The notes: a model not told the origin generated them from the sequence alone. Positions 1 to 64,000 are shown, numbered from the stretch's first letter. The stretch is 64,000 bases of DNA from a bacterium (GCA_043803945.1 JAZDJN010000061.1:32001-96000), one strand, 5' to 3'. Made by a program: numbers and translations.

Positions 1-302
1 TCCATGAAGAGACGCCCTAATCGATAACCACCGACAAGGAATCCATCTTCATAGTTCACGGTTTTGCCGCTTCCCTTTGGATACTCCATTGCTCCATTAT
101 CGGCGATGGGACTTAATGACCCGACGCCGTCACCTTGATAAACATTGAATAATTTATTGATCGTGAAGCATTTCCACGATTTTAAATCAAGAGTCTTATT
201 TAGTCTCTTTTGATCACCCTTCGGACCTTCGGCTGCACTCGCCAAACCAAAAGCGAGTAGAAGCGTAACGATCACCAAGAGTCTGGTAATTGGCTTTGTC
301 AT
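1..302 (-). CDS. Secreted protein, partial (5' part only); typical partner gene downstream of a TonB-dependent receptor
   Basis: Not in the ORF track. ATG at 302 follows an AGGAG RBS. Reads MTKPITRLLVIVTLLLAFGLASAAEG...MEYPKGSGKTVNYEDGFLVGG (signal peptide) and stays open to the window edge. Confidence 0.6.
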   Translation of the reverse strand, partial: MTKPITRLLVIVTLLLAFGLASAAEGPKGDQKRLNKTLDLKSWKCFTINKLFNVYQGDGVGSLSPIADNGAMEYPKGSGKTVNYEDGFLVGGYRLGRLFM

Positions 303-321
303 TTGCTAGCCTCCTATTAGA

Positions 322-3312
322 TTAATATTCTAATTTTACACCAATGATGATCGTTCGCGGAGCTTGAATTAGGCCACCGCCGCCGCCTGGTGTTCTAAAC
401 CATTCCTGAATCGCTTTCCAACGATCGGCATCCTTACCGCGTGCTGCATAGGCACTCTCGAACTCCGGACTGGTAAAATATCCATCCTGATACACATCGC
501 CAGTGTGATTGTAAACACTGGTGGCCATTTTGGAATTCGGAATGTTGTTCATACGGATATAGACGTTCGCATTAAGAGTTCCTAATTGGAACGTCTTGTC
601 GATACGGCCATCCAACTGCATGAACCATGGGGTCATCGAAGCGCCAACCTCTTCCAGTGGGAAAATATTTCGACCGTCAACAAACTTGTTCTCTTCCCGT
701 GTATAGTTGGTTCCGCTCCGGAATGTGAACAGAAGGTTGAGTCCCATTTGTTCGAAAATCGGCCCGCCATCATTTCGTCCGAAACGATAATCGAGCATAA
801 TGTTGCCGCGATGAGGATTATTAAACGATGTCGGCAGAATATATTTTGGGATAAACGGAGCGCTACCGACTGAACCGCCATAGAGCAATGCTTTACCATT
901 GCTGCTCATACCGGTTGCCTTTGAATCGGAAAGTGTATAGTTCGCATTGACCTGAACACGATTCGTTCTGCGTAAGGTGAATTTGAGCTCCAAACCCTTG
1001 GTCGTGGCAAAGTCACCATTGGTGAGCAGAGGAATCGGACCGGCAGCATCGGAACCAGTCGTCGGCAGGAAGTAACGATATTCAACCTGATCGATGATGT
1101 TCTTGTAGAATGCCGTAATATCGAACGAGGCATTATCAGAGAACTGCTGCGCAAAACCGAGCTCGTACTGTGTCGATTTCTGTGGCTTTAATCCGAATCC
1201 GTACGTGGAGCTATAGAAGAATTGACCACGCAGCAATCCGGAGAGAGCAACCTGTGAGGCAACCTCACTTCCAAGTGAACCCTGACCGACGAACTTTCCG
1301 AATTGAGCATGGAAAACCGTACGATCGGTAACCGGGAAGCTGAACCCAAAGCGGGGTTGGATATATCCCTTGGCTTCGGCTTCGGCGAAATTATTCGCTC
1401 GAACGGCGCTGTATTCCGAACTGAACTTAATCATGGACGGATCTATCAGCGGGCGAATATCGGTGGCAATATAATCGTACCGCATACCAATATTCATTAC
1501 GATGTCGCGTAATTCAATCTTCGTTTGAATATAACCGGCTCCGTACGCTGGTTGGATTGGTTTTGGTGCAACTTCAACCACATTTCCCTGCGCATCGGTA
1601 ACGTTAAGAGCATCTTCCCGTTCATTGCCGTACAGATCGTAGCCAATGATATTGCTGCCAGCGATAAGCTGCTTCTCAAAATCTGCTTTGTTTGGATATC
1701 TCTTATTCAGAGCAGCCCAGTTTTGAAGAGAGGGAGGAGAATAGTTGCGGTACTTCGATACCTGGTATTCACCGCCAACTTTTACCTCAATCTCATTTGT
1801 CAATTGGGTGGTAAAGTCTACCTTACCGCCAAATGCAAACTTCGCGTTTTTGTTATATCCATTTGTTGGTCCGGTTCCCGGAGGTGCGATAGCAGTCAAA
1901 CCTGCGGTCTGATCGTTTCGATCGCCCAGCGCCGGTGTCCAGAAACTGGTGGTTGTTCCATCAGCGCGATATTGCACTTTTCGTTGATTCCAGTTTGCCG
2001 CGGAGTCGCCATAGAGATAGAAATTATCCTTGAAGATTGGATCCTGCGAAGTGCTATTGCTGCCATAGAAGCTTCCGCTCACCTCAAGGAAGGTTTTTGC
2101 ATCGATGAATTGTGTAATTTTCAGATCGGCGAAATAGTTTTGGGATGTACCTTCTGCCGTCAGGTCTGGATTCCAATTCTTCGTGTCATATCCAATTCCA
2201 TTCTTGGTGCTTTGCGTGTACATCGAACCGCCAAACCGAACCTGTGTCGATTTGAGATCCCACGTCACGGTACCGACAACGTTGAGGTTTAAATTTTTAC
2301 CCGGGATGCCGCCGCGCAATGGGCCGGCTCCATACTTATATCCCTTTATTGTATCCTGAAGAGCTGTCATTGGATGCTGGGGTGTATATGCAGCCATCGT
2401 CACAAAATCGCCCCATTCCTTCGGTTCGTTCCAAGTCGGATCACTCCCATACAGCGTGCGCTGGTTTTGGGCGCTGATGAACGCGCGGAGGTTATCCATA
2501 AATAACGGACCGCCGGCTGTCAACACAGCAGTATGATAACCGGTGGAGTACGTTCCAAATTGTTTTTGATCCTGACCGGCCCACCGATCAGTTTCCGCTA
2601 ATATTCCAAACCGCCATGATTCACTGCCGGAACGGAGTTGTTGACGAATCAAGCCTGCGTTGGCGCCGCCGAACTCAGCAGAGTATCCGCCCGTCATGAC
2701 TTGTACTTCCTCAACTGCTTCTGCAATGATCGTCACTGCGTTATTCCCGGTAAACGGATCGCGAACTGAAACACCTTCAAGCGCCCAGCCGGTTTCATCT
2801 AATCGGCTACCTCGAATGTAGTATGTTCCCGACGTGCTTCCCGCTACCAAACCGGGCTGCAATGCAATCGCCGCATTGATACCGCGTGAGGGTAATCGAT
2901 CGAATAATGTTTGATCGATAACGCGAACGGAGCTTGTCGCACTCTTATTGACCAACGGGCGTTCTGCAATAATCTCGACACCCTGCAAATCGACGCCGGT
3001 TGAAGTCAACTCGAAATTCCGTTCCGTTGTCAACGCCGAACTGACGATGATATTACGTACCGTTGTACTCTGGTACCCTACATAACTCGCTTTTAAAGCG
3101 TAGGTTCCAGCCGGAACATTGAGGATAAGATACTCACCGTTCACATCGGATACTGCGCCCATTGTCGTTCCTTCCACAACAACGTTGGCCCCGATGAGCG
3201 GGTCTTTTGATTTTACATCCACTACCGTTCCGCGGACCTTTCCTGATTGCGAAAAGAGAATCCCAGGAACAAGTAACAACAGGAGTAAAGCATACCAATG
3301 TTTTGGTTGCAT
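322..3312 (-). CDS. TonB-dependent receptor with N-terminal carboxypeptidase-regulatory-like domain
   Basis: Signal peptide MQPKHW..., then GKVRGTVVD..DPLIGANV, plug motif YIRGSR / GGYSAEFGGA and C-terminal PRTIIIGVKLEY. Start moved from 3462 to 3312, which has an AAGGAGGT RBS and the signal peptide directly after it. Confidence 0.9.
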   Translation of the reverse strand: MQPKHWYALLLLLLVPGILFSQSGKVRGTVVDVKSKDPLIGANVVVEGTTMGAVSDVNGEYLILNVPAGTYALKASYVGYQSTTVRNIIVSSALTTERNFELTSTGVDLQGVEIIAERPLVNKSATSSVRVIDQTLFDRLPSRGINAAIALQPGLVAGSTSGTYYIRGSRLDETGWALEGVSVRDPFTGNNAVTIIAEAVEEVQVMTGGYSAEFGGANAGLIRQQLRSGSESWRFGILAETDRWAGQDQKQFGTYSTGYHTAVLTAGGPLFMDNLRAFISAQNQRTLYGSDPTWNEPKEWGDFVTMAAYTPQHPMTALQDTIKGYKYGAGPLRGGIPGKNLNLNVVGTVTWDLKSTQVRFGGSMYTQSTKNGIGYDTKNWNPDLTAEGTSQNYFADLKITQFIDAKTFLEVSGSFYGSNSTSQDPIFKDNFYLYGDSAANWNQRKVQYRADGTTTSFWTPALGDRNDQTAGLTAIAPPGTGPTNGYNKNAKFAFGGKVDFTTQLTNEIEVKVGGEYQVSKYRNYSPPSLQNWAALNKRYPNKADFEKQLIAGSNIIGYDLYGNEREDALNVTDAQGNVVEVAPKPIQPAYGAGYIQTKIELRDIVMNIGMRYDYIATDIRPLIDPSMIKFSSEYSAVRANNFAEAEAKGYIQPRFGFSFPVTDRTVFHAQFGKFVGQGSLGSEVASQVALSGLLRGQFFYSSTYGFGLKPQKSTQYELGFAQQFSDNASFDITAFYKNIIDQVEYRYFLPTTGSDAAGPIPLLTNGDFATTKGLELKFTLRRTNRVQVNANYTLSDSKATGMSSNGKALLYGGSVGSAPFIPKYILPTSFNNPHRGNIMLDYRFGRNDGGPIFEQMGLNLLFTFRSGTNYTREENKFVDGRNIFPLEEVGASMTPWFMQLDGRIDKTFQLGTLNANVYIRMNNIPNSKMATSVYNHTGDVYQDGYFTSPEFESAYAARGKDADRWKAIQEWFRTPGGGGGLIQAPRTIIIGVKLEY

Positions 3313-3426
3313 AGAAGATACCTCCTTCATGTGGGAGTTTGTGTTAAATGAATTGAGGTTTGAATTATATAGCCCAAGGTTTTTTACAAACCGCCGCCCG
3401 GGCATGGTGAGAAAAGTATTGGCAAA

Positions 3427-3485
3427 TAGTCCCGCCCCCATGAGCGAAGAACAACGGCCCATAAGGGACTAGCTTCACCTCCTTC
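3427..3485 (-). promoter_or_regulatory. Leader hairpin sequestering an upstream in-frame AUG, preceded by a perfect SD sequence
   Basis: Minus-strand RNA: AAGGAGGUGA, then UAGUCCC-UUAUGGGC...GCUCAUGG-GGGC-GGGACUA stem. The inner stem depends on G-U pairs that form only on this strand. Confidence 0.35.
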
Positions 3486-3529
3486 TTTAGGTGTTATAAC
3501 CGATTAAGCTCTAGCCCAATTGCTGAAAG

Positions 3530-3558
3530 AATATAACCGACACTCCACACTTTGTCAA
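3530..3558 (-). promoter_or_regulatory. Sigma70-type promoter for the TonB receptor operon
   Basis: TTGACA (3558-3553), 17 nt, TATATT (3535-3530) on the minus strand. Confidence 0.6.
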
Positions 3559-3943
3559 GCGTTTTTTCCTGAAAGCTTAGATTGATTTGGGAAGGAGGGT
3601 AAATGGTTCAATTCTTCCCTATTCGGTTGAGAATGAGGGAACCGCCACTCTCGCTTAAATTCAACCAATCGCACTCCATGCTCTATAGTAATTGGCACAA
3701 CGAGTAATCCTGGAATGACCTCGATTCAAGGCAGGATAAGTAGTCAGTGAGCTTGGAATGCTTACCCGCCATCCTTCGCGCTTTTTGCGCCCGCTGTCTT
3801 TTGGGTGGATTGGCGGGATTCTATTCAAGGACTGATAAATGGAATTAATGGTTCTTCAATCTACTTCCACTCTCCGCATGATAGATGCTGATTAGAATCA
3901 TATCAGCAACACTAGTAGTTTATCGCCGCATAATAGAACACTG

Positions 3944-4009
3944 AACACCCAGAACAAACACAGATCATCACAGATCAATGAATATTTGTGTCCTCTGTGT
4001 AATCTGTGG
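3944..4009. repeat. REP-like inverted repeat built from ACACAGAT units
   Basis: aaacacagatcatcacagat ... atttgtgtcctctgtgtaatctgtggt directly after the stop of the 4010 gene. Confidence 0.5.
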
Positions 4010-6538
4010 TCAAAACTCCATCCGCACACCGAGCCGTACTCTTCGCAATTCGTAGTATGCACTCGGATCGCCTAACTCGCCGCCAATGCGACCGTTCGAG
4101 TCGACCCAGCGAATGTTCTTAGAGTTGAACAGGTTCCGGATATCGATAAAGAGAGAAAGCGAAGAGGTGATGGGGCTTCCTAACTGAAACTCCCTCCTCA
4201 ACTTCAAATCGACAGTCGAGGCATCTTTCATTCTGCTGTTATTCGGAGTGAAGAGAATAGAGGGATCTGCCGCGTTGAAGCCGTCGCGTGTTGGATAGTA
4301 CGTGTACGGCCGTGCTGAATTATACTGAGCGATGAGATTTGCTTGAACGTCCAGCGGCAGATTCATGTCCGCATCCAACTTCACGGTATGCCTTTGATCC
4401 CAACTCAACGGATACGGCCGCGCCACCAGCGGAAATCCCCATTGGGCAAGATTCATATTTTGGTTGACATACTCACCTAAACCTTCCGCCATCATGTAAG
4501 TATAGGAAAGTGTACCATTGAGTATTTCATTGTGTTCACGGCTCAGAAAGAACTCCACCCCGCGTGCGATCGCCGTCGCATTGTTCACGTACGTCGCAAA
4601 ACCATAATCACCGGCATACCTGCTGTCAAACGGTACGAGAGTCTTTGCATCGATCTGGTTTTTCATCTGCTTCTGGAAATATGTTACCGAGGCAACGAGG
4701 CCGTTTCTCAACGCCTGTTTGAATCCAACTTCCCATGCCATTACCCGCTCCGGCTCCAGGTCCGGATTGCCGGCCTGGACATTCTTGGCTCCGAACTTGA
4801 GCTGTGCCGGATTGATACCGGAATACAAATAGTCGAACAGGGGAAATTGAAAATACTGTCCAAAGTTCACAAAAAAGAATCCCTCTTCGCCAATCGGACC
4901 AGCGACCGAAAGCCGCGGACTGATCTGCTGTTTGAGGCTCGCTCTGGCAGTTCCAACAATTTTCTGTGAATACTCTTTTGGAGCAGTGGGGACAAACTCC
5001 ACAATCGGCCGCTCTGCGGTCGGATCGAAGAAATCCCATCGCAGGCCGAGCGTAATAATAGAGCCATCTTCTACAATCTGGATTTTATCCTGAAGGAAGA
5101 CATTGCCGGAACGCGGCTGGTAGGTGTAGGAATTGCTGAAGTTCAACGGCTCGCTGAAGAGTACCGGCTTGCCGAAGTAGTTGGTTTGCGGCTCATACTT
5201 GATCAAGTCGCCAAGCGCGTTGTATTGATTCAGTTCGAATCCGGCCTTGAACAAATGTTGAGCGAACAGTTGTGAGGTAAAGTCGCCCTTGAGGCTGTAC
5301 GTCTGTTGCTGGATATCTGCCCACCAACTTTTATTGCCCTTCACAATGTATCGAAGATAGACATCGTACTCATAAGGTGAATACGTTACATTCTCTTTTG
5401 TTCCATCGCCAAGCCGAGATTGTGTATTAAACCAACTGACACTGAGTGAATAGAAGGATGAATTGGAGATTGTGTGATTGAAGAGGAGTGCCAGCCGGGA
5501 TGATTCCTTTTTCCGCCTGGGAAGCCCATTCAAATTGAAGCGCCATGAAAACTCGTAATCGCGCCACTCCTGTAGTCCATACAATACCTGGAGCGATAAC
5601 CGCGCGAATGGCGAGAAAGCATATTCGATCTTTCCAAAGCCGCTGAATTCCTTCCGAATCGGCGACCGAAAGAACTCCTGCATCTCCTGCCACCAGCGTG
5701 TGTCTGAACGTGCAGCGGTGGCGGCAATAAATCCGAAGAGGCGGTCGGTGATCAGCGGACCGCTTCCAGTCAGCTCCACTTCCTGTGCGCGGTCGGTCTG
5801 TTTGGAAACAGCTTCCGGCAGATTCTGGTCCCGTTCATAACGAAGATTAAACTGCGGTACATCTACAGCAGATTTCGTTATAACGTTGACAACACCTGAA
5901 AGCGCGTTCCCATATTCGGCATCAAATCCTCCGGTATAAATTGTGAGGCCGGTGATGGCGCTTCGCGGCAGGCTCGCTCCTAATCCGCCGCTGATGAGGT
6001 TCTGCACAGGAAGGCCATCGACAAGGTACACCACATCGGTCACTCTTCCACCGCGGACATTTCCTTCGCGTGTCACTCCAGGCTGCAACGTTAGGACATC
6101 CCTGAATTCTGTGATGGGCATTTTTTCCAGTCTCGCCTCGGCGAAGGTAAAGGCTGTGGCGGCAAGATCGCGCTGAATGATTGGCCGTTCCGCCCTGATC
6201 TCCACCTCTTTCATTTCAACACTTGTTTCTTCCAACTCCGCATCGATGCGCGTTCTCAGGTCCGGCAGAATGGTGACCTTCTTCACCTCCTGCGCTGCAT
6301 AGCCGGTCATGCTGATGCGAACCTCATAGATACCAGCGCGGATATTGTTAATCTGGTACCGGCCGTTGACGTCCGTGACTCCGCCCTGCTTCGTGGCAAG
6401 GATGAGCACAGTCGCACCGATGAGAAGCTCTTTTGATTTTTTATCGCGGATGCGTCCTTCAAGAATTCCCGTGATGCCAAAAAATCCGGCATGGAGTTCA
6501 GTACAGCACACGACAAGGATGACGAGGAGCTTGAACAT
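4010..6538 (-). CDS. TonB-dependent receptor
   Basis: CarboxypepD-like N-terminus (ELLIGATV..GGVTDVNGRY), plug NVRGGR..YLVDG / GGFDAEYGNALSGVVN, GNPDLEPE and terminal RLGVRMEF. Confidence 0.9.
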   Translation of the reverse strand: MFKLLVILVVCCTELHAGFFGITGILEGRIRDKKSKELLIGATVLILATKQGGVTDVNGRYQINNIRAGIYEVRISMTGYAAQEVKKVTILPDLRTRIDAELEETSVEMKEVEIRAERPIIQRDLAATAFTFAEARLEKMPITEFRDVLTLQPGVTREGNVRGGRVTDVVYLVDGLPVQNLISGGLGASLPRSAITGLTIYTGGFDAEYGNALSGVVNVITKSAVDVPQFNLRYERDQNLPEAVSKQTDRAQEVELTGSGPLITDRLFGFIAATAARSDTRWWQEMQEFFRSPIRKEFSGFGKIEYAFSPFARLSLQVLYGLQEWRDYEFSWRFNLNGLPRRKKESSRLALLFNHTISNSSFYSLSVSWFNTQSRLGDGTKENVTYSPYEYDVYLRYIVKGNKSWWADIQQQTYSLKGDFTSQLFAQHLFKAGFELNQYNALGDLIKYEPQTNYFGKPVLFSEPLNFSNSYTYQPRSGNVFLQDKIQIVEDGSIITLGLRWDFFDPTAERPIVEFVPTAPKEYSQKIVGTARASLKQQISPRLSVAGPIGEEGFFFVNFGQYFQFPLFDYLYSGINPAQLKFGAKNVQAGNPDLEPERVMAWEVGFKQALRNGLVASVTYFQKQMKNQIDAKTLVPFDSRYAGDYGFATYVNNATAIARGVEFFLSREHNEILNGTLSYTYMMAEGLGEYVNQNMNLAQWGFPLVARPYPLSWDQRHTVKLDADMNLPLDVQANLIAQYNSARPYTYYPTRDGFNAADPSILFTPNNSRMKDASTVDLKLRREFQLGSPITSSLSLFIDIRNLFNSKNIRWVDSNGRIGGELGDPSAYYELRRVRLGVRMEF

Positions 6539-6544
6539 AGACTA

Positions 6545-7192
6545 TTAGTCAAAGATATTTGTGACAATCGTTATTGGCCCGCATTCGGTAACCGCTGGCG
6601 GGCACTCGACGTCGTAATAGTTCATCCAGCAGACATCGACCAGACGCTGTGTAAAGAGCAGCTCCGTTCCTGCAGTTTGAAACAGTCTGAACGACCCGCC
6701 CACAAGGAACTCCTCACGCCGGGCGATTATACGACCGGGGCACGTGCGATCAGACTGTAATTGAAACACAGAATTCCGGAGATCAATCCCTTGATCGTCG
6801 ATAAAATACCAGTCGTACGTAAACGTTGCAGTATCACCCGGATTCATGGTGACTAATCCGGATGCACGATCGTAGAGCCAGTACTCCTTCAGCATGTCCG
6901 GCGTTAGTTGAAACGATTTTTGAATCATCCGCTCGCGCGGCAGGGTAATTTTGAATGCATTTTTAAAGATTGCTTTATCCTGTAATGTTTTATCATACAC
7001 ATTGCGCAGCACGACGCGAATCCGCATGCAATTCATCTGATAGTGCGGCATGATCTTGATATAGTACCGTGCGTCCAGTGTGGCAGTGAGGACGCCTCCG
7101 GGATCATTCCGCGAAGGCATTGGTTCATCGCATGAGACACCGCAAGCGAGCAGAGCGGCAAAGAAGAAGGGTATGATCTTATTCATCACCAT
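6545..7192 (-). CDS. Hypothetical lipoprotein
   Basis: Lipobox-like N-terminus (FFAALLAC/GVSC); tightly spaced with neighbouring genes. Confidence 0.6.
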   Translation of the reverse strand: MVMNKIIPFFFAALLACGVSCDEPMPSRNDPGGVLTATLDARYYIKIMPHYQMNCMRIRVVLRNVYDKTLQDKAIFKNAFKITLPRERMIQKSFQLTPDMLKEYWLYDRASGLVTMNPGDTATFTYDWYFIDDQGIDLRNSVFQLQSDRTCPGRIIARREEFLVGGSFRLFQTAGTELLFTQRLVDVCWMNYYDVECPPAVTECGPITIVTNIFD

Positions 7193-7194
7193 GC

Positions 7195-8460
7195 TTAGCG
7201 TTCTTTTTCTGGAGAATAATCTTTTGGCAATTCATCGGCAAACCGCCTGTTGGCCCACCATCCGCGCAGCGTTAGTGTACGAGATGAAAGAATGTCGCCC
7301 CGTTCATTGACGGTGATGGATCCCGCCGGGGTGGAGATAATTGCAGTTGAGACTGGCGTTTGAATCCCCACAGAAACCGGGGTCGATTCATACTTGATCG
7401 TCACTTGATCAGTGCGCATGAGATCCCTGAAACGGCCTACACGCGTAGGCGGCAGCCGGAAGGTCTGTGTTCCTTGTGCCTGATCACCCTGAGGTTCCGA
7501 TGCAACAGGAAGATCAATAACCTGGAAGAGCGATGAAGGCCAATCTCCCAACCGCTGTTGAGGATCGATCCTTAAGAAGGGTGCATTGAAATTGACCGCG
7601 AAATACCCTCTGCGTGGATTTGGCTTAACTGTTATACTCTCTTCTTCTATTTCTTCGCCTTTCCCTCGGATAAGCTCCTGAAGTGTTCCCTTGGTCAGTC
7701 GATATCCGGTTTCGTCCAATTTTCTTTTCACAAGATTGCTCAGGAAATATCGCAGCGAGGCACGATAACTTTTTTGGCGGTTCTGCTGCCATTCTTCCCG
7801 TTGATGATCATCGCGAGCCGGCAGATCCTGGAAGAGCGCGTAGCCAACCATTTCAAAATGCCCTTTACTATAATTGGAAAGAAAGCGTTCAAGCTGCAGA
7901 GTGATTCGATAACCTAATCCATAATTTTCAATGATCAAGCTGCTGTCTGCCCGTGCATGCAAGACCATCCCGGTTGGATCTGTTGAGAATTGCAGTACTT
8001 CCGGATTCAAAATCTGACATCGGTCAATATGGCGAGATGCGCCGAACAGTTCCGCTCTAAATCTTGGAAGATATTCTTTCCATTCATCCTCGTAGGAAGC
8101 CACAACATCTACGGCATCCGCTTGAATCTCACGAGGAGACAGGGCGACATTCATTACGAGCGATGCCGAATCCGGTATTGTCATCTGTTTGACTACCCGC
8201 TCGTAGCCAACCAGACTAAACACGATTTGATATTCACCGGAAGGAATATTCTGGAGGAGATATCTTCCATCGTCACCAGATGATGCCCCCCGGGTTGTAC
8301 TTTGAAGAAAGACGTTGGCATTGAAGAGTGGTGATTTTGTAACAGAGTCGGAGACGATGCCGGAGATCGTGCTGCTTCCAGTTCGCGTCTGCGATGATGA
8401 ATGTTCAATGGCGATACAGAAAAACAGGATGAGAGATGTGAAGGTACTGAACTTCAGCAT
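7195..8460 (-). CDS. Carboxypeptidase-regulatory-like domain protein
   Basis: Signal peptide, then ISGIVSDSVTKSPLFNANVFL..GEYQIVFSLVGY and CQILNPEVL..IIENYGLGYRI; GGAGG RBS. Confidence 0.8.
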   Translation of the reverse strand: MLKFSTFTSLILFFCIAIEHSSSQTRTGSSTISGIVSDSVTKSPLFNANVFLQSTTRGASSGDDGRYLLQNIPSGEYQIVFSLVGYERVVKQMTIPDSASLVMNVALSPREIQADAVDVVASYEDEWKEYLPRFRAELFGASRHIDRCQILNPEVLQFSTDPTGMVLHARADSSLIIENYGLGYRITLQLERFLSNYSKGHFEMVGYALFQDLPARDDHQREEWQQNRQKSYRASLRYFLSNLVKRKLDETGYRLTKGTLQELIRGKGEEIEEESITVKPNPRRGYFAVNFNAPFLRIDPQQRLGDWPSSLFQVIDLPVASEPQGDQAQGTQTFRLPPTRVGRFRDLMRTDQVTIKYESTPVSVGIQTPVSTAIISTPAGSITVNERGDILSSRTLTLRGWWANRRFADELPKDYSPEKER

Positions 8461-8567
8461 GGACTTAACTCATCCTCCTCCTTTCCATCGGTCATGTTGC
8501 TCAAATATACATTCTATTCTTTTGGGATGAAGAAAAATGTGACGAATTGGAAATTGTTTTCATGTAA

Positions 8568-8757
8568 GACGGGACGCCGTCCCGTCCTACAATATTTTTA
8601 ACAGATGATCCGAATTCATTCCAGATTGATCTCTTGTTCGACGGGACGCCGTTACGTCCTACATTTTTTACTGAACACCAAAATTCATTCCAGATTGATC
8701 TCTCGTTCGACGGGACGCCGTCCCGTCCTACATTTTTTACTGAGGATCCGAATTCAT
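8568..8757 (-). repeat. Tandem REP array, 3 copies, 72/69-bp period
   Basis: Core GACGGGACGCCGTCCCGTCCTAC (minus strand: GTAG + GACGGGAC-GGC-GTCCCGTC) at 8568, 8640 and 8709, with near-identical linkers. Confidence 0.9.
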
Positions 8758-8763
8758 CGGACT

Positions 8764-9534
8764 CTATATCTCTTTAAGTATCCGCTTGGCACAATACGTC
8801 CAAGGCCACTGCTCCCAGCAGTCGACTAAACATGCCACAACAGGATTGTTTATTACATACCATATCGTTTTCTCAAGTTCATCATTATCACGGACGACAT
8901 GATCATAGCTTTCATCCTGCCAGAATGCTCCGCTTCGTCCGAGTATTTTATTCGCCCTTAGGGCAGTAAATTTCTTCAACGAACCTATGATACCTGTAAC
9001 TCCGTAGGACGTGACGCTATCCCGTCCAGTACGCTGTACATCTCCACTCTTGACCTTATGATCAGCACTACCCTTGGGATATGAAAGATCAATAGCAGGT
9101 CCCATTTTCATTATCGTTGACTCAACAAACCGACCGACAAAGTCTCTCTGAAGAGAAAAGACCATATGGACATGATTTGGCATAATACAATACGCATACA
9201 AGTCATATTCTTTGCCATCTCGAAAATGGATTGCCTCTTTAACGATTGATGTAATCTCTGGTTGACGAAGCCACTGAGGCCCGCTATTCTCTTCGTTCAG
9301 AAGAGAATCGAATCGTTTAAAATACCCGTCCTGGATTTTTCGCAAACGGATTTTTCGTTCTTCGATATTCGTTATAGATGTCGCTTCCAATGCACAGTTC
9401 TCAGGTACTCTGCGCAATTCTTCTATCACGCTTTTGGGCAATGAGCCTGCCAATCTAAATGTAACAAAGTAAGTCGCGCCTTCTGGCTGGTAATGCGGCA
9501 AATGACGACGATAATATGATTTCTGTGTACCCAT
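8764..9534 (-). mobile_element. REP-associated tyrosine transposase (RAYT; IS200/IS605 Y1 HUH family)
   Basis: RRHLPH..TYFVTFRL, HUH motif YCIMPNHVH, FWQDESYDHVVR, catalytic-Tyr helix YVINNPV and WPW; flanked by REP arrays. Confidence 0.9.
9004..9026 (+). repeat. Degenerate REP copy inside the RAYT coding sequence, inverted relative to the flanking copies
   Basis: gtaggacgtgacgctatcccgtc; its reverse complement differs from the flanking variant gacgggacgccgttacgtcctac at 4 of 23 positions. Confidence 0.7.
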
Positions 9535-9563
9535 TCTCTTATCTTTCCCAAAGCGTTATCATT

Positions 9564-9840
9564 TAGGACGGGACGCCGTCCCGTCCTACAATATTTTTAA
9601 CTGAATGCCAAAATTCATTCCAGATTGATCTCTTGTTCGACGGGACACCATTCCGTCCTACAATATTTTTAACTGAATACCAAAATTCATTCCAGGTTGA
9701 TCTCTTGTTCGACGGGACGCCGTTACGTCCTACATTTTTTACTGAGGATCCGAACTCAGTCCAGGTTGATCCCTTGTTCGACGGGACACCGTCCCGTCCT
9801 ACAATATTTTAACTGAACACCAAAATTCATTCCAGGTTGA
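9564..9840 (-). repeat. Tandem REP array, 4 copies, 72/72/69-bp period
   Basis: Same core at 9567, 9639, 9711 and 9780, with the same linker family (AATTCATTCCAGRTTGATCTCTTGTTC). Confidence 0.9.
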
Positions 9841-9966
9841 GACATTTACAATACTGTTAAGGAATCGAGTTGTTCTTTATCTAGAAGGATAGTGCAATAG
9901 CTTTTGCTGCTCTCTCTATTGCTTACGGTGACTTAAAGCAAATATAAATACTGGTTGAATAAAATC

Positions 9967-10002
9967 AAAAAAAGCCCAACGCAGCATCGCTGGTTGGGCT
10001 TT
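9967..10002 (-). terminator. Rho-independent terminator of the Kor-like operon
   Basis: AAAGCCCAAC/GTTGGGCTTT stem with inner CAGC/GCTG pairing; T7 tract on the minus strand. Confidence 0.75.
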
Positions 10003-10021
10003 GTGGAGACGACCATTATGA

Positions 10022-10591
10022 TTAGACGCCGACGGGAGCCGCTTTCGCTGCCAGTTTTTCTATTCCGTATTGGTATCCCTTTTCGAAAGCATTGAGGTTC
10101 AATTCTTCCGTTCCTTTCGGTACAGAAACTTTCACTGCACTGCGCATCGCCTCCACATCCACAATACCGGAAATTGCCGTGGTGAATCCCATCATCACGA
10201 TATTCAGTACCATCTTTTTGCCAAGTTCTTCAGCAAATCGTGTGGCCGGAATCGAAAAATGTTTGATGTCCTTCCTCAGGTTGTGAGGAACCACCAACTC
10301 CTCTTCTGTAATCAACGTGCCACCCGCAGCAAGTTCGGGCGAGAACTTCGTGTATGCTTCCTGCGACATCAACACAATCAGATTGGGTGATATGATGTAC
10401 GGATAGGTAATCGGATCTGTTGAGACAATCACCTGAGCACTGCATGCACTACCGCGGGCCTCCGGACCGAAGGCCTGGATCATCGTAGCAAACTTATTAT
10501 CGTAGATGGAAGCAGCTCTGCCGACGATATAGCCGCTGAGAATGACTCCCTGCCCGCCAAATCCACCAATTTTAATTTCTGTTCTGGGCAT
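10022..10591 (-). CDS. korC: 2-oxoacid:ferredoxin oxidoreductase gamma subunit
   Basis: IKIGGFGGQGVIL, FGPEARGSAC and NLNAFEKG; substrate specificity not determinable. Confidence 0.85.
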   Translation of the reverse strand: MPRTEIKIGGFGGQGVILSGYIVGRAASIYDNKFATMIQAFGPEARGSACSAQVIVSTDPITYPYIISPNLIVLMSQEAYTKFSPELAAGGTLITEEELVVPHNLRKDIKHFSIPATRFAEELGKKMVLNIVMMGFTTAISGIVDVEAMRSAVKVSVPKGTEELNLNAFEKGYQYGIEKLAAKAAPVGV

Positions 10592-11480
10592 TGATCATAT
10601 TCCTTATTTCGTTGGAGGGAACATAACGGTCACCAAACTTCTTCTGGTAGTGCTCGTTCATGGAATCGATATAGGTCGGGCGTTCAATATCAACAAACTT
10701 GCCGATAGTAATCTTGCCTTGAAATTCGAGACCGACAGATTTCGTATCGACCCCATTCTTGATCTCGCTGTTGTCGCGATAATACATCAGTTGATCGAGG
10801 CCATCGCCCAGCTTATTCCTTCTGCTGTAGAGTGTCGGACAGGGTGCCAGCACCTCGATAAACGTAAAGCCTTTCTTTCCCAATGCTTCTTTGATCGACT
10901 TGGTGAGATGACGAACATGGAAGGCAGTCCATCGTGCAACATAGACCGCACCGCAGGATTCGGCAAGAAAGGGAAGATTGAACGTCTGTTCAAAATTTCC
11001 ATACGGCGTCGTCGAAGCTGTAGCCGAAAGCGGCGTCGTCGGTGCAACCTGTCCGCCGGTCATTCCATAAATTCCATTATTGATCAGAATCACCGTCAGA
11101 TCCAGGTTTCTCCTCGCTGCATGAATGAAATGATTGCCGCCGATTGCCGTCAGGTCGCCATCGCCGCTGTAGACGATAACCCTGAGCTGCGGATTAGCCA
11201 GTTTCAGTCCGGTCGCAAACGGAATCGCCCGGCCATGCGTTGTGTGGAAGGAATCCAACTTCACATATCCTGCAACACGGCCTGTACATCCGATCCCCGA
11301 AACAATTGAGACTTTCTCCAGGTCGAGTTTACTGGTTTGCAATGCTCGAACAAAACAATTAAGCGTCGTGCCGATTCCACAGCCCGGACACCAGATGTGC
11401 GGAATGCGATCCATGCGAAGAAGTTCTTCGATGGGATTCAAAGGCATTGCTGCTTCAGTATAGAGTTGTTCTTCAGTCAT
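10572..11480 (-). CDS. korB: 2-oxoacid:ferredoxin oxidoreductase beta subunit (TPP-binding)
   Basis: WCPGCG, SGIGC, HGRA, GDGD...NN.IYGMTGGQ and PCPT. Confidence 0.9.
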   Translation of the reverse strand: MTEEQLYTEAAMPLNPIEELLRMDRIPHIWCPGCGIGTTLNCFVRALQTSKLDLEKVSIVSGIGCTGRVAGYVKLDSFHTTHGRAIPFATGLKLANPQLRVIVYSGDGDLTAIGGNHFIHAARRNLDLTVILINNGIYGMTGGQVAPTTPLSATASTTPYGNFEQTFNLPFLAESCGAVYVARWTAFHVRHLTKSIKEALGKKGFTFIEVLAPCPTLYSRRNKLGDGLDQLMYYRDNSEIKNGVDTKSVGLEFQGKITIGKFVDIERPTYIDSMNEHYQKKFGDRYVPSNEIRNMINAQNRN

Positions 11481-11486
11481 TGTCCC

Positions 11487-12650
11487 TCATCCTTTCACCG
11501 ATTCAACAATCTTCGTATAAATATCCTTTGGCTGGTGCACTGTACCACCGGCGTGAGGAACCAACTCAACATGCGCCTTGCCTGCTGCACAACGCTCCAC
11601 TTCGAGTACCATCTGTCCCATATTCAACTCTGGAACGACAAACGCTTTAACACGCGCGGCGAGTTCACGGATTCTCTTTTCGGGGAATGGCCATACTACA
11701 ACGAGCCGGAGATGGCCAACCTTGAGTCCTTCACTCCGTGCCTGTTCTATTGCCGGGATTGCAGTACGTGATGTAATTCCGTACGTCACCACAACCACGT
11801 CGGCATCTTCGACATTCTCTTCTTTATATTCAATAATCCGATCGGCATTCACTTTGATTTTATCGAGGAGCCGGCGGATAAGCTTCGCCTGGGTGGCGAC
11901 GGTCATATTCGGATACCCGCGTTCATCGTGCGTTAATCCGGTGACGTGAATATTGTAGCCGTCGCCCGCCTTCACCATAAGAGGAACGAGATCGCTTTCG
12001 GCAGCAAAGGGCAGATAGTCTTCCTTGGGGCCCTGATAAAAGCGGCGCTCAACAATATCGATCTGATCAGCCGGCGGTACCACAACCCGTTCGATCATAT
12101 GGCCGACACACTCGTCCATCATGAGCAGCACCGGTACGCGATATTGCTCAGCAAGGTTGAATGCCTTGATAGTGAGATCAAAACACTCCTGGGGTGAATT
12201 CGGTGAAAGTGCAATTATACTGTAGTCGCCATGCGAACCCCAGCGGGCTTGCATCATATCACCTTGTGCCGGCATGGTTGGTAGTCCGGTTGACGGGCCA
12301 GCTCGCTGCACATCGACGAAGACACAGGGAGTTTCCGTCATCGAAGCCAGGCCCAGGTGTTCCATCATCAGAGAGAATCCCGGCCCGGAGGTAACGGTCA
12401 TCACTTTTTTCCCGCCCCATGCTGCGCCTTGAATTGCAATGGACGAGGCGATTTCATCTTCCATTTGAATAAATATTCCGCCGACGAACGGAAACCGTTC
12501 GGCAATGCGTTCGACCACTTCGGTCGATGGTGTAATCGGGTATCCAGCCACAAAGCGACATCCTGCGGCAATGGCACCCTCGCTGCATGCGTGGTCACCG
12601 TCGATGAAATGTGGGCCGGAAAGAACGCCTATTGGATCAGCTTTCGCCAT
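11487..12650 (-). CDS. korA: 2-oxoacid:ferredoxin oxidoreductase alpha subunit
   Basis: AGYPITPSTE, QMEDEIAS, TSGPGFSLMME and QRAGPSTGLPT. Start moved to MAKADP at 12650 (GGAGA RBS; overlaps the delta-subunit stop). Confidence 0.9.
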   Translation of the reverse strand: MAKADPIGVLSGPHFIDGDHACSEGAIAAGCRFVAGYPITPSTEVVERIAERFPFVGGIFIQMEDEIASSIAIQGAAWGGKKVMTVTSGPGFSLMMEHLGLASMTETPCVFVDVQRAGPSTGLPTMPAQGDMMQARWGSHGDYSIIALSPNSPQECFDLTIKAFNLAEQYRVPVLLMMDECVGHMIERVVVPPADQIDIVERRFYQGPKEDYLPFAAESDLVPLMVKAGDGYNIHVTGLTHDERGYPNMTVATQAKLIRRLLDKIKVNADRIIEYKEENVEDADVVVVTYGITSRTAIPAIEQARSEGLKVGHLRLVVVWPFPEKRIRELAARVKAFVVPELNMGQMVLEVERCAAGKAHVELVPHAGGTVHQPKDIYTKIVESVKG

Positions 12651-12898
12651 CAGTTCTCCTTTGATTTCTTTTTCATAAATCCGTAAATCGCGAAGTCGGG
12701 ACACACCATGCCGCAAATATCGCAGCCGGTGCATGCTTCTTCGCGGGCCAGTACGGGAGGATGATATCCTTTTGCGTTGTACTGACTTGAAAGCTCCAGA
12801 GCATCTGTCGGACAAAATTCGACGCAAAAGCCGCAGCCCTTGCATCGCTCCGCAATAATGACAACTGTGCCTTTCGGTTTCTTTGTTGGTTCTGCCAT
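12650..12898 (-). CDS. korD: 2x[4Fe-4S] delta subunit / ferredoxin of the oxidoreductase
   Basis: CKGCGFCVEFCP and CTGCDICGMVCPDFAI. Confidence 0.85.
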   Translation of the reverse strand: MAEPTKKPKGTVVIIAERCKGCGFCVEFCPTDALELSSQYNAKGYHPPVLAREEACTGCDICGMVCPDFAIYGFMKKKSKEN

Positions 12899-13016
12899 TG
12901 ATTCTCCTAGTTCATCTGTAATGATCTACGCTCCCACCCACGCCCGCAAGATTGAGTGGTGCAGTGTACCGTACTTCCGGGTACGCCGCAAACACGATCC
13001 GCTTCAACAGAAAAAA

Positions 13017-14258
13017 TTAATCGAGGAAATGAACAAACAGGCCATCTCTCAACTTCGGTTCAAACCATGTTGACTTCGGTGGCATGATTTTCCCTGCATC
13101 CGCAATCGCCATCAATTCCGAAACCGATGTCGGATACATACTGAACGCCAGTTTCATCTCACCTGAGTTCACGCGCCGCTCCAGCTCATGCAGCCCTCTC
13201 ATTCCTCCGACAAAATCGATACGCTTGTCCGTTCTCGGATCTTTGATTCCAAGAAAGGAATCCAAGACATAGCGTTGCAGAATGGAAACATCCAGGCTCT
13301 CAACCGGGTCCTGGATGGAATTCAGTGCATCATTTGCCGTCAGTACATACCATCGTCCATCGAGGAATAATCCGAATTCACCTTTCGCTCCCGGGCGTAC
13401 TACCACCGATGCCTCTGCAATCGTAAAGGATGTTTTGAGCTTCTCGAAGAATTGCTCCTTGCTCAATCCATTCAGGTCCTTCACAACCCGATTGTAATCA
13501 AAGATGCGAAGCTGGCTCCCGGGGAAGTACACCGCGAGAAAATAGTTGTACTCTTCAGCGCCAGTGTGATGCGGATTCTGTTGCTGGCGTTCACGGCCAA
13601 CAATAGCCGCCGATGCCGACCGATGGTGTCCATCGGCAATGTAAAGAGAGCGAATAGTCTTGAAAAGCGTCACAATCTTCTCAATGACAGGCTGCTCTTT
13701 TATGACCCAGGATTGATGACGGATCCCATCAAGTGCAACGTGATCATTTTCCGGAGGCCTGCTCGTGACCTGGCCGACAATCGCATCGATTTCGGGATTA
13801 TCAGGATAGGTCAGAAAGATTGGCCCCGAGTGTGAGTTAGTGACGCGGACATGGTTACAGCGGTCTTCTTCTTTATCTTTTCGCGTTAATTCGTGTTTCT
13901 TTATTGTGTCGTTCCAGTATTCTTCCACCGACGCACATCCGACAAGTCCATATTGTGTGCGGTCCTGCATCGTTTGTGCATAGATATAGAGGTACGGCTC
14001 CTTGTCTTCGAGAAGCATACCATCAGTGATGAGCTTCTGGAGGTTTTGTTTCCCACGCTCATAGACTCGAGGATCGTGCAGATCAATTGAAGAATCAAGA
14101 TCGACTTCGGGCTTACCGACATGGAGAAAGGAGAGCGGATGGCCTTTCGCTTCTTCTCGTGCTTCATCGGAATTCAGAACATCGTACGGCTTGGCCGCAA
14201 CTTCTCCTGCAAATTCCGGTTTGGGTCGAAACGCTTTAAACGGACGGATCGTTGACAT
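13017..14258 (-). CDS. DUF1015 family protein
   Basis: IRPFKAFRP..PYDV, IKKHELTR, YIADGHHR and IMPPKSTWFEPKLRDGL; downstream of serA. Confidence 0.9.
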   Translation of the reverse strand: MSTIRPFKAFRPKPEFAGEVAAKPYDVLNSDEAREEAKGHPLSFLHVGKPEVDLDSSIDLHDPRVYERGKQNLQKLITDGMLLEDKEPYLYIYAQTMQDRTQYGLVGCASVEEYWNDTIKKHELTRKDKEEDRCNHVRVTNSHSGPIFLTYPDNPEIDAIVGQVTSRPPENDHVALDGIRHQSWVIKEQPVIEKIVTLFKTIRSLYIADGHHRSASAAIVGRERQQQNPHHTGAEEYNYFLAVYFPGSQLRIFDYNRVVKDLNGLSKEQFFEKLKTSFTIAEASVVVRPGAKGEFGLFLDGRWYVLTANDALNSIQDPVESLDVSILQRYVLDSFLGIKDPRTDKRIDFVGGMRGLHELERRVNSGEMKLAFSMYPTSVSELMAIADAGKIMPPKSTWFEPKLRDGLFVHFLD

Positions 14259-14274
14259 AGTGCGACAACGCTCC

Positions 14275-15198
14275 TTACTCTGTATACCGCTCGGGATTGA
14301 GCGCCTTATTCACCTTGACAGCAATCTCTGCTCCTACCCGATCCTGAGCTTCCACCGTCGAACCACCGATATGCGGTGTTACACTGACGCGCGGATGATT
14401 GATCAATGCTTTTTGAGCATCGGTGGGCGGCTCGTTGACAAACACATCGAGTGCCGCTGCTGCTACTTTGCCGCTCTCGAGTGCTTCGAGTAAGGCTTGC
14501 TCGTCGATCACTCCGCCGCGCGCACAATTCACAATGATGACACCCTTCTTCATCATCTCGATTTCTTTCTTCCCAATCACCGGGCCGGCTTTCTTGTCGA
14601 ACGGCAGATGCAGCGAGATGTAATCTGCTTCAGCCAGCACCTTCTCTTTGGTAGTAATATGAACCATAAAATCCATTGGTGTGAAAGGTGGATCGAATGC
14701 GAGAACATGCATGCCCATTCCAAGTGCGCGCCGTGCAACCTCTTTGCCGATATTTCCCAGACCGAACAAGCCCAGCTTCTTATTATAGAGTTCGACACCC
14801 TGGCCAAATTCCTTCTTCGGCCATTTTCCCTGCCGCATTTCCATGCTGCTCACATGGAGAAACCTGCTCACAGCGAGCATATGACCAATGGCCAGTTCTG
14901 CAACCGAAATGGAAGATGCTACAGGCGTATTCAGGACAGGCAGCCCCATGGCTTTTGCAGTATCCACCGCGATGTTGTCGACACCCACACCGCCGCGGGC
15001 AATCACCTTAAGATTCTTGCCTGCTTCAATGACTTCCTTTGTGACCTTAGTGGCTGAACGGACAATGATGCAGTGGTATGGTTCAATAACTTTCACCAAT
15101 TCCTCTGCGGAAACTTTCTGATCATCTACCTCGTGGCCGGCATCGACTAAAATCTTTTTACCCTCTGCCGAGATCCCATCGGTAATTAGTATCTTCAT
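14275..15198 (-). CDS. serA: D-3-phosphoglycerate dehydrogenase (short form, no ACT domain)
   Basis: IIVRSATKVT, RGGVGVDNI, SVAEL, GLGNIG, NCARGG and TPHIGGST; clustered with serC. Confidence 0.85.
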   Translation of the reverse strand: MKILITDGISAEGKKILVDAGHEVDDQKVSAEELVKVIEPYHCIIVRSATKVTKEVIEAGKNLKVIARGGVGVDNIAVDTAKAMGLPVLNTPVASSISVAELAIGHMLAVSRFLHVSSMEMRQGKWPKKEFGQGVELYNKKLGLFGLGNIGKEVARRALGMGMHVLAFDPPFTPMDFMVHITTKEKVLAEADYISLHLPFDKKAGPVIGKKEIEMMKKGVIIVNCARGGVIDEQALLEALESGKVAAAALDVFVNEPPTDAQKALINHPRVSVTPHIGGSTVEAQDRVGAEIAVKVNKALNPERYTE

Positions 15199-15324
15199 GA
15201 TAATATACTCCTCTCTAAATCAGTTTGGTGAATCAATTGTGAACGAGAGAGCAAGTTGGATCTCATCAATACTCAATCCACCCCATCATTATATATCCCA
15301 GCTTACCTTCTCATGATTGAGTCC

Positions 15325-15353
15325 AACATAGATAAAAATATTTGAACGAGCAA
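15325..15353 (-). promoter_or_regulatory. Possible sigma70-type promoter for serA
   Basis: TTGCTC-N17-TATGTT on the minus strand. Confidence 0.35.
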
Positions 15354-15678
15354 CATTAGCGTGCATGTATTTGTCGCTATTGAGAATACGGATTAATCAA
15401 TGGAGTGAGATGGATTCCAGAGTTCAAGTTTCCCCGAAATCCTGCTATTCACATTGCTGTAAAGTCATAATTTTTGAGATTTTAAAGACTGCAAAATCCG
15501 GTAGCCTTCACCCAGAATGACAAGCCTTTGTCTCCGACGTTTTCAACTATGTAGGTAATGCTTAAAAAAAAATCATTCATGACGCAACATGCTTGTAAGA
15601 AAAAAATATCGTAAGTTTATTGCAAGCACAAGATATCGTTTACCCTCACATTATCTATCAGAAACAGGAGATATTCCT

Positions 15679-16764
15679 ATGGCACGCGCACATAATTTCT
15701 TCGCTGGCCCCGCGATACTTCCTTTCTCCGTCTTGGAGGAAACCCGGGACGCTGTTATGGATTTTGCCAACCTCGGTGTCTCGATTATGGAGGTCAGTCA
15801 TCGAGACAAGTCATTTGATAAGGTCGTTGCCGAGGCTTCACAGGATGCCCTGGCTCTTATGGGGCTTTCAGCGGCAGACTACGCTGTCGTGTTTGTCGGA
15901 GGCGGGGCGAGCATGCAGTTCGCCATGGTTCCGATGAACTTCATGCACAAGAAAGCCGACTACATCAACACCGGCGAATGGTCTACGAAAGCCATCAAAG
16001 AGGCAAAGCTGTTCGGTGAGGTCGCTGAGGTCGCTTCCTCAAAAGCAACAAATTTCAACCAGATACCGAAGACCATCACGTTCTCCGGCGATGCCGACTA
16101 TGTTCACATCACCACCAATAACACAATTTTCGGCACGCAGTGGAAATCGATTCCCGATGTCGGAGAAGTACCATTGATCGCCGATATGTCTTCCGATATG
16201 CTCGGCTACAAGAGAGACTTTCCAAAGTATAGTCTCATCTACGCCGGTGCTCAGAAAAATCTCGGGCCTGCCGGAGTAACAATGATCGTCATCAAAAAGG
16301 CATGGATGGAAGCGAAGATGAAGGCCAATATCCCGACGATGCTGAAATACAAGACGCATGTCGATGGTACCTCTCTCTATAATACACCTCCCGTGCTGCC
16401 GCTTTTTGTCGTCGGACGAACATTGAAGTGGATCCTCAAGGAGGGCGGGCTGGAAGCAATTCAGGCACGCAATGAAATGAAGGCGAAGTTGATTTACGAT
16501 GTGATCGATTCTTCCGGCGGCTTCTATAAAGGCTCAGTTGTAAACAAGGAAGATCGTTCGCTGATGAACATAACCTGGAATTTGCCGACACCAGAACTTG
16601 AGGATAAGTTCATTGCTGAAGCGAAGGGAAAGAAAATGCTAGGCCTGAAGGGGCACCGTTCCGTCGGCGGAATTCGCGCCTCGGTCTATAATGCATGTCC
16701 GGTCGAGTCATGCGAACTCCTTGCCAAACACATGGAAGAATTTTACCAGGCAAATAAAGGATAG
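15679..16764 (+). CDS. serC: Phosphoserine aminotransferase
   Basis: HNFFAGPAILP, SIMEVSHR, DMSSD, YAGAQKNLGPAG (PLP Lys) and GHRSVGGIRASVYNA. Start at 15679 after an AGGAG RBS. Confidence 0.95.
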   Translation: MARAHNFFAGPAILPFSVLEETRDAVMDFANLGVSIMEVSHRDKSFDKVVAEASQDALALMGLSAADYAVVFVGGGASMQFAMVPMNFMHKKADYINTGEWSTKAIKEAKLFGEVAEVASSKATNFNQIPKTITFSGDADYVHITTNNTIFGTQWKSIPDVGEVPLIADMSSDMLGYKRDFPKYSLIYAGAQKNLGPAGVTMIVIKKAWMEAKMKANIPTMLKYKTHVDGTSLYNTPPVLPLFVVGRTLKWILKEGGLEAIQARNEMKAKLIYDVIDSSGGFYKGSVVNKEDRSLMNITWNLPTPELEDKFIAEAKGKKMLGLKGHRSVGGIRASVYNACPVESCELLAKHMEEFYQANKG

Positions 16765-16793
16765 ACGATCCCTCCGAAATACACATTAGAATA

Positions 16794-16840
16794 AAAACAG
16801 AAACCCCTTAGTGAGAATTCGCTAGGGGATTTTCTGTTTT
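16794..16840 (+). terminator. Terminator after serC, probably bidirectional
   Basis: AAAACAGAAA-CCCCT...AGGGG-A-TTTTCTGTTTT. Confidence 0.7.
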
Positions 16841-16857
16841 AGAATCGTTGAGGCATT

Positions 16858-16911
16858 TGCACCAGAGGCGCATGCGCCTTCCGCCAATAAGACGGCGGAC
16901 AGGTCGGCGCA
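16858..16911. repeat. Nested miniature palindromic elements
   Basis: Outer palindrome TGCACCAGAGGCGCATGCGCCT...TCGGCGCA interrupted by inner hairpin TCCGCC-AATAAGAC-GGCGGA-CAGG. Confidence 0.5.
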
Positions 16912-17147
16912 GAATCAATGGTTCAATTCTACAATGGTCGGGAGCAGGAGATCCCTCCCAGCATTTAGTTTGAATATGCACTCGGGTGTGACTATCGTCT
17001 GCATCCTGCCTGCTGTTGTCTATTTTCCCCAATCGACATTCCTCTCACCTCACATCTCTCCAATAAAAAACGGTCTCAACATTCGCCAAGACCGTCTTAA
17101 AACTATTCTCTCTACTGTATACGGTTTACTGTCAACCGTTTATCCGT

Positions 17148-17417
17148 CTACTCTCCTCTCGGTTCGTATGATGACATCACTCCATTGATCGATTCTGCAC
17201 GTGCCTGGATTTCATTTAATTTCTGGTTAATCTTCAGAATACTTACCCCCCCCTTTTCCAGCAAATCTTCAACGAGAGCACGAACATCGGGATAATCACA
17301 CTCCTCCTTCAGATGCTGATAGAATCTCATCATCGCAGTTTCCTCATGCAACGCCTGATTCAACATTGCACACGTGTTACGGCATGCATGCTCACATTGA
17401 ATTGCTTCCTTCTCCAT
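17148..17417 (-). CDS. Small ferritin/rubrerythrin-like helical protein with N-terminal Cys cluster
   Basis: MEKEAIQCEHACRNTC..ALHEETAMMRFY; probable start 17417; last gene of the Vor-like operon. Confidence 0.5.
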   Translation of the reverse strand: MEKEAIQCEHACRNTCAMLNQALHEETAMMRFYQHLKEECDYPDVRALVEDLLEKGGVSILKINQKLNEIQARAESINGVMSSYEPRGE

Positions 17418-17454
17418 CTGCCAATCCTTTCCCTCGTGAGTTGATGAATAGGTG

Positions 17455-18021
17455 TTACTGGGCAGGAACCGACAATGCTTCAATCACTAATTCCCTGCCG
17501 CGTGCAAGCGCCTTCTCGTTAATTCCCAACAGGTGCTGGCGATGTGCCGGAAGTACTTTCTTCAACGCTGCAATCACATTCTCCGGTTTCACGATTGGCC
17601 TGCGTTCAAGGAAGGCACCCAACAGAATCACATTGGCGACCACCTTGCTTGTCAGCTTATGCGCTTCATCGATTGCCGGAATGCCGATGATCTCGATATC
17701 ACTGCGATCGGGGACATTAATGATAGTCGACTTCTCATAGAGAAGTAAGCCGCCCGGTTTCACTTTGGCCGCAAATTTATCCATCGACGGCTGATTGAGA
17801 ATAATCGCTGAATCAAATTTCGACAGTATGGGTGAACTGATCCGTGTGGGGGAAACAATGACGATACAATTTGCTGTACCGCCACGCATTTCAGGCCCGT
17901 ACGATGGCATCCAACTCACTTCCTTATCCTCAACCATGGCCGAGTAACTCAGGAGCTGCCCCATCGATAACACTCCCTGTCCTCCAAATCCTGCTATAAC
18001 CATTTCATGCGCTGCTTCCAT
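17455..18021 (-). CDS. 2-oxoacid:ferredoxin oxidoreductase gamma subunit (Vor-like)
   Basis: IAGFGGQGVLSMG, SWMPSYGPEMRGGTANC and NEKALARG. Confidence 0.9.
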   Translation of the reverse strand: MEAAHEMVIAGFGGQGVLSMGQLLSYSAMVEDKEVSWMPSYGPEMRGGTANCIVIVSPTRISSPILSKFDSAIILNQPSMDKFAAKVKPGGLLLYEKSTIINVPDRSDIEIIGIPAIDEAHKLTSKVVANVILLGAFLERRPIVKPENVIAALKKVLPAHRQHLLGINEKALARGRELVIEALSVPAQ

Positions 18022-18067
18022 TTGCTCATTCCTTATACATGATCAGTGGTGGATTCACCTCTCACCG

Positions 18068-18844
18068 TCAGTTCATATTCGGTGATGGAACTTTAATATC
18101 ACCGAGTGGATAGAAGGGGAACATATGTTCTTCCATCCACTTGTTCGCTTCGAGGGGAGTCATCTTCCAGCCCGACGGGCAGTTCGAGACGATCTCGATG
18201 AAGCAGGTCCCCTTGTTCAACTTCTGATATTCGAAAGAGGCTTTCACAGCCTTCTTTAATTTTCGCACCGCCGTTGGCGTGTGCACCGATTGGCGGGTGA
18301 CATAGTAAGCACCCGGAAGGTTGGCGATCAATTCGGTTATCCTGAGCGGGTAGCCAGCGAGTGCTGCCTGCCTGCCGTAGGGCGAGGTCGTGGTCTTCAT
18401 GCCGAGCAGAGTCGTTGGTGCCATTTGTCCGCCAGTCATACCGTAGACTCCATTATTTATAAAGACGATTAGAATATTCTCGCCGCGGTTGATGGAATGA
18501 ATCGTCTCCGCAGTGCCGATGGCAGCAAGATCGCCATCACCTTGATAGGTAAACACATAGCGATCGGGCAACACGCGTTTTATACCGGTTGCCACTGCCG
18601 TCGCACGACCGTGCGCTGCCTCCTGCATATCGATGTTCATATAATGGTAGGCGAAAACGGAGCAGCCAACCGGAGCGACGCCGATGGTCTTATCTTGAAT
18701 ACCCAGTTCGTCGACAACCTGCATCAAAACGTTGTGTGCAGTACCATGCCCGCAGCCGGGACAATAATGCATCGGGGTATCCGTCAGGGTTTGGGGCTTC
18801 TTGAAGACTAGATCAAATCCAATTGTGATTGGTGGAAGACTCAT
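18068..18844 (-). CDS. 2-oxoacid:ferredoxin oxidoreductase beta subunit (Vor-like, TPP-binding)
   Basis: HYCPGCGHG, APVGC, AAHGRA, YQGDGDLAAIG and YGMTGGQMAPTT. Confidence 0.9.
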   Translation of the reverse strand: MSLPPITIGFDLVFKKPQTLTDTPMHYCPGCGHGTAHNVLMQVVDELGIQDKTIGVAPVGCSVFAYHYMNIDMQEAAHGRATAVATGIKRVLPDRYVFTYQGDGDLAAIGTAETIHSINRGENILIVFINNGVYGMTGGQMAPTTLLGMKTTTSPYGRQAALAGYPLRITELIANLPGAYYVTRQSVHTPTAVRKLKKAVKASFEYQKLNKGTCFIEIVSNCPSGWKMTPLEANKWMEEHMFPFYPLGDIKVPSPNMN

Positions 18845-18848
18845 ATGG

Positions 18849-19946
18849 TTACTTCTCCATTTCTACCGCCGCACCATGGGCGATGGTCTCGATTTCATGA
18901 AGGATATCATCTGGTGAAGGAATCATTCCTCCCATCCGGCCGTGAAAGAAGACCGGACATTTTCCTTCGACACCAAGTTTCACATCTTCCAGCATCTGAC
19001 CCGCATTCATCTCGACAACGAGTACTGCCTTAACCCGCGAGGCAATTTCATGGATCACCGCATATGGAAATGGATAGACGGTAATCGGGCGAACGATGCC
19101 GACCTTCAGTCCATGTTCGCGGGCAAGTTCCTTTGCTTTCTGACAGATGCGCGCGACAAGACCAAACGCTACTAAAACAATGTCGGCATCTTCGGTGTCG
19201 AACGTTTCAAAGCGGAGTTCATTCTTCTCGATCTCTTTGTACTTTGCCTGGAGCTTCAGATTGACCTGCTCCATGACTTCAGGCTGCATGAACAGCGACG
19301 TAATAATGTTTGCATTCCGTGATGGTTCTTTTCCTCTTGTTGCCCATGGCTTCTCGATATATGGAAGAACTCCTTTGGGTTTCAGCACCACTTTCTCCAT
19401 CATCTGGCCGATGGCTCCATCGGAAAGTATCATGACACCCATACGGTATTTCTCAGCAAGCCGGAATCCTTCAAAAACAAAATCGGCCATCTCCTGCACC
19501 GATGAAGGGGCAAGAACGATGAGCCGGTAATCTCCGTGACCGCCGCCTTTAGTCGATTGAAAATAATCCCCCTGTGAGGGTTGAATCGTCCCGAGTCCGG
19601 GACCGCCCCGTTGAATGTTTGCAATGAGGAATGGCAATTCAGCCGACGCCATGTAGGAAATTCCCTCTTGCATCAGACTGATTCCGGGACCTGAAGAAGT
19701 GATCATCACGCGTGCCCCCGCACCTGAAGCGCCGTACACCATATTGATCGCAGCAACTTCACTTTCGGCTTGAAGGATTACTGCCTCGTGATTGGGCTGT
19801 TCTTCCATCAGGTATTCCATCACTTCTGATTGCGGTGTGATCGGATATCCGAAGTACGCTTGCATTCCGGCACGAAATGAGGCTTCAGCAAGAGCCTCGT
19901 TGCCTTTCATCAACCGGACTTCAGGAGTGTTACTGGTTTGTTCCAT
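18849..19946 (-). CDS. vorB: 3-methyl-2-oxobutanoate (2-ketoisovalerate):ferredoxin oxidoreductase VorB-type subunit
   Basis: LMKGNEALAEA, YFGYPITPQSE, QAESEVAAINMVYGA and RGGPGLGTIQPSQGDY. Confidence 0.85.
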   Translation of the reverse strand: MEQTSNTPEVRLMKGNEALAEASFRAGMQAYFGYPITPQSEVMEYLMEEQPNHEAVILQAESEVAAINMVYGASGAGARVMITSSGPGISLMQEGISYMASAELPFLIANIQRGGPGLGTIQPSQGDYFQSTKGGGHGDYRLIVLAPSSVQEMADFVFEGFRLAEKYRMGVMILSDGAIGQMMEKVVLKPKGVLPYIEKPWATRGKEPSRNANIITSLFMQPEVMEQVNLKLQAKYKEIEKNELRFETFDTEDADIVLVAFGLVARICQKAKELAREHGLKVGIVRPITVYPFPYAVIHEIASRVKAVLVVEMNAGQMLEDVKLGVEGKCPVFFHGRMGGMIPSPDDILHEIETIAHGAAVEMEK

Positions 19947-19980
19947 ACTATTCTGCCTTCAATTCACAATGAGGAAAAGA

Positions 19981-20232
19981 TTATGCACCGACTGCTGCAG
20001 CAGATTTTTTCGCAGAGTCTTTCGCCTGTCGGTAAACAGTGATTGCCGAATCCGGGCACACCAGGGCACAGTTGATACAACCGGTGCAATTATCCTGGGC
20101 CAGTTCAGCGAAACGATATCCTTTAAGGTTAATTTTTCCCGAGAGGTGAAGACTGTTCTGGGGACATGCATTAATACAGAGCTCGCATCCTTTGCAAATC
20201 TCCACTTCAATTGCGACGGTACCACGGATCAT
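19981..20232 (-). CDS. 2x[4Fe-4S] delta subunit of the Vor-like enzyme
   Basis: CKGCELCINACP and CTGCINCALVCPDSAITVYR. Confidence 0.9.
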   Translation of the reverse strand: MIRGTVAIEVEICKGCELCINACPQNSLHLSGKINLKGYRFAELAQDNCTGCINCALVCPDSAITVYRQAKDSAKKSAAAVGA

Positions 20233-20298
20233 TGAGACTGTCCTTTCAATTGCCGATAAAAAATCAGTCTGACACTACGCGTTCTGAATAAGAATGTC

Positions 20299-20314
20299 GT
20301 CAAGTTTGATGCCA
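20299..20314 (-). promoter_or_regulatory. Putative sigma54 (-24/-12) promoter of the Vor-like operon
   Basis: TGGCATCAAACTTGAC; correct spacing, GA instead of GC at -13/-12. Confidence 0.5.
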
Positions 20315-20443
20315 TGGCAGAAATGGCATTCTAATGGATGAGAAAGCTGTTTTTTCATTAGAAAGGGCGATTCTATTACCAACTTTGGGAACGGCCAAAA
20401 TCGGCTTTCCTGATTCCAGAAACAGAATAAGAAAATCCCTCAA

Positions 20444-20998
20444 TCATAGGGATTGAGAAAGATTTCGGAGCAGATCCGATAACTGCCGATGGCAGTCTGG
20501 GCATAAATCGGACCTCTTGAGATCGATTTCCTCGACGTACGTTGATGAACGCATTACACATTCGAATTGACGGCAATGGTAGAGGCCGAAGGTATGGCCG
20601 AGCTCATGGATGATTTCCTTTTCGATGCGCTGAATCAACACTGGCCTGCTGGGAGGAATTCCGTAGAACTCATTCATTAAACGGTACATCGAAACGACCG
20701 CCATCGGTCCGTTCAATTGAGCTTCGCCGAAGACGAATGTCAGGACGGGAATAAAGAGATCGACATCGACCAGTGTGACAAGTTTATCTTTCTGGTTTGA
20801 GTACTTCCCCAATTGCTGGGCGAGGATGCCGGTGGAATTATACTGGCCACGCGAGGCATCGAAGACACGCTCGAGGTTGAGCGTTTCCTGAAGAAGTGTT
20901 GTTTGTACTGAAAACACATCGGCGATCCGCGACTCCAGCGGTTTGAGCTGCGCCTCGCTGATCGATGAAGCGTTGAGCATGTGGATCACGGGGATCAC
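20444..20998 (-). CDS. Archaemetzincin-family zinc metalloprotease
   Basis: RGQYNS, DLFIPVLTFVFGEA, HELGHTFGLYHC..CVM and CPDC; GTG start overlaps the upstream TAG by 1 nt. Confidence 0.9.
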   Translation of the reverse strand: MIPVIHMLNASSISEAQLKPLESRIADVFSVQTTLLQETLNLERVFDASRGQYNSTGILAQQLGKYSNQKDKLVTLVDVDLFIPVLTFVFGEAQLNGPMAVVSMYRLMNEFYGIPPSRPVLIQRIEKEIIHELGHTFGLYHCRQFECVMRSSTYVEEIDLKRSDLCPDCHRQLSDLLRNLSQSL

Positions 20999-22341
20999 TA
21001 CGGTCGCTTCAACCCGTATTTTTCGATCTTATTATATAATGTGACCCGATCGATTTGCAGGATTTCCGCTGACCGGGTAATATTCCAATTATTCTGTTGA
21101 AGGATCATAGAGATATGCGCCTTCTCCATAGAGGCAAGTGATCCGGCCGGAAGAATGTGGTTCTTCTCGTGCAATTGGAAGGGAAGATCTTCCGGTTTCA
21201 TGGTGGGAGGTTTCCCTACGACCATCGCGCGCTCGATAACATTCTCCAGCTCGCGCACATTCCCAGGCCAGTTGTACCGGATGATGGAATCCATCGCTTC
21301 CGACGAGATGCTTTGGATCTGTTTATTCATCGAGCGGGCGTACTTCCTGAGGAAATAATTGGCCAGCAGAGGGATATCCCCTTTGCGCTCGCGCAGCGGC
21401 GGGATGATAATCGTAAAGACATTCAACCGGTAGTAGAGATCTTCGCGGAAGAGTTTTTGTTCGACAGCTTCTTCGAGATCCCTGTTCGTCGCGCAGATGA
21501 TTCTAAAGTCGACCTTGATGATCTCATTGCCGCCGACGCGGCTGAATTGCTTTGTTTCAATGGCTCGCAACAGATCCATCTGGGTTTTCGGATGGATATT
21601 CCCTACTTCATCGAGAAAGAGCGATCCTCCATCGGCAAGCTCGAGTTTTCCTTTGCGGCGGTACTGGGCACCGGTAAAGGCACCACGCTCGTGCCCGAAG
21701 ATTTCACTCTCCAATATTCCCTCAGCCATACCGCCACAATTCACGGCCACAATCGGGAAATACTTCCGATCGCTGTTACTATGAATCGCGCGGGCAATCA
21801 ATTCTTTTCCGGTGCCGCTTTCTCCTCGAATCATGACCGTTGTATCGGTTTTGGCAACCGTCGAAATCAGATTGAAGACATTTTGCATTTGCAGCGACTC
21901 ACCGATAATCTCATCAGCTTTACAGAACTCGGAAATCTGTTCTTTCAGCTTGACGTTCTCGGAAGCCAGCATCCGTTGCTTGAGCGCGTTGGTTACAAGA
22001 TGGGAAAGGTGATCGGGATCGACAGGTTTCGTGACATAATCGAAGGCTCCGGCCTTCAATGCCTGCACGGCAGTATCGACTGTTGCATGGGCGGTAATGA
22101 AAATGACCGCGGCATTCGTGTCAATTTCCCGGATATGGGTATGCAATTCCATTCCATCCATGCCGGGCATTTTAATATCGAGCAGAATGATATCCCATTT
22201 CTGGGCCTGGAGTTGTTTGATCGCTTCAGCAGCGTTTTCAGCAGATTTGAGAGTATACCCATCTTCACGAAACCACTTCGTTAACGAATCCCTCACCACC
22301 TGTTCATCATCTACGATCAGTATCGATGGTACAGATTTCAT
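20998..22341 (-). CDS. Sigma54-dependent response regulator (NtrC/AtoC family)
   Basis: Receiver (VDDE, LDIKMPG, KP), GESGTGKE, GAFTGA, WPGNVRELEN and Fis-type HTH. Start MKSVPS at 22341 after AGGAG. Confidence 0.95.
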   Translation of the reverse strand: MKSVPSILIVDDEQVVRDSLTKWFREDGYTLKSAENAAEAIKQLQAQKWDIILLDIKMPGMDGMELHTHIREIDTNAAVIFITAHATVDTAVQALKAGAFDYVTKPVDPDHLSHLVTNALKQRMLASENVKLKEQISEFCKADEIIGESLQMQNVFNLISTVAKTDTTVMIRGESGTGKELIARAIHSNSDRKYFPIVAVNCGGMAEGILESEIFGHERGAFTGAQYRRKGKLELADGGSLFLDEVGNIHPKTQMDLLRAIETKQFSRVGGNEIIKVDFRIICATNRDLEEAVEQKLFREDLYYRLNVFTIIIPPLRERKGDIPLLANYFLRKYARSMNKQIQSISSEAMDSIIRYNWPGNVRELENVIERAMVVGKPPTMKPEDLPFQLHEKNHILPAGSLASMEKAHISMILQQNNWNITRSAEILQIDRVTLYNKIEKYGLKRP

Positions 22342-22354
22342 ATGGCTCCTTATA

Positions 22355-24004
22355 TTAATCGAGAGAGGAAAACTTTTTGTCTTCGTCTTTCTTGTTAATG
22401 GAAGATTGATCAACGGACCGTCGATAGGTCGGGAAGACCAATATCACGGTGGTCCCTTTCCCAACTTCCGACTCGACGGAAATTTTGCCTCCATGGCGTT
22501 CCATGATGCCATACACGACTGAGAGCCCCAAGCCGACACCCTGACCATCGACCTTTGACGTGAAGAAGGGTTCAAAAACCTTCGCCCGGTCTTCCTCCAA
22601 GATCCCAACGCCAGTGTCATGGATGTTGATGGTACAAAACTCCTCGTTCTCATCGATAGTCACAGTCACCGATAGTCTGCCCCCATCGGGCATTGCTTCC
22701 ACAGCGTTGACGAAGAGTGCTACCAATGCCTGTTGAATTTGATTCTCATCGCAGAGAAGGGGCACTTCTTTCGGAGGATATGTTGTCGAAAATTTTACAT
22801 TAGAAATTTGCAGGTGATGACGCACAAGCTGTTCCGCTTTTTCTACAATACGTTGTACGGGCGCGGCTGTTAGTTCGCCGATCTGCCGTTTCGAGAACAG
22901 AAGCAAATTATTCACAATCGTTCCGCATCGATCGGTCTCGCGTCGTATCAACTCGATGTCCTCGAGTGTATTTATTATCTCCGGTGTTAACTGTTCCTGC
23001 TTTTGAAGGCGGCGGGCAATCAGTTTTGCGTACGTTAAAATTCCTTCCAGCGGATTATTGATTTCGTGAGCAACCGTCGCCGCCAGCTTCCCCAGCGAGA
23101 CCATCTTCTCGATCTGAACGATCTGATCATGCATTTTGGTGATCTGCCCTGTTTTCTCCTGAACGCGCTGCTCGAGGGTATTTGCCCATTCCAGATTTTT
23201 TTCTTCTGCGGCACGCAAGGAATCCATCATGTTGTTGAAGGATGTGGCAAAACGGCCGATCTCATCCTTTCCACCGATCGGGATCCGAAAATCGATATCG
23301 CCGGATGAAATTCTCTGTGTACCCTCCATCAGCTCTTTCACCGGCCGGAGAATTGTGATATTGAGAAACAGAACAGAAAGCATGGCAATGCCGAAGGTGA
23401 GGACAATGGTGACGATGATAATCTGGGTCTGCGTTTCTGCAAGGCTCTTATCCACCTCCGCGAGCGACATGCGAACATCGAGCACACCGATGATTTTCCG
23501 TTGTTCGGGGCTCGGGTGGCAACTTGCTCCGGCGCAGTTCGGTTCATTCTTGATGGGATTGATGAGGCCAAGGAGGCGTTGCCCGTCGCTGCGTGAATAA
23601 ATTCTGACACGGCTGGGCGCCGGTACCGACTCGAGTGGTTTTTCCTGATCGTGACAACCGTAACACGCCTCAGCTTTTAGGTCGACACTCTTGCCTTTCT
23701 CTGTGCTATCCGTGGAAAACCGTATCTCACCCCGCTTATTATATATCCGAATTCCTTCCACACCAATCTGGCCTCCGATCGTATTCATAATTTGATAGAC
23801 ATCTTCTTTTCTGTTGAGAAGCATGCTATAGTGCGTTGAGCTTTGAATGAAATCGCTCACCCTGGTGGCACTTCCGAGAATTTGCGCCATCATTCTGTCA
23901 CGATAGAAATTGATAAAGTAGTATGAATAAACTCCGAAGAGAATGACGAGGAGAAAGAGAGAGCCGATGATAAGCCGACCGCGTAATGTTTGAATCCAGC
24001 GCAT
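22355..24004 (-). CDS. Membrane sensor histidine kinase with periplasmic heme-c motifs and HAMP domain
   Basis: Two TM helices; CYGCH and CAGASCH; HAMP; H-box AHEINNPL; NAVEAM, DTGVGI and GVGLGLS. Confidence 0.9.
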   Translation of the reverse strand: MRWIQTLRGRLIIGSLFLLVILFGVYSYYFINFYRDRMMAQILGSATRVSDFIQSSTHYSMLLNRKEDVYQIMNTIGGQIGVEGIRIYNKRGEIRFSTDSTEKGKSVDLKAEACYGCHDQEKPLESVPAPSRVRIYSRSDGQRLLGLINPIKNEPNCAGASCHPSPEQRKIIGVLDVRMSLAEVDKSLAETQTQIIIVTIVLTFGIAMLSVLFLNITILRPVKELMEGTQRISSGDIDFRIPIGGKDEIGRFATSFNNMMDSLRAAEEKNLEWANTLEQRVQEKTGQITKMHDQIVQIEKMVSLGKLAATVAHEINNPLEGILTYAKLIARRLQKQEQLTPEIINTLEDIELIRRETDRCGTIVNNLLLFSKRQIGELTAAPVQRIVEKAEQLVRHHLQISNVKFSTTYPPKEVPLLCDENQIQQALVALFVNAVEAMPDGGRLSVTVTIDENEEFCTINIHDTGVGILEEDRAKVFEPFFTSKVDGQGVGLGLSVVYGIMERHGGKISVESEVGKGTTVILVFPTYRRSVDQSSINKKDEDKKFSSLD

Positions 24005-24027
24005 ATACGAGTTTCCGAATCGATTTT

Positions 24028-24043
24028 GTCAGAAACCGTGCCA
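24028..24043 (-). promoter_or_regulatory. Putative sigma54 promoter for the kinase/regulator/protease operon
   Basis: TGGCACGGTTTCTGAC; correct spacing to the G at -13, GA at -13/-12. Confidence 0.45.
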
Positions 24044-24156
24044 GATACAAACTGTGGAATAATTAAACAATTCAAAGAATCGGAACCTCAAATATGCAGT
24101 TCTAAGAATCAAAATCGGTAAAATTGCTAATGATAGGAAGTGAGGAGTGGAGATTC

Positions 24157-24186
24157 TGATTTTGAAAATCACATAATTATGATTTT
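24157..24186. promoter_or_regulatory. Overlapping inverted repeats, candidate regulator-binding site
   Basis: TGATTTT-G-AAAATCA-CATAATTA-TGATTTT. Confidence 0.35.
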
Positions 24187-24358
24187 TATCCTTCATTTAT
24201 ACAGAATGTGGAGAAGCAGAATGGGATTAGGAGAGCCAAAGATAATGGTGAAGGAGTAGTCCTTGGATTGAATCACAATTATCTTCTAATGAGGGGGGTA
24301 CTCTAAGGCGGAACAACATCCGGGGCAATGAACGATCTCAACCTCGAATGTCTAAAGA

Positions 24359-25174
24359 TTATTGGATATGGAACTTTAGAAAGACCTCGCTTAGGGCCTG
24401 GCAATATTTCTTTGGGCCAAGAATTTCAGATACTTTATCGATCAGCATACCCCCGTCGGCCATCGTCATTCCTGCACGCGTCTGGCGCTTAGAAAGATAA
24501 CTCACAACGAGATCATTGAATTGCTTAGCATCTTCTCTATACAGGTCTGTGGCGCTTTCGGGACTGAGAAATCGTGACCGTTCATATCCCTCTTTCGAAC
24601 TATCTATATTAAAAAGCCATCCTTCCCCCCAGGCATCTTTTAAAAGCAGATGAGGATTCTTTTTCAGCATTGCATTCGTTGCGACAACCTTTCCCCGGAT
24701 TGGAGAGAAGAGTGGCAGAGTGCCACCCTCTATCACGATCCAACAACAGATTTTATCTTGTGTCAATTGCTCTCCAATGGATGGAAGGATAATAGCTCGA
24801 GGTGAGAGAAGTTTTGAGACAATTCCACTTTCCAAACCAACGATGACCATCTTATGCCCTTCTTCTTTCAACCACATATGCCGAGTATCGTACAGTATGC
24901 CTGCTCGAAGCGTATGCTCTTCTATTGGCGAGGTCGGTTCTTGACGGCTGACAGTTTGTTGGGAATTTTCTTGCGATGTAAGCTCCCCTCGCAGCGCTCG
25001 ATCTAACGGACAGCGCTCGCATTCAAAATTGCGCTCACAGAGCTGATACGAGAGAATACCGGCAGTCATCCAAACACAACGGATCTCATCAGATGGCACA
25101 ATCGGGTGTTTTCCTCTATGGCTGAGATCGCCCATGGAGACACCTTGTTCAGCGTGATCCTGCTCAGTCATCAT
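24359..25174 (-). CDS. GcvH-like protein (no lipoyl-Lys) with N-terminal four-Cys motif
   Basis: CVWMTAG..YQLCERNFECERCPLD; H-protein core RHMWL..SPIRGKVVATN..DAWGEGWL; C-terminal MADGG. Confidence 0.8.
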   Translation of the reverse strand: MMTEQDHAEQGVSMGDLSHRGKHPIVPSDEIRCVWMTAGILSYQLCERNFECERCPLDRALRGELTSQENSQQTVSRQEPTSPIEEHTLRAGILYDTRHMWLKEEGHKMVIVGLESGIVSKLLSPRAIILPSIGEQLTQDKICCWIVIEGGTLPLFSPIRGKVVATNAMLKKNPHLLLKDAWGEGWLFNIDSSKEGYERSRFLSPESATDLYREDAKQFNDLVVSYLSKRQTRAGMTMADGGMLIDKVSEILGPKKYCQALSEVFLKFHIQ

Positions 25175-25227
25175 TCACTCCTCTCAAGCTTCTATAAATC
25201 CCCCGACAACATTGTCCTCGAACCTCC

Positions 25228-25944
25228 TCACAAAGATGATGCATCATCGGCATCCGGAACGTCGAGGAGGAATTCTGATGCTATTTCGTGCCATTTGTCT
25301 TGAGAAAGGTTCTTGGCAATACCGAGAACAGGGATTCCTCCGTCCTGAAGAACCATTCCGATATTCCCGCTGCTACGGGCGCGTAACGTGTCCACTGTTT
25401 GCTCCATCCAAGCGCGAGCCAATTTACCCGAGAGAAGATTCGTCACATCATTCTGTAGACCCACCGGACGAATCTTCATGAGCCATCCCTTCTCATAAGG
25501 ATCATCGTTGACAACCTTCGGCGACGCTTGGACTTTTTCATTAACGGCGACTACGCATCCGCTAACCGGCGATCTCATTGGAATAGACTTTGACTCAACT
25601 ATGATATCCCAAGCTCTCTTCCCCTGCTGGATATGCTCCCCAAGCCTGGGAAGATGAATCGTATGCATCTCGCCGATAAGTTTCTGAGCAAAATCGTCCA
25701 TTCCAATGACGACAGTCTCCTTATCCTCTACACGCGCCCAACTGTGGCCTTGATGGAAATACAGACCGTCAACGATCCGAAACCACGGTCGCGACACTGG
25801 CGGCTCGGGAGATACTCTCCCTACTGGAGGAACCGAAGTCTTATTGAGGAATTTCCAGAAGGCAACCAGGGTCAGTAAGAAACCGATCACAAGGAGATAC
25901 TCAATCCCCTTAGTCGCAAATATATCTACATATTGATTACCCAT
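25228..25944 (-). CDS. Membrane-anchored GcvH-like protein (no canonical lipoyl-Lys)
   Basis: N-terminal TM; YFHQGHSWA, IGMDDFAQKLIG, SPVSG..VN and DPYEKGWL; LQDGG. Confidence 0.85.
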   Translation of the reverse strand: MGNQYVDIFATKGIEYLLVIGFLLTLVAFWKFLNKTSVPPVGRVSPEPPVSRPWFRIVDGLYFHQGHSWARVEDKETVVIGMDDFAQKLIGEMHTIHLPRLGEHIQQGKRAWDIIVESKSIPMRSPVSGCVVAVNEKVQASPKVVNDDPYEKGWLMKIRPVGLQNDVTNLLSGKLARAWMEQTVDTLRARSSGNIGMVLQDGGIPVLGIAKNLSQDKWHEIASEFLLDVPDADDASSL

Positions 25945-27233
25945 TGCTTTTCTGCTCCTTCTTTCGGTACAAACTTTGTTTCACGGGTCACTTCAGATCG
26001 CGAACGTGCCCAAGCCGGGGGATCGCTCAGGATCGGCATTCTGTTGACGATCCATCGAAGAACGATAATCTCGGCAACGACTACACCCAGTGTGATCTCG
26101 AGTTCCATCCATGAGGGAATATATCTCTCAATTGCATACCATTTGAAAGCGATGATCGAGACATTCAATCTATTTATAACAATTCCTATGAGTGTCACAA
26201 CAGCCGCAATTCGGATCAACGACAAATTGCGGAATCGCACCGCTTGAGTATAGAGACGCACGGGAATCAGGACGAATCCCACAACCTCAACAAGGAACCA
26301 CCATCCCATCGGCGTATTAATGTAATTCCACTGTTGCCCATGGATAAACACAAGGACTTTCAGGAAGAAGTAGATATACATTGTTCCCGCACACACCCGT
26401 GCCAGACCGATCACGATGTCGTCGTGCTCCAAACGATGTTGAGGACTGATTTGTTTTCTGAATACCTTCTGACTGATTGATCCTTCGAAAATGACCATGG
26501 ACAACCCAGCAAAAATGCTGGAAACGAAAAAGAGGATCGGTATGAATTCGGAGTACCAGAGGGGATGGATTTTGCTCTTCGCCATCAGGAACAGGGCACC
26601 AAGACCGGATTGATGCAACGTAGAGAGTGTGATCCCAAAAATGACGGCACCGAGGGTCAATCCGCCAAGGAACTTCCGAATCCGTTTCCATCCCAGCCAT
26701 TCGGCGATTGCCGGAGAGAATTCGACGAACTCAGCTATCATATACAGCATGAAGTGCCACGCAACAAGAAACATCACCGAACTCACACCAAACGAATTGC
26801 CAATAATGGGATTTATGACGTTCCACGGGCGTCCCAGGTCAAACAGGAGCGCACCCGCGTAGAAGACGTAGGCCAGGAAACCGTTCAGAACGGTTATGCG
26901 CACGATCGGATGGTACTTCTCGAGGCGAAGGATGTAGACCATAAATGTCACAACATACGCTCCGCCTGCGAAAGCAACACCTGTGATGACGTCAAACCCG
27001 ATCCAAATTCCCCAGGGGAAGTCCTGAGAAAGGTTGGTGGTCGATGCGAGCCCTTTGGTGAACCGTATCACGAGAAGAACCGCCGCTGTCGCGAGCACAA
27101 CAGCAGCGAACAGGTTGAACGGAGTCAACAGCTTTCCTTTCGGTTTCATTTCACTCTTGAGAAAGCTACCGAACCGTTTGGTTTCAGAGATCAGGAGAGA
27201 CCACTTATTCTCATTGTCCGTCTGGTGTTCCAT
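25926..27233 (-). CDS. NrfD/PsrC-family integral membrane subunit (HybB/HmcC-like)
   Basis: PWGIWIGFDV, DLGRPWN, LSTLHQSGLG, IHPLWY and NRLNVS; about 10 TM segments. Confidence 0.9.
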   Translation of the reverse strand: MEHQTDNENKWSLLISETKRFGSFLKSEMKPKGKLLTPFNLFAAVVLATAAVLLVIRFTKGLASTTNLSQDFPWGIWIGFDVITGVAFAGGAYVVTFMVYILRLEKYHPIVRITVLNGFLAYVFYAGALLFDLGRPWNVINPIIGNSFGVSSVMFLVAWHFMLYMIAEFVEFSPAIAEWLGWKRIRKFLGGLTLGAVIFGITLSTLHQSGLGALFLMAKSKIHPLWYSEFIPILFFVSSIFAGLSMVIFEGSISQKVFRKQISPQHRLEHDDIVIGLARVCAGTMYIYFFLKVLVFIHGQQWNYINTPMGWWFLVEVVGFVLIPVRLYTQAVRFRNLSLIRIAAVVTLIGIVINRLNVSIIAFKWYAIERYIPSWMELEITLGVVVAEIIVLRWIVNRMPILSDPPAWARSRSEVTRETKFVPKEGAEKQWVINM

Positions 27234-28080
27234 AGAATTCCTGGTCGCTTTCTTTTTTGGTTGCGTTGCTTAGGCCAAGCAGGAACGCCGGCCACAGAGT
27301 GAGTACCACGGGCACTGCGTAGAGATAGTCTTTGCTGAGTTCCGGATACGGGATTGTTCCCAGGTCAGTCCGAAATCCGAGTTGCCCAAACGGAACACTG
27401 GCAAGATACATGTAGCTTGTCCCTCCAGCCTCATCCTCGCCGTATATGTGGTGTGCATAGGTTGACGGATTGTTCGCGATGAGAGCTCTCCCCGTCTCTA
27501 TCAACTCCCTGCGGTTTCCGAATTTAATTGCCTCAGCCGGGCAAGCATCTGCACAGGCCGGACTCTTGCCTTCTTCGAGCCGATCCCAGCAGAGATTGCA
27601 TTTTTGAATCTTCGGAATCGCGCTGTCATACTCAAACTTGGGAACGTCGAAGGGGCAGGAAAGCATACAGAAGCGGCAACCCATGCATTTATCCTCACGC
27701 CATATGACCGGTCCTTCCTCGGTCTTCAACATCGCTTTTGTAAGGCACGCTGAGGCACAGGCAGGTTGATTACAATGCATGCATTGCTTTTTGACAAACA
27801 TCTCCCCTTTGTCTGTTTGAAAGCGATTGACCACAGACCACTGGATCGTCGACAGCGACCTTTCTTTCTTGAACACCTCGGGATTGGAATCGGGTTCGGG
27901 GAATCCGTGAGCTTCCGCGCAGGCGAGCTCGCAGCTTCGGCACCCGACACAACGCGTGGTATCAACGAGTACTCCGATGAATTCCTTATTCTCCGATCTA
28001 TTTTCAGCCTCCGCGCGATCTACCCCAAGTACCGCTACTCCTACTCCGCTCAGTGTTTTGACAAAGTTCCTTCGATTCAT
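27211..28080 (-). CDS. Tat-exported 4x[4Fe-4S] subunit (HybA/HmcB-like)
   Basis: NRRNFVK Tat motif; CVGCRSCELAC, CMHCNQPACASAC, CMGCRFCMLSCP and KCNLC..CADACP; C-terminal TM. Confidence 0.9.
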   Translation of the reverse strand: MNRRNFVKTLSGVGVAVLGVDRAEAENRSENKEFIGVLVDTTRCVGCRSCELACAEAHGFPEPDSNPEVFKKERSLSTIQWSVVNRFQTDKGEMFVKKQCMHCNQPACASACLTKAMLKTEEGPVIWREDKCMGCRFCMLSCPFDVPKFEYDSAIPKIQKCNLCWDRLEEGKSPACADACPAEAIKFGNRRELIETGRALIANNPSTYAHHIYGEDEAGGTSYMYLASVPFGQLGFRTDLGTIPYPELSKDYLYAVPVVLTLWPAFLLGLSNATKKESDQEFYGTPDGQ

Positions 28081-28159
28081 GGATTCCTCTAGCTTAGGTG
28101 TACGGCTGCTCGGCTACTGGATGATCAGTACCGTTCTAATTACCTCACTGGAACCAGCA

Positions 28160-29308
28160 CTAGCGCCTGAAAAACTTGCTGACGACGATATTCCATTCAC
28201 GGTCTTCCAACTTCCCCATTTGCCCGGAATGCAGAGAGTCATTACTCCCGTTTCCTCCACCATTTGGTCGACCGACGGATTTGATGAAGTGGTCAATTTC
28301 TGTTTGGAAGAAGCTCACCGCTGTCTTGCCGATCTTGAGTTTCGAGAGCTCTGCGTCGAAGTTCTCTGCGTCAACGACACAAATCCAGTTTCTGCCGTAC
28401 GGAGTGATCTCCAGCGCCTCAAGGTGTTCACCGAGATACTTGTTGATCTTCGTGACGCGGCCGCTGACAGGAGCTTGGAACGGGATCATTCGATGTCCGC
28501 ATCGTATAGAGAAGAGGGGCTGCCCGGCGTTCACAGTCATCCCAAGATTCGGGAACTCGATATCATCGATTCGCCCAAGCAGTTTCTTGGCAAAATCATC
28601 GACGCCGATCTTGACACCTCCATCCGATTCCATCGTGAGCCAACAATGACCTTCGGAGATGAACGCTCCCCCCGGAATAGCGAACTCGGCAGTCGGGAAG
28701 TATCCCATTTCCGTCACGTGGCTGACATGCACCCTGGGTTTCAGCTCGCTGTTAATTCTCTCCTGACGTCGGAAGAGGAATTTCTTCACCAACTCTATCA
28801 GTTCGTTCTCCGTGAAAGGCTTCTGAACATAATCCATCGCCCCATGTTTCATACACTCCACGGCCGATTGTACAGTTGCATATCCCGTCACGATAATGAC
28901 ATCGATATCGGGGCGTAGATGCTTCACGGACTTCGCTACCTCCTCGCCAGTCATTCCAGGCATCTTCAGATCCGTGAAAAGAAAATCATAGTGATGCTGC
29001 TGGATGAGACCGAGAGCTTCAGAACCAGTTTCGACTGTATCAATGGAATAGCCGTCGAGAACGAGAATCTTTCGAAAACTGTCGAGAATGACAGATTCAT
29101 CGTCCACACAGAGAATCCGAGCTTTCGGATTCTGCACTTCGGCGCGTTTCAACGATTTCGCCTCCCGGCTGAAGTCGAGCCTCAAGCTAACCGCCAAGGC
29201 AGCCTCCCGCTCCTCCCTCAGCTTTTTTTCCTTCATTTTCTTTAACGTGATGCGAAGCAGAAAGTCAGCTACAACAAAGATGATAAGAGCGAGAATGAAC
29301 AATGGCAT
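28160..29308 (-). CDS. Membrane-anchored response regulator receiver fused to a GcvH-like domain
   Basis: Start MPLFIL after AGGAGGT; TM; receiver VDDE..TDLKMPG..TGY..KPF; then GHCWL..IGVDDFAKKLLG..APVSGRV..PYGRNWI. Confidence 0.85.
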   Translation of the reverse strand: MPLFILALIIFVVADFLLRITLKKMKEKKLREEREAALAVSLRLDFSREAKSLKRAEVQNPKARILCVDDESVILDSFRKILVLDGYSIDTVETGSEALGLIQQHHYDFLFTDLKMPGMTGEEVAKSVKHLRPDIDVIIVTGYATVQSAVECMKHGAMDYVQKPFTENELIELVKKFLFRRQERINSELKPRVHVSHVTEMGYFPTAEFAIPGGAFISEGHCWLTMESDGGVKIGVDDFAKKLLGRIDDIEFPNLGMTVNAGQPLFSIRCGHRMIPFQAPVSGRVTKINKYLGEHLEALEITPYGRNWICVVDAENFDAELSKLKIGKTAVSFFQTEIDHFIKSVGRPNGGGNGSNDSLHSGQMGKLEDREWNIVVSKFFRR

Positions 29309-29385
29309 GACGTACCTCCTTTGAACATAATGATCTGCACACAATGTGCTCGACCAGCAGGAATATTATCTTTTAATTTACGTTT

Positions 29386-30207
29386 TCAATGATCTCCGAT
29401 ACATGTTGTCAGCTGTTTGAGCGCATAGGCCACATCTGTTGGGAGGATCCGGTACAACCACGCGGCGAAGTAAGGATCCTTTTCGAGCGCCTTTGGACTT
29501 GCGAGAAGCGTTTCGTTCCGTTCGACGATCCTTCCGCTGATCGGACTCAGGACATTGTGGACGAGACCATCCTCCGATGCGATCTCTGCACACGCCGAGC
29601 CCTGCACAATCTCGTAGTTCAAATCGTAATAACGAACTTCCGCGACGGCTGATACAGTTTTAACGAAAATGTCCGTGACGCCAATCAGGCCGCTGCCGTT
29701 CGGCTCGATGCATGCCCAGCTTAAATTCCCCAGACGGTGGTAATTGGCTGGACACGGCACGGCCAGACCGGATAGATCAATCTCACCCTCACCTCGCGGC
29801 ACTGTGTTTTGAGTCAGCGTATGATACCGGAGACCGCGATGAATCGCACTTTCGAGTTCATCTGCGGTAAAAGGTTTCGGCACAAAATCAATCGCTCCAT
29901 TCTTCAGCGCGTTTACGGCGTTTTGCATCGTCGAGTATCCAGTGATCATTATCAGCGGAGTGAGGACCCCCACACGTTTCATTGAATCAAGAATATAAAA
30001 ACCGTTGAGTTCTGGCAACATGATATCACACACAACGAGCCTGTACGTGTTCTTTTGGAGCTTCTCCAATCCCGTCCTTGCTTCTGCAGCTGATTCGATG
30101 GTCAGTCCTCCGGCCTCGCAAACCCTGCACACCCCATCCCGAACGACCTGTTCATCGTCAATCACAAGTATATCAATCGGTTTACTCACAGCACTCACCC
30201 TTTTCAA
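29386..30207 (-). CDS. Response regulator receiver fused to a GcvH-like domain
   Basis: IDDE..CDIMLP..TGY..KPF, then SWA..IGVTD..SPISGRIVERN..DPYFAAWL. Confidence 0.85.
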   Translation of the reverse strand: MKRVSAVSKPIDILVIDDEQVVRDGVCRVCEAGGLTIESAAEARTGLEKLQKNTYRLVVCDIMLPELNGFYILDSMKRVGVLTPLIMITGYSTMQNAVNALKNGAIDFVPKPFTADELESAIHRGLRYHTLTQNTVPRGEGEIDLSGLAVPCPANYHRLGNLSWACIEPNGSGLIGVTDIFVKTVSAVAEVRYYDLNYEIVQGSACAEIASEDGLVHNVLSPISGRIVERNETLLASPKALEKDPYFAAWLYRILPTDVAYALKQLTTCIGDH

Positions 30208-30250
30208 GAGAATGCGTTGACGGCGACGTGCGCCGTACGATCATGGCTCT

Positions 30251-32146
30251 TCACGAAATAGGGAGCCGGATTCTGAAGGTAGTCCCGCTGCCAAGTTCGC
30301 TTTCCACCGAGATCGTACCATTATGATTATCGATAATCCCCCAGATTACCGCTAATCCAAGTCCTGTTCCCTTCTGACCCTTCGTCGTGAAGAATGGCTC
30401 GAAGATCCTCGATAGGTCTTCCTTTGGGATGCCAACACCTGTATCTGCAACGCACACTTCCACGTACACCTTCTTCCCGACAGAGTCAACAGTAGCCCAT
30501 CGTTGCCAGCCGCACTTTGTATTGATGCAAAACTCGACATCTCCCTGCGCCGGGATCGAAAACGAGAACAGGTTGCTGCCGCACACAGGGCACTTGCCCT
30601 CTTCCATCACGAGAGAGACATTACATTCAGGGCAAACAACATCGAGTTGTTTGTCTTCACGGACTTCGAATTTATATCGATGGCGATTGAGTCCATAAAT
30701 GGGATCCAACATAATGAATCCTTCATCTCCGTTGGATCGCGCTTTTACTCTGATGGAGGGAATACCCTCGATCTTGAACTCCGTGGTAATCAAGTCGTGA
30801 CCGCTCGGACAGCGTGCAGCCTTGATATGGACAATTCCTTGTGGAGGTAATCTCAGGATACCCGAGGCGATCGTCACCGTACCCGTGCTATCCTCGATTG
30901 CATCGGCGGCGTTGACCAGGAGATTGACAAACACCTGCTGCATTTGATTAGGATCCAGAGTGATTTTCGGAACGTGAGGATCGATGCTGCGAACAACCTT
31001 CAGCCCTTTGATGGCAAGTTGATGCTCAACAACTGCCACAGAGCGGTCTATGATTTCATTGATATTAGAGAGGCTCTTCTTTGGAATAGACTGCCGGGCG
31101 AAATCGAGAAGGCTCTTGACAATCTCCCTGCTTCTGATTGTCTCGCGAACAATAATCTTCAGATCGTCATGCAACTCCGGATTGTTCTGGCTTCTCTTGA
31201 GCAGAAAGCTCGCGTACGTCAGAACTCCCGTCAAAGGATTGTTGATTTCGTGAGCTATCCCGGCCGCCAGACGTCCGAGAGAGGCCATTTTGTCTGATTG
31301 AAACAACTGGAGTCGGGCCTCGGATAGCTTCATGGTCATCGTGTTAAAAGATTGCGCCAGAAAACCAATGTCATCCTTTCCCAGATCTGGAACCGTATAG
31401 CTGAGGTTTCCGCTTCCGACCTGTTTTGTGGCGTCAAGAAGTACGCCTACCGGTTTGCTCACCCATCGATTGACGAAGTACGCGATGATGAGGCTCGCCG
31501 CGATTATGGCGCTCAAAGCAAATACGCCGATCTGGATGGCACTTGCCTGAATCCTCTCGTCCACATCTGCGAGGGAGATCGTCACGTCCAGTACACCAAG
31601 AACCTGCTGCTGACTCGAGTGGGCGTGACATGAAGCATCCCAACATGATCGCTCGGTATAGATCGGGTTGATGACACCGAACACCCTTGCAGAATCAGGA
31701 TGAATGCGGAAGATGCGCGTTCGTTCCGAAATGGAGAGCCTCTCGAGAGGCTTGTCCGCGGCGTGGCATCCATAACAGCTCTCGGCTTGTTTGTCTACCA
31801 TCCGACCGATGCTTTCCTTGCGCGAGGAGTAGATGATCTCTCCTTCCTTGTTTAGCACGCGAACTTCGTTGATGGCAGGATCCGATCCGATGTCATTGAT
31901 GATGATATGGATTCGTTCCCGCTGATTCAGGAGCATATCGTACCGCGTTCCGTTCCGTACCGTTTCGCTCAACTGCATCGCGTGCCGCTCGACTTCAGCA
32001 AGGAGGTTCTCCCGCTGTGAGCGAATGTTGAAGTAGGAGAAAACACCGATCGTGATGATGGTCGTCAATCCGACTACAACAATTAGCTTAAAGCCAATTC
32101 TTCTTGATAGCACGGTGACCATATGTTCTCGCTTCATATCCATCAC
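30251..32146 (-). CDS. Membrane sensor histidine kinase with heme-c motifs and a Cys-rich insertion in the ATPase domain
   Basis: CYGCH and CWDASCH; HAMP; AHEINNPL; NAADAI, then about 110-aa insert (CPSGH..CPEC..CPVC..CINTKC), then DTGVGI..GTGLGL. Confidence 0.9.
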   Translation of the reverse strand: MMDMKREHMVTVLSRRIGFKLIVVVGLTTIITIGVFSYFNIRSQRENLLAEVERHAMQLSETVRNGTRYDMLLNQRERIHIIINDIGSDPAINEVRVLNKEGEIIYSSRKESIGRMVDKQAESCYGCHAADKPLERLSISERTRIFRIHPDSARVFGVINPIYTERSCWDASCHAHSSQQQVLGVLDVTISLADVDERIQASAIQIGVFALSAIIAASLIIAYFVNRWVSKPVGVLLDATKQVGSGNLSYTVPDLGKDDIGFLAQSFNTMTMKLSEARLQLFQSDKMASLGRLAAGIAHEINNPLTGVLTYASFLLKRSQNNPELHDDLKIIVRETIRSREIVKSLLDFARQSIPKKSLSNINEIIDRSVAVVEHQLAIKGLKVVRSIDPHVPKITLDPNQMQQVFVNLLVNAADAIEDSTGTVTIASGILRLPPQGIVHIKAARCPSGHDLITTEFKIEGIPSIRVKARSNGDEGFIMLDPIYGLNRHRYKFEVREDKQLDVVCPECNVSLVMEEGKCPVCGSNLFSFSIPAQGDVEFCINTKCGWQRWATVDSVGKKVYVEVCVADTGVGIPKEDLSRIFEPFFTTKGQKGTGLGLAVIWGIIDNHNGTISVESELGSGTTFRIRLPIS

Positions 32147-32149
32147 AAC

Positions 32150-33298
32150 TCACAAGCTCTTCTTTCGGACTGACCGAATCTTTGTGCCTGGGCTTTTATC
32201 CGGGTAACTCTTGTCATCGTGGCAGCTCGAACAGGTCGGTTTCTTGGCAAAGTCTCTCCCCTCATGACAACTATCGCAGTCAATTTCTCCGTGATTCTCG
32301 TCCAATTTTAGTCCGGTCACGCTGTGGTTGAACGATCCACTCTTCCATTGTGCGTGGCACGTGCCGCAATTCCCTGAAAGTCCTTTGTATTCGTTCCTTC
32401 CTTTGTGGCATTGGGTACACCCCAGCGTTGAGTGAAAGCGCCCCAGGTCAAATCGCGCCCGACGCGCATGGTTGAATCCTGCCCGCGGCTCCTTGTCGTG
32501 ACAGCGACTGCAGTTCACGTCGACTGCATGACATGGAGAACATCGCTCATGTCCCCCGACAGAGCGGGCAACTTGGCTGGCAGAAACTTCTGCAGGCTTG
32601 TGGCACCTGGTACATCGTTCGTTTGTGTGGCAAGCTGAGCAAGAGAGTCCAAATCGATCCGTATGATCGTTGTGATAAAACGTGACTACCTTTCCATCAT
32701 CAAAAGAGGTGTCAAATACGAGTCGCGTCGGCCTCGCAGTATTCACTTCTGCTCTCCTCTTCTGTGTCGAGGTGGCAGGCGCCAATGGATCTGCTTTCAG
32801 GGCGTGGCAACTCTCACACTTCGTTGCCGATATGCCGCTTTCCCGGTGGCAGTTGATACACTGCCGGTGATATGCCCCTTTCAGACCCGGCTTCGATAAA
32901 TCCGCGCTTTTCGATGATGTTTCAGCAATATGGCACTCGCTACATGCGAGCACACTCCCCGGTGGATTGTAGTGGTGGCAGAGGATACAGTTGCCCGACA
33001 TTTCCGACATTTTCGCATGGACCTTGTGGGTGAAAAGAACTGGTTCGTAAAGATCCGGAGCTCCGGTGATCTTCTGAAGGACTATCTTGTCAGGTCCGGT
33101 CTCAGCTGAAGTATGAATCGTCACCATATCTGCACGCGGACACTTTTTAAGACTCGGGTTGGCCTTCGTCGGTATCTCGGTCGTGTGACAGGCGAGACAG
33201 CCATTGGAATGCTTACCCGAAGTCTGTGCACTGGCTTGGAGCTTAACCAGAAACAGGACGATGACTATAGAAGCGGAGTACTTTTCAATCAGTTTCAT
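32150..33298 (-). CDS. Periplasmic multiheme cytochrome c (cytochrome c3-like modules, 13 CxxCH)
   Basis: Signal peptide; 13 CxxCH motifs counted; c3-like V.F.H..H and LKGAYHRQC..CH. Confidence 0.9.
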   Translation of the reverse strand: MKLIEKYSASIVIVLFLVKLQASAQTSGKHSNGCLACHTTEIPTKANPSLKKCPRADMVTIHTSAETGPDKIVLQKITGAPDLYEPVLFTHKVHAKMSEMSGNCILCHHYNPPGSVLACSECHIAETSSKSADLSKPGLKGAYHRQCINCHRESGISATKCESCHALKADPLAPATSTQKRRAEVNTARPTRLVFDTSFDDGKVVTFYHNDHTDRFGLSCSACHTNERCTRCHKPAEVSASQVARSVGGHERCSPCHAVDVNCSRCHDKEPRAGFNHARRARFDLGRFHSTLGCTQCHKGRNEYKGLSGNCGTCHAQWKSGSFNHSVTGLKLDENHGEIDCDSCHEGRDFAKKPTCSSCHDDKSYPDKSPGTKIRSVRKKSL

Positions 33299-34539
33299 TT
33301 CGCAGTACCTCGAATCGAGTATTTGGTGGTCGGGCTGATGTGTCGTTGTTCAACGCTGATGATCGGGAACACCTTCACGAAGAACCGATAGATGAGGACC
33401 AGCAGTGCAATGAACCCCACTGTAACCGAAAATTCTCCCACCGACGGGAAATATCCCCCCGTTGCATACGGGGGAGTATACGCGACGATGAAATTGTTGA
33501 CCCGGTTGAGGAGCACACCCAGAATGACAAGTGTCGAAGCGACGAATAGCCAAAGCGGTGAGCGGACAACAGTGCGAGAAAGAAACATTCGGAGGGGAAT
33601 AATGACTCCACCTACGACCTCGAGTACAAACATGATGCTTTCGGTCGTCGGCTCAGTGAGATACACAAATGTCTCACGGATAACCATGTCACCCAGCTTG
33701 AAAGCTAGATAGATTCCAAGCAGAGGTGCAACCATGGTCCCCAGTTTCGATAATATTGTCATCTCAGGTTTCAGCCCGAATGACCGTGCTGCAAGAAGCG
33801 ACTCGAAAATCACCATGGGGAAGCCTACAGCGACAGCCGAGAGGAGAAAGAGTAGCGGCAGGACTGGAGTCTGCCATAGCGGGTGCATCTTGGGTCCCGC
33901 GATAATCATGAGTGTTCCCAGTGAGGATTGGTGCAACGTCGAGAGGACAATTCCAGCAATGATGAAGAGGAACATCGTCTTACTCAGAGTCCGGTCGAGT
34001 GCTCGCAGCACACTCTCGAGCGGCCTGTTGAGGATAGAGAGAACGCCTGGGAGTCCCACACGACCTATGAACCGCTCGGTCACAATCGGCAGAAATTCGA
34101 TGTAGAGAACGGACAGGTAGATGATGACACAGATGCCGACCTCGAAGAGCGCAGAGTTTCCGTTCCACATCAGTAGCGGATGCCAGATATAGTACCATCT
34201 GCCGATATCGAAAACAACGCCGAGTGCAACAAACGTGTAGCCCAACATCGCGGTAAGGAGCGCCGGTCGCACAATTGCATGATAATCTTCCCTATGCATC
34301 ACATGCCCAAGCGCAGCGGACGTGAAGCCGCCCGCAGCCAAGGCCACACCCGCTGCGACATCAACCCCGATCCACAAACCCCATGGATATTGATCACTCA
34401 GATTCGTAACGGCGCCTATTCCAAAAAACAATCTCACGAGAACAAAAGCGATTCCGTTCAATGCCAGGATGGCCAGGATTATCACTCCAGGAGTAATGTA
34501 CTTCTTTGCAATAGCTTCAGGTGCTGTCAATGTGTTCAT
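33295..34539 (-). CDS. hybB: HybB-like NrfD-family membrane subunit
   Basis: YPWGLWIGVDV..GVALAAGGF, SALFEV, LSTLHQSSLG and MHPLWQ. Start MNTLT at 34539 gives an ATGA overlap with the upstream gene. No hydrogenase-2 catalytic genes adjacent. Confidence 0.8.
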   Translation of the reverse strand: MNTLTAPEAIAKKYITPGVIILAILALNGIAFVLVRLFFGIGAVTNLSDQYPWGLWIGVDVAAGVALAAGGFTSAALGHVMHREDYHAIVRPALLTAMLGYTFVALGVVFDIGRWYYIWHPLLMWNGNSALFEVGICVIIYLSVLYIEFLPIVTERFIGRVGLPGVLSILNRPLESVLRALDRTLSKTMFLFIIAGIVLSTLHQSSLGTLMIIAGPKMHPLWQTPVLPLLFLLSAVAVGFPMVIFESLLAARSFGLKPEMTILSKLGTMVAPLLGIYLAFKLGDMVIRETFVYLTEPTTESIMFVLEVVGGVIIPLRMFLSRTVVRSPLWLFVASTLVILGVLLNRVNNFIVAYTPPYATGGYFPSVGEFSVTVGFIALLVLIYRFFVKVFPIISVEQRHISPTTKYSIRGTAK

Positions 34540-35438
34540 TCGGTTATCTCCTCCTCTGATTTTTGGCGGTTCTTGTTTATCCACATCAGGCCACCCAGGA
34601 GTGAATAAAGAGAAATGGGGGGAACGAAGTACGCGAAGATCCCGTGCTGAATCGATTCGCTCGTCCCCGGCATCGGATCCCCCTTAAGACTGGGAAACTC
34701 TAAGTCCTTGAAATCCGCTTTCGCCAAATAGAGGTATGAAGTCCCTCCAGCCTCGAACTCTCCGTAGATATGGTTCCGGTATCGGTCAGGATAGTTTTCG
34801 ATCCTTTTCATCGCAATCTCGATCATGGCAGATCGGCGGCCGTACGTGAGACTCTCCACCGGGCAAATTTCCACGCAAGCCGGAATACCACCACCTTGCG
34901 TTCGGTGATCACAGAAATCGCATTTGACGATGTCGGGCTTTAGTGCGGTATTGTACTGAAACGAAGGGATTTGGAAGGGGCATGCGACCATGCAGTATCG
35001 GCATCCAATGCACTTGTCGGTGTCCCAGAGAACAGGTCCGCTCTTCTCCTTCGCAATCGCACCCACAATGCATGCCGACTCGCAAGCGGGGTAGTCACAG
35101 TGCATACACTGTACCTTGACGTACGTCGGCGACGCTGCACCGCTCGCATTTTTATACTCGTTGACGACCGTGAGCGAGTCTGGATTGGGACGTCGACGTT
35201 CCGGGACATTCAGGCGACCTGGTGCAGGGATTGCCGAGTCACTGGAAAGGCCATGCTCCTTCCGGCAGGCTGCTTCGCAGCTTCGACATCCGATGCACAC
35301 CGTGAGGTCGCAGAGGACACCCATTCTGTCCGGAGAAGGAATTTTTGAACCCGCTCCAAGTGCCGCTTCCCCCAGTGTGGCGGTCGCTGCCGCGACAATT
35401 GTTGTTCGGAGAAAATCACGCCTAGTTTCCATAGTCAT
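34536..35438 (-). CDS. Tat-exported 4x[4Fe-4S] subunit (HybA/HmcB-like)
   Basis: TRRDFLR; CIGCRSCEAAC, CMHCDYPACESAC, CIGCRYCMVACP and KCDFC..CVEICP. Confidence 0.9.
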   Translation of the reverse strand: MTMETRRDFLRTTIVAAATATLGEAALGAGSKIPSPDRMGVLCDLTVCIGCRSCEAACRKEHGLSSDSAIPAPGRLNVPERRRPNPDSLTVVNEYKNASGAASPTYVKVQCMHCDYPACESACIVGAIAKEKSGPVLWDTDKCIGCRYCMVACPFQIPSFQYNTALKPDIVKCDFCDHRTQGGGIPACVEICPVESLTYGRRSAMIEIAMKRIENYPDRYRNHIYGEFEAGGTSYLYLAKADFKDLEFPSLKGDPMPGTSESIQHGIFAYFVPPISLYSLLGGLMWINKNRQKSEEEITE

Positions 35439-35522
35439 TTATTCACAATGTTGGATTTCACGATTCGAGAACCCCGTCCTAGAGGGACGGGCGTTATTAG
35501 TTTTTTTGAAGTACCACCGGAC

Positions 35523-36194
35523 TCAAAGGACTTCGCGAAGGAACATACGGTCAAATTGTTCCCATGTATGTGGCTGTACGCATTTCAATGCCCCATCCAC
35601 GGGGGGCCCGCCGTCTTGAAGCAAGGCAGAGATCATTTCGTTTGCACTGTCTTGTGCGGCAAATAGATCGCGCAACCTGCGGAATTCTTCGGCGATCCAT
35701 CCTCGGGTCTCTTCCCCCAACAATAACTGTTTGATATCCGAATGTCTCGCCGGCACAATCGTATATGCCCATCCATCTGTAAAGAGCATTTCTTTGAGCA
35801 TTCCAGGTTCCTTGATGAGTCGATCGTTTCGTTCGTATATTTCTCCTTCCATGGGAGCTCGAATGGTGAGAGAATGCTCTCCTTCTGTCAGGACAAGAAT
35901 GGGTTCCCCCCTTTGCACGCGCTGGTGAGGCTCTTTCAAGTACGAAACACTCGGAGAGCCCAACAATCTCGCTACAAAATCGTCGACACCGAGGCGCATC
36001 TTGCCAGATGGAAGGAGATTCATCCAGGTATGAGAACGCGCAAAAAAGATCCCTTCCGGGAGGCGGACCGGATACCTTCGCTCCGGGACGCGGTTATCGG
36101 CAGCAGTGACTTTCACTCCGGTTCTCGATCGGTGGACGATAGCATCAAGAATCACGAAGAGGAGAATCGTCAATACAACAAATAGAATAGCCAT
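35523..36194 (-). CDS. Membrane-anchored GcvH-like protein (no lipoyl-Lys)
   Basis: N-terminal TM; FFARSHTW, LGVDDFV, APMEGEIYERN, DGWAY and LQDGG; AAGGAG RBS. Confidence 0.85.
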   Translation of the reverse strand: MAILFVVLTILLFVILDAIVHRSRTGVKVTAADNRVPERRYPVRLPEGIFFARSHTWMNLLPSGKMRLGVDDFVARLLGSPSVSYLKEPHQRVQRGEPILVLTEGEHSLTIRAPMEGEIYERNDRLIKEPGMLKEMLFTDGWAYTIVPARHSDIKQLLLGEETRGWIAEEFRRLRDLFAAQDSANEMISALLQDGGPPVDGALKCVQPHTWEQFDRMFLREVL

Positions 36195-36330
36195 AATGAT
36201 GCTCCTTTAGTCCCTTGTTTAGATAGCAGTTCCGAAGCCCGCTGCTATTGGAAAAAGCTCTCCTGTGAATTGCTGCCATTCATCATTGTTCAAAAAGACA
36301 CTTTCAGTGGCAGATCATACTATAGCATAT

Positions 36331-36463
36331 AGTAAAAGCGTGCCAGCGAGAATTTTGGATTCCCGAGTATGACCAGTGTAACAGATTGATATAGATCAGT
36401 TTAGAACTACTAAGAATGAGTGGTGAAAAATGAAACGCAGCCCTGTAATGAAAAAGTTTACAG
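36331..36463 (-). promoter_or_regulatory. Sigma54-type promoter architecture: -24 box, IHF site and upstream inverted repeat
   Basis: TGGCACG at 36345-36339 (-12 box imperfect: TGGCACGCTTTTACT); TATCAATCTGTTA (WATCAANNNNTTR) at 36391-36379; CTGTAA-N9-TTACAG at 36443-36463. Confidence 0.45.
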
Positions 36464-36573
36464 TATATAAATCGCGGATGTGCAGAATTGAGTAAGTTGT
36501 TGTCAGATAATGATGATGAACGCGATTGAATTATTCAACACTGTACGATGAACTAATCAACGCTTTTTTTCAC

Positions 36574-37650
36574 TCAACATATTCTCGGAAGTTGCTCACC
36601 CGATAGCATATCGATAACTCGTGAACCACCGATTTTGCTCTTCATTATGACGAGTCCTCTATTTTTATCAACAACCTCACCGATGATTGAGGTATTCAAT
36701 CCGAGAGGATGAGTCTTCATCGCTGACACAATTTTTTCCGCGGCCTGCGGAGGAACAATCGCGAGCAGTTTTCCTTCATTCGCCACATAAAGTGGATCCA
36801 ATCCGAGCATCTCACAAGCACCTTGCACCTGCTCGCGGATCAATATCTTCTCTTCCGATATCAAGATTCCAACATCCGCTTGTTCTGCAATTTCATTCAA
36901 GGCACTGGCCACGCCCCCTCTGGTGGGATCGCGCAATACATGAATGTCCTTCGTTACTTCCAGCATTATTTCAACGAGCCCGTTTAACGGTGCAGAATCA
37001 GATGTAATTTCAGATTCGAACTCTAATCCTTCCCGGACAGACATTATTGCAATTCCATGGTCTGCAATTGTACCGCTGAGAATAATTTTATCACCGACGC
37101 TTGCTCTTGCCGGTGAGATGTGAACGCCTTCTGGAACAATCCCAATGCCCGCGGTATTAATAAAGATCTTATCGCCTTTCCCCCGATCGACTACTTTCGT
37201 ATCTCCTGTCACAATTTGAACTTTGGCTATTCGGGCTGCCTCCTGCATTGAAAGCACCACACGCCAGAGCTCATCCATCGGAAATCCTTCTTCGAGAATA
37301 AATCCGGCCGAGAGGTAGAGTGGAGTAGCTCCACACATGGCAAGATCATTCACCGTTCCATTGACTGCCAGATTGCCGATGTTACCACCCGGGAAAAAAA
37401 TTGGTTTGATAACATAGGAATCAGTTGAGAAGGCAAGGTGAGAATTCCCGAGCGAAAATGTTGCCCCGTCGTGGAGCGATTCAATCATCTCATTGTGAAA
37501 TTGTGGAAGAAACATCTTCTGAATCAACTGTTGCGTTAATCTCCCTCCGCCCCCATGGGCTAGAACCACATGAGGATAGTCAGAGATGGGAATGGGGCAT
37601 GACAGCTCACCAGCCCCTTCAGGGTTTGTTTTTATTAAATCATCAGCCAT
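36574..37650 (-). CDS. hypE: Hydrogenase maturation protein HypE
   Basis: LAHGGGG, TDSYV..FFPGGNIG, GDTKVV, RDPTRGG and C-terminal PRIC. Confidence 0.97.
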   Translation of the reverse strand: MADDLIKTNPEGAGELSCPIPISDYPHVVLAHGGGGRLTQQLIQKMFLPQFHNEMIESLHDGATFSLGNSHLAFSTDSYVIKPIFFPGGNIGNLAVNGTVNDLAMCGATPLYLSAGFILEEGFPMDELWRVVLSMQEAARIAKVQIVTGDTKVVDRGKGDKIFINTAGIGIVPEGVHISPARASVGDKIILSGTIADHGIAIMSVREGLEFESEITSDSAPLNGLVEIMLEVTKDIHVLRDPTRGGVASALNEIAEQADVGILISEEKILIREQVQGACEMLGLDPLYVANEGKLLAIVPPQAAEKIVSAMKTHPLGLNTSIIGEVVDKNRGLVIMKSKIGGSRVIDMLSGEQLPRIC

Positions 37651-37651
37651 G

Positions 37652-38875
37652 TCATCCTCCTTCGGTCTCCAAGAGAACTCTCCGCTCTTTCACAAAGAAA
37701 AGAAGCATAATCGCAACCATCGTCAACACTATCGAACTTTGTAAAGGTACTGCAGATCCAAAGTAATACCAGAGGAGGCCTGCAAGAAATGAGGAAGGTA
37801 ATGCACAGAAACCAACGATCATCTGAAATGCCCCCAACGTACTGGCACGATACCCTTTGGGTGCCAACTCAGCGACGACACTCTTCTGAACAGGTTCCAG
37901 CGCCCCTTTGTGCAATCCATACAAAAGAAAAGAGAAAACCATTCCCCACCAACTTTTGACGAAGAGAAAACTCAGGCATGTCCATCCCCAAAAAATAAAC
38001 GCCAGGATGAGCACAGATCTTCTGCCTATAAAATCGGAAAGTTTTCCAAATGGATAAGAAAATATTGCGGCAATGAGCGTAAAGATAAGATAGAAAGCGG
38101 GTAACCAGTGACTTTCGATCCCCTGCTCCAGTGCATAAAGGAGAAGGAATGAATAACTGAACGATCCCAGCGCAAAGATTGCACTGAGGACCAGAAATAT
38201 CCAGAGATTCCCATCAAATTGTTTTAAGGATAATCCCTTGTAGATATGAGTTGAGGCCTTTCGTTCTTTTATCGAGAGAAGAATAAGCGATGCACCGAGG
38301 ATGGAGGGTATGGCCGCGAGAAGGAAGATATTCTGGTAACCAATATTAAAAAGGAGCATGCAAGTCACAATCCCACACACGGCGCCATAATTGTCCATGG
38401 AACGAAGTAATCCAAAATTTCTCCCTCGTGTGGAGTCGGTCGAGAGATCAGCAATAATCGCATCACGCGGGGCACTTCGAATTTTTCCCATCCGATCAAG
38501 TATCCGGAAGGGAATAAGATGAATCCAGGTTGAAGAAAACGCATATCCGATTCTTGAGAGTGATCCGAACAAATATCCTGTCCAGATAAATACTTTCCTC
38601 TTTCCAAAGCGATCAGAGAAATAACCTGACGCAGCCTGAGAGAGTGATACGATTGCTTCGCCGAGGCCATCGAGTAATCCCAAAACTGCCATGTTCGCAC
38701 CCAGCACCGAGGTCACAAAAAGAGGCCAAACAGGATAGATCATATCTGAACCGAAATCGTTCAGGAAGGATGCAAGAGCAAAGGCGCGTAAGGCCTTGCG
38801 AGATTCCTGCTCGGGGATTTCTCCCTCCTGCTCAGCAGCAGCTGCTTGGTGATCGGGGTGCTCCGGAATATTCAA
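37652..38875 (-). CDS. MFS transporter
   Basis: About 12 TM segments; GYFSDRFGKRK, APRDAIIAD and GKLSDFIGRR. Confidence 0.9.
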   Translation of the reverse strand: MNIPEHPDHQAAAAEQEGEIPEQESRKALRAFALASFLNDFGSDMIYPVWPLFVTSVLGANMAVLGLLDGLGEAIVSLSQAASGYFSDRFGKRKVFIWTGYLFGSLSRIGYAFSSTWIHLIPFRILDRMGKIRSAPRDAIIADLSTDSTRGRNFGLLRSMDNYGAVCGIVTCMLLFNIGYQNIFLLAAIPSILGASLILLSIKERKASTHIYKGLSLKQFDGNLWIFLVLSAIFALGSFSYSFLLLYALEQGIESHWLPAFYLIFTLIAAIFSYPFGKLSDFIGRRSVLILAFIFWGWTCLSFLFVKSWWGMVFSFLLYGLHKGALEPVQKSVVAELAPKGYRASTLGAFQMIVGFCALPSSFLAGLLWYYFGSAVPLQSSIVLTMVAIMLLFFVKERRVLLETEGG

Positions 38876-38898
38876 AGGTCAATCTCCTTCAAGATAGT

Positions 38899-39948
38899 TC
38901 AGAGCCGCCCATATTCATGGATCGTTTCATATAGAGTAAGGATATTCGCCATTGGAGTGATCGGTTGGAGATTGTGGCATGGAGCACAGACCCAACGCGC
39001 ATCCAAAAAGATTCTGATGTTTTCCAACACTTCATTTTTTACCTCTTCAGTCGAACCAAAGGGTAAAGTGTATTGATTGTCCATGGCACCGTGGAAGATG
39101 ATCTTCTTGCCGAAATCCCGTACCAGGGCTTCTCGTTCCATTCCAGTGCATCGCCACTGAATTGGATTCAACAGCTCAATGCCGGTGACGTCAATGAGAT
39201 CGGGAATGATCTCACGAACTGCACCATCGGTATGATAGAAGACACGAATCCCATAACTTTTGGCCAGGTCAGCCATTTTTTTCTGATTGGGGAGGATATG
39301 CTCACGAATATTCTCCACACTCATCAATAAACTGCTCTGCCCGCCAAGATCCTCTGCTACATAGGTGACATCGATTCTTCCCCTGCCGATTTCAAATGTC
39401 CGTTGGTTGAGCTGGTAGTGAAAATCGAAGATATGATCCAGTGCCGCCTCGAGAATATCGGGTTGCTCAAGAAAATCCAGGAAGGCCTGTTCCATACCGC
39501 GCATGGCACAGTAAATAAGAAAGGGTTCAAATTCGCCCGTTCGAATGAACCGGTGAGAAGGAGCGTTCGCAATCAAATTCCGGTAAGCATCATAGTCGTG
39601 GTCATCGGCAGTTGGCCATTGATAATCATGAACTTCGTCAACAGTCTCTACCGTAGCCAGTGGATGCGTTGCAAACTCCGCATAGGTTCCGGTCCCATAC
39701 GCAATGTCTTCTTTTCGTAGTCCCCAGATATCAGACTTTGGATCGGATGGATGGTGCGGTTTTAAACAGGGAGGCTCAACGCGGATGACTCCATCAATAT
39801 TGAGCTTTGTGTAGAGTGCTTCAATTGTTGAGCATTCCATCTCCCGGAACAATCGCTCAGTCACTTCATCAGTTGCCCAATAATCAGTCGGGATCCGGTC
39901 TGGTTTTTCATTTGCAAACAGAGCACACCATCGTTCACGAGGAGTCAT
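38899..39948 (-). CDS. Uroporphyrinogen decarboxylase / methylcobamide methyltransferase superfamily protein
   Basis: MTPRER..PDRIP, MRGMEQ, EDLGGQ, YHTDG, LNPIQ and APCHNLQ..N. Confidence 0.85.
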   Translation of the reverse strand: MTPRERWCALFANEKPDRIPTDYWATDEVTERLFREMECSTIEALYTKLNIDGVIRVEPPCLKPHHPSDPKSDIWGLRKEDIAYGTGTYAEFATHPLATVETVDEVHDYQWPTADDHDYDAYRNLIANAPSHRFIRTGEFEPFLIYCAMRGMEQAFLDFLEQPDILEAALDHIFDFHYQLNQRTFEIGRGRIDVTYVAEDLGGQSSLLMSVENIREHILPNQKKMADLAKSYGIRVFYHTDGAVREIIPDLIDVTGIELLNPIQWRCTGMEREALVRDFGKKIIFHGAMDNQYTLPFGSTEEVKNEVLENIRIFLDARWVCAPCHNLQPITPMANILTLYETIHEYGRL

Positions 39949-40098
39949 AGTTTTTCTTTCTCAGTCTTGATACTATGCATTACGATTTCAGAAAATGCAG
40001 AGAGAATACGACGAGTGCAAGCAGAAATCTTCCTCTATTAAGGAAATCTTTTTAGAAAATATTCTAAATACCTTTTCCGAGATCAGAATGTTGCTCCA

Positions 40099-41193
40099 TC
40101 ATTCCTTTCGAAGTCCACCGTAATGGTAGTAAGCAGCACAGGCACCTTCCGAAGAGACCATCGGCGCACCCAGCGGGTGTTCAGGAGTGCATTTGGACCC
40201 AAACACCGAACATTGATGTGGTTTTTTCAGGCCCTGAAGAATTTCGCCTGCAATGCACAATGGCGACTCTTGCACATCAATCTCCCCAAGATCAAAGATT
40301 TTTTCTGCATCGAATGCTGCAAACTCGGACTTCAATCCATATCCGCTCGATGGTATTTCACCGATACCCCGCCACTTCCGGTCGATGATATCAAACACTA
40401 TCTCCAGGACCTTTTTTGCCCCGAGATTTCCTTCGCGCCGAACTGATCGGGCATATTGGTTTTCTACATCCATCCGACCCTCTTCAAGCTGCTTCAAAGC
40501 CATTGATAATCCCTGAAGAATATCGACCGGCTCAAACCCGGTCACAACAATGGGCACATGATATTGTGCGCTAATCGAAAAATACTCTTCATACCCCATT
40601 ACCGTACAGACATGGCCTGCTGCAAGAAAGGCCTGCACAAGAGCGTGCGGAGAGGAGAGTAACGCTCTCATAGCCGGGGGTACAAGCATATGGGAACATA
40701 GAATCGAGTAATTCTTCACCCCCAACCGTTTCGCTTCCAACACCGACATTGCATTCGCCGGAGCTGTTGTTTCAAATCCCACAGCAAAGAACACTACCTT
40801 CTTCAGGGGATTCTGCTGTGCGATGGCAAGAGCATCAAGAGGTGAGTACACCATTCTCACATCACCTCCTTGCGCTTTCACACTGAGCAGATCTTTTGAT
40901 GAGCCCGGAACACGGAGCATATCACCGAACGAGGTCAGAATGACATCAGGACGCGTGGCAACAGCGATGGCCTTGTCGATAATTTCAAGAGGTGTGACAC
41001 AAACCGGACAACCTGGTCCATGAACAAGCGTTACAGACTTTGGAAGGAGTTCTTCGATCCCATATTTAGCGATGGCATGAGTTTGCCCTCCACAAATTTC
41101 CATCACCGTCCAGGGACGGGTCACTGTTCTGTGAATAAGCTCTGAATACCTTTGTGCTGCAGCCTGGTTTCGAAACTCATCAACATAGCGCAT
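40099..41193 (-). CDS. hypD: Hydrogenase maturation protein HypD
   Basis: [27 protein letters not shown] and [13 protein letters not shown]. Confidence 0.97.
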
Positions 41194-41388
41194 AAGCGTT
41201 TCTTCCTTTACCCAATGCTAAAGTGCAAAGAGATAGGTGAATTTATGCATCAACGATCGATGGACATTCTGCTTTTTCGCATTAAATGCTTCTGTTCAAG
41301 GTTGATAGAGAATAATCATCCATCTTCTCATGTGCAAACAAAGAGTGGTAATTCGATGTATGAATGTCGTTCGTAGAGAGAGGGGTGA

Positions 41389-42549
41389 TTAGAAATAGAG
41401 ATCCGCTTTGAGATAGAGCGATCTGGGGTAATACCAGTACTCCGAGAAATTTTCGCCGAAAAATAACTGGCCCCCCAGGGCAAGGGAGAGCTCATCAGAG
41501 GCAGAGGCGGAAATTGAACCGGCAATGAATTGGCTCCGATCCGAAAGGTTTCTCGTGTAGTTTAATGAAAGCGTGACAAGCGGATGAACGAGATAGGTAC
41601 CGAGAGCTGAAATGTATTGACGGCCAACATTCAGTATTTCACCATTCGCCAAATGGGGAAGATCGTATTGGCTTTTTTCAAACTGGCCCTCACCGTTGAA
41701 ATGATACTCAAGCAATCCATAAAGTCTTGAGGAAAATTGGTAATCGGCGCCGAGAATATAGTTGGTACTCTTGAAATCGTAATTGCCCGGAGCCAGAGTT
41801 ACGAGGGCTTCACCCCGTACACCGGCATCAAATAAATTTCCAGCGAAGTCTCCCCCAAACATGACAAAATTATCGAAATATCCGCCGACGAGTGAGAAGT
41901 CAAATTCTTGATAATTTGCCCGGAACCGATAACCAACATTGGCCGTTGACCAGCCTCGTTGAGGATTGACAACCAGCGAAAGATCGGTGAAATTACCAAG
42001 CCTGAATTTGAACAGCGCTGCATCCACCCCATCTTTTTCGATCTTAGCGACACTTGTTGGATTGATAGGATTAAAGAGGTCAGTTGGATTCCAGATTCTC
42101 CCTGTCCCCCACGCAATGCGCTGTCTTCCGATTGTCAGATCACCAAATTCGAAGCTTTGCTTGAAATGAAAGCGGTCAAGGTAGTGGAGGGCACTCACCT
42201 TCTGCTCCTGAAGGAGATACCACCCTGCATCAACGATTTGCCGTTGGTTTGACTTGCTCTGCACCTGAAAAACGATGGGCGAGGAGTGGTAGAAGAGAGA
42301 GAGCTCATATTCAACGGTGAGTTGTGCATCTGGCCAGAGCGATAGTGCAGGCCGAAGCCTGAGGCGATTGACATTCATGAATTGATCTTGTTCGACACCA
42401 AAGAGGTCGGCCGCCAATCGAGTGGTTCTCTGGACAATTGGGATTTCGACCACATACCCGGAGAACGAGAGTCCATATTGAGCCTGAGCGACGGCGTTAG
42501 GTAACAATAGTACCAGAAATAAAGCAAGAATGTTCCAATAGATTTTCAT
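41389..42549 (-). CDS. Putative outer-membrane beta-barrel protein
   Basis: Signal peptide; GRQRIAWGTG..WNPTDLFNP..GVDA; terminal aromatic strand YLKADLYF. Confidence 0.7.
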   Translation of the reverse strand: MKIYWNILALFLVLLLPNAVAQAQYGLSFSGYVVEIPIVQRTTRLAADLFGVEQDQFMNVNRLRLRPALSLWPDAQLTVEYELSLFYHSSPIVFQVQSKSNQRQIVDAGWYLLQEQKVSALHYLDRFHFKQSFEFGDLTIGRQRIAWGTGRIWNPTDLFNPINPTSVAKIEKDGVDAALFKFRLGNFTDLSLVVNPQRGWSTANVGYRFRANYQEFDFSLVGGYFDNFVMFGGDFAGNLFDAGVRGEALVTLAPGNYDFKSTNYILGADYQFSSRLYGLLEYHFNGEGQFEKSQYDLPHLANGEILNVGRQYISALGTYLVHPLVTLSLNYTRNLSDRSQFIAGSISASASDELSLALGGQLFFGENFSEYWYYPRSLYLKADLYF

Positions 42550-43241
42550 GCCTGATGCTGAATAATTCGATCACTCTCAATCCGTCCGTCACGCAGGATC
42601 ACAACCCGGTGTCCGCGCTGAATAACCTGCGGATCATGAGAGGAAAAGACAAAGGTGATCTGCCTCTCGTGATTCAATCGTTCCATCAGTTCGAGGAGGG
42701 CGATACCCATTGCAGAATCAAGATTTGCCGTCGGTTCATCGGCCAGCACCACCGAGGGATTCGTAACAATCGCTCGGGCGATAGCGACACGCTGCTGCTG
42801 GCCCCCGCTCATTTTATTTGGGCGTTTATTCGCCAGATCTACAATGCCAAGCTCTTCCATTACTGCCATCGCCCGTTCATATCGTTGACGCTCGGGAACG
42901 CGCAGGAGCACCATCGTAAATTCCACATTCTCCAGCGCAGTCAACACGGGAATTAAATTGTAGGCCTGAAAGATAAATCCGATCTTATTCAGACGAAGGT
43001 TAGCAAGTTGAGCCCTCGTCTTTAGTGCGATATCTTCCCGTTCAAAATAGACCTTTCCCTCGGTCGGGACATCCAGAGTACCGATCATATTCAACAGCGT
43101 CGTCTTCCCCGAACCTGAAGGACCGGCAATTACCGTGAAGTCGCCTTTTCCGATATCGATCGAAACCGAAGAGAGTGCATGCACAGGCACTCCGGTGTCG
43201 CTATAGATTTTCTCTACCTGATCTGTCCGAATAATTTCCAT
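42546..43241 (-). CDS. ABC transporter ATP-binding protein (LolD/MacB type)
   Basis: GPSGSGKT, MSGGQQQRVAIARA and LADEPTANLD. Confidence 0.95.
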   Translation of the reverse strand: MEIIRTDQVEKIYSDTGVPVHALSSVSIDIGKGDFTVIAGPSGSGKTTLLNMIGTLDVPTEGKVYFEREDIALKTRAQLANLRLNKIGFIFQAYNLIPVLTALENVEFTMVLLRVPERQRYERAMAVMEELGIVDLANKRPNKMSGGQQQRVAIARAIVTNPSVVLADEPTANLDSAMGIALLELMERLNHERQITFVFSSHDPQVIQRGHRVVILRDGRIESDRIIQHQA

Positions 43242-43267
43242 ACTCTCACCTTCACGCAGTACATTTT

Positions 43268-44485
43268 CTACACATAGCGGATTGCAGTCATGGGTTCCAT
43301 CCTCATCGCTTTGTAAGCCGGGTAGACTGCAGCCAGTATACTCACGATGATGATCACGAGAACACCGACAAGAACACTGAGATAATTAATCAGAGGGTAG
43401 ATGATCGCTCCGGCCCCATAGGAAGCGAGTCCTTCAGAAAACGCCGAAAAATTAATCCCATACTTCGCTAATACGGAACTGATCCCAATCCCGAGAAGTG
43501 CACCGATCCCAGCCCCGATGGAACCAAGGAGAAATGCTTCAAGCACAATCATCCTGAACAGGATTATATTTTTCATTCCAATGGCCTTTAGCACACCGAA
43601 TTCATGAATGCGCTCAAAGACGGACATGAGAAGTGTGTTGATAATTCCAAACATCATCGCAATGCCGATGAGCAGATAAAAGATGCTCATCATTTTATCC
43701 ATCAACTCCACCTGAGAAATGAGGCTCGGAATAAGGTCACGGTACGAAAGAACCTCAAATCCATCACCCAATGTTGATTTGAGATCAGCCTTGACCACTT
43801 CACTCAGGTTCACATCACGGCAAACGATGACAACTTCGGCAATCTGATGTTGAACTCTCAGCATCGATTGAAGTGTCGCCAGCGGGACAAAGATGTTCAT
43901 GTTATCGAACGAGAGGCTGGCTGATTGATAAAGTCCGACGACCCGAAACATTTCCGAACCAACCCTTCCATCCTGCGTCGACGCCATCGTTACCAGGCGA
44001 TCACCAAGCCCAACATTGAGGGTTTGCGCCAGGCGCTTACCGATCACAATTTCATGCCCCCCTTCGCCCAGATACCGTCCCTCGACGACGCTCACTTTGA
44101 TTGTTGTAATGTTCGCTTCCTCGGTCGGGTTAATGCCGATGATGGAAGCACCAGAGGAATTGCTTGCACTGCTTACCAATCCAAATGCGATGACTCGCCT
44201 GCTCATGAATCGCACCAATGGAGAAGCTTGCACCACTGTCATCACTGTATCAGGAGATTGCATAAAGTTCTGTACTACTTTATTTTCATTAAAACCGGCT
44301 GCATGAATCTGAATGTGCCCAAGCGAGCTGCCGAGCTGATTGTCGAACAATTGCCTCATAAATCCCCGTGCATAGCTTTCGATAAAGACAATCGCCGTGA
44401 CACCCACAACGATGGAGGTCAACACGATGAGGGAACGCCGTCTGTTCCGCCAGAGATTCCGCCATGAAATTTTGAGCAGCATCAT
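43268..44485 (-). CDS. ABC transporter permease (LolE/FtsX type)
   Basis: WRNLWRNRRRS; large periplasmic loop; MSVFERIHEFGVLKAIG; YPA. Confidence 0.9.
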   Translation of the reverse strand: MMLLKISWRNLWRNRRRSLIVLTSIVVGVTAIVFIESYARGFMRQLFDNQLGSSLGHIQIHAAGFNENKVVQNFMQSPDTVMTVVQASPLVRFMSRRVIAFGLVSSASNSSGASIIGINPTEEANITTIKVSVVEGRYLGEGGHEIVIGKRLAQTLNVGLGDRLVTMASTQDGRVGSEMFRVVGLYQSASLSFDNMNIFVPLATLQSMLRVQHQIAEVVIVCRDVNLSEVVKADLKSTLGDGFEVLSYRDLIPSLISQVELMDKMMSIFYLLIGIAMMFGIINTLLMSVFERIHEFGVLKAIGMKNIILFRMIVLEAFLLGSIGAGIGALLGIGISSVLAKYGINFSAFSEGLASYGAGAIIYPLINYLSVLVGVLVIIIVSILAAVYPAYKAMRMEPMTAIRYV

Positions 44486-45720
44486 GTCTGTCTGATTCCT
44501 TTCAGCGGCTCGAGTTTATACACTTTATAGGCTGGATAAATCGAAGAGAAAATCGAGAGCCCAAGAATTATGATCATCACTCTGACGGTGTAGCTCAACC
44601 TGCTCGTCGAAACAAGTTGCGGGATAAATCCATAATCCTCATACATTTGTCCAAATTCGCCTGTCATAATGATTGGATGCGTTTCAAGATAGAAATTCAC
44701 ACCATATCCGAAGATGCTGCCTGCGAGAATACCGATGAGGGCAATGAACGTGAGTTCCATCAGTACTAGTTTCACCAGATCTTTCGATTGCATACCCATT
44801 GCCAGGGTTATTCCGAATTCGCGAAATCGCTCGGTTACCGACATGAGGACTGTGTTCAGGATACCAAACGTAATCACAATCAGAAGCACTCCCAGGAAGA
44901 AGTAATCACCTATCAAATCAAATTCGCGCGCCTGTTGAAGCTCGGGGATCACCTCACCCCAATTCAGTACGGAGAGGTTGGTGAGGCCTGCATCGGTTAT
45001 ATTTTTACTCATAATGGCCTGGGCTTCATCGATTTGATGGAAATCGCTCAGCATGACGGCGACAATATTCACCCGCCCCTCCATCGCCAGGAGTTCCTGA
45101 GCTCCTCGTAGGTTCATCAACACCACCACTCTATCGAAATCCTGAGTACCAAAAGATACTGTTCCTGTAATCTTATAGAGTTGATTCCCCAGCACTCCAT
45201 CAAATCCCTGTGCAAGAATCACAATCGTGTCGCCAACGTTCGCTTTCAGGTTGTTCAGAAGTTTATAGCCCAGTACAATTTCATTCAGAGAATCTGTATG
45301 GAACATCCTTCCGGCTTTGATCCGCTCGTGGAACCGGGAGATTTTCTGTTCCCGCTGGATGTCGATTCCGAAAATTGCAGCACCAGCAGAATTTTCTTTG
45401 AAGCTTAGTAATCCATCGGAAATGATTCGCGGCGCATACCCGGAGATGGAGGGATCCTCCTGCAAAATCGATTCGACTGATCCGGGGTAGGTAAAACTTT
45501 TGTGCAAGGAGGGACTATCCTTGAAGCCCGTTCGTTGGATTTGGATGTACCCGGAAAACAATTCAAGAGTATTTTTAATATTATATTCCCACGTTCCGTT
45601 GGCGATCCCCCGTGAGATCACCGTCAGAAATGTGGCAAAGGAAATGGCGAGAATCGTGAGAATTGTCCGGCGTTTATTCCGCCAGATATTCCGCCAGCCA
45701 AGTTTCACAATGAGGTTCAT
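44482..45720 (-). CDS. ABC transporter permease (LolC/FtsX type)
   Basis: WRNIWRNKRRT; MSVTERFREFG; YPA..LEP. Confidence 0.9.
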   Translation of the reverse strand: MNLIVKLGWRNIWRNKRRTILTILAISFATFLTVISRGIANGTWEYNIKNTLELFSGYIQIQRTGFKDSPSLHKSFTYPGSVESILQEDPSISGYAPRIISDGLLSFKENSAGAAIFGIDIQREQKISRFHERIKAGRMFHTDSLNEIVLGYKLLNNLKANVGDTIVILAQGFDGVLGNQLYKITGTVSFGTQDFDRVVVLMNLRGAQELLAMEGRVNIVAVMLSDFHQIDEAQAIMSKNITDAGLTNLSVLNWGEVIPELQQAREFDLIGDYFFLGVLLIVITFGILNTVLMSVTERFREFGITLAMGMQSKDLVKLVLMELTFIALIGILAGSIFGYGVNFYLETHPIIMTGEFGQMYEDYGFIPQLVSTSRLSYTVRVMIIILGLSIFSSIYPAYKVYKLEPLKGIRQT

Positions 45721-46490
45721 TGGCTCCGCCCCTTTTCAAGCTCCTGGAAAGAAAAAATACGATCCGGGATAGGGACATCAAATTGTACATCGGTATATTC
45801 AAAGAGCGTGATATTTCCCTTTTTCACATTATTAATCATCTCCCATTTCGATGGAATTTTCCTCTTCCCAAATTGTTTGATGTTTGAATAGTTCAGCGTG
45901 CGCATCAAGGATCCTTTCTCATCGTAATATTCCGTTTGAGAAGGAAGATAATCTGACCTGCGAATCCAGTGAAAAATCTTTCCCCACACCACCGGTGCCG
46001 TTGGTTTTGGGAGAAGCTGGATTTTCCAATTGGATTCATTCTGTACTTTTTCCTCAGCCACAATCGTCATCACATAGTCGTCCACCAAACTTGATTCCCG
46101 CACAAGATCATCGTTGGAAAAATCCGAGCCGTTCCATGACTGCAGCATCATCGAAGGCGGCACCTTAATGGTGGTCTCCGTGTTACGAAGATACATCCAG
46201 AGCTCATTCTTCACTTTCAGGGTTTTGTTCCCAGCTTCCCGCCGCGGAGCAATGATCACAATAAGGGCTTTCTCATTGCCAACCCACCATGATTCCATCT
46301 CCATGGTCCGTGTATAATCAGGATTGGTGATTGTCATTTTGAACTTCCCTTTTGAGGAGACGCCTTTTAAGAGATCCTCAGACTTCCGCACAATTTCCTG
46401 TGCCGTCTGGCAATAAAGCACTGAGGCAAGCAGCAACAATGCAGCAACAGTATGTATTCGCACCTTCATCGTCAACATTCCTTCGTTCAC
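45717..46490 (-). CDS. LolA-like outer-membrane lipoprotein-sorting protein
   Basis: Signal peptide; LWMYL..SMMLQSWNGSDFSNDDL; EYYDEKG; IFS..L. Confidence 0.85.
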   Translation of the reverse strand: MNEGMLTMKVRIHTVAALLLLASVLYCQTAQEIVRKSEDLLKGVSSKGKFKMTITNPDYTRTMEMESWWVGNEKALIVIIAPRREAGNKTLKVKNELWMYLRNTETTIKVPPSMMLQSWNGSDFSNDDLVRESSLVDDYVMTIVAEEKVQNESNWKIQLLPKPTAPVVWGKIFHWIRRSDYLPSQTEYYDEKGSLMRTLNYSNIKQFGKRKIPSKWEMINNVKKGNITLFEYTDVQFDVPIPDRIFSFQELEKGRSQ

Positions 46491-46509
46491 CGGGATTTAC
46501 CTTTTCAGA

Positions 46510-46989
46510 TCATTTCAATGTTTTTTGATATTCTTCCCATCGCTCGAAGAGAGAGGGAAATTCACGTTCAATGAATGAATAGAATTCATGCATTTCTTTC
46601 AATCTGGTATAGGCAACTGTATTTTTTTGCTGAACCAGAGATAATCCATGTTCTATCACGGTGTGAAATTCAATGATGGTCGCCATCTTTGCTTTGATGA
46701 CGTTGGTCATTGTGCCGGGGCGAATTCTGAAGTAATCCTTCCGCTCGCCCGAAATTCCAACGCGATCCACCAAACCCATTTGGATCAACATGCGTGTCAT
46801 GGTACTTATTGAGCCGCGACTGGCATGCAAGCCTTCCATCAGTTCATCGGTCGATACCTCTGTTTTTGCGGAGAGTATCAGATAGCTGAAAATTTTCCCG
46901 GCAATCCTGGGAATACCTGTGCGTTCCAACACAATTCCCATCTCCCCATAATAATCCTGCCGCTGTTTCTCTTCCAAGAGTCTCTTCAT
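46510..46989 (-). CDS. GbsR/MarR-family transcriptional regulator
   Basis: GIPRIAGKIFSYL, SRGSIST..L..MGLV and GERKDYFRI. Confidence 0.9.
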   Translation of the reverse strand: MKRLLEEKQRQDYYGEMGIVLERTGIPRIAGKIFSYLILSAKTEVSTDELMEGLHASRGSISTMTRMLIQMGLVDRVGISGERKDYFRIRPGTMTNVIKAKMATIIEFHTVIEHGLSLVQQKNTVAYTRLKEMHEFYSFIEREFPSLFERWEEYQKTLK

Positions 46990-47041
46990 CGCTTGCTCCT
47001 TTCATCTCTTGATACTGCGGTAAATATACAATGTTTCAAAC

Positions 47042-47059
47042 TTTCAATCTATACTGAAA
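47042..47059. promoter_or_regulatory. Probable operator of the GbsR/MarR regulator
   Basis: TTTCA-ATCTATAC-TGAAA inverted repeat about 50 bp upstream of the start, with an extra TTTCA half-site. Confidence 0.55.
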
Positions 47060-47144
47060 TAATTAAAATAAATTAAAGCTTCGATGAAATGAGGAATATT
47101 CCCTCACAAACCGGGATCGATAAGAAATTACTCAAAGGAAAGGA

Positions 47145-47663
47145 TTAGGTTAATTGATTATCGCCAACGAGCTGACGAAATAGATCGCTGAATGTTTCCT
47201 CGGCAATTGAGGAATCAACACCCAGCCAGTAGAGACGGTCCCGATAGGAGAAAAAGAAGTGGAGCTGGCCCATACCGCGGCATTTCCAAATTGTCACACC
47301 CTGAATGCTCTCCTGCCGGAGATGGCCAAATGGAGTTTTCCCCTCACTGATCAGAGTACTCATTCTCTTCCCTTCTGAATAGGCAAGCTTTGCGTCGGTA
47401 TAGAGGGAGACATAGAGTGCTGCGGTGCCCTCGGCATTTGTATATTCTCCAATGAAGCTGGACTCTGGTGTGACATTTTTATGGTGGAGGCGATTGATGA
47501 ACCGTTGGGCGTTTTCGCCGGATAAGCTGACAACACGCCGCATTCCGGCAAGCTGTTTCGGAAGGACCTCTTCGGTGGTAGGATTGCAGGAGAGAAAGAC
47601 GAGGCTCAACAGCAAGTAACTCAAAACTCTCACAGTGCGGGATGAAGAAACCGGAACAGTCAC
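47145..47663 (-). CDS. Hypothetical lipoprotein
   Basis: Lipobox VFLSC; INRLHHK and GMGQLHFFF; overlaps the hypC stop. Confidence 0.6.
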   Translation of the reverse strand: MTVPVSSSRTVRVLSYLLLSLVFLSCNPTTEEVLPKQLAGMRRVVSLSGENAQRFINRLHHKNVTPESSFIGEYTNAEGTAALYVSLYTDAKLAYSEGKRMSTLISEGKTPFGHLRQESIQGVTIWKCRGMGQLHFFFSYRDRLYWLGVDSSIAEETFSDLFRQLVGDNQLT

Positions 47664-47926
47664 GACGGCTGACCACTTTCACAATCATTCAACTCATCCA
47701 GACTCTCGCCCATCTGTTCGAAAAGCTTGAGCGTTTCCATTGCCTCTTTCTCATCCATTTTGCTTATAGCAAAACCGACGTGCACGATGACGTACTCCCC
47801 CACCTGCACCTCGGGAACCCACTCCAGGCACACTTTCTTCTGCACCCCGCCAAAGCTGACTTTTCCCATCACTGGGGTTTCGTCACGATTGATCTCCAAC
47901 ACTTTTCCCGGAATAGCCAAACACAC
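47660..47926 (-). CDS. hypC: Hydrogenase chaperone HypC
   Basis: GTG start after GAGGAG gives MCLAIPG; YVIVHVGFAI. Confidence 0.95.
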   Translation of the reverse strand: MCLAIPGKVLEINRDETPVMGKVSFGGVQKKVCLEWVPEVQVGEYVIVHVGFAISKMDEKEAMETLKLFEQMGESLDELNDCESGQPS

Positions 47927-47994
47927 TGTACTTTCTCCTCTATCCACGCTTCTCAAATTATAACTGCGCTAAATAGGCAACAAATCCTTTTTTA

Positions 47995-48122
47995 CCACCG
48001 ATGGCACACTGATAATCACTGAGAATAGTAAGTAGTTTGAGATCTTGTTCGAAGAAATAACCCATAAAATCATTATCTGTGTTCACCCCGTTGAACGGGG
48101 TATATCGGTGTGTCATCCGTGG
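47995..48122. repeat. REP-like inverted-repeat element carrying a 19-nt palindromic insertion in its right arm
   Basis: Left arm CCACCGATGGCACACTGATAATCACTGAGAA; right arm TTATCTGTGTT[CACCCCGTTGAACGGGGTA]TATCGGTGTGTCATCCGTGG. Confidence 0.6.
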
Positions 48123-48158
48123 AGAATTTACAGAGTAATTACCTCTTTTCAAACTATC

Positions 48159-50516
48159 CTACTGAGAATATACCTGATTACTTTGAGATTTCAAAAAATG
48201 TGCTGCATAGACTTGACCAAGTGCAATCCCTCCATCGTTGGGCGGCACTCGTTGATGCCAGTAGGCCCGAAATCCGGAAGATTGCAGCGACCTGATCGTC
48301 CGTTCTGTGAGAACTCTATTCTGAAAACAGCCGCCGCTTAATATCACTCTCTCCTTTCCAGCTTTTCGGGCAATCTGAAGGATCATTTCGGCAAGCGTTG
48401 CATGAAATTTTGCAGCAATATGTTCAATCGGAATGCCAAACCGTTTCTCTTGTATCAGAGCAAGCAGAGAAGGCCTCCAATCAAGTCGTATTAATCCGGC
48501 CTTTTTTTCCTTCTCGGAAAGTCTTTCTGGTTCGACCAGGGTAAATTCGTATCGATCATCTGTACGTTCATCTGTGGCAATGAACTCCAGATCCATTGCT
48601 GCCTGTCCTTCGAAGCGGACTTCCTGTCGTAATCCCAGAAGAGATGCGACAGCATCAAAGAGCCTGCCGACACTGGAGGTGCGTGGTGAATTTATTCCTT
48701 TCACCATCATTTGCTGGAGCAGTGAGCGTTCAGCCGGAGAGAACGTGTTTACAGAATCGAGTTGATCTTCTTGCTGCCACCTCTCCCCTTCCAATTCTGC
48801 CAGAACTCCAATTGCCGTTCGGCGCGGATCCTTGATCGCTTTCTCTCCCCCGGGGAGTACAAACGGCCAAAGCGATGCAATGCGTTGAAATTCAGAATCC
48901 GATGTCACAAAGAATTCGCCGCCCCAAATTGTACCATCCAATCCAAAGCCAGTACCATCCCAGGCAACGCCGAGCACTTCACCCTCAATCTGGTTTTCCG
49001 CCATACACGATGCGACATGGGCTATGTGATGTTGAACCTCAACCACGGTTGTAAAATGGCTGTAGGCATGTTTTGTCGAGAGATAATCGGGGTGCGAATC
49101 ACAGACCACACTTTCTGCCCGGGTATCGTATAACGTTTGCAAATCGACCGATACTCTTCGAAATGCATCGAGCGATTCCGGTGTCTCCAAATCACCAATA
49201 TGCTGGCTAAGAAAAACCTGATTTCCGATCGAGAGTGCCACGGTATTCTTCAGATGTGCTCCAACCGAAAGGACTGGTTGATCGATTTTTTTATTCAATT
49301 GAATCGGCAGCGGAGCATAGCCGCGTGCTCTACGCAATACCAGCTCACGCCCGAGCATCACACGGACGATCGAATCATCCACATGCCGGACGATTGGACG
49401 ATTATGAATAAGGAAAAAGTCTGCAATTCCTTTCAATCGCTCAAGGGCTTCATGCTCATCGATACAGATCGGTTCATCGGAGCTATTACCGCTCGTGGCA
49501 ATGACCGGAAATCCCATCGCATTCATCAGCAAGTGATGTAACGGCGTATAGGGTACCAGAACGCCCAGATAAGGATTGTTTGGAGCAACAGAGCTGGCCA
49601 ATGATGCACCGCGGCGTTTCCTCAGAAGGACAATTGGGGATTCAGCAGATTGCAGCAACCGTTCTTCGTATTCCGAAACTTCACAGAGGCTCCTGACTAG
49701 TTCCACAGAGGGGATCATCACGGCAAATGGTTTTTCTTCCCGCTGCTTTCTCTTCCTGAGTCTCTGCACAGCTCGCTCATTTCTTGCATCCACAAGTAGA
49801 TGAAACCCACCTAATCCTTTAACCGCAACAATCTCTCCGTTCCGGATATGATTAGCACTCTGCAGCAAAGCATCGTGACGTTCCCCAAGAATCTTCCCTT
49901 CACAATCCCACAACTGGAGCTGCGGTCCGCAGTGAGGACATGCATTCGGCTGCGCGTGGAAGCGGCGGTCGGATGGATTTTCATATTCCTCCTGGCATTC
50001 ACAGCACATCGTAAACGATTTCATTGTTGTTTTAGGCCGGTCATATGGGAGGTTTTCGATGATGGAAAAACGCGGGCCGCAGTTGGTGCAATTGGTAAAT
50101 GGGTAGTTATAGCGCCTGTTTTGAGGATCGACGATATCGCGATAGCAATCGGGGCACGCTGCAAGGTCAGGAAGGACGAGGACGCTCTTCGTCCCCGAGT
50201 CGTCACTTGAACGGATTGTGAATGATGAATACCCCACTGCATCCAGAAAGGAAAATTCTAAACTCTGAATGAATGAACGAGGCGGCTTCTCTTTTTCAAG
50301 CCGAAGAACAAACCTGTCGAGATCCTCTTTCGCTCCCTCCACCTCAATGAAGACGCCTTGTGAGGTATTCGAGACCCACCCTGGAAGTTTTAATTGAAGG
50401 GCAAGACGGTAGACAAAGGGACGGAATCCGACTCCCTGCACAGCGCCCCTGATAATAACGCGGCAGCGGATGATTTCTCGTTTTTCATTATGCTCATTAT
50501 GAAAATCAAGCGGCAT
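48159..50516 (-). CDS. hypF: Carbamoyltransferase HypF
   Basis: GAVQGVGFRPF, zinc fingers CPDC..CTNCGPR / C..C..RRFHAQPNACPHCGP, QHHIAH and PPNDGGIALGQ. Confidence 0.97.
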   Translation of the reverse strand: MPLDFHNEHNEKREIIRCRVIIRGAVQGVGFRPFVYRLALQLKLPGWVSNTSQGVFIEVEGAKEDLDRFVLRLEKEKPPRSFIQSLEFSFLDAVGYSSFTIRSSDDSGTKSVLVLPDLAACPDCYRDIVDPQNRRYNYPFTNCTNCGPRFSIIENLPYDRPKTTMKSFTMCCECQEEYENPSDRRFHAQPNACPHCGPQLQLWDCEGKILGERHDALLQSANHIRNGEIVAVKGLGGFHLLVDARNERAVQRLRKRKQREEKPFAVMIPSVELVRSLCEVSEYEERLLQSAESPIVLLRKRRGASLASSVAPNNPYLGVLVPYTPLHHLLMNAMGFPVIATSGNSSDEPICIDEHEALERLKGIADFFLIHNRPIVRHVDDSIVRVMLGRELVLRRARGYAPLPIQLNKKIDQPVLSVGAHLKNTVALSIGNQVFLSQHIGDLETPESLDAFRRVSVDLQTLYDTRAESVVCDSHPDYLSTKHAYSHFTTVVEVQHHIAHVASCMAENQIEGEVLGVAWDGTGFGLDGTIWGGEFFVTSDSEFQRIASLWPFVLPGGEKAIKDPRRTAIGVLAELEGERWQQEDQLDSVNTFSPAERSLLQQMMVKGINSPRTSSVGRLFDAVASLLGLRQEVRFEGQAAMDLEFIATDERTDDRYEFTLVEPERLSEKEKKAGLIRLDWRPSLLALIQEKRFGIPIEHIAAKFHATLAEMILQIARKAGKERVILSGGCFQNRVLTERTIRSLQSSGFRAYWHQRVPPNDGGIALGQVYAAHFLKSQSNQVYSQ

Positions 50517-50551
50517 GAATTCCCATGGCAGTATGTCCTAGTTGAGTCAAC

Positions 50552-51169
50552 CTATATTCCCAGTAAGCGGATCATAATACCGGTCAACGCAATCACACCG
50601 CCGGCGATGACATCGGAGGCGTGTTCAAACCAATGGGAACGAAACAATGATAGCCCATACACTGCCAGATGAACCTGGAGGAGCATCATGAATATTGTTG
50701 CAATACCGAAGAGTATAAAGATGAGAAAGACCGAGCTCCATCCATAAGCCGAGCTGGCGAAGATGAGCGGGATGAGCGGCTCGCATGGACCAAAAACAAT
50801 GAGGGCGAAGAGGGTCCAATAGGAGACTGTTTTCGTCTTATCCATATCGTGCGAGTGTTTGCGCCCCCAATTTTTCAAACCCCAGACCATGTAGGCGACA
50901 CCAAAGCCGATGAGCAGTAGTGATGCCACATTACCGCGATTCGATTCCCACAAGTTAACTCGCTCCGCTGCAAATCCAAGGAGAATGCCCAATGCCCCGA
51001 TTGCAAGACTCGATGCAACATGGCCGACTCCTGCCAGCGCCGTGACGGTCGTGATTTTCCATTTTCCCCAGGATTGTGCACGGGCGAGCGCTGCGAACGG
51101 AAGCCAGTGATCGGGGGCCAATGCATGGAGCAGGCTAATTGTGATTGTCGAAAAAACCAGAACATCCAT
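50552..51169 (-). CDS. Nickel/cobalt transporter-like membrane protein (NiCoT/UreH-like)
   Basis: HALAPDH (HX4DH) motif, GH in TM2, His-containing loop and FGPCE; inside the hyp/hox cluster. Confidence 0.7.
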   Translation of the reverse strand: MDVLVFSTITISLLHALAPDHWLPFAALARAQSWGKWKITTVTALAGVGHVASSLAIGALGILLGFAAERVNLWESNRGNVASLLLIGFGVAYMVWGLKNWGRKHSHDMDKTKTVSYWTLFALIVFGPCEPLIPLIFASSAYGWSSVFLIFILFGIATIFMMLLQVHLAVYGLSLFRSHWFEHASDVIAGGVIALTGIMIRLLGI

Positions 51170-51181
51170 TATCGTTCTTCC

Positions 51182-51640
51182 TTAGTATTTTGCCTCATTG
51201 TGAATCTGTTCTGAAATACGCTTGCCGCACCATTCAACAGCGCTCTTGATCATCTGCTCTGTGAACTCCGTGCAGGTTTCTCCGAGCGCAAAATCCACTG
51301 CCGGGATTCCCACCTGCCATGCAATGCGGGGAGCTCTCTTGTACAGCAGTAAACATGTATTGAGAAGTTGTTGAGGAGACAGGGTGTGCGAACTCAGACT
51401 GCCAACATCTTCAGATGGCTGTAATAGCTGAATCGCCGGCTCAGTGCCTTCACGAATAGCATCCAGAAAAAAAACCATGGAGTATTCTGCAAGCGATTCG
51501 GCAATCTCTAAACTCAATTGATGGGAACAATAACAATCGACTGCTGGAAATTGTTTACTTAAAAGCTCCGCAGCACGAACACCCGCACCATCATCCCGAC
51601 GAAGTGTATTCCCGTAGCCAATTATCAGACATGACTTCAT
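51182..51640 (-). CDS. Hydrogenase maturation protease (HoxW-like)
   Basis: MKSCLIIGYGNTLRRDDGAG, FLDA and SSH; start 51640 overlaps the hoxH stop (ATGA). Confidence 0.85.
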   Translation of the reverse strand: MKSCLIIGYGNTLRRDDGAGVRAAELLSKQFPAVDCYCSHQLSLEIAESLAEYSMVFFLDAIREGTEPAIQLLQPSEDVGSLSSHTLSPQQLLNTCLLLYKRAPRIAWQVGIPAVDFALGETCTEFTEQMIKSAVEWCGKRISEQIHNEAKY

Positions 51641-53064
51641 CGACGCAATTCTTGCACCAATCTCCCCTGAGCATCGAAGACCTGGAGTTCCATCGGCATT
51701 TGACCCAGTGCGTGGGTTGAGCAGGAGAGGCACGGATCGAAACACCGGATTCCTGCTTCGATACGATTGAAAATCCCTTCCCGGATTTCTTTGCCGTCGA
51801 TATATTGCATCGCGATCTGCCGTACTGTTCGGTTCATGGCCAGATTATTCTGTGCCGTTGCGATCAGCATGTTGACGTTCTTCAGCACCCCATTTTCATC
51901 AACCCAATAATGGTGGAAGAGAGTTCCCCGCGGCGCTTCGCAGAAGCCAACACCCTCAAAGCGATTGACCACCGCTTTCGAGCGTACATGCACATCGAGC
52001 AGAGCGGGATCATTCAGTAATATTTCTATTTTTTCTACGGCAAAGAGCATTTCAATCAACCGTGCGTAGTGGAAATAAAACGAATTGTTCACCGCTTCGG
52101 CTTTTCCTGCCATTGCTTTAAATATTTTTCGCTCCGCCTCAGCGAGCGGTGTCTCGATATAATCACAAATATTCACACGTGCCAGAGGGCCGACACGGTA
52201 CATTCCCCGCTGGTACCCCAGTCCTTTGTAATACGGGAACTTGAGATACGACCAGCTCTCCGATTTTTCGGCAAAGTATTCATAGTATTTCCGCGGATTC
52301 AGTTTTTCGGCGATGATATTACCGTCGCCATCCATGATGCGGAGGTACCCGTCGTAATATTCCAGGCCGCCATCTTCCGATACCAGGCCGACAAAGAGAG
52401 AGCGGAAGTTTCCGAAGTTCGGAATTTCCGTCTCGTACTGCTTATGCACTTTCTTTATCGTTGCAAGGGCAAGCAGCGCGGTTTCTTTCATCTCCGGAAT
52501 TTTCCCGAGGAGATACTCCTTTTTACTTTTATCAAACGGCTCCCGTACCCCGCCTGCCACCGCCCAAGGTGTGTGGATTCTCCGGCCGCCCAGAGCTTCA
52601 ATGATCTCCTGACCAAACTTTCGTAAGAGAATACCGCGTCGTGCAAACTCCTTGTCTGCAGCGATCAGTCCAAAGATATTCCTCTTCGCCGGATCAGAAT
52701 CAAATCCTAGAAGGAAATCTGGAGAGGAGAGATGGAAGAAGCTGAGCGCATGCGATTGCGTCCACTGTGCCAATGTCAGGAGCCGGCGGAGCATCTGTGC
52801 CGTTTCCGGGATGGAGACAGCAAGAATTTCATCCCCCGCCTTGGCGGAGGCAATAAGATGGCTTGCCGGACAGATCCCGCAAATTCGGGATGTTAATCCG
52901 GGCATTTCCCACATCAATCGCCCCTGGCAGAATTTTTCGAATCCCCGGAACTCGTTGACATGAAAACGGGCATCTTCCACAACATTCTTGTCATCCAAGT
53001 GAATTGTGATTTTGGCGTGCCCCTCAATGCGGGTCACCGGCTCAATGGTTATGATCTTCGGCAT
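51637..53064 (-). CDS. hoxH: Bidirectional NiFe hydrogenase large subunit (group 3d)
   Basis: EPVTRIEGH, L1 SRICGICPASH and L2 FDPCLSCSTH with C-terminal extension. Confidence 0.93.
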   Translation of the reverse strand: MPKIITIEPVTRIEGHAKITIHLDDKNVVEDARFHVNEFRGFEKFCQGRLMWEMPGLTSRICGICPASHLIASAKAGDEILAVSIPETAQMLRRLLTLAQWTQSHALSFFHLSSPDFLLGFDSDPAKRNIFGLIAADKEFARRGILLRKFGQEIIEALGGRRIHTPWAVAGGVREPFDKSKKEYLLGKIPEMKETALLALATIKKVHKQYETEIPNFGNFRSLFVGLVSEDGGLEYYDGYLRIMDGDGNIIAEKLNPRKYYEYFAEKSESWSYLKFPYYKGLGYQRGMYRVGPLARVNICDYIETPLAEAERKIFKAMAGKAEAVNNSFYFHYARLIEMLFAVEKIEILLNDPALLDVHVRSKAVVNRFEGVGFCEAPRGTLFHHYWVDENGVLKNVNMLIATAQNNLAMNRTVRQIAMQYIDGKEIREGIFNRIEAGIRCFDPCLSCSTHALGQMPMELQVFDAQGRLVQELRR

Positions 53065-53134
53065 AGGTCTCTTCTCAAATAGAATTCGTTCTCACACGTT
53101 CACAGGCTGCACAAGACCGCCTGCGTTCTTTTCG

Positions 53135-53671
53135 TTATCCAAAGCGGAGGTAGACAGTCGTCAATTCCGGAATTTTTCCCTGGAGCAGTTCACCCATCGC
53201 AAACCAGATTTGTTCCGGCGTCGGAGGGCATCCATGGAGAAAAGCATCCACCGTTATTATTTCATGGAGCGGCCGCGCCTGGGGGAGCAGTTTTGCAATC
53301 GTCAAGAAATCCGATGGAATACTTGGCTCGGCATCGGCCAGCGTCACATAAGAATGATGGATGATCTCATCGGGGCTGAACTTGTTCCGCAGTGCCGTCA
53401 CATTCCCTGTCGTGGCACAATCGCCAAAGGAGATCACAAATTTGGAATTCTTCCGGATGGTATGGGCAAGCTCTTCATTCTCCACATTGGAAACTGCTCC
53501 TTCCACCAGCGTAACATCGACATCCTTTGGGAAATGCTTCACATCTGCCAGGGGTGAGAAGACAATATCCATCTTATCGGCAAGTTCGATGAGCCGTTCG
53601 TCCATGTCGAGGAATGACATATGACATCCCGAACATCCTCCCAGCCATACAGTTGCTACTTTTGGTTTCAT
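53135..53671 (-). CDS. hoxY: Bidirectional hydrogenase small subunit
   Basis: WLGGCSGCHMSFLD, FGDCATTGNV and GCPP; 178 aa, single-cluster type. Confidence 0.92.
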   Translation of the reverse strand: MKPKVATVWLGGCSGCHMSFLDMDERLIELADKMDIVFSPLADVKHFPKDVDVTLVEGAVSNVENEELAHTIRKNSKFVISFGDCATTGNVTALRNKFSPDEIIHHSYVTLADAEPSIPSDFLTIAKLLPQARPLHEIITVDAFLHGCPPTPEQIWFAMGELLQGKIPELTTVYLRFG

Positions 53672-53777
53672 GGTCTACTCTTCCATATTCTATAATGTTT
53701 GATTCCTTTGGAGAACAGCCACCGCTCTTTACTCTCGTATCGTGTTAACGATGGCATACGCCGACATCCAGGATCGC

Positions 53778-54512
53778 TTATTCCTCTCCTGTTTCCACGC
53801 CAATCCATTCGTGCTTACTGCGGGCCGTGACGATATATTTCAGAAAATCACGCTGCTTCTGCATTTCGGCGATCGTCGCACCTTTTTCCACCAGTGCTCC
53901 AACCGGACAAACCATCACGCATTTACCGCAGGAAGTGCACCGGTCTGATGTCCCCCACGGTTGATTCATATCGCAGATGATCTCGCAGTTGATTCCACGG
54001 CCTGCAACATCCCACACATGCGCCCCCTCGACCTCATGGCACACACGCAGGCAGCGGGTGCAAAGCACACACCGGTTGCGGTCCATAATGAAATCCCTAT
54101 GCGTCGCATCCAGATCCTTCTTGGGATAGAGGTACGGAAATCGCACATACTGCAGTCCGACATCATAGGCGAGATTCTGCAATTCACAGTGACTGTTGAC
54201 AACACAGACGGCACACTGGTGATTTCCTTCCGAGGCAAGCAACTCTATGATCATCCTCCGGTATCGCTTCAGTCGATCCGTATTGGTGGAGACCACCATC
54301 CCCTCAATCGGACGCGTTGTACAGGCCGGAGCAAGCTTTGTCCAACCTTTCACTTCCAGGAGACAAAGACGGCACGCTCCGACATCCGATAATCCATCAA
54401 GATTGCAGAGTGTCGGAATATGAATTTTATGTTGACGCGCAATTTCGAGCAGGGTTTCGCTGTCGTTTGCACTCAGTTGGTGTTCATCGATTGTTAATGT
54501 GACTATGGCCAT
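53778..54512 (-). CDS. hoxU: Diaphorase Fe-S subunit HoxU
   Basis: IPTLC..GACRLC, H.CAVC....C, CVLCTRCLRVC and CTSCGKCVMVCP. Confidence 0.93.
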   Translation of the reverse strand: MAIVTLTIDEHQLSANDSETLLEIARQHKIHIPTLCNLDGLSDVGACRLCLLEVKGWTKLAPACTTRPIEGMVVSTNTDRLKRYRRMIIELLASEGNHQCAVCVVNSHCELQNLAYDVGLQYVRFPYLYPKKDLDATHRDFIMDRNRCVLCTRCLRVCHEVEGAHVWDVAGRGINCEIICDMNQPWGTSDRCTSCGKCVMVCPVGALVEKGATIAEMQKQRDFLKYIVTARSKHEWIGVETGEE

Positions 54513-54521
54513 ATCGAATTC

Positions 54522-56177
54522 CTACTTTGCAATGGTTTCAGGCTCGTGGGTCGCTTGCGAAGGAATGAATACCTCACGTTCCTTCAACAGCTCTTCATAT
54601 TCATGCTTGAAGAATCGCAGTGTGGAAAGGACAGGATTTGGAGCCGATTGACCCAATCCGCAAAGACTCGTCTCCTTCACCATCATACAGAGTTCCTCCA
54701 GCAGGGTGAGATCGTCAATCGTACCTTTCCCCTGAGATATTTTATCAAGAATATTATAAATTTGAACCGTTCCGACCCTGCATGGGACACATTTCCCGCA
54801 CGACTCATCCATGCAGAATTCCATAAAGTATTTTGCCACTTCGACCATCTTCGACGTTGAATCCATAACGATCATGCCACCGCTCCCCATGATCGAACCA
54901 ACGGCTGGCAGCGAGTCGTAATCGACCGGCAGATCAAGATGTTCTTCCGGGATGCATCCTCCGGACGGTCCGCCAGTCTGTGCCGCTTTGAATTTCGTTC
55001 CTTCGGGTGTCCCACCTCCAATGTCGAAAATGATTTTTCTGAGCGGAACTCCCATGGGTACTTCGATGAGTCCCGTATTATTGATTTTTCCGGCGAGGGC
55101 GAACACTTTTGTTCCCGCGCTTTTCGGCGTTCCGAAACCAGTAAACCATTCCGAACCATTGCGGATAATCGGGGCGATATTGGCGAAGGTCTCCACATTG
55201 TTGATCAATGTGGGCATACCCCAAAGGCCTTTCTCTGCCGGGTAGGGAGGTCGCGGGCGGGGACGGCCGCGTCGTCCTTCAATCGATCGAAGTAATGCCG
55301 TCTCTTCGCCGCAAACGAATGCCCCCGCACCAATGCGGATGTCAATCCGGAAGTTAAACTGGGAATCGAAAATTCTATTCCCGAGAATTCCCAGCCGCTC
55401 CGCCTGCTTGATTGCAACTTTCAATCGATCGATAGCGAGCGGATATTCAGCGCGCACATAGATGAATCCCTGGTTCGCACCAACAGCATAGCCGCCGATT
55501 GCCATACCCTCCAAGACCCGGTGCGGATCACCTTCAAGAACACTGCGATCCATAAATGCACCCGGATCACCTTCATCGGCATTACAGACAACATACTTCT
55601 GGTCATTCTTTACTTTGCGGACAATTCCCCACTTGAGACCGGTTGGGAATCCGGCGCCGCCGCGCCCTCGCAATCCGCTTCGGCGGATTATTTCGATGAC
55701 CTCATCGGGCGACATTTCCGTCAAGGCACGGGATAGAGGTTCATAGCCATCGACAGCAATATATTCTTCAATGCTCTCGGCATTGATCCTGCCGCTATTT
55801 TCCAGGACAATCTTTTGCTGGTAGATAAAGAAGGGATGGTCGGCGGGGATGAGGTTCGATTCAACAACTTTGCCTTCAACCAGGTGCTCTTCAACGATTC
55901 TCTTCGCTACCGTCTCATCCACTTTGGAGTAGGTGGTTTCATTCGGGAAGACTTTCACCATGGGGCCTTCACCGCACAATCCCATGCACCCCGACCCAAT
56001 GAGCTCGCATTGTTTATCGAGATTCTTCTCTTTCAGTGCAGCGGCGAGTGCGTCCTTTACGCCATTGCTGCCGCAGGATATACAGCCGGCAGCGGCGCAG
56101 TACAACAAGCGGAATTTATATTTTTCCTGACGTGCGCGTTCTTTTTCAGTTAGTTCTTGTAGTTCTTCCAGTGTCAT
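54522..56177 (-). CDS. hoxF: Diaphorase NADH/FMN-binding subunit HoxF
   Basis: N-terminal 2Fe-2S domain, [31 protein letters not shown] and [10 protein letters not shown]; start 56177 overlaps the hoxE stop. Confidence 0.93.
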
Positions 56178-56692
56178 GCTGCAGCCTCCTTCTCTTTCTG
56201 CCAAACCTTGACCCGTTCAAGAGATATCTCTGCGGTCATTTTCCCGGCAACCTCCGTATCGAGAACGCCAACCGGTGCAATGCCGCATGAGCCGACACAG
56301 CGGGCAGAGATGAGAGAAATATTTTGATCGGGTGTCGTTTCACCGAACTTCACCCCGCAATGGCACTCCACCGCCTTCTGAATGTCGGAGGCACCTTTGA
56401 CATAACATGCGGTTCCGAGACAAAGAACGAACGTGTGCTTGCCCGTCGGTTTCATGCGGAAGAAGTGATAGAATGTTGCGACGCCATAGACCTGGCTCAG
56501 CGGGCGCCTCAAGGCGCGGGCAACATAGATGAGCAGGTCATTTTCGAGATAGCCGAAGATGCCTTGCGCCACATGGAGGATTTCGATGAGTGCATCGCCC
56601 TTGCCTTGATGTTTTGTGATCGCGCGATCCAGCAGCTTGAAGCGATTATCACCGCTGGGGTGGGCTGCAGTTTTTTTCGTTTCGGTTGCCAT
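56174..56692 (-). CDS. hoxE: HoxE (NuoE-like 2Fe-2S subunit)
   Basis: [27 protein letters not shown] and [10 protein letters not shown]. Confidence 0.93.
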
Positions 56693-56710
56693 GGGATTTG
56701 TGTGAGTGTG

Positions 56711-57382
56711 CTAAGTTGAACGGTTTATGGATAAATCATGGACCTGTTGTTCCAGCCAGGTGCACCATTCGGGAATTCCCGCAAGCGACGTGCACGACGT
56801 CTCAAAGACTTTCAGGCGTGGATTAATCGAGAGTGCATTCTTTTTCAGAACAGCGACATTGGCATTCAGGTACGGGAGCAAATCGATTTTATTGATTATG
56901 AGTACCGAAGCATTCATGAACATGGAGGGATACTTGAGCGGCTTGTCATCCCCTTCCGTGGTGCTTGCCACGACAATTTTCATTGCTTCGCCGAGATCGT
57001 AGTTCGACGGGCAAACGAGATTACCGACATTTTCAATCACGAGCAGCTGGACATCCTGCATGGAAAGATTCGACAGTGCATCTTGCACCAGTTTCGCATC
57101 GAGGTGGCAGCCGCCGTTGGTCACAATCTGAACGACCGGCACACCGAATGCAGCAACGCGCTGTGCATCCAGATCTGTCTGCACATCGCCTTCGATGACT
57201 GCTATGCAAAGTTTTCCCGCGCTCTGTTTCAATGTTTGCTCAAGGAGACTTGTTTTCCCTGAGCCGGGTGAACTCACAAGATTAATTGCTAGAATATTCT
57301 TTTCTTGGAAGAGCGCGCGGTTTTGCTCTGCGAGCTGATCGTTCTTTTCCAGTACTTTTCGTTCGATCGTGATAATGCTCAC
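56711..57382 (-). CDS. hypB: Hydrogenase nickel incorporation GTPase HypB
   Basis: SSPGSGKT, GGCHLDA, ENVGNLVCP, EGDDKPLKYP and NKIDL. Confidence 0.96.
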   Translation of the reverse strand: MSIITIERKVLEKNDQLAEQNRALFQEKNILAINLVSSPGSGKTSLLEQTLKQSAGKLCIAVIEGDVQTDLDAQRVAAFGVPVVQIVTNGGCHLDAKLVQDALSNLSMQDVQLLVIENVGNLVCPSNYDLGEAMKIVVASTTEGDDKPLKYPSMFMNASVLIINKIDLLPYLNANVAVLKKNALSINPRLKVFETSCTSLAGIPEWCTWLEQQVHDLSINRST

Positions 57383-57741
57383 CGGAGCACTCCCTGGGCA
57401 TCCGCTAATTCAATGTCCATCACCTGGAGTTCTCTTCCGGAGAGAATTGTCGTGTCGGCACCGCCGCAATGTGAGCAAAGCTGGTGTCCGATATCGTTGC
57501 TGGAATCTTTTCCACAGATCTTACAATTCAGGATGAATGGAATATGATCGATCTCGAGATGAGCCGCGTGAAGAGAAGTTCGAGCTGTGAGAGCAGAAAA
57601 AGAAAAATCTAGTGAGTCGGGGACAATGCCGGCGAGTTTACCAAGTTTGATCCGTACCGCCCTGACGTATGGAACATCGGGTTCGGGAATGTATTGATGA
57701 ACGATATCGACAATGCTTTGTGCTACTGATAATTCATGCAT
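57379..57741 (-). CDS. hypA: Hydrogenase nickel metallochaperone HypA
   Basis: MHELSVAQS start at 57741; CKIC..CSHC and GREL. Confidence 0.95.
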   Translation of the reverse strand: MHELSVAQSIVDIVHQYIPEPDVPYVRAVRIKLGKLAGIVPDSLDFSFSALTARTSLHAAHLEIDHIPFILNCKICGKDSSNDIGHQLCSHCGGADTTILSGRELQVMDIELADAQGVLR

Positions 57742-58019
57742 ACCATTCCGCTCCACTTAGAATCAAGAAATTCCAACGACGCTCATCACAAGTTTTGGAG
57801 CTACCGGGCGTTGGGATGAAGGTAGAATATTCTTATTTAAAAAACCACAAGAGAAAAAATAAGGGGTGCGAGAGGACGAGGGTAAGAGGGTAAGAGTTGG
57901 ATGAGCGTAATATCAGGAAAATACCTTCTGTTGGTTCCGGTAATTTTCTGCGAAGATGACCGGCAACTGATCTTAGTTCTATCTGAGAAAAGTGATAGTC
58001 TAGGAGTGTTATTCATTCA

Positions 58020-59393
58020 CTATGTCATCTCTTTGCTGATATATCGATCATCATAATAGGTAATCAGATCTATCGCGCTTTCCTTATGCTTATAAATTAC
58101 TATCTGAGGCGCAGGTATGATTTGTCCTAAATCTCTATAATGAAAGCTTAATCCATAAGCAACGGCTAGTCGATGATAATCATTCATAGGCAAATTTCTT
58201 GCAATCAACTCATCAGGCTTCTGGAGGGGCTCATAACGAAAAGGGCTACGATCTTTATAATTCCCATGTAAGTAATCATTCACAACCTTTAATAATACGG
58301 TATGATAGAAATTCAACTGAGAACCACCGCCACAGAAGTGGCAGGGAATTCCTCTCTTCCAGTCCCTTGATTCTGAATTAAGCCTAACCATTCTATCGAT
58401 TGAGCGAGTAAAAGAAAGGCGACATTCATTCAGGAATGTTTCATCACCTTTATCGCATAAATCTTCGACAATTTTATAAATCTTCTCTTTCGGAAACATT
58501 TCCTCTATTCGATTATGAACCGGTGCCATTGGATCATTCCAATGAGCATCAGATTTAAGATTACTCACAAAGCAATCCAACAATAGTTTCCTTCTATATT
58601 CCTGCAATCTCAGTGCTCCATTAAGGGTTACAATAGCTGTGAAAAATGGGAACTGGTCTTGGCCATCCTTCCTAAATAAATTAAAAGCACATACATCCAG
58701 TGTATTTGCGCCAATATCAACTATGACATGCATTCCATCTTGCCTTTTATCAGAATTTGCATATCCTAAGAATTCAGCAATAACTTCTGGGATGGTATTA
58801 ATATTTTCTCGTAGAATCTCTGACTCAAAAGTGATATCACCTGCTTGGTTAAGTAAGGGCTCAATATCATTGATATTTACCGGCTGTTCTTTTTCTGATA
58901 GTTTCCAGGCTACAATCCCAATCTGCTTGAACAATGGATCAAGAACTTCATGCTTATAGATTTGAGATGGTACACCTATATTCAGGCGCCACTGTATGTG
59001 TGAAGAAGAAAACTCTCTACCATGTTCCAATTCGAACCAGTTTCGTATATATGCAATTGTCAGTGCATTGTATGCTATTGCAAGTATCCGAGCTTCTAAA
59101 CTTCGAAAATCTCCACTTGTTGGGTTTACAAATAGTTGAGGATCTTCGAGTAAACACTCTTTGCTCGATGAGAACCTTGACCAACTATCGTTGACCTTCA
59201 GAGAACAATCACCCTCTTTTGATATCCATATACTTGCAGGTAATAGAAAACAATTTGTTTTGTGTCCATATTTGCCAAAATAAACCGCCCATTTTTTTTG
59301 ACCGACAACATATGGTGCTTGTACAACAGCTTTTGTACATGCTGTACCAAAATCTAGCCCAATTATTAATGGGATATTTCTCTTCTCAAGCAT
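58020..59393 (-). CDS. Actin/Hsp70-fold (ASKHA) ATPase-like protein of unknown function
   Basis: Phosphate-1 IIGLDFGTACTK, connect-1 IPEVIA, phosphate-2 IVDIGANTLDV, adenosine CGGGS and connect-2 RLAVAYGLS. Confidence 0.75.
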   Translation of the reverse strand: MLEKRNIPLIIGLDFGTACTKAVVQAPYVVGQKKWAVYFGKYGHKTNCFLLPASIWISKEGDCSLKVNDSWSRFSSSKECLLEDPQLFVNPTSGDFRSLEARILAIAYNALTIAYIRNWFELEHGREFSSSHIQWRLNIGVPSQIYKHEVLDPLFKQIGIVAWKLSEKEQPVNINDIEPLLNQAGDITFESEILRENINTIPEVIAEFLGYANSDKRQDGMHVIVDIGANTLDVCAFNLFRKDGQDQFPFFTAIVTLNGALRLQEYRRKLLLDCFVSNLKSDAHWNDPMAPVHNRIEEMFPKEKIYKIVEDLCDKGDETFLNECRLSFTRSIDRMVRLNSESRDWKRGIPCHFCGGGSQLNFYHTVLLKVVNDYLHGNYKDRSPFRYEPLQKPDELIARNLPMNDYHRLAVAYGLSFHYRDLGQIIPAPQIVIYKHKESAIDLITYYDDRYISKEMT

Positions 59394-62300
59394 TTTTAAT
59401 AATTCCCAGACCTACCAGAGATGAGTGAGCCTTCACACTTTTCTTTGAGTTCAGGATAATTTTTCGTTGTGATACGTTACTTGTGATCAGTTCTATTTTT
59501 CTTTGTTCAGCTTTTGCCAACGGGATTCTTCCATTCCTCTGATGCTCTTTAATGATACTATTTCGCCGTTCTGTTTGCTTTTTCAGGTGTTCATCAAGCA
59601 TCCGTTCTTGGATTTGAACTCGATCCCAATTTCTATTTTCTTCCTGTGAAACATATTCTTTATACTGATTTCTTAAATTTTCCACACATTTTTCGACCGC
59701 CCTTAGTCCAAGAAAAGCTAAATCGATCTGCTCTTCTGCTCCCAAAAAGTCTTCCCCTTCTTCAAGTGCCGTCCGAACTAACCTTTCTGCAGTTTCACCC
59801 TCCATGATAGTAGACTGTTCATTAACATTTAGTGCGCAATACTGAATTTGCTCAACATCGCGCAGTCCTTCTATTGACCACCTCTCAATTACATAAATAA
59901 ATATTCCAGGTAAGAGATCTGCATGTTCATGCAGTTCGATGAACGCAATTGGGTGATCGAGTATGTTGGATTGATCAAGAGAAGAGCTTAGCCAATGAAT
60001 TAATGGGTGAGTTTGGTTAATGATTTCTGCTTTCTCTTTATTTCCTACGCTGATTTTATTTTGAAATATACACCTCACAGGACGAGGATCGCTGCTACTC
60101 ATCTGAGTGGGTTTCTGGATCCCGTATTTACGTATGTATTCTTGAAAGGCAACTTTCGCGCGATCGGTCAGTGTGATTTCGTAAATCTCTTCCGTAAAGG
60201 GTGTCGGTTGAATTTGACATCCAGAGTAAAAACGTGAAAGGGTTAACTTAGTATAGAGTAGAAGGTCCCTTGAAGATATCTGTCTGTTTAACTCTCTTGC
60301 CGCATTAATTTCTTTAATAATATAATCACCGTAACGCACCAAAAAAGCAGACTGATTCTCCAGTTCAAGTTCAGACTTATACCTATTTTCAAGCACCTTT
60401 TCTGTTTGTACTATTCGTTGCTCTTCTTGCTCTGAACTCAGGTTCTTACTGAGAAGTTCATATGTTAATTTTCGGATCTCATTTCCTAAGACAGGCTCAA
60501 TTCCTCCTAATGCTCCTCCGATCATTTGTAATCGTTGATAGAGTCGGCTATAGATCCTATCGTCAATGGTATCTTTATAGAATAGATACCAAATCAGCAG
60601 CTTCTCTGCTTTTTGCCCTATTCTATCAATTCTCCCAATCCGCTGTTCAATTCTCATGGGATTCCAAGGCAAATCATAGTTTATGAGAAATGCACAAAAC
60701 TGAAGGTCAATACCCTCGCTACCAATTTCTGATGAGAGAAGTATTTGGGGGCCTGTGGGATTTGAAAAGCTTTCAAGCACTTCGCTTTTTGATCTCGAAA
60801 TCTTTCCATGCAAAACAATACAATTGAATTCATCCTCACTCAGTCGCTCATACAAATAGTCAAGGGTGGCAATGAAATATGAAAATATGATAATTTTATC
60901 ATGTGGATAGCGTTTTATGAAATCCCTTATCATTTCTTGCAGCCGATTATATTTTGAATCGTATTCTCTGAGAGCCTTGACCTCTCCGAAGTTTTCCAAT
61001 TCTTGGAAGAGATTTGCCAACAATGGACCTGGCTCGATAACTTCAAGATCAGCATTTTCATTTTCCTCAATGCTTTTATCGAATAATTCTTTTCGTTCTT
61101 TCCAACAGCTTAACGATGCTGCCATACTGCTCGACATCTGACGCTGTGGAGTTGTAAGAAGAAAACCCTCTGCATAATCGTATCTACTACAAAATTCACG
61201 AACAAAATTGGTCACTTTTTGATAGAATATTGATTCCTCGGGAGTCATTTCAATTGGTTCTGGTATAGGCTCTCGAATAGCGCACAACTCCTGAACATCC
61301 CGTCTCCGAGTTCTCGTTATTACATTCCCAAGCAAGTTTACTGAATCTACCGTTTTGACAATTCGGTCTTTAATTTTTGAATCCAGCGATTCATCACTCT
61401 TATCGATCAAATTCATTAACAGCTGGAGCTGCTTACCATCTTTTAATAACGGATTCTTAAGCGCAGCATTAATTGCAGTTATTAGTTCCGATTTCGATGG
61501 TGAATGTGATTCCACTATTCTACGAATGTTCATTAATGGCTCATTTGCCCTTAAAATGGAATCAAAGGATTGCAGGTTGTCAAAAGTGTCTTGGTCTACC
61601 AAGTTGAGAAGTTGAAACAAATCTTCATTGCGAAGATGTATCGGTGTTGCCGAGAGAAGTACGATATATTCTGATGCATCTCTTAAGAGCCTGCCTAATT
61701 GAGCTGTTTGAGATTCAGGATTCCTTAAATAGTGTGCTTCATCAATTATGAGAAGATCAATTAACGGCTCTTCCATTGAATGCTCTCGAAGAAACCTGGC
61801 GAGTTTTGATACAATTTGTTGGTCCTGTTCTTCACCAGTACTCCACCAATATTTATGTGGACGAAGTCCCTGTAAACTCCCAACCATAGTAAATCGAGTC
61901 GTGTTTGGATTTGACAATGTAGTTTCCAAATTAGACAGAAGCTCAGCAGCATTGCATAGTTGGGGTTGAATACCAAATCTTTGAGTCAATTCAGGAATCC
62001 ATTTATCTTTTTGAAGCATCGCTGGACACAGAACCAGGGCTCGCTTAATATCTACCCTGCTCTGGAATTCAGTCAAGATTAAACCTGCTTCAATTGTTTT
62101 GCCCAGACCAACTTCATCGGCAATTAGAATTCCTTTCCCTGGTGCATCAAGCATTTTTAATACCGGTTTGAATTGATAAGCATAGAACTCGGTATTAGTT
62201 GTATTCATACTATAAAGAGTGTTCGCCAATCGACCCGTTAGCCGAATGTGGGTTAAAAGTCCTCTAAGGTCTTTAACACTTCCCGTTTTTTCTTTGGCAA

Positions 62301-62487
62301 ATAAATGAAGGGGGTGCTCTTGGGTGGAAGGAACAAGTTCGAGTTGATCTTCTTGTATCCACTGATCTCGCTCTGAAAATCGCACTAGAAATTCTCTTCC
62401 AGTTCCAGAGAGGTAAGGGGGATTATCTAAAATAACTCCATTTCGGTTTGGATCAGAGATCAATCTTACCTGGTTGCCTGCTTGCAA
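59386..62487 (-). CDS. SNF2-family helicase (RapA/DrmD-like)
   Basis: IADEVGLGKTIEAG, IIDEAH, LSATP, SEGIDLQ and YDLPWNPMRIEQRIGRIDRIGQ; TTG start. Confidence 0.9.
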   Translation of the reverse strand: MQAGNQVRLISDPNRNGVILDNPPYLSGTGREFLVRFSERDQWIQEDQLELVPSTQEHPLHLFAKEKTGSVKDLRGLLTHIRLTGRLANTLYSMNTTNTEFYAYQFKPVLKMLDAPGKGILIADEVGLGKTIEAGLILTEFQSRVDIKRALVLCPAMLQKDKWIPELTQRFGIQPQLCNAAELLSNLETTLSNPNTTRFTMVGSLQGLRPHKYWWSTGEEQDQQIVSKLARFLREHSMEEPLIDLLIIDEAHYLRNPESQTAQLGRLLRDASEYIVLLSATPIHLRNEDLFQLLNLVDQDTFDNLQSFDSILRANEPLMNIRRIVESHSPSKSELITAINAALKNPLLKDGKQLQLLMNLIDKSDESLDSKIKDRIVKTVDSVNLLGNVITRTRRRDVQELCAIREPIPEPIEMTPEESIFYQKVTNFVREFCSRYDYAEGFLLTTPQRQMSSSMAASLSCWKERKELFDKSIEENENADLEVIEPGPLLANLFQELENFGEVKALREYDSKYNRLQEMIRDFIKRYPHDKIIIFSYFIATLDYLYERLSEDEFNCIVLHGKISRSKSEVLESFSNPTGPQILLSSEIGSEGIDLQFCAFLINYDLPWNPMRIEQRIGRIDRIGQKAEKLLIWYLFYKDTIDDRIYSRLYQRLQMIGGALGGIEPVLGNEIRKLTYELLSKNLSSEQEEQRIVQTEKVLENRYKSELELENQSAFLVRYGDYIIKEINAARELNRQISSRDLLLYTKLTLSRFYSGCQIQPTPFTEEIYEITLTDRAKVAFQEYIRKYGIQKPTQMSSSDPRPVRCIFQNKISVGNKEKAEIINQTHPLIHWLSSSLDQSNILDHPIAFIELHEHADLLPGIFIYVIERWSIEGLRDVEQIQYCALNVNEQSTIMEGETAERLVRTALEEGEDFLGAEEQIDLAFLGLRAVEKCVENLRNQYKEYVSQEENRNWDRVQIQERMLDEHLKKQTERRNSIIKEHQRNGRIPLAKAEQRKIELITSNVSQRKIILNSKKSVKAHSSLVGLGIIKNA

Positions 62488-62673
62488 AGGGGATCCCTTT
62501 CGAAACTTGAATCAAATTAGCATTGTATACGTTGCCTGCAGATTTACCTACACGATCTAATTGTCAACCTGATATTAACTAGTCGTTCACCAATTCTTTA
62601 TAGTATGGTAAATATCCAATTATACCTTTTATCTTGGGATACATATCCTAAATATATTTCACATTTTTCAAAC

Positions 62674-62782
62674 AAAAAACCCGCCTGACGTACGCTGATT
62701 TCACGCCCCACGGGTTCATTACTGCTGGTTTCACTCTCCTCTGTTCGGCAATGCGTTGGCAATGTAGCCGAATGTGAGAGGA
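62674..62782 (-). terminator. Double hairpin ending in a terminator-like stem and U tract
   Basis: TCCTCT/AGAGGA + TTCGGC/GCCGAA stem (62737-62782), then AACCCG...CGGGTT followed by T tract on the minus strand. Confidence 0.5.
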
Positions 62783-62838
62783 AAATCAATATATATTGAG
62801 AATGCGTATTTGGTTTGAGTCTCTAGCACATGTGCGTC

Positions 62839-63336
62839 TTAGAGTGCACAACCCCACTGCTGCAGAATTTCTTTGATTTGTTCGATGAACTGAGGAAGCG
62901 CTGCTTCAATCTGTTCACTCAGCGATTCCGAGAGTACCGTTGAGTCCTCTATTTCGATGGCCAGTATCCGGATCTCCGAGGGGAGCTTCATCTCCAATCG
63001 TTTTGCCAGGAGCAGAAGATCTGGAAGCCCCGCATTTTGAGGAGAGTTGGATATCCGATAGGCGTACTCCTCATGAGAAAACTGGACAACAGAACCCGGC
63101 TTATAGTCACCGATCTTGATTGCATCGAGAAGAAGAACCTTGTTGTATCCCTCTATCGATTCGAGGAGAGAAAAATTCAGAACCGGCATCTCGTCAATTT
63201 CAAATCCGGTTCGATTATTTTGTTTGACAGCACGGGCAGCTTTCACTGTCACGCCTTCATCTCCCAACAGCTCGTTTCCTCGTGCGAGTATCAAAATTGA
63301 ATAATTATTCGGGTTCATCAGATCTTCAGAGATCAC
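62839..63336 (-). CDS. Hydrogenase maturation protease (divergent)
   Basis: GNELLGDEGV and LLLDAI; the usual SPH site reads SPQ. Confidence 0.8.
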   Translation of the reverse strand: MISEDLMNPNNYSILILARGNELLGDEGVTVKAARAVKQNNRTGFEIDEMPVLNFSLLESIEGYNKVLLLDAIKIGDYKPGSVVQFSHEEYAYRISNSPQNAGLPDLLLLAKRLEMKLPSEIRILAIEIEDSTVLSESLSEQIEAALPQFIEQIKEILQQWGCAL

Positions 63337-63381
63337 AAACTAAGTGAACATGTAGTCAGTGAAACGATCGTGAATTATGGT

Positions 63382-63413
63382 AAATAAAACGGGGGCATTG
63401 GTGTGCCCCCGTT
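63382..63413 (-). terminator. Terminator-like hairpin after the second hydrogenase large subunit
   Basis: AACGGGGGCA-TTGGTG-TGCCCCCGTT followed by TTATTT on the minus strand. Confidence 0.65.
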
Positions 63414-63445
63414 GAACTGCTGTGCCGGAAAAAATTCAAAATCTA

Positions 63446-64000
63446 TTACCGGCAAATTTCTTGCAGGACATTCCCTCGTTCATCTCGCAGGGTTATCACA
63501 AGCGGCATTTCTCCGGGCAACGAGTGTGTTGCACATGCATTGCATGGATCGTATGCACGAAATGCCATCTCAATCATATTGAGCAAACCATCATTCACTA
63601 TACCGCCATGAATAAGTCCCTTCGCCGCTTTCTCCACGCTCATGGCAATACGGGCTGAATTGTTTTGTGTTGCAACAATCAGGTTTGCTTTTGTGATGAG
63701 ACCCTTTTCATCCGTCTCATAATGATGATACAGAGTGCCGCGCGGTGCTTCCACCACACCGACTCCCATACGCGGAGTTGCCGTTGGGATCGTTCGGATT
63801 TCTTTACTGGTGATCTCGGGATCGTTGGCAAGCTCGACCATCTTCTCCGCGGCCTGAATCATCTCCACAACGCGTGCCCAGTGATTTGCCAGCGTATGAT
63901 GAACCGGTTTGCCTCCAAGCACTTTGAAGTATTCTTCATACGCTTTTTGCGCGATCGGAGTTGCCATGCCATCGGCAGCATTCAGCCGGGCCAATGGTGC
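63446..64000 (-). CDS. NiFe hydrogenase large subunit, MvhA/group 3c-like, partial (3' end only)
   Basis: APLARLN, HWARVVE, EAPRGTLYHHY, NLIVAT.NN and L2 RAYDPCNACATH; frame open to the window edge. Confidence 0.85.
   Translation of the reverse strand, partial: APLARLNAADGMATPIAQKAYEEYFKVLGGKPVHHTLANHWARVVEMIQAAEKMVELANDPEITSKEIRTIPTATPRMGVGVVEAPRGTLYHHYETDEKGLITKANLIVATQNNSARIAMSVEKAAKGLIHGGIVNDGLLNMIEMAFRAYDPCNACATHSLPGEMPLVITLRDERGNVLQEICR

Follow-up and report, generated by a model that had tools for sequence, protein, structure and literature searches.

A recurrent bacterial gene cluster encoding an Hmc/Nhc-type redox module, two-component regulators, an archaemetzincin and GcvH-like proteins that appear to lack lipoate

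Among the described membrane-bound redox systems, the Hmc and Nhc complexes of Desulfovibrio (HmcABCDEF and NhcABCD) combine a TAT-exported four-cluster Fe-S subunit with an NrfD-type membrane subunit, and the HybA/HybB pair of Escherichia coli hydrogenase-2 joins a periplasmic Fe-S protein to a haem-less NrfD-type quinone site. According to an excerpt of a review of the NrfD proteins (PMC8076601), these proteins have no transmembrane electron path or membrane-spanning cofactor. Proteins of the GcvH fold have also been described away from glycine cleavage. In the excerpts consulted, LbpA is a GcvH-like carrier outside that pathway (PMC6067878), and both LbpA of the sHdr system and GcvH-L of the SirTM/LplA2 operon are found beside redox systems (PMC6067878, PMC12440151). 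The archaemetzincins are characterized, in an excerpt of the work describing them, by the extended motif HExxHxxGxxHCx4CxM...CxxC (PMC3427221). In the present study, we analysed a locus that encodes relatives of these proteins side by side. The combination had been put forward as possibly undescribed in an earlier note on this DNA, and the literature searched indeed contained neither a description nor a function of the cluster; the NrfD review PMC8076601 has neither "glycine" nor "GcvH" in its text, and the portions of the archaemetzincin literature searched do not mention a sigma-54 activator or a GcvH-like context.

The locus lies in a 64,000-nucleotide stretch of bacterial DNA, here called the window, and comprises 14 genes at 20444-36463, all on the minus strand, which are read as a single operon and whose 14 products were compared with Pfam and NCBIfam profiles. 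Positions and domains agree with the gene order and content given in the earlier note, and the frequent gene overlap that it reported is seen at 6 of the 13 junctions. As it had also stated, no GcvP, GcvT, GcvL, lipoate ligase, hydrogenase or molybdoenzyme catalytic subunit was found by Pfam or NCBIfam within 20444-36463. The note had taken the locus for one system. A better description is a core of eight genes that is widespread, into which, behind the first gene, a second and lineage-restricted module has been inserted. In order, the core encodes a TM-anchored GcvH-like protein of 223 aa (g1, 35523..36194), an HmcB-like TAT-exported 4Fe-4S protein (g8, 27211..28080), an HmcC-like NrfD-family membrane protein (g9, 25926..27233), a second TM-anchored GcvH-like protein (g10, 25228..25944), a soluble Cys4-GcvH-like protein (g11, 24359..25174), a sensor histidine kinase with dihaem motifs (HK2; g12, 22355..24004), a sigma-54 response regulator (g13, 20998..22413) and an archaemetzincin-family Zn protease (g14, 20444..20998). 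The inserted module contributes a HybA/HmcB-like TAT-exported 4Fe-4S protein (g2, 34536..35438), a HybB-like NrfD-family membrane protein (g3, 33295..34584), a periplasmic cytochrome c (g4, 32150..33298), a second sensor histidine kinase (HK1; g5, 30251..32146) and two REC-GcvH-like response regulators, one of them with a TM segment (g6, 29386..30207; g7, 28160..29344). At the operon end, a terminator-like hairpin on the minus strand (20436..20460; a consensus match only) has a 10-pair stem followed by a T-rich tail and overlaps the stop of g14. Our preferred reading, for which we see about an even chance, is that the locus is a conserved redox system linked to two-component signalling, in which the GcvH-like domain serves as an interaction or effector domain.

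The redox part consists of two 4Fe-4S proteins of the HybA/HmcB type (g2 and g8; Fer4_11, 64.1 and 77.4 bits in Pfam) and of two HybB/HmcC-type NrfD proteins (g3 and g9; NrfD, 73.2 and 54.9 bits). As in NrfC/NrfD-type pairs, the NrfD domain adjoins a TAT-exported four-cluster ferredoxin-like protein; the TAT_signal match of g2 is weak (19.9 bits, cut-off 22.7), and the N-terminus of g8 reads MNRRNFVK. In NCBIfam, g2 reached 290.7 bits with HmcB (cut-off 420) and 244.7 bits with HybA (cut-off 263), and g3 reached 354.5 bits with the HybB-type model NF008133 (cut-off 450) and 270.6 with HmcC (cut-off 550). The g9 protein has a mean column identity of 65% over 35 sequences. The cytochrome g4 contains exactly 13 CxxCH motifs and matches Cytochrom_CIII, Cytochrome_C7 and c3_2, and its score on the HmcA model is 48.2 bits (cut-off 400).

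A relative of g10 is encoded in 457 stretches of species-representative genomes, of which 80 loci were taken for comparison. Among the 58 related loci in which the sequence before the g10 homologue extended for 3.5 kb or more upstream, 57 have an HmcB-like gene and 56 an HmcC-like gene. Where at least 6 kb was available on both sides, the sigma-54 activator and the archaemetzincin were each present in 24 of 26 loci, the kinase in 23 and the Cys4-GcvH gene in 20; the earlier note had proposed such co-occurrence as a check. The core order recurs in metagenome-assembled genomes labelled Bacteroidota/Ignavibacteria, Calditrichota, Gemmatimonadota, Chlorobiota and Syntrophales/Thermodesulfobacteriota, and also in those labelled Myxococcales, Glassbacteria, Schekmanbacteria, Krumholzibacteria, Nitrospinae and Limnocylindria. 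Because it recurs in this manner, the arrangement is far beyond chance.

Five of the 14 proteins scored above the Pfam cut-off for GCV_H (22.2 bits), with 49.9 (g1), 53.4 (g6), 64.4 (g7), 91.0 (g10) and 51.0 bits (g11). In the predicted structure of g11, the larger part of the GcvH core and C-terminal helices (residues 90-230 and 250-260) has a pLDDT above 90. The PDB entry that it matches best is 1onl_A, the H-protein of T. thermophilus (E 1e-11, TM-score on target 0.91, rmsd 1.7 A), and GcvH-L (5a35) is a weaker match. As judged from this model, the H-protein fold (hybrid barrel-sandwich) of the GcvH-like proteins is real. The g10 protein, which has the conserved N-terminal sequence FATKGIEY and a C-terminal DGG extension, has 1221 homologues. 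Homologues of the GcvH-like proteins are labelled "glycine cleavage system H protein" in public sources, and the family PF28260 is precomputed by Pfam on many g10 homologues; this family may already describe the C-terminal extension.

Both kinases have a HAMP-HisKA-HATPase architecture, in HK1 with an insertion in the ATPase domain, and each has one CxxCH and one Cx4CH motif in its periplasmic part (in HK1, CYGCH at residue 124 and CWDASCH at residue 168). For HK2, 90% or more of 46 orthologues retain the two motifs. On the strength of these motifs, HK1 and HK2 are putative c-type haem sensor kinases; the sensor domain of HK2 gave no Pfam family above cut-off. The g13 protein combines REC (Response_reg, 119.5 bits), the sigma-54 interaction AAA+ domain (Sigma54_activat, 228.2 bits) and HTH_8 (43.7 bits), which is the architecture of a sigma-54 enhancer-binding response regulator. 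The best NCBIfam models are AtoS/ZraS for HK2 and AtoC/NtrC/ZraR for g13, all below their equivalog cut-offs. Strict -24/-12 sigma-54 matches numbered 13 in the 80 loci, all on the cluster strand, and 4 of these stand before the kinase gene. The window itself has no strict match. In its intergenic region before HK2 (24005..24358, minus strand), a sigma-54-like element, TGGCACGGTTTCTGAC, lies about 25 nt before the ATG and has GA in place of the expected -12 GC; close relatives have TGGCATAGTTTCTGCC at the equivalent site.

The last core gene, g14, scored 161.7 bits on the archaemetzincin model NF033823 (cut-off 145) and contains HELGHTFGLYH and CRQFECVM...CPDC, the features of peptidase family M54, with a spacer of 16 residues and not 17 ahead of the CxxC. 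Of 46 orthologues, 90% or more share the HExxHxxGxxH/Cys4 motif. In a reciprocal test that started from strong archaemetzincin matches, the gene adjoined a sigma-54 activator in 20 of 20 other genomes examined.

For the membrane topology of the GcvH-like proteins, the fusion protein P0137 is decisive, in which a signal peptide and four CxxCH motifs are joined directly ahead of an FATKGIEY-TM-GcvH protein. This cytochrome::TM-GcvH fusion places the N-terminus of the TM-GcvH proteins outside and the GcvH domain in the cytoplasm. In the g10 family, Lys and Arg together average 3.06 over the 20 residues that follow the TM segment and 1.58 in the residues that precede it. The first-position protein g1 has an N-terminal hydrophobic segment, and a TM-like segment is present in 32 of 39 of its homologues. 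A quick tree of the paralogues (127 columns, many forks unresolved) places the GcvH domain of g7 with these first-position proteins.

Existence of such a fusion, together with the TM anchor of g10 and the tight coupling of its gene to the NrfD gene, favours another explanation. The GcvH-like proteins could serve solely in the structure or assembly of a respiratory quinone oxidoreductase, in the role of HmcD/NhcD or as a stand-in for HmcE/F, and the kinases and activator could merely switch the operon on, so that the H-fold would take no part in signalling. The start of g10 overlaps the stop of g9, and in related loci 34 of 61 such junctions overlap and 52 of 61 span no more than 30 nt. In 8 loci, moreover, the strict sigma-54 match stands directly before the first GcvH-like gene, that is, before the structural genes. 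A two-component system beside its target operon is commonplace, and the kinase/sigma-54 pair here may serve transcriptional regulation only. However, REC and GCV_H are both present in 98 of 99 homologues of g6 (in the window, Response_reg reaches 88.6 bits in g6 and 103.2 bits in g7), and the REC-GcvH fusions are thus a stable family. The Cys4-GcvH protein g11 is soluble, with a TM segment in 0 of 49 homologues, and each of its four Cys (C-x12-C-x5-C-x2-C) is retained without exception in 50 of 50 sequences. This Cys4 module is present in 1030 representative proteins. Among the best 150 of these, 86 have GCV_H only, 5 have REC with Cys4, one (P0211) has the order Cys4-GcvH-HisKA-HATPase and one (P0273) the order TPR-Cys4x2-HisKA-HATPase; the other 57, many of them short, have no family at the threshold used. 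Fusion of the module to a kinase or receiver is therefore rare (7 of the best 150 of 1030), but in P0211 the Cys4-GcvH unit occupies the sensor position of a kinase. A subunit with a structural role only would hardly account for the REC-GcvH family and P0211, and we regard this explanation as somewhat unlikely, although it survives best of those that compete with the signalling reading.

The lipoyl lysine bears on a second alternative, in which at least the g10-type protein is a swinging-arm carrier, lipoylated or otherwise modified at a hairpin lysine and shuttling reducing equivalents, sulfur or an acyl group at the cytoplasmic face, as in LbpA/sHdr or DsrC/DsrMKJOP. By alignment, none of the five proteins has Lys in the canonical lipoyl-Lys column, where GcvH has an invariant Lys in its hairpin (E-S/A-V-K-A). 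The claim of the earlier note that these are lysine-less GcvH proteins therefore stands for four of the five, but not entirely for g10, in which the column following the canonical one is occupied by Lys. This residue, Lys 119, lies near the hairpin tip in the model (strands 110-116 and 119-125) and is a candidate lipoylation site in the g10 of the window, and so lipoylation of this protein is conceivable. Lys is the majority residue at this position (61 of 81 family members), g10 with its 91 bits is closer to GcvH than the other four, two genes of the BPL_LplA_LipB family occur elsewhere in the genome, and the excerpt on LbpA offers a precedent (PMC6067878). Against a carrier, the remaining 20 of the 81 members have R, I, T, G, H, A, Q, N or V in its place. 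Of 20 sequences of the g1 family, 13 have R at the corresponding position, 5 have K and 2 have H. Neither the conserved core nor the 14 genes contain a lipoate ligase, an Hdr-like gene or another thiol-active catalytic subunit; a CCG/Fer4 pair was seen in the flank of one related locus (L044), 1 of the 14 flanks scanned. The NrfD subunit, as far as the review excerpt goes, would offer no transmembrane electron path to such a carrier (PMC8076601). From these alignments the GcvH-like proteins of the locus appear to be without lipoate, and a carrier role is improbable.

The surroundings of the locus raise the question of hydrogen metabolism, for which the cluster would supply a HybA/HybB-type membrane anchor and regulator set to a nearby hydrogenase. 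A hypE gene lies about 380 bp upstream of g1, and at other places the window contains hoxEFUYH, further hyp genes and a portion of a second NiFe hydrogenase; the earlier note is to be amended on this point. The best or good scores of g2 and g3 on the HybA and HybB models and one related locus (L038) with hypE and hypF within 8 kb would agree with such a role. However, these scores stay under the equivalog cut-offs, and among the 14 related loci whose flanks were scanned, hyp genes occurred in 1 and hydrogenase structural genes beside the cluster in none. The hydrogenases of the window are, moreover, of the cytoplasmic Hox and Vhu/Mvh-like kinds (NCBIfam), which to our knowledge use no periplasmic HybA/HybB anchor. 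We consider this explanation very improbable.

In agreement with the view that this is not a normal glycine cleavage system, a separate canonical GcvH (126 aa, 158 bits, EAVKAVS) and GcvP are encoded on other contigs of the genome. Ordinary glycine cleavage H-proteins or a chance juxtaposition of unrelated genes, which the GCV_H matches above the Pfam cut-off and the public names might suggest, are refuted by these canonical genes, by the synteny across many phyla, by the non-conserved Lys and by scores below the curated GcvH equivalog and subfamily cut-offs of NCBIfam in all five proteins (the best, g10, has 96.5 bits with NF002270, cut-off 117, and 82.8 bits with TIGR00527, cut-off 115.85), and have practically no chance of being right.

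Returning to the reading of the locus as a redox system linked to signalling, the core would form a periplasm-facing, quinone-interacting unit of the Hmc/Nhc/Hyb kind from a TAT-exported four-cluster Fe-S protein and a haem-less NrfD-type protein. Three core proteins of the H-protein fold would accompany this quinone module independently of a lipoyl-lysine, two of them with their GcvH-like domains at the cytoplasmic face of the complex because of the N-out/C-in helix anchors. The Cys4 module of g11 is probably a metal or Fe-S site. The kinase with haem-c motifs and the sigma-54 activator would control expression, with the archaemetzincin co-encoded, and the inserted module brings its HybA/HybB-like proteins, 13-haem cytochrome, own kinase and accessory GcvH-like domains fused to receivers. 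We infer that the GcvH-like domains act as non-lipoylated cytoplasmic adaptor or signalling modules through which a quinone module of the Hmc/Nhc type is connected with two-component signalling. Such a domain would bind the NrfD protein and either monitor the complex from its cytoplasmic side or exert an effect there; phosphorylation in the REC-GcvH proteins and the Cys4 site in g11 would be the switch that feeds the kinase/sigma-54 circuit. The adaptor idea of the earlier note is consistent with the REC-GcvH family, with P0211 and with the coupling of g10 to NrfD, but for its coupling to proteolysis and for binding to NrfD, kinase and activator the evidence goes no further than synteny. The lack of a membrane-spanning cofactor in NrfD proteins speaks against the reading, since it leaves a cytoplasmic domain no obvious signal to sense, as does the presence of a strict sigma-54 motif in only 13 of the 80 loci.

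A bolder version, which we think rather unlikely, is that the H-fold stripped of its lipoyl-lysine is an unrecognised input/output domain of two-component systems that acts directly on an NrfD-type quinone module. Receiver-fused (g6, g7), Cys4-fused (g11) and membrane-anchored (g1, g10) forms would attach to the complex at its cytoplasmic face and gate its proton/quinone chemistry post-translationally or report its state, and the archaemetzincin would reset them by cutting flexible linkers. We know of no established physiological substrate for the known archaemetzincins. If true, a phosphorelay and proteolysis would directly control a respiratory complex in more than 10 phyla.

Compared with the ZraSR/AtoSC sigma-54 two-component systems, HK2 and g13 share the top-scoring models, and the c-haem attachment motifs in the periplasmic part of the kinases recall the haem-c periplasmic sensor kinases. 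Unlike ZraSR/AtoSC, the pair scores below the equivalog cut-offs, its sensor domain matches no Pfam family above cut-off, and it is followed by an archaemetzincin in all loci examined. The g14 protein resembles the archaemetzincins (AmzA, AMZ1/2, AMZ-tk) in scoring above the family cut-off and in its extended motif, whereas the bacterial members described here are fixed beside a sigma-54 activator and GcvH-like genes. With LbpA and GcvH-L, the locus has in common a GcvH fold outside glycine cleavage and beside a redox system. However, those proteins rely on a lipoyl-lysine and dedicated lipoate ligases, while in the locus the Lys is absent or not conserved, there is no ligase, and the proteins are TM-anchored, fused to receivers or equipped with a Cys4 module.

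HybA/HybB of E. coli hydrogenase-2 is similar to g2 and g3 in its periplasmic Fe-S protein and haem-less NrfD-type quinone site, but both proteins fall short of the models (244.7 against 263 and 354.5 against 450 bits), and the cluster has no hydrogenase large or small subunit. In its TAT-exported four-cluster Fe-S subunit and NrfD-type membrane subunit the locus is like Hmc and Nhc; HmcB and HmcC are the top-scoring named models for g8 and g9, and the inserted module adds a multihaem cytochrome c to give an Nhc-like set of three. It differs from them in that the scores lie below the equivalog cut-offs (318.6 bits against 420 for g8, 418.5 against 550 for g9), the cytochrome has 13 haem motifs and not 16 or 9, and the gene order is another. 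No HmcE/HmcF-type cytochrome b or CCG subunits of the Hmc kind were found in the locus by Pfam or NCBIfam. Beyond the Hmc/Nhc plan, the locus has GcvH-like subunits, a haem kinase of its own, a sigma-54 activator and an archaemetzincin.

The cluster belongs to a gene module that is real, widespread and self-contained. The earlier note had described a run of 14 genes, and ORF listing with Pfam and NCBIfam matching bore this out on the minus strand from 20444 to 36194. In transcription order, the genes encode a TM-GcvH-like protein (g1), a TAT-signal 4Fe-4S protein of HybA/HmcB-like type (g2), a HybB-like NrfD protein (g3), a cytochrome c with 13 CxxCH motifs (g4), a HAMP-HisKA-HATPase kinase whose periplasmic part carries CYGCH and CWDASCH (g5, HK1), a REC-GcvH-like protein (g6), a TM-REC-GcvH-like protein (g7), HmcB-like and HmcC-like proteins (g8 and g9), another TM-GcvH-like protein (g10), a GcvH-like protein with a Cys-rich N-terminus (g11), a second kinase with CYGCH and CAGASCH (g12, HK2), a REC-sigma54-HTH activator (g13) and an archaemetzincin with HELGHTFGLYH and Cys4 motifs (g14; NF033823, 161.7 bits against a cut-off of 145). 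The many gene overlaps that had been claimed were found at 6 of 13 junctions, and a terminator-like hairpin lies at the g14 stop. Pfam and NCBIfam also agreed with the note in detecting no GcvP, GcvT, GcvL, lipoate ligase or catalytic subunit of a hydrogenase or molybdoenzyme in the island. The ATPase domain of HK1 (30251-32146) is split, in that the Pfam match covers only profile positions 30-109 (residues 552-630) and is preceded by an insertion of about 120 residues (~430-550) with zinc-ribbon-like CPSGH, CPEC and CPVC motifs; this insertion is absent from HK2.

Homologues of g10 numbered 1221 at E up to 1e-3, and its relatives are encoded at 457 stretches in a set of 185,579 species, each represented by a single genome. 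The best 80 of these 457 loci were fetched and all their ORFs were compared by BLASTP with the 14 proteins of the window. This co-occurrence check, which the earlier note had proposed, showed that a core of eight genes recurs among those 80 loci in the order (TM-GcvH-like), HmcB-like, HmcC-like, g10-type, g11-type, HK2-type, sigma-54 activator and archaemetzincin, the last three being at times inverted downstream. As labelled, the carriers are Bacteroidota/Ignavibacteria, Calditrichota, Gemmatimonadota, Chlorobiota, Syntrophales and other Thermodesulfobacteriota, as well as Myxococcales, Glassbacteria, Schekmanbacteria, Krumholzibacteria, Nitrospinae and Limnocylindria; locus L046 bears the label of a Syntrophus aciditrophicus MAG. 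Among 58 loci that extend 3.5 kb or more upstream of g10, HmcB-like and HmcC-like genes were present in 57 and 56, respectively, and an additional upstream GcvH-like gene in 45. Where at least 6 kb was available on both sides (26 loci), the activator and the protease were each found in 24, the kinase in 23 and the Cys4-GcvH gene in 20. The second module (g2-g7) occurred in only 5 of these 26, which are Calditrichia and close relatives among the Bacteroidota. In the window, then, the core has taken up a second module, which separates g1 from g8. Furthermore, canonical GcvH was present in 40 of 41 genomes of the class and additional GCV_H matches in 23 of them, so that the distribution is patchy. 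The flanks of 14 diverse loci held no additional conserved partner (Pfam on 52 of 126 unassigned ORFs, hand-picked from all 14 loci), and by these flanks the module is self-contained.

Some deltaproteobacterial MAGs have a rearranged core, with archaemetzincin first and a small cytochrome gene after the NrfD or g10 gene. This arrangement was seen in deltaproteobacterial/Thermodesulfobacteriota MAGs (loci L027, L030, L031, L035, L040, L041, L078 and L086), in which kinase and activator come last and the small cytochrome, of c type, is encoded 3' of the NrfD or g10 gene. L038 and L041 have cytochrome b561 and multihaem cytochrome genes immediately upstream. One MAG has the system twice, on separate contigs (L012 and L007), and in L043 the HmcB/HmcC pair is doubled in tandem, both pairs having GcvH-like genes of their own.

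The archaemetzincin was used as the query for a reciprocal test in 201 genomes of the phylum and had matches in 32. An activator orthologue directly adjoins all 20 strong matches with a locus in other genomes (E up to 1.8e-32) and none of the nine weak matches, four second copies without the locus (E up to 2.4e-25) having been left out of this adjacency count. Genetically, the archaemetzincin is locked to the activator. The catalytic and Cys4 motifs of the protease are kept in at least 90% of 46 sequences, and an active enzyme is predicted. Candidate substrates of the protease may, we infer, be found in the disordered linkers of g10 (residues 35-51) and g11 (about 60-90). In PMC13325395, archaemetzincin is named only as a structural homologue of DUF6775. 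The archaemetzincin family, which has no known physiological role, now has a fixed genetic context in bacteria.

Correcting the earlier note, we found that the island lies in a hydrogenase-rich stretch; the end of hypE is about 380 bp upstream, and beyond it are hypD, hypF, hoxEFUYH and hypAB, together with a second NiFe hydrogenase in part. A reading in which the cluster serves as a membrane anchor for a nearby hydrogenase was considered and rejected. The adjacency of hypE looks incidental, because hyp genes were near only 1 of the 14 scanned loci (L038). The region 36574-57756 holds hypE, an MFS transporter, an MtaA/CmuA-like methyltransferase, hypD, a LolCDE-like ABC transporter, hypF, a maturation protease, hoxH/Y/U/F/E-like genes, hypB and hypA, and the gene for a second large subunit, of Vhu/Mvh-like type, is cut off by the end of the window (63446-64000). 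Between hypA and a hydrogenase maturation protease gene, a low-GC stretch (0.38-0.39) at 58020-62487 encodes a DISARM DrmD-like SNF2 helicase (NF038317, 382 bits, cut-off 610) and an unassigned ORF of 457 aa, and it looks like a defence-gene insertion within the hydrogenase region. Elsewhere in the window are a REP-associated tyrosine transposase-like ORF at 8764-9534 (C-terminal match only, 66 bits, cut-off 80) and two separate alpha/beta/gamma sets of 2-oxoacid:ferredoxin oxidoreductase at 10022-12845 and 17455-19946, the second VorB-like, with serA/serC-like genes between them.

By homology, g8/g9 and g2/g3 are established as periplasm-facing Fe-S plus NrfD pairs of the type that exchanges electrons between a periplasmic carrier and the quinone pool. 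The g10 gene is closely coupled to the HmcC-like gene: with start codons approximated by the nearest Met, the HmcC-like stop overlaps the g10 start in 34 of 61 loci and lies within 30 nt of it in 52 of 61, and the HmcB/HmcC junction overlaps in 43 of 63. A TM-like segment was found in 76 of 80 g10-type and 32 of 39 first-position GcvH-like proteins and in none of 49 g11-type proteins. A natural fusion, P0137, consists of a signal peptide and a four-CxxCH domain followed directly by FATKGIEY, a TM helix and a GcvH-like domain, which places the N-terminus in the periplasm and the GcvH-like domain in the cytoplasm. The same N-out topology is consistent with g7 carrying a receiver domain and with the surplus of Lys and Arg that follows the helix. 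Among the longer g10 homologues, 16 of 17 are tandem double g10 units, which suggests that GcvH-like units work in pairs; the doubles P0016-P0022 and P0121-P0136 (413-425 aa, some labelled Gemmatimonadota) have a TM segment and then two GcvH-plus-extension units. The C-terminal extension common to g1, g10 and g11 has an invariant DGG and a conserved Trp and is modelled in g11 as confident helices; Pfam gave no additional family for the extensions of g10 and g11. Many g10 homologues carry the precomputed Pfam label PF28260. Complex prediction for g9/g10 from alignments A4 and A2, run without controls, scored 0.26 against a mark of 0.32 and is weighed neither for nor against binding.

The N-terminal module of g11 reads C-x-W-M-x2-G-x3-Y-x-L-C-x5-C-x2-C, and all four of its Cys are kept in every one of 50 sequences. 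We take the C-x5-C-x2-C spacing to be reminiscent of Fe-S sensor motifs. Searches with this 56-aa module gave no credible Pfam match at E up to 10, and the best hit among PDB sequences was not meaningful (a TM helix of Zn transporter 8, E 1.4). A 47-position profile of the module found 1030 representative proteins at E up to 1e-3, and architectures were surveyed in the best 150, with a family threshold of E up to 1e-6 for 127 proteins and 1e-3 for 23. One to four Cys4 modules followed by GCV_H only were seen in 86 of the 150 and REC with two Cys4 modules in 5, while 57, commonly short fragments, matched no family; single proteins combined the module with GcvH, HisKA and HATPase (P0211) or had TPR, two modules, HisKA and HATPase (P0273). 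P0211, P0156, P0273, P0139 and P0138 were inspected directly. When the GcvH part of g6 served as the query, REC plus GCV_H was found in 98 of 99 proteins, and at least 90% of 46 sequences keep the kinase haem motifs C..CH and C....CH. A quick tree of GcvH domains, built on few columns and with many unresolved forks, groups each paralogue class together and places the g7 domain amid first-position TM-GcvH proteins (SH-aLRT 93), which is compatible with insertion of a receiver domain into a g1-type protein. A sister position of g6 to canonical GcvH (support 87) is not to be trusted, since it joins long branches.

Since the GcvH-like domain occurs behind REC, behind Cys4 and ahead of a kinase core, we read it as an interaction or effector domain and not as a carrier. 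GcvH-like domains would be the cytoplasmic partners of the Fe-S/NrfD modules, with g1, g10 and g7 held at the membrane by N-out helices and g11 and g6 recruited from the cytoplasm. HK1 would switch g6 and g7 through phosphorylation, the Cys4 site, a candidate metal site, would switch g11, and HK2 with g13 would drive sigma-54 transcription of the operon. To this signalling circuit partnering the quinone modules we give roughly an even chance. In the main rival, to which we accord a rather low probability, the GcvH-like proteins have a plain structural role as subunits and the two-component system regulates transcription only. A strict sigma-54 (-24/-12) pattern matched 13 times in the 80 loci, always on the cluster strand, with 8 matches directly before the first GcvH-like gene, 4 before the kinase gene and 1 elsewhere; about 6 are expected by chance over both strands, and it is position and strand that are informative, not number. 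The window itself has two strict matches, none in the cluster, against 0.44 expected by chance, and the element before HK2, TGGCACGGTTTCTGAC, has GA in place of the expected GC. A candidate upstream of g1, TGGCACGCTTTTACT, was dropped for its poor -12 element. The TGGCAC element upstream of g1 is overlapped by a minus-strand sigma-70-like match at 36319-36346 (CTGGCA-16-TATAGT), in which a TG preceding the second hexamer makes an extended -10. We regard as unlikely the stronger proposal, in which a respiratory complex is the direct target of the H-fold, serving as a new effector domain of two-component signalling.

A carrier role for g10 is very unlikely in our estimate, although g10 has a Lys (K119) one column after the canonical one. 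This Lys qualifies the claim of the earlier note that the GcvH-like proteins are non-lipoylated, of which one part stood: the canonical column is without Lys in all five in the island alignment (A1). In the g10 family the neighbouring Lys is found in 61 of 81 sequences, the other 20 having R, I, T, G, H, A, Q, N or V; the matching position of the g1 family (20 sequences) has R in 13, K in 5 and H in 2, and the g11 family has no conserved Lys there. Because an essential prosthetic-group residue would be invariant, the g10/g1/g11-type family taken as a whole appears, from these residue patterns, to be independent of lipoylation, a claim that does not cover the window's own g10. The fold itself is clear in the g11 model, with pLDDT >90 over most of the GcvH core and C-terminal helices (residues 90-230 and 250-260) and a best match among solved H-proteins to 1onl_A (E 1e-11, TM-score on target 0.91, rmsd 1.7 Å). 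Of six GCV_H matches in the whole genome, five are the island proteins and one is a canonical GcvH on another contig (126 aa, 158 bits, motif EAVKAVS); GcvP and two LplA/LipB-family genes also sit on contigs other than the island's. The island proteins are no glycine cleavage H-protein set.

NrfD-type quinone modules are a main route linking periplasmic redox chemistry to the membrane in anaerobes, and to our knowledge their regulation is poorly understood. Here a textbook carrier-protein fold appears to have a second life, minus its prosthetic-group site. The named partners now allow pull-downs, phosphotransfer and protease assays to be designed directly.

In the literature searched, which included few subscription journals, we found no paper that describes GcvH-like proteins alongside NrfD modules, receiver domains or archaemetzincin, and the words 'glycine' and 'GcvH' are absent from an NrfD review (PMC8076601). 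That review describes the NrfD subunit as having a quinone site and putative proton paths and no redox cofactor of its own. The cluster is not of the LbpA/sHdr or GcvH-L/SirTM kind, as it is without a conserved Lys, ligase and Hdr. Its quinone module is of the Hmc/Nhc/Hyb working type; however, it falls outside each of these families, with equivalog scores under the cut-offs, a different number of haems and neither HmcE/F nor a hydrogenase. In addition, the inserted module with g4 makes an Nhc-like set of three. Overall, the cluster combines a known kind of redox machine with undescribed lysine-less H-fold accessory or signalling proteins and a fixed protease partner.
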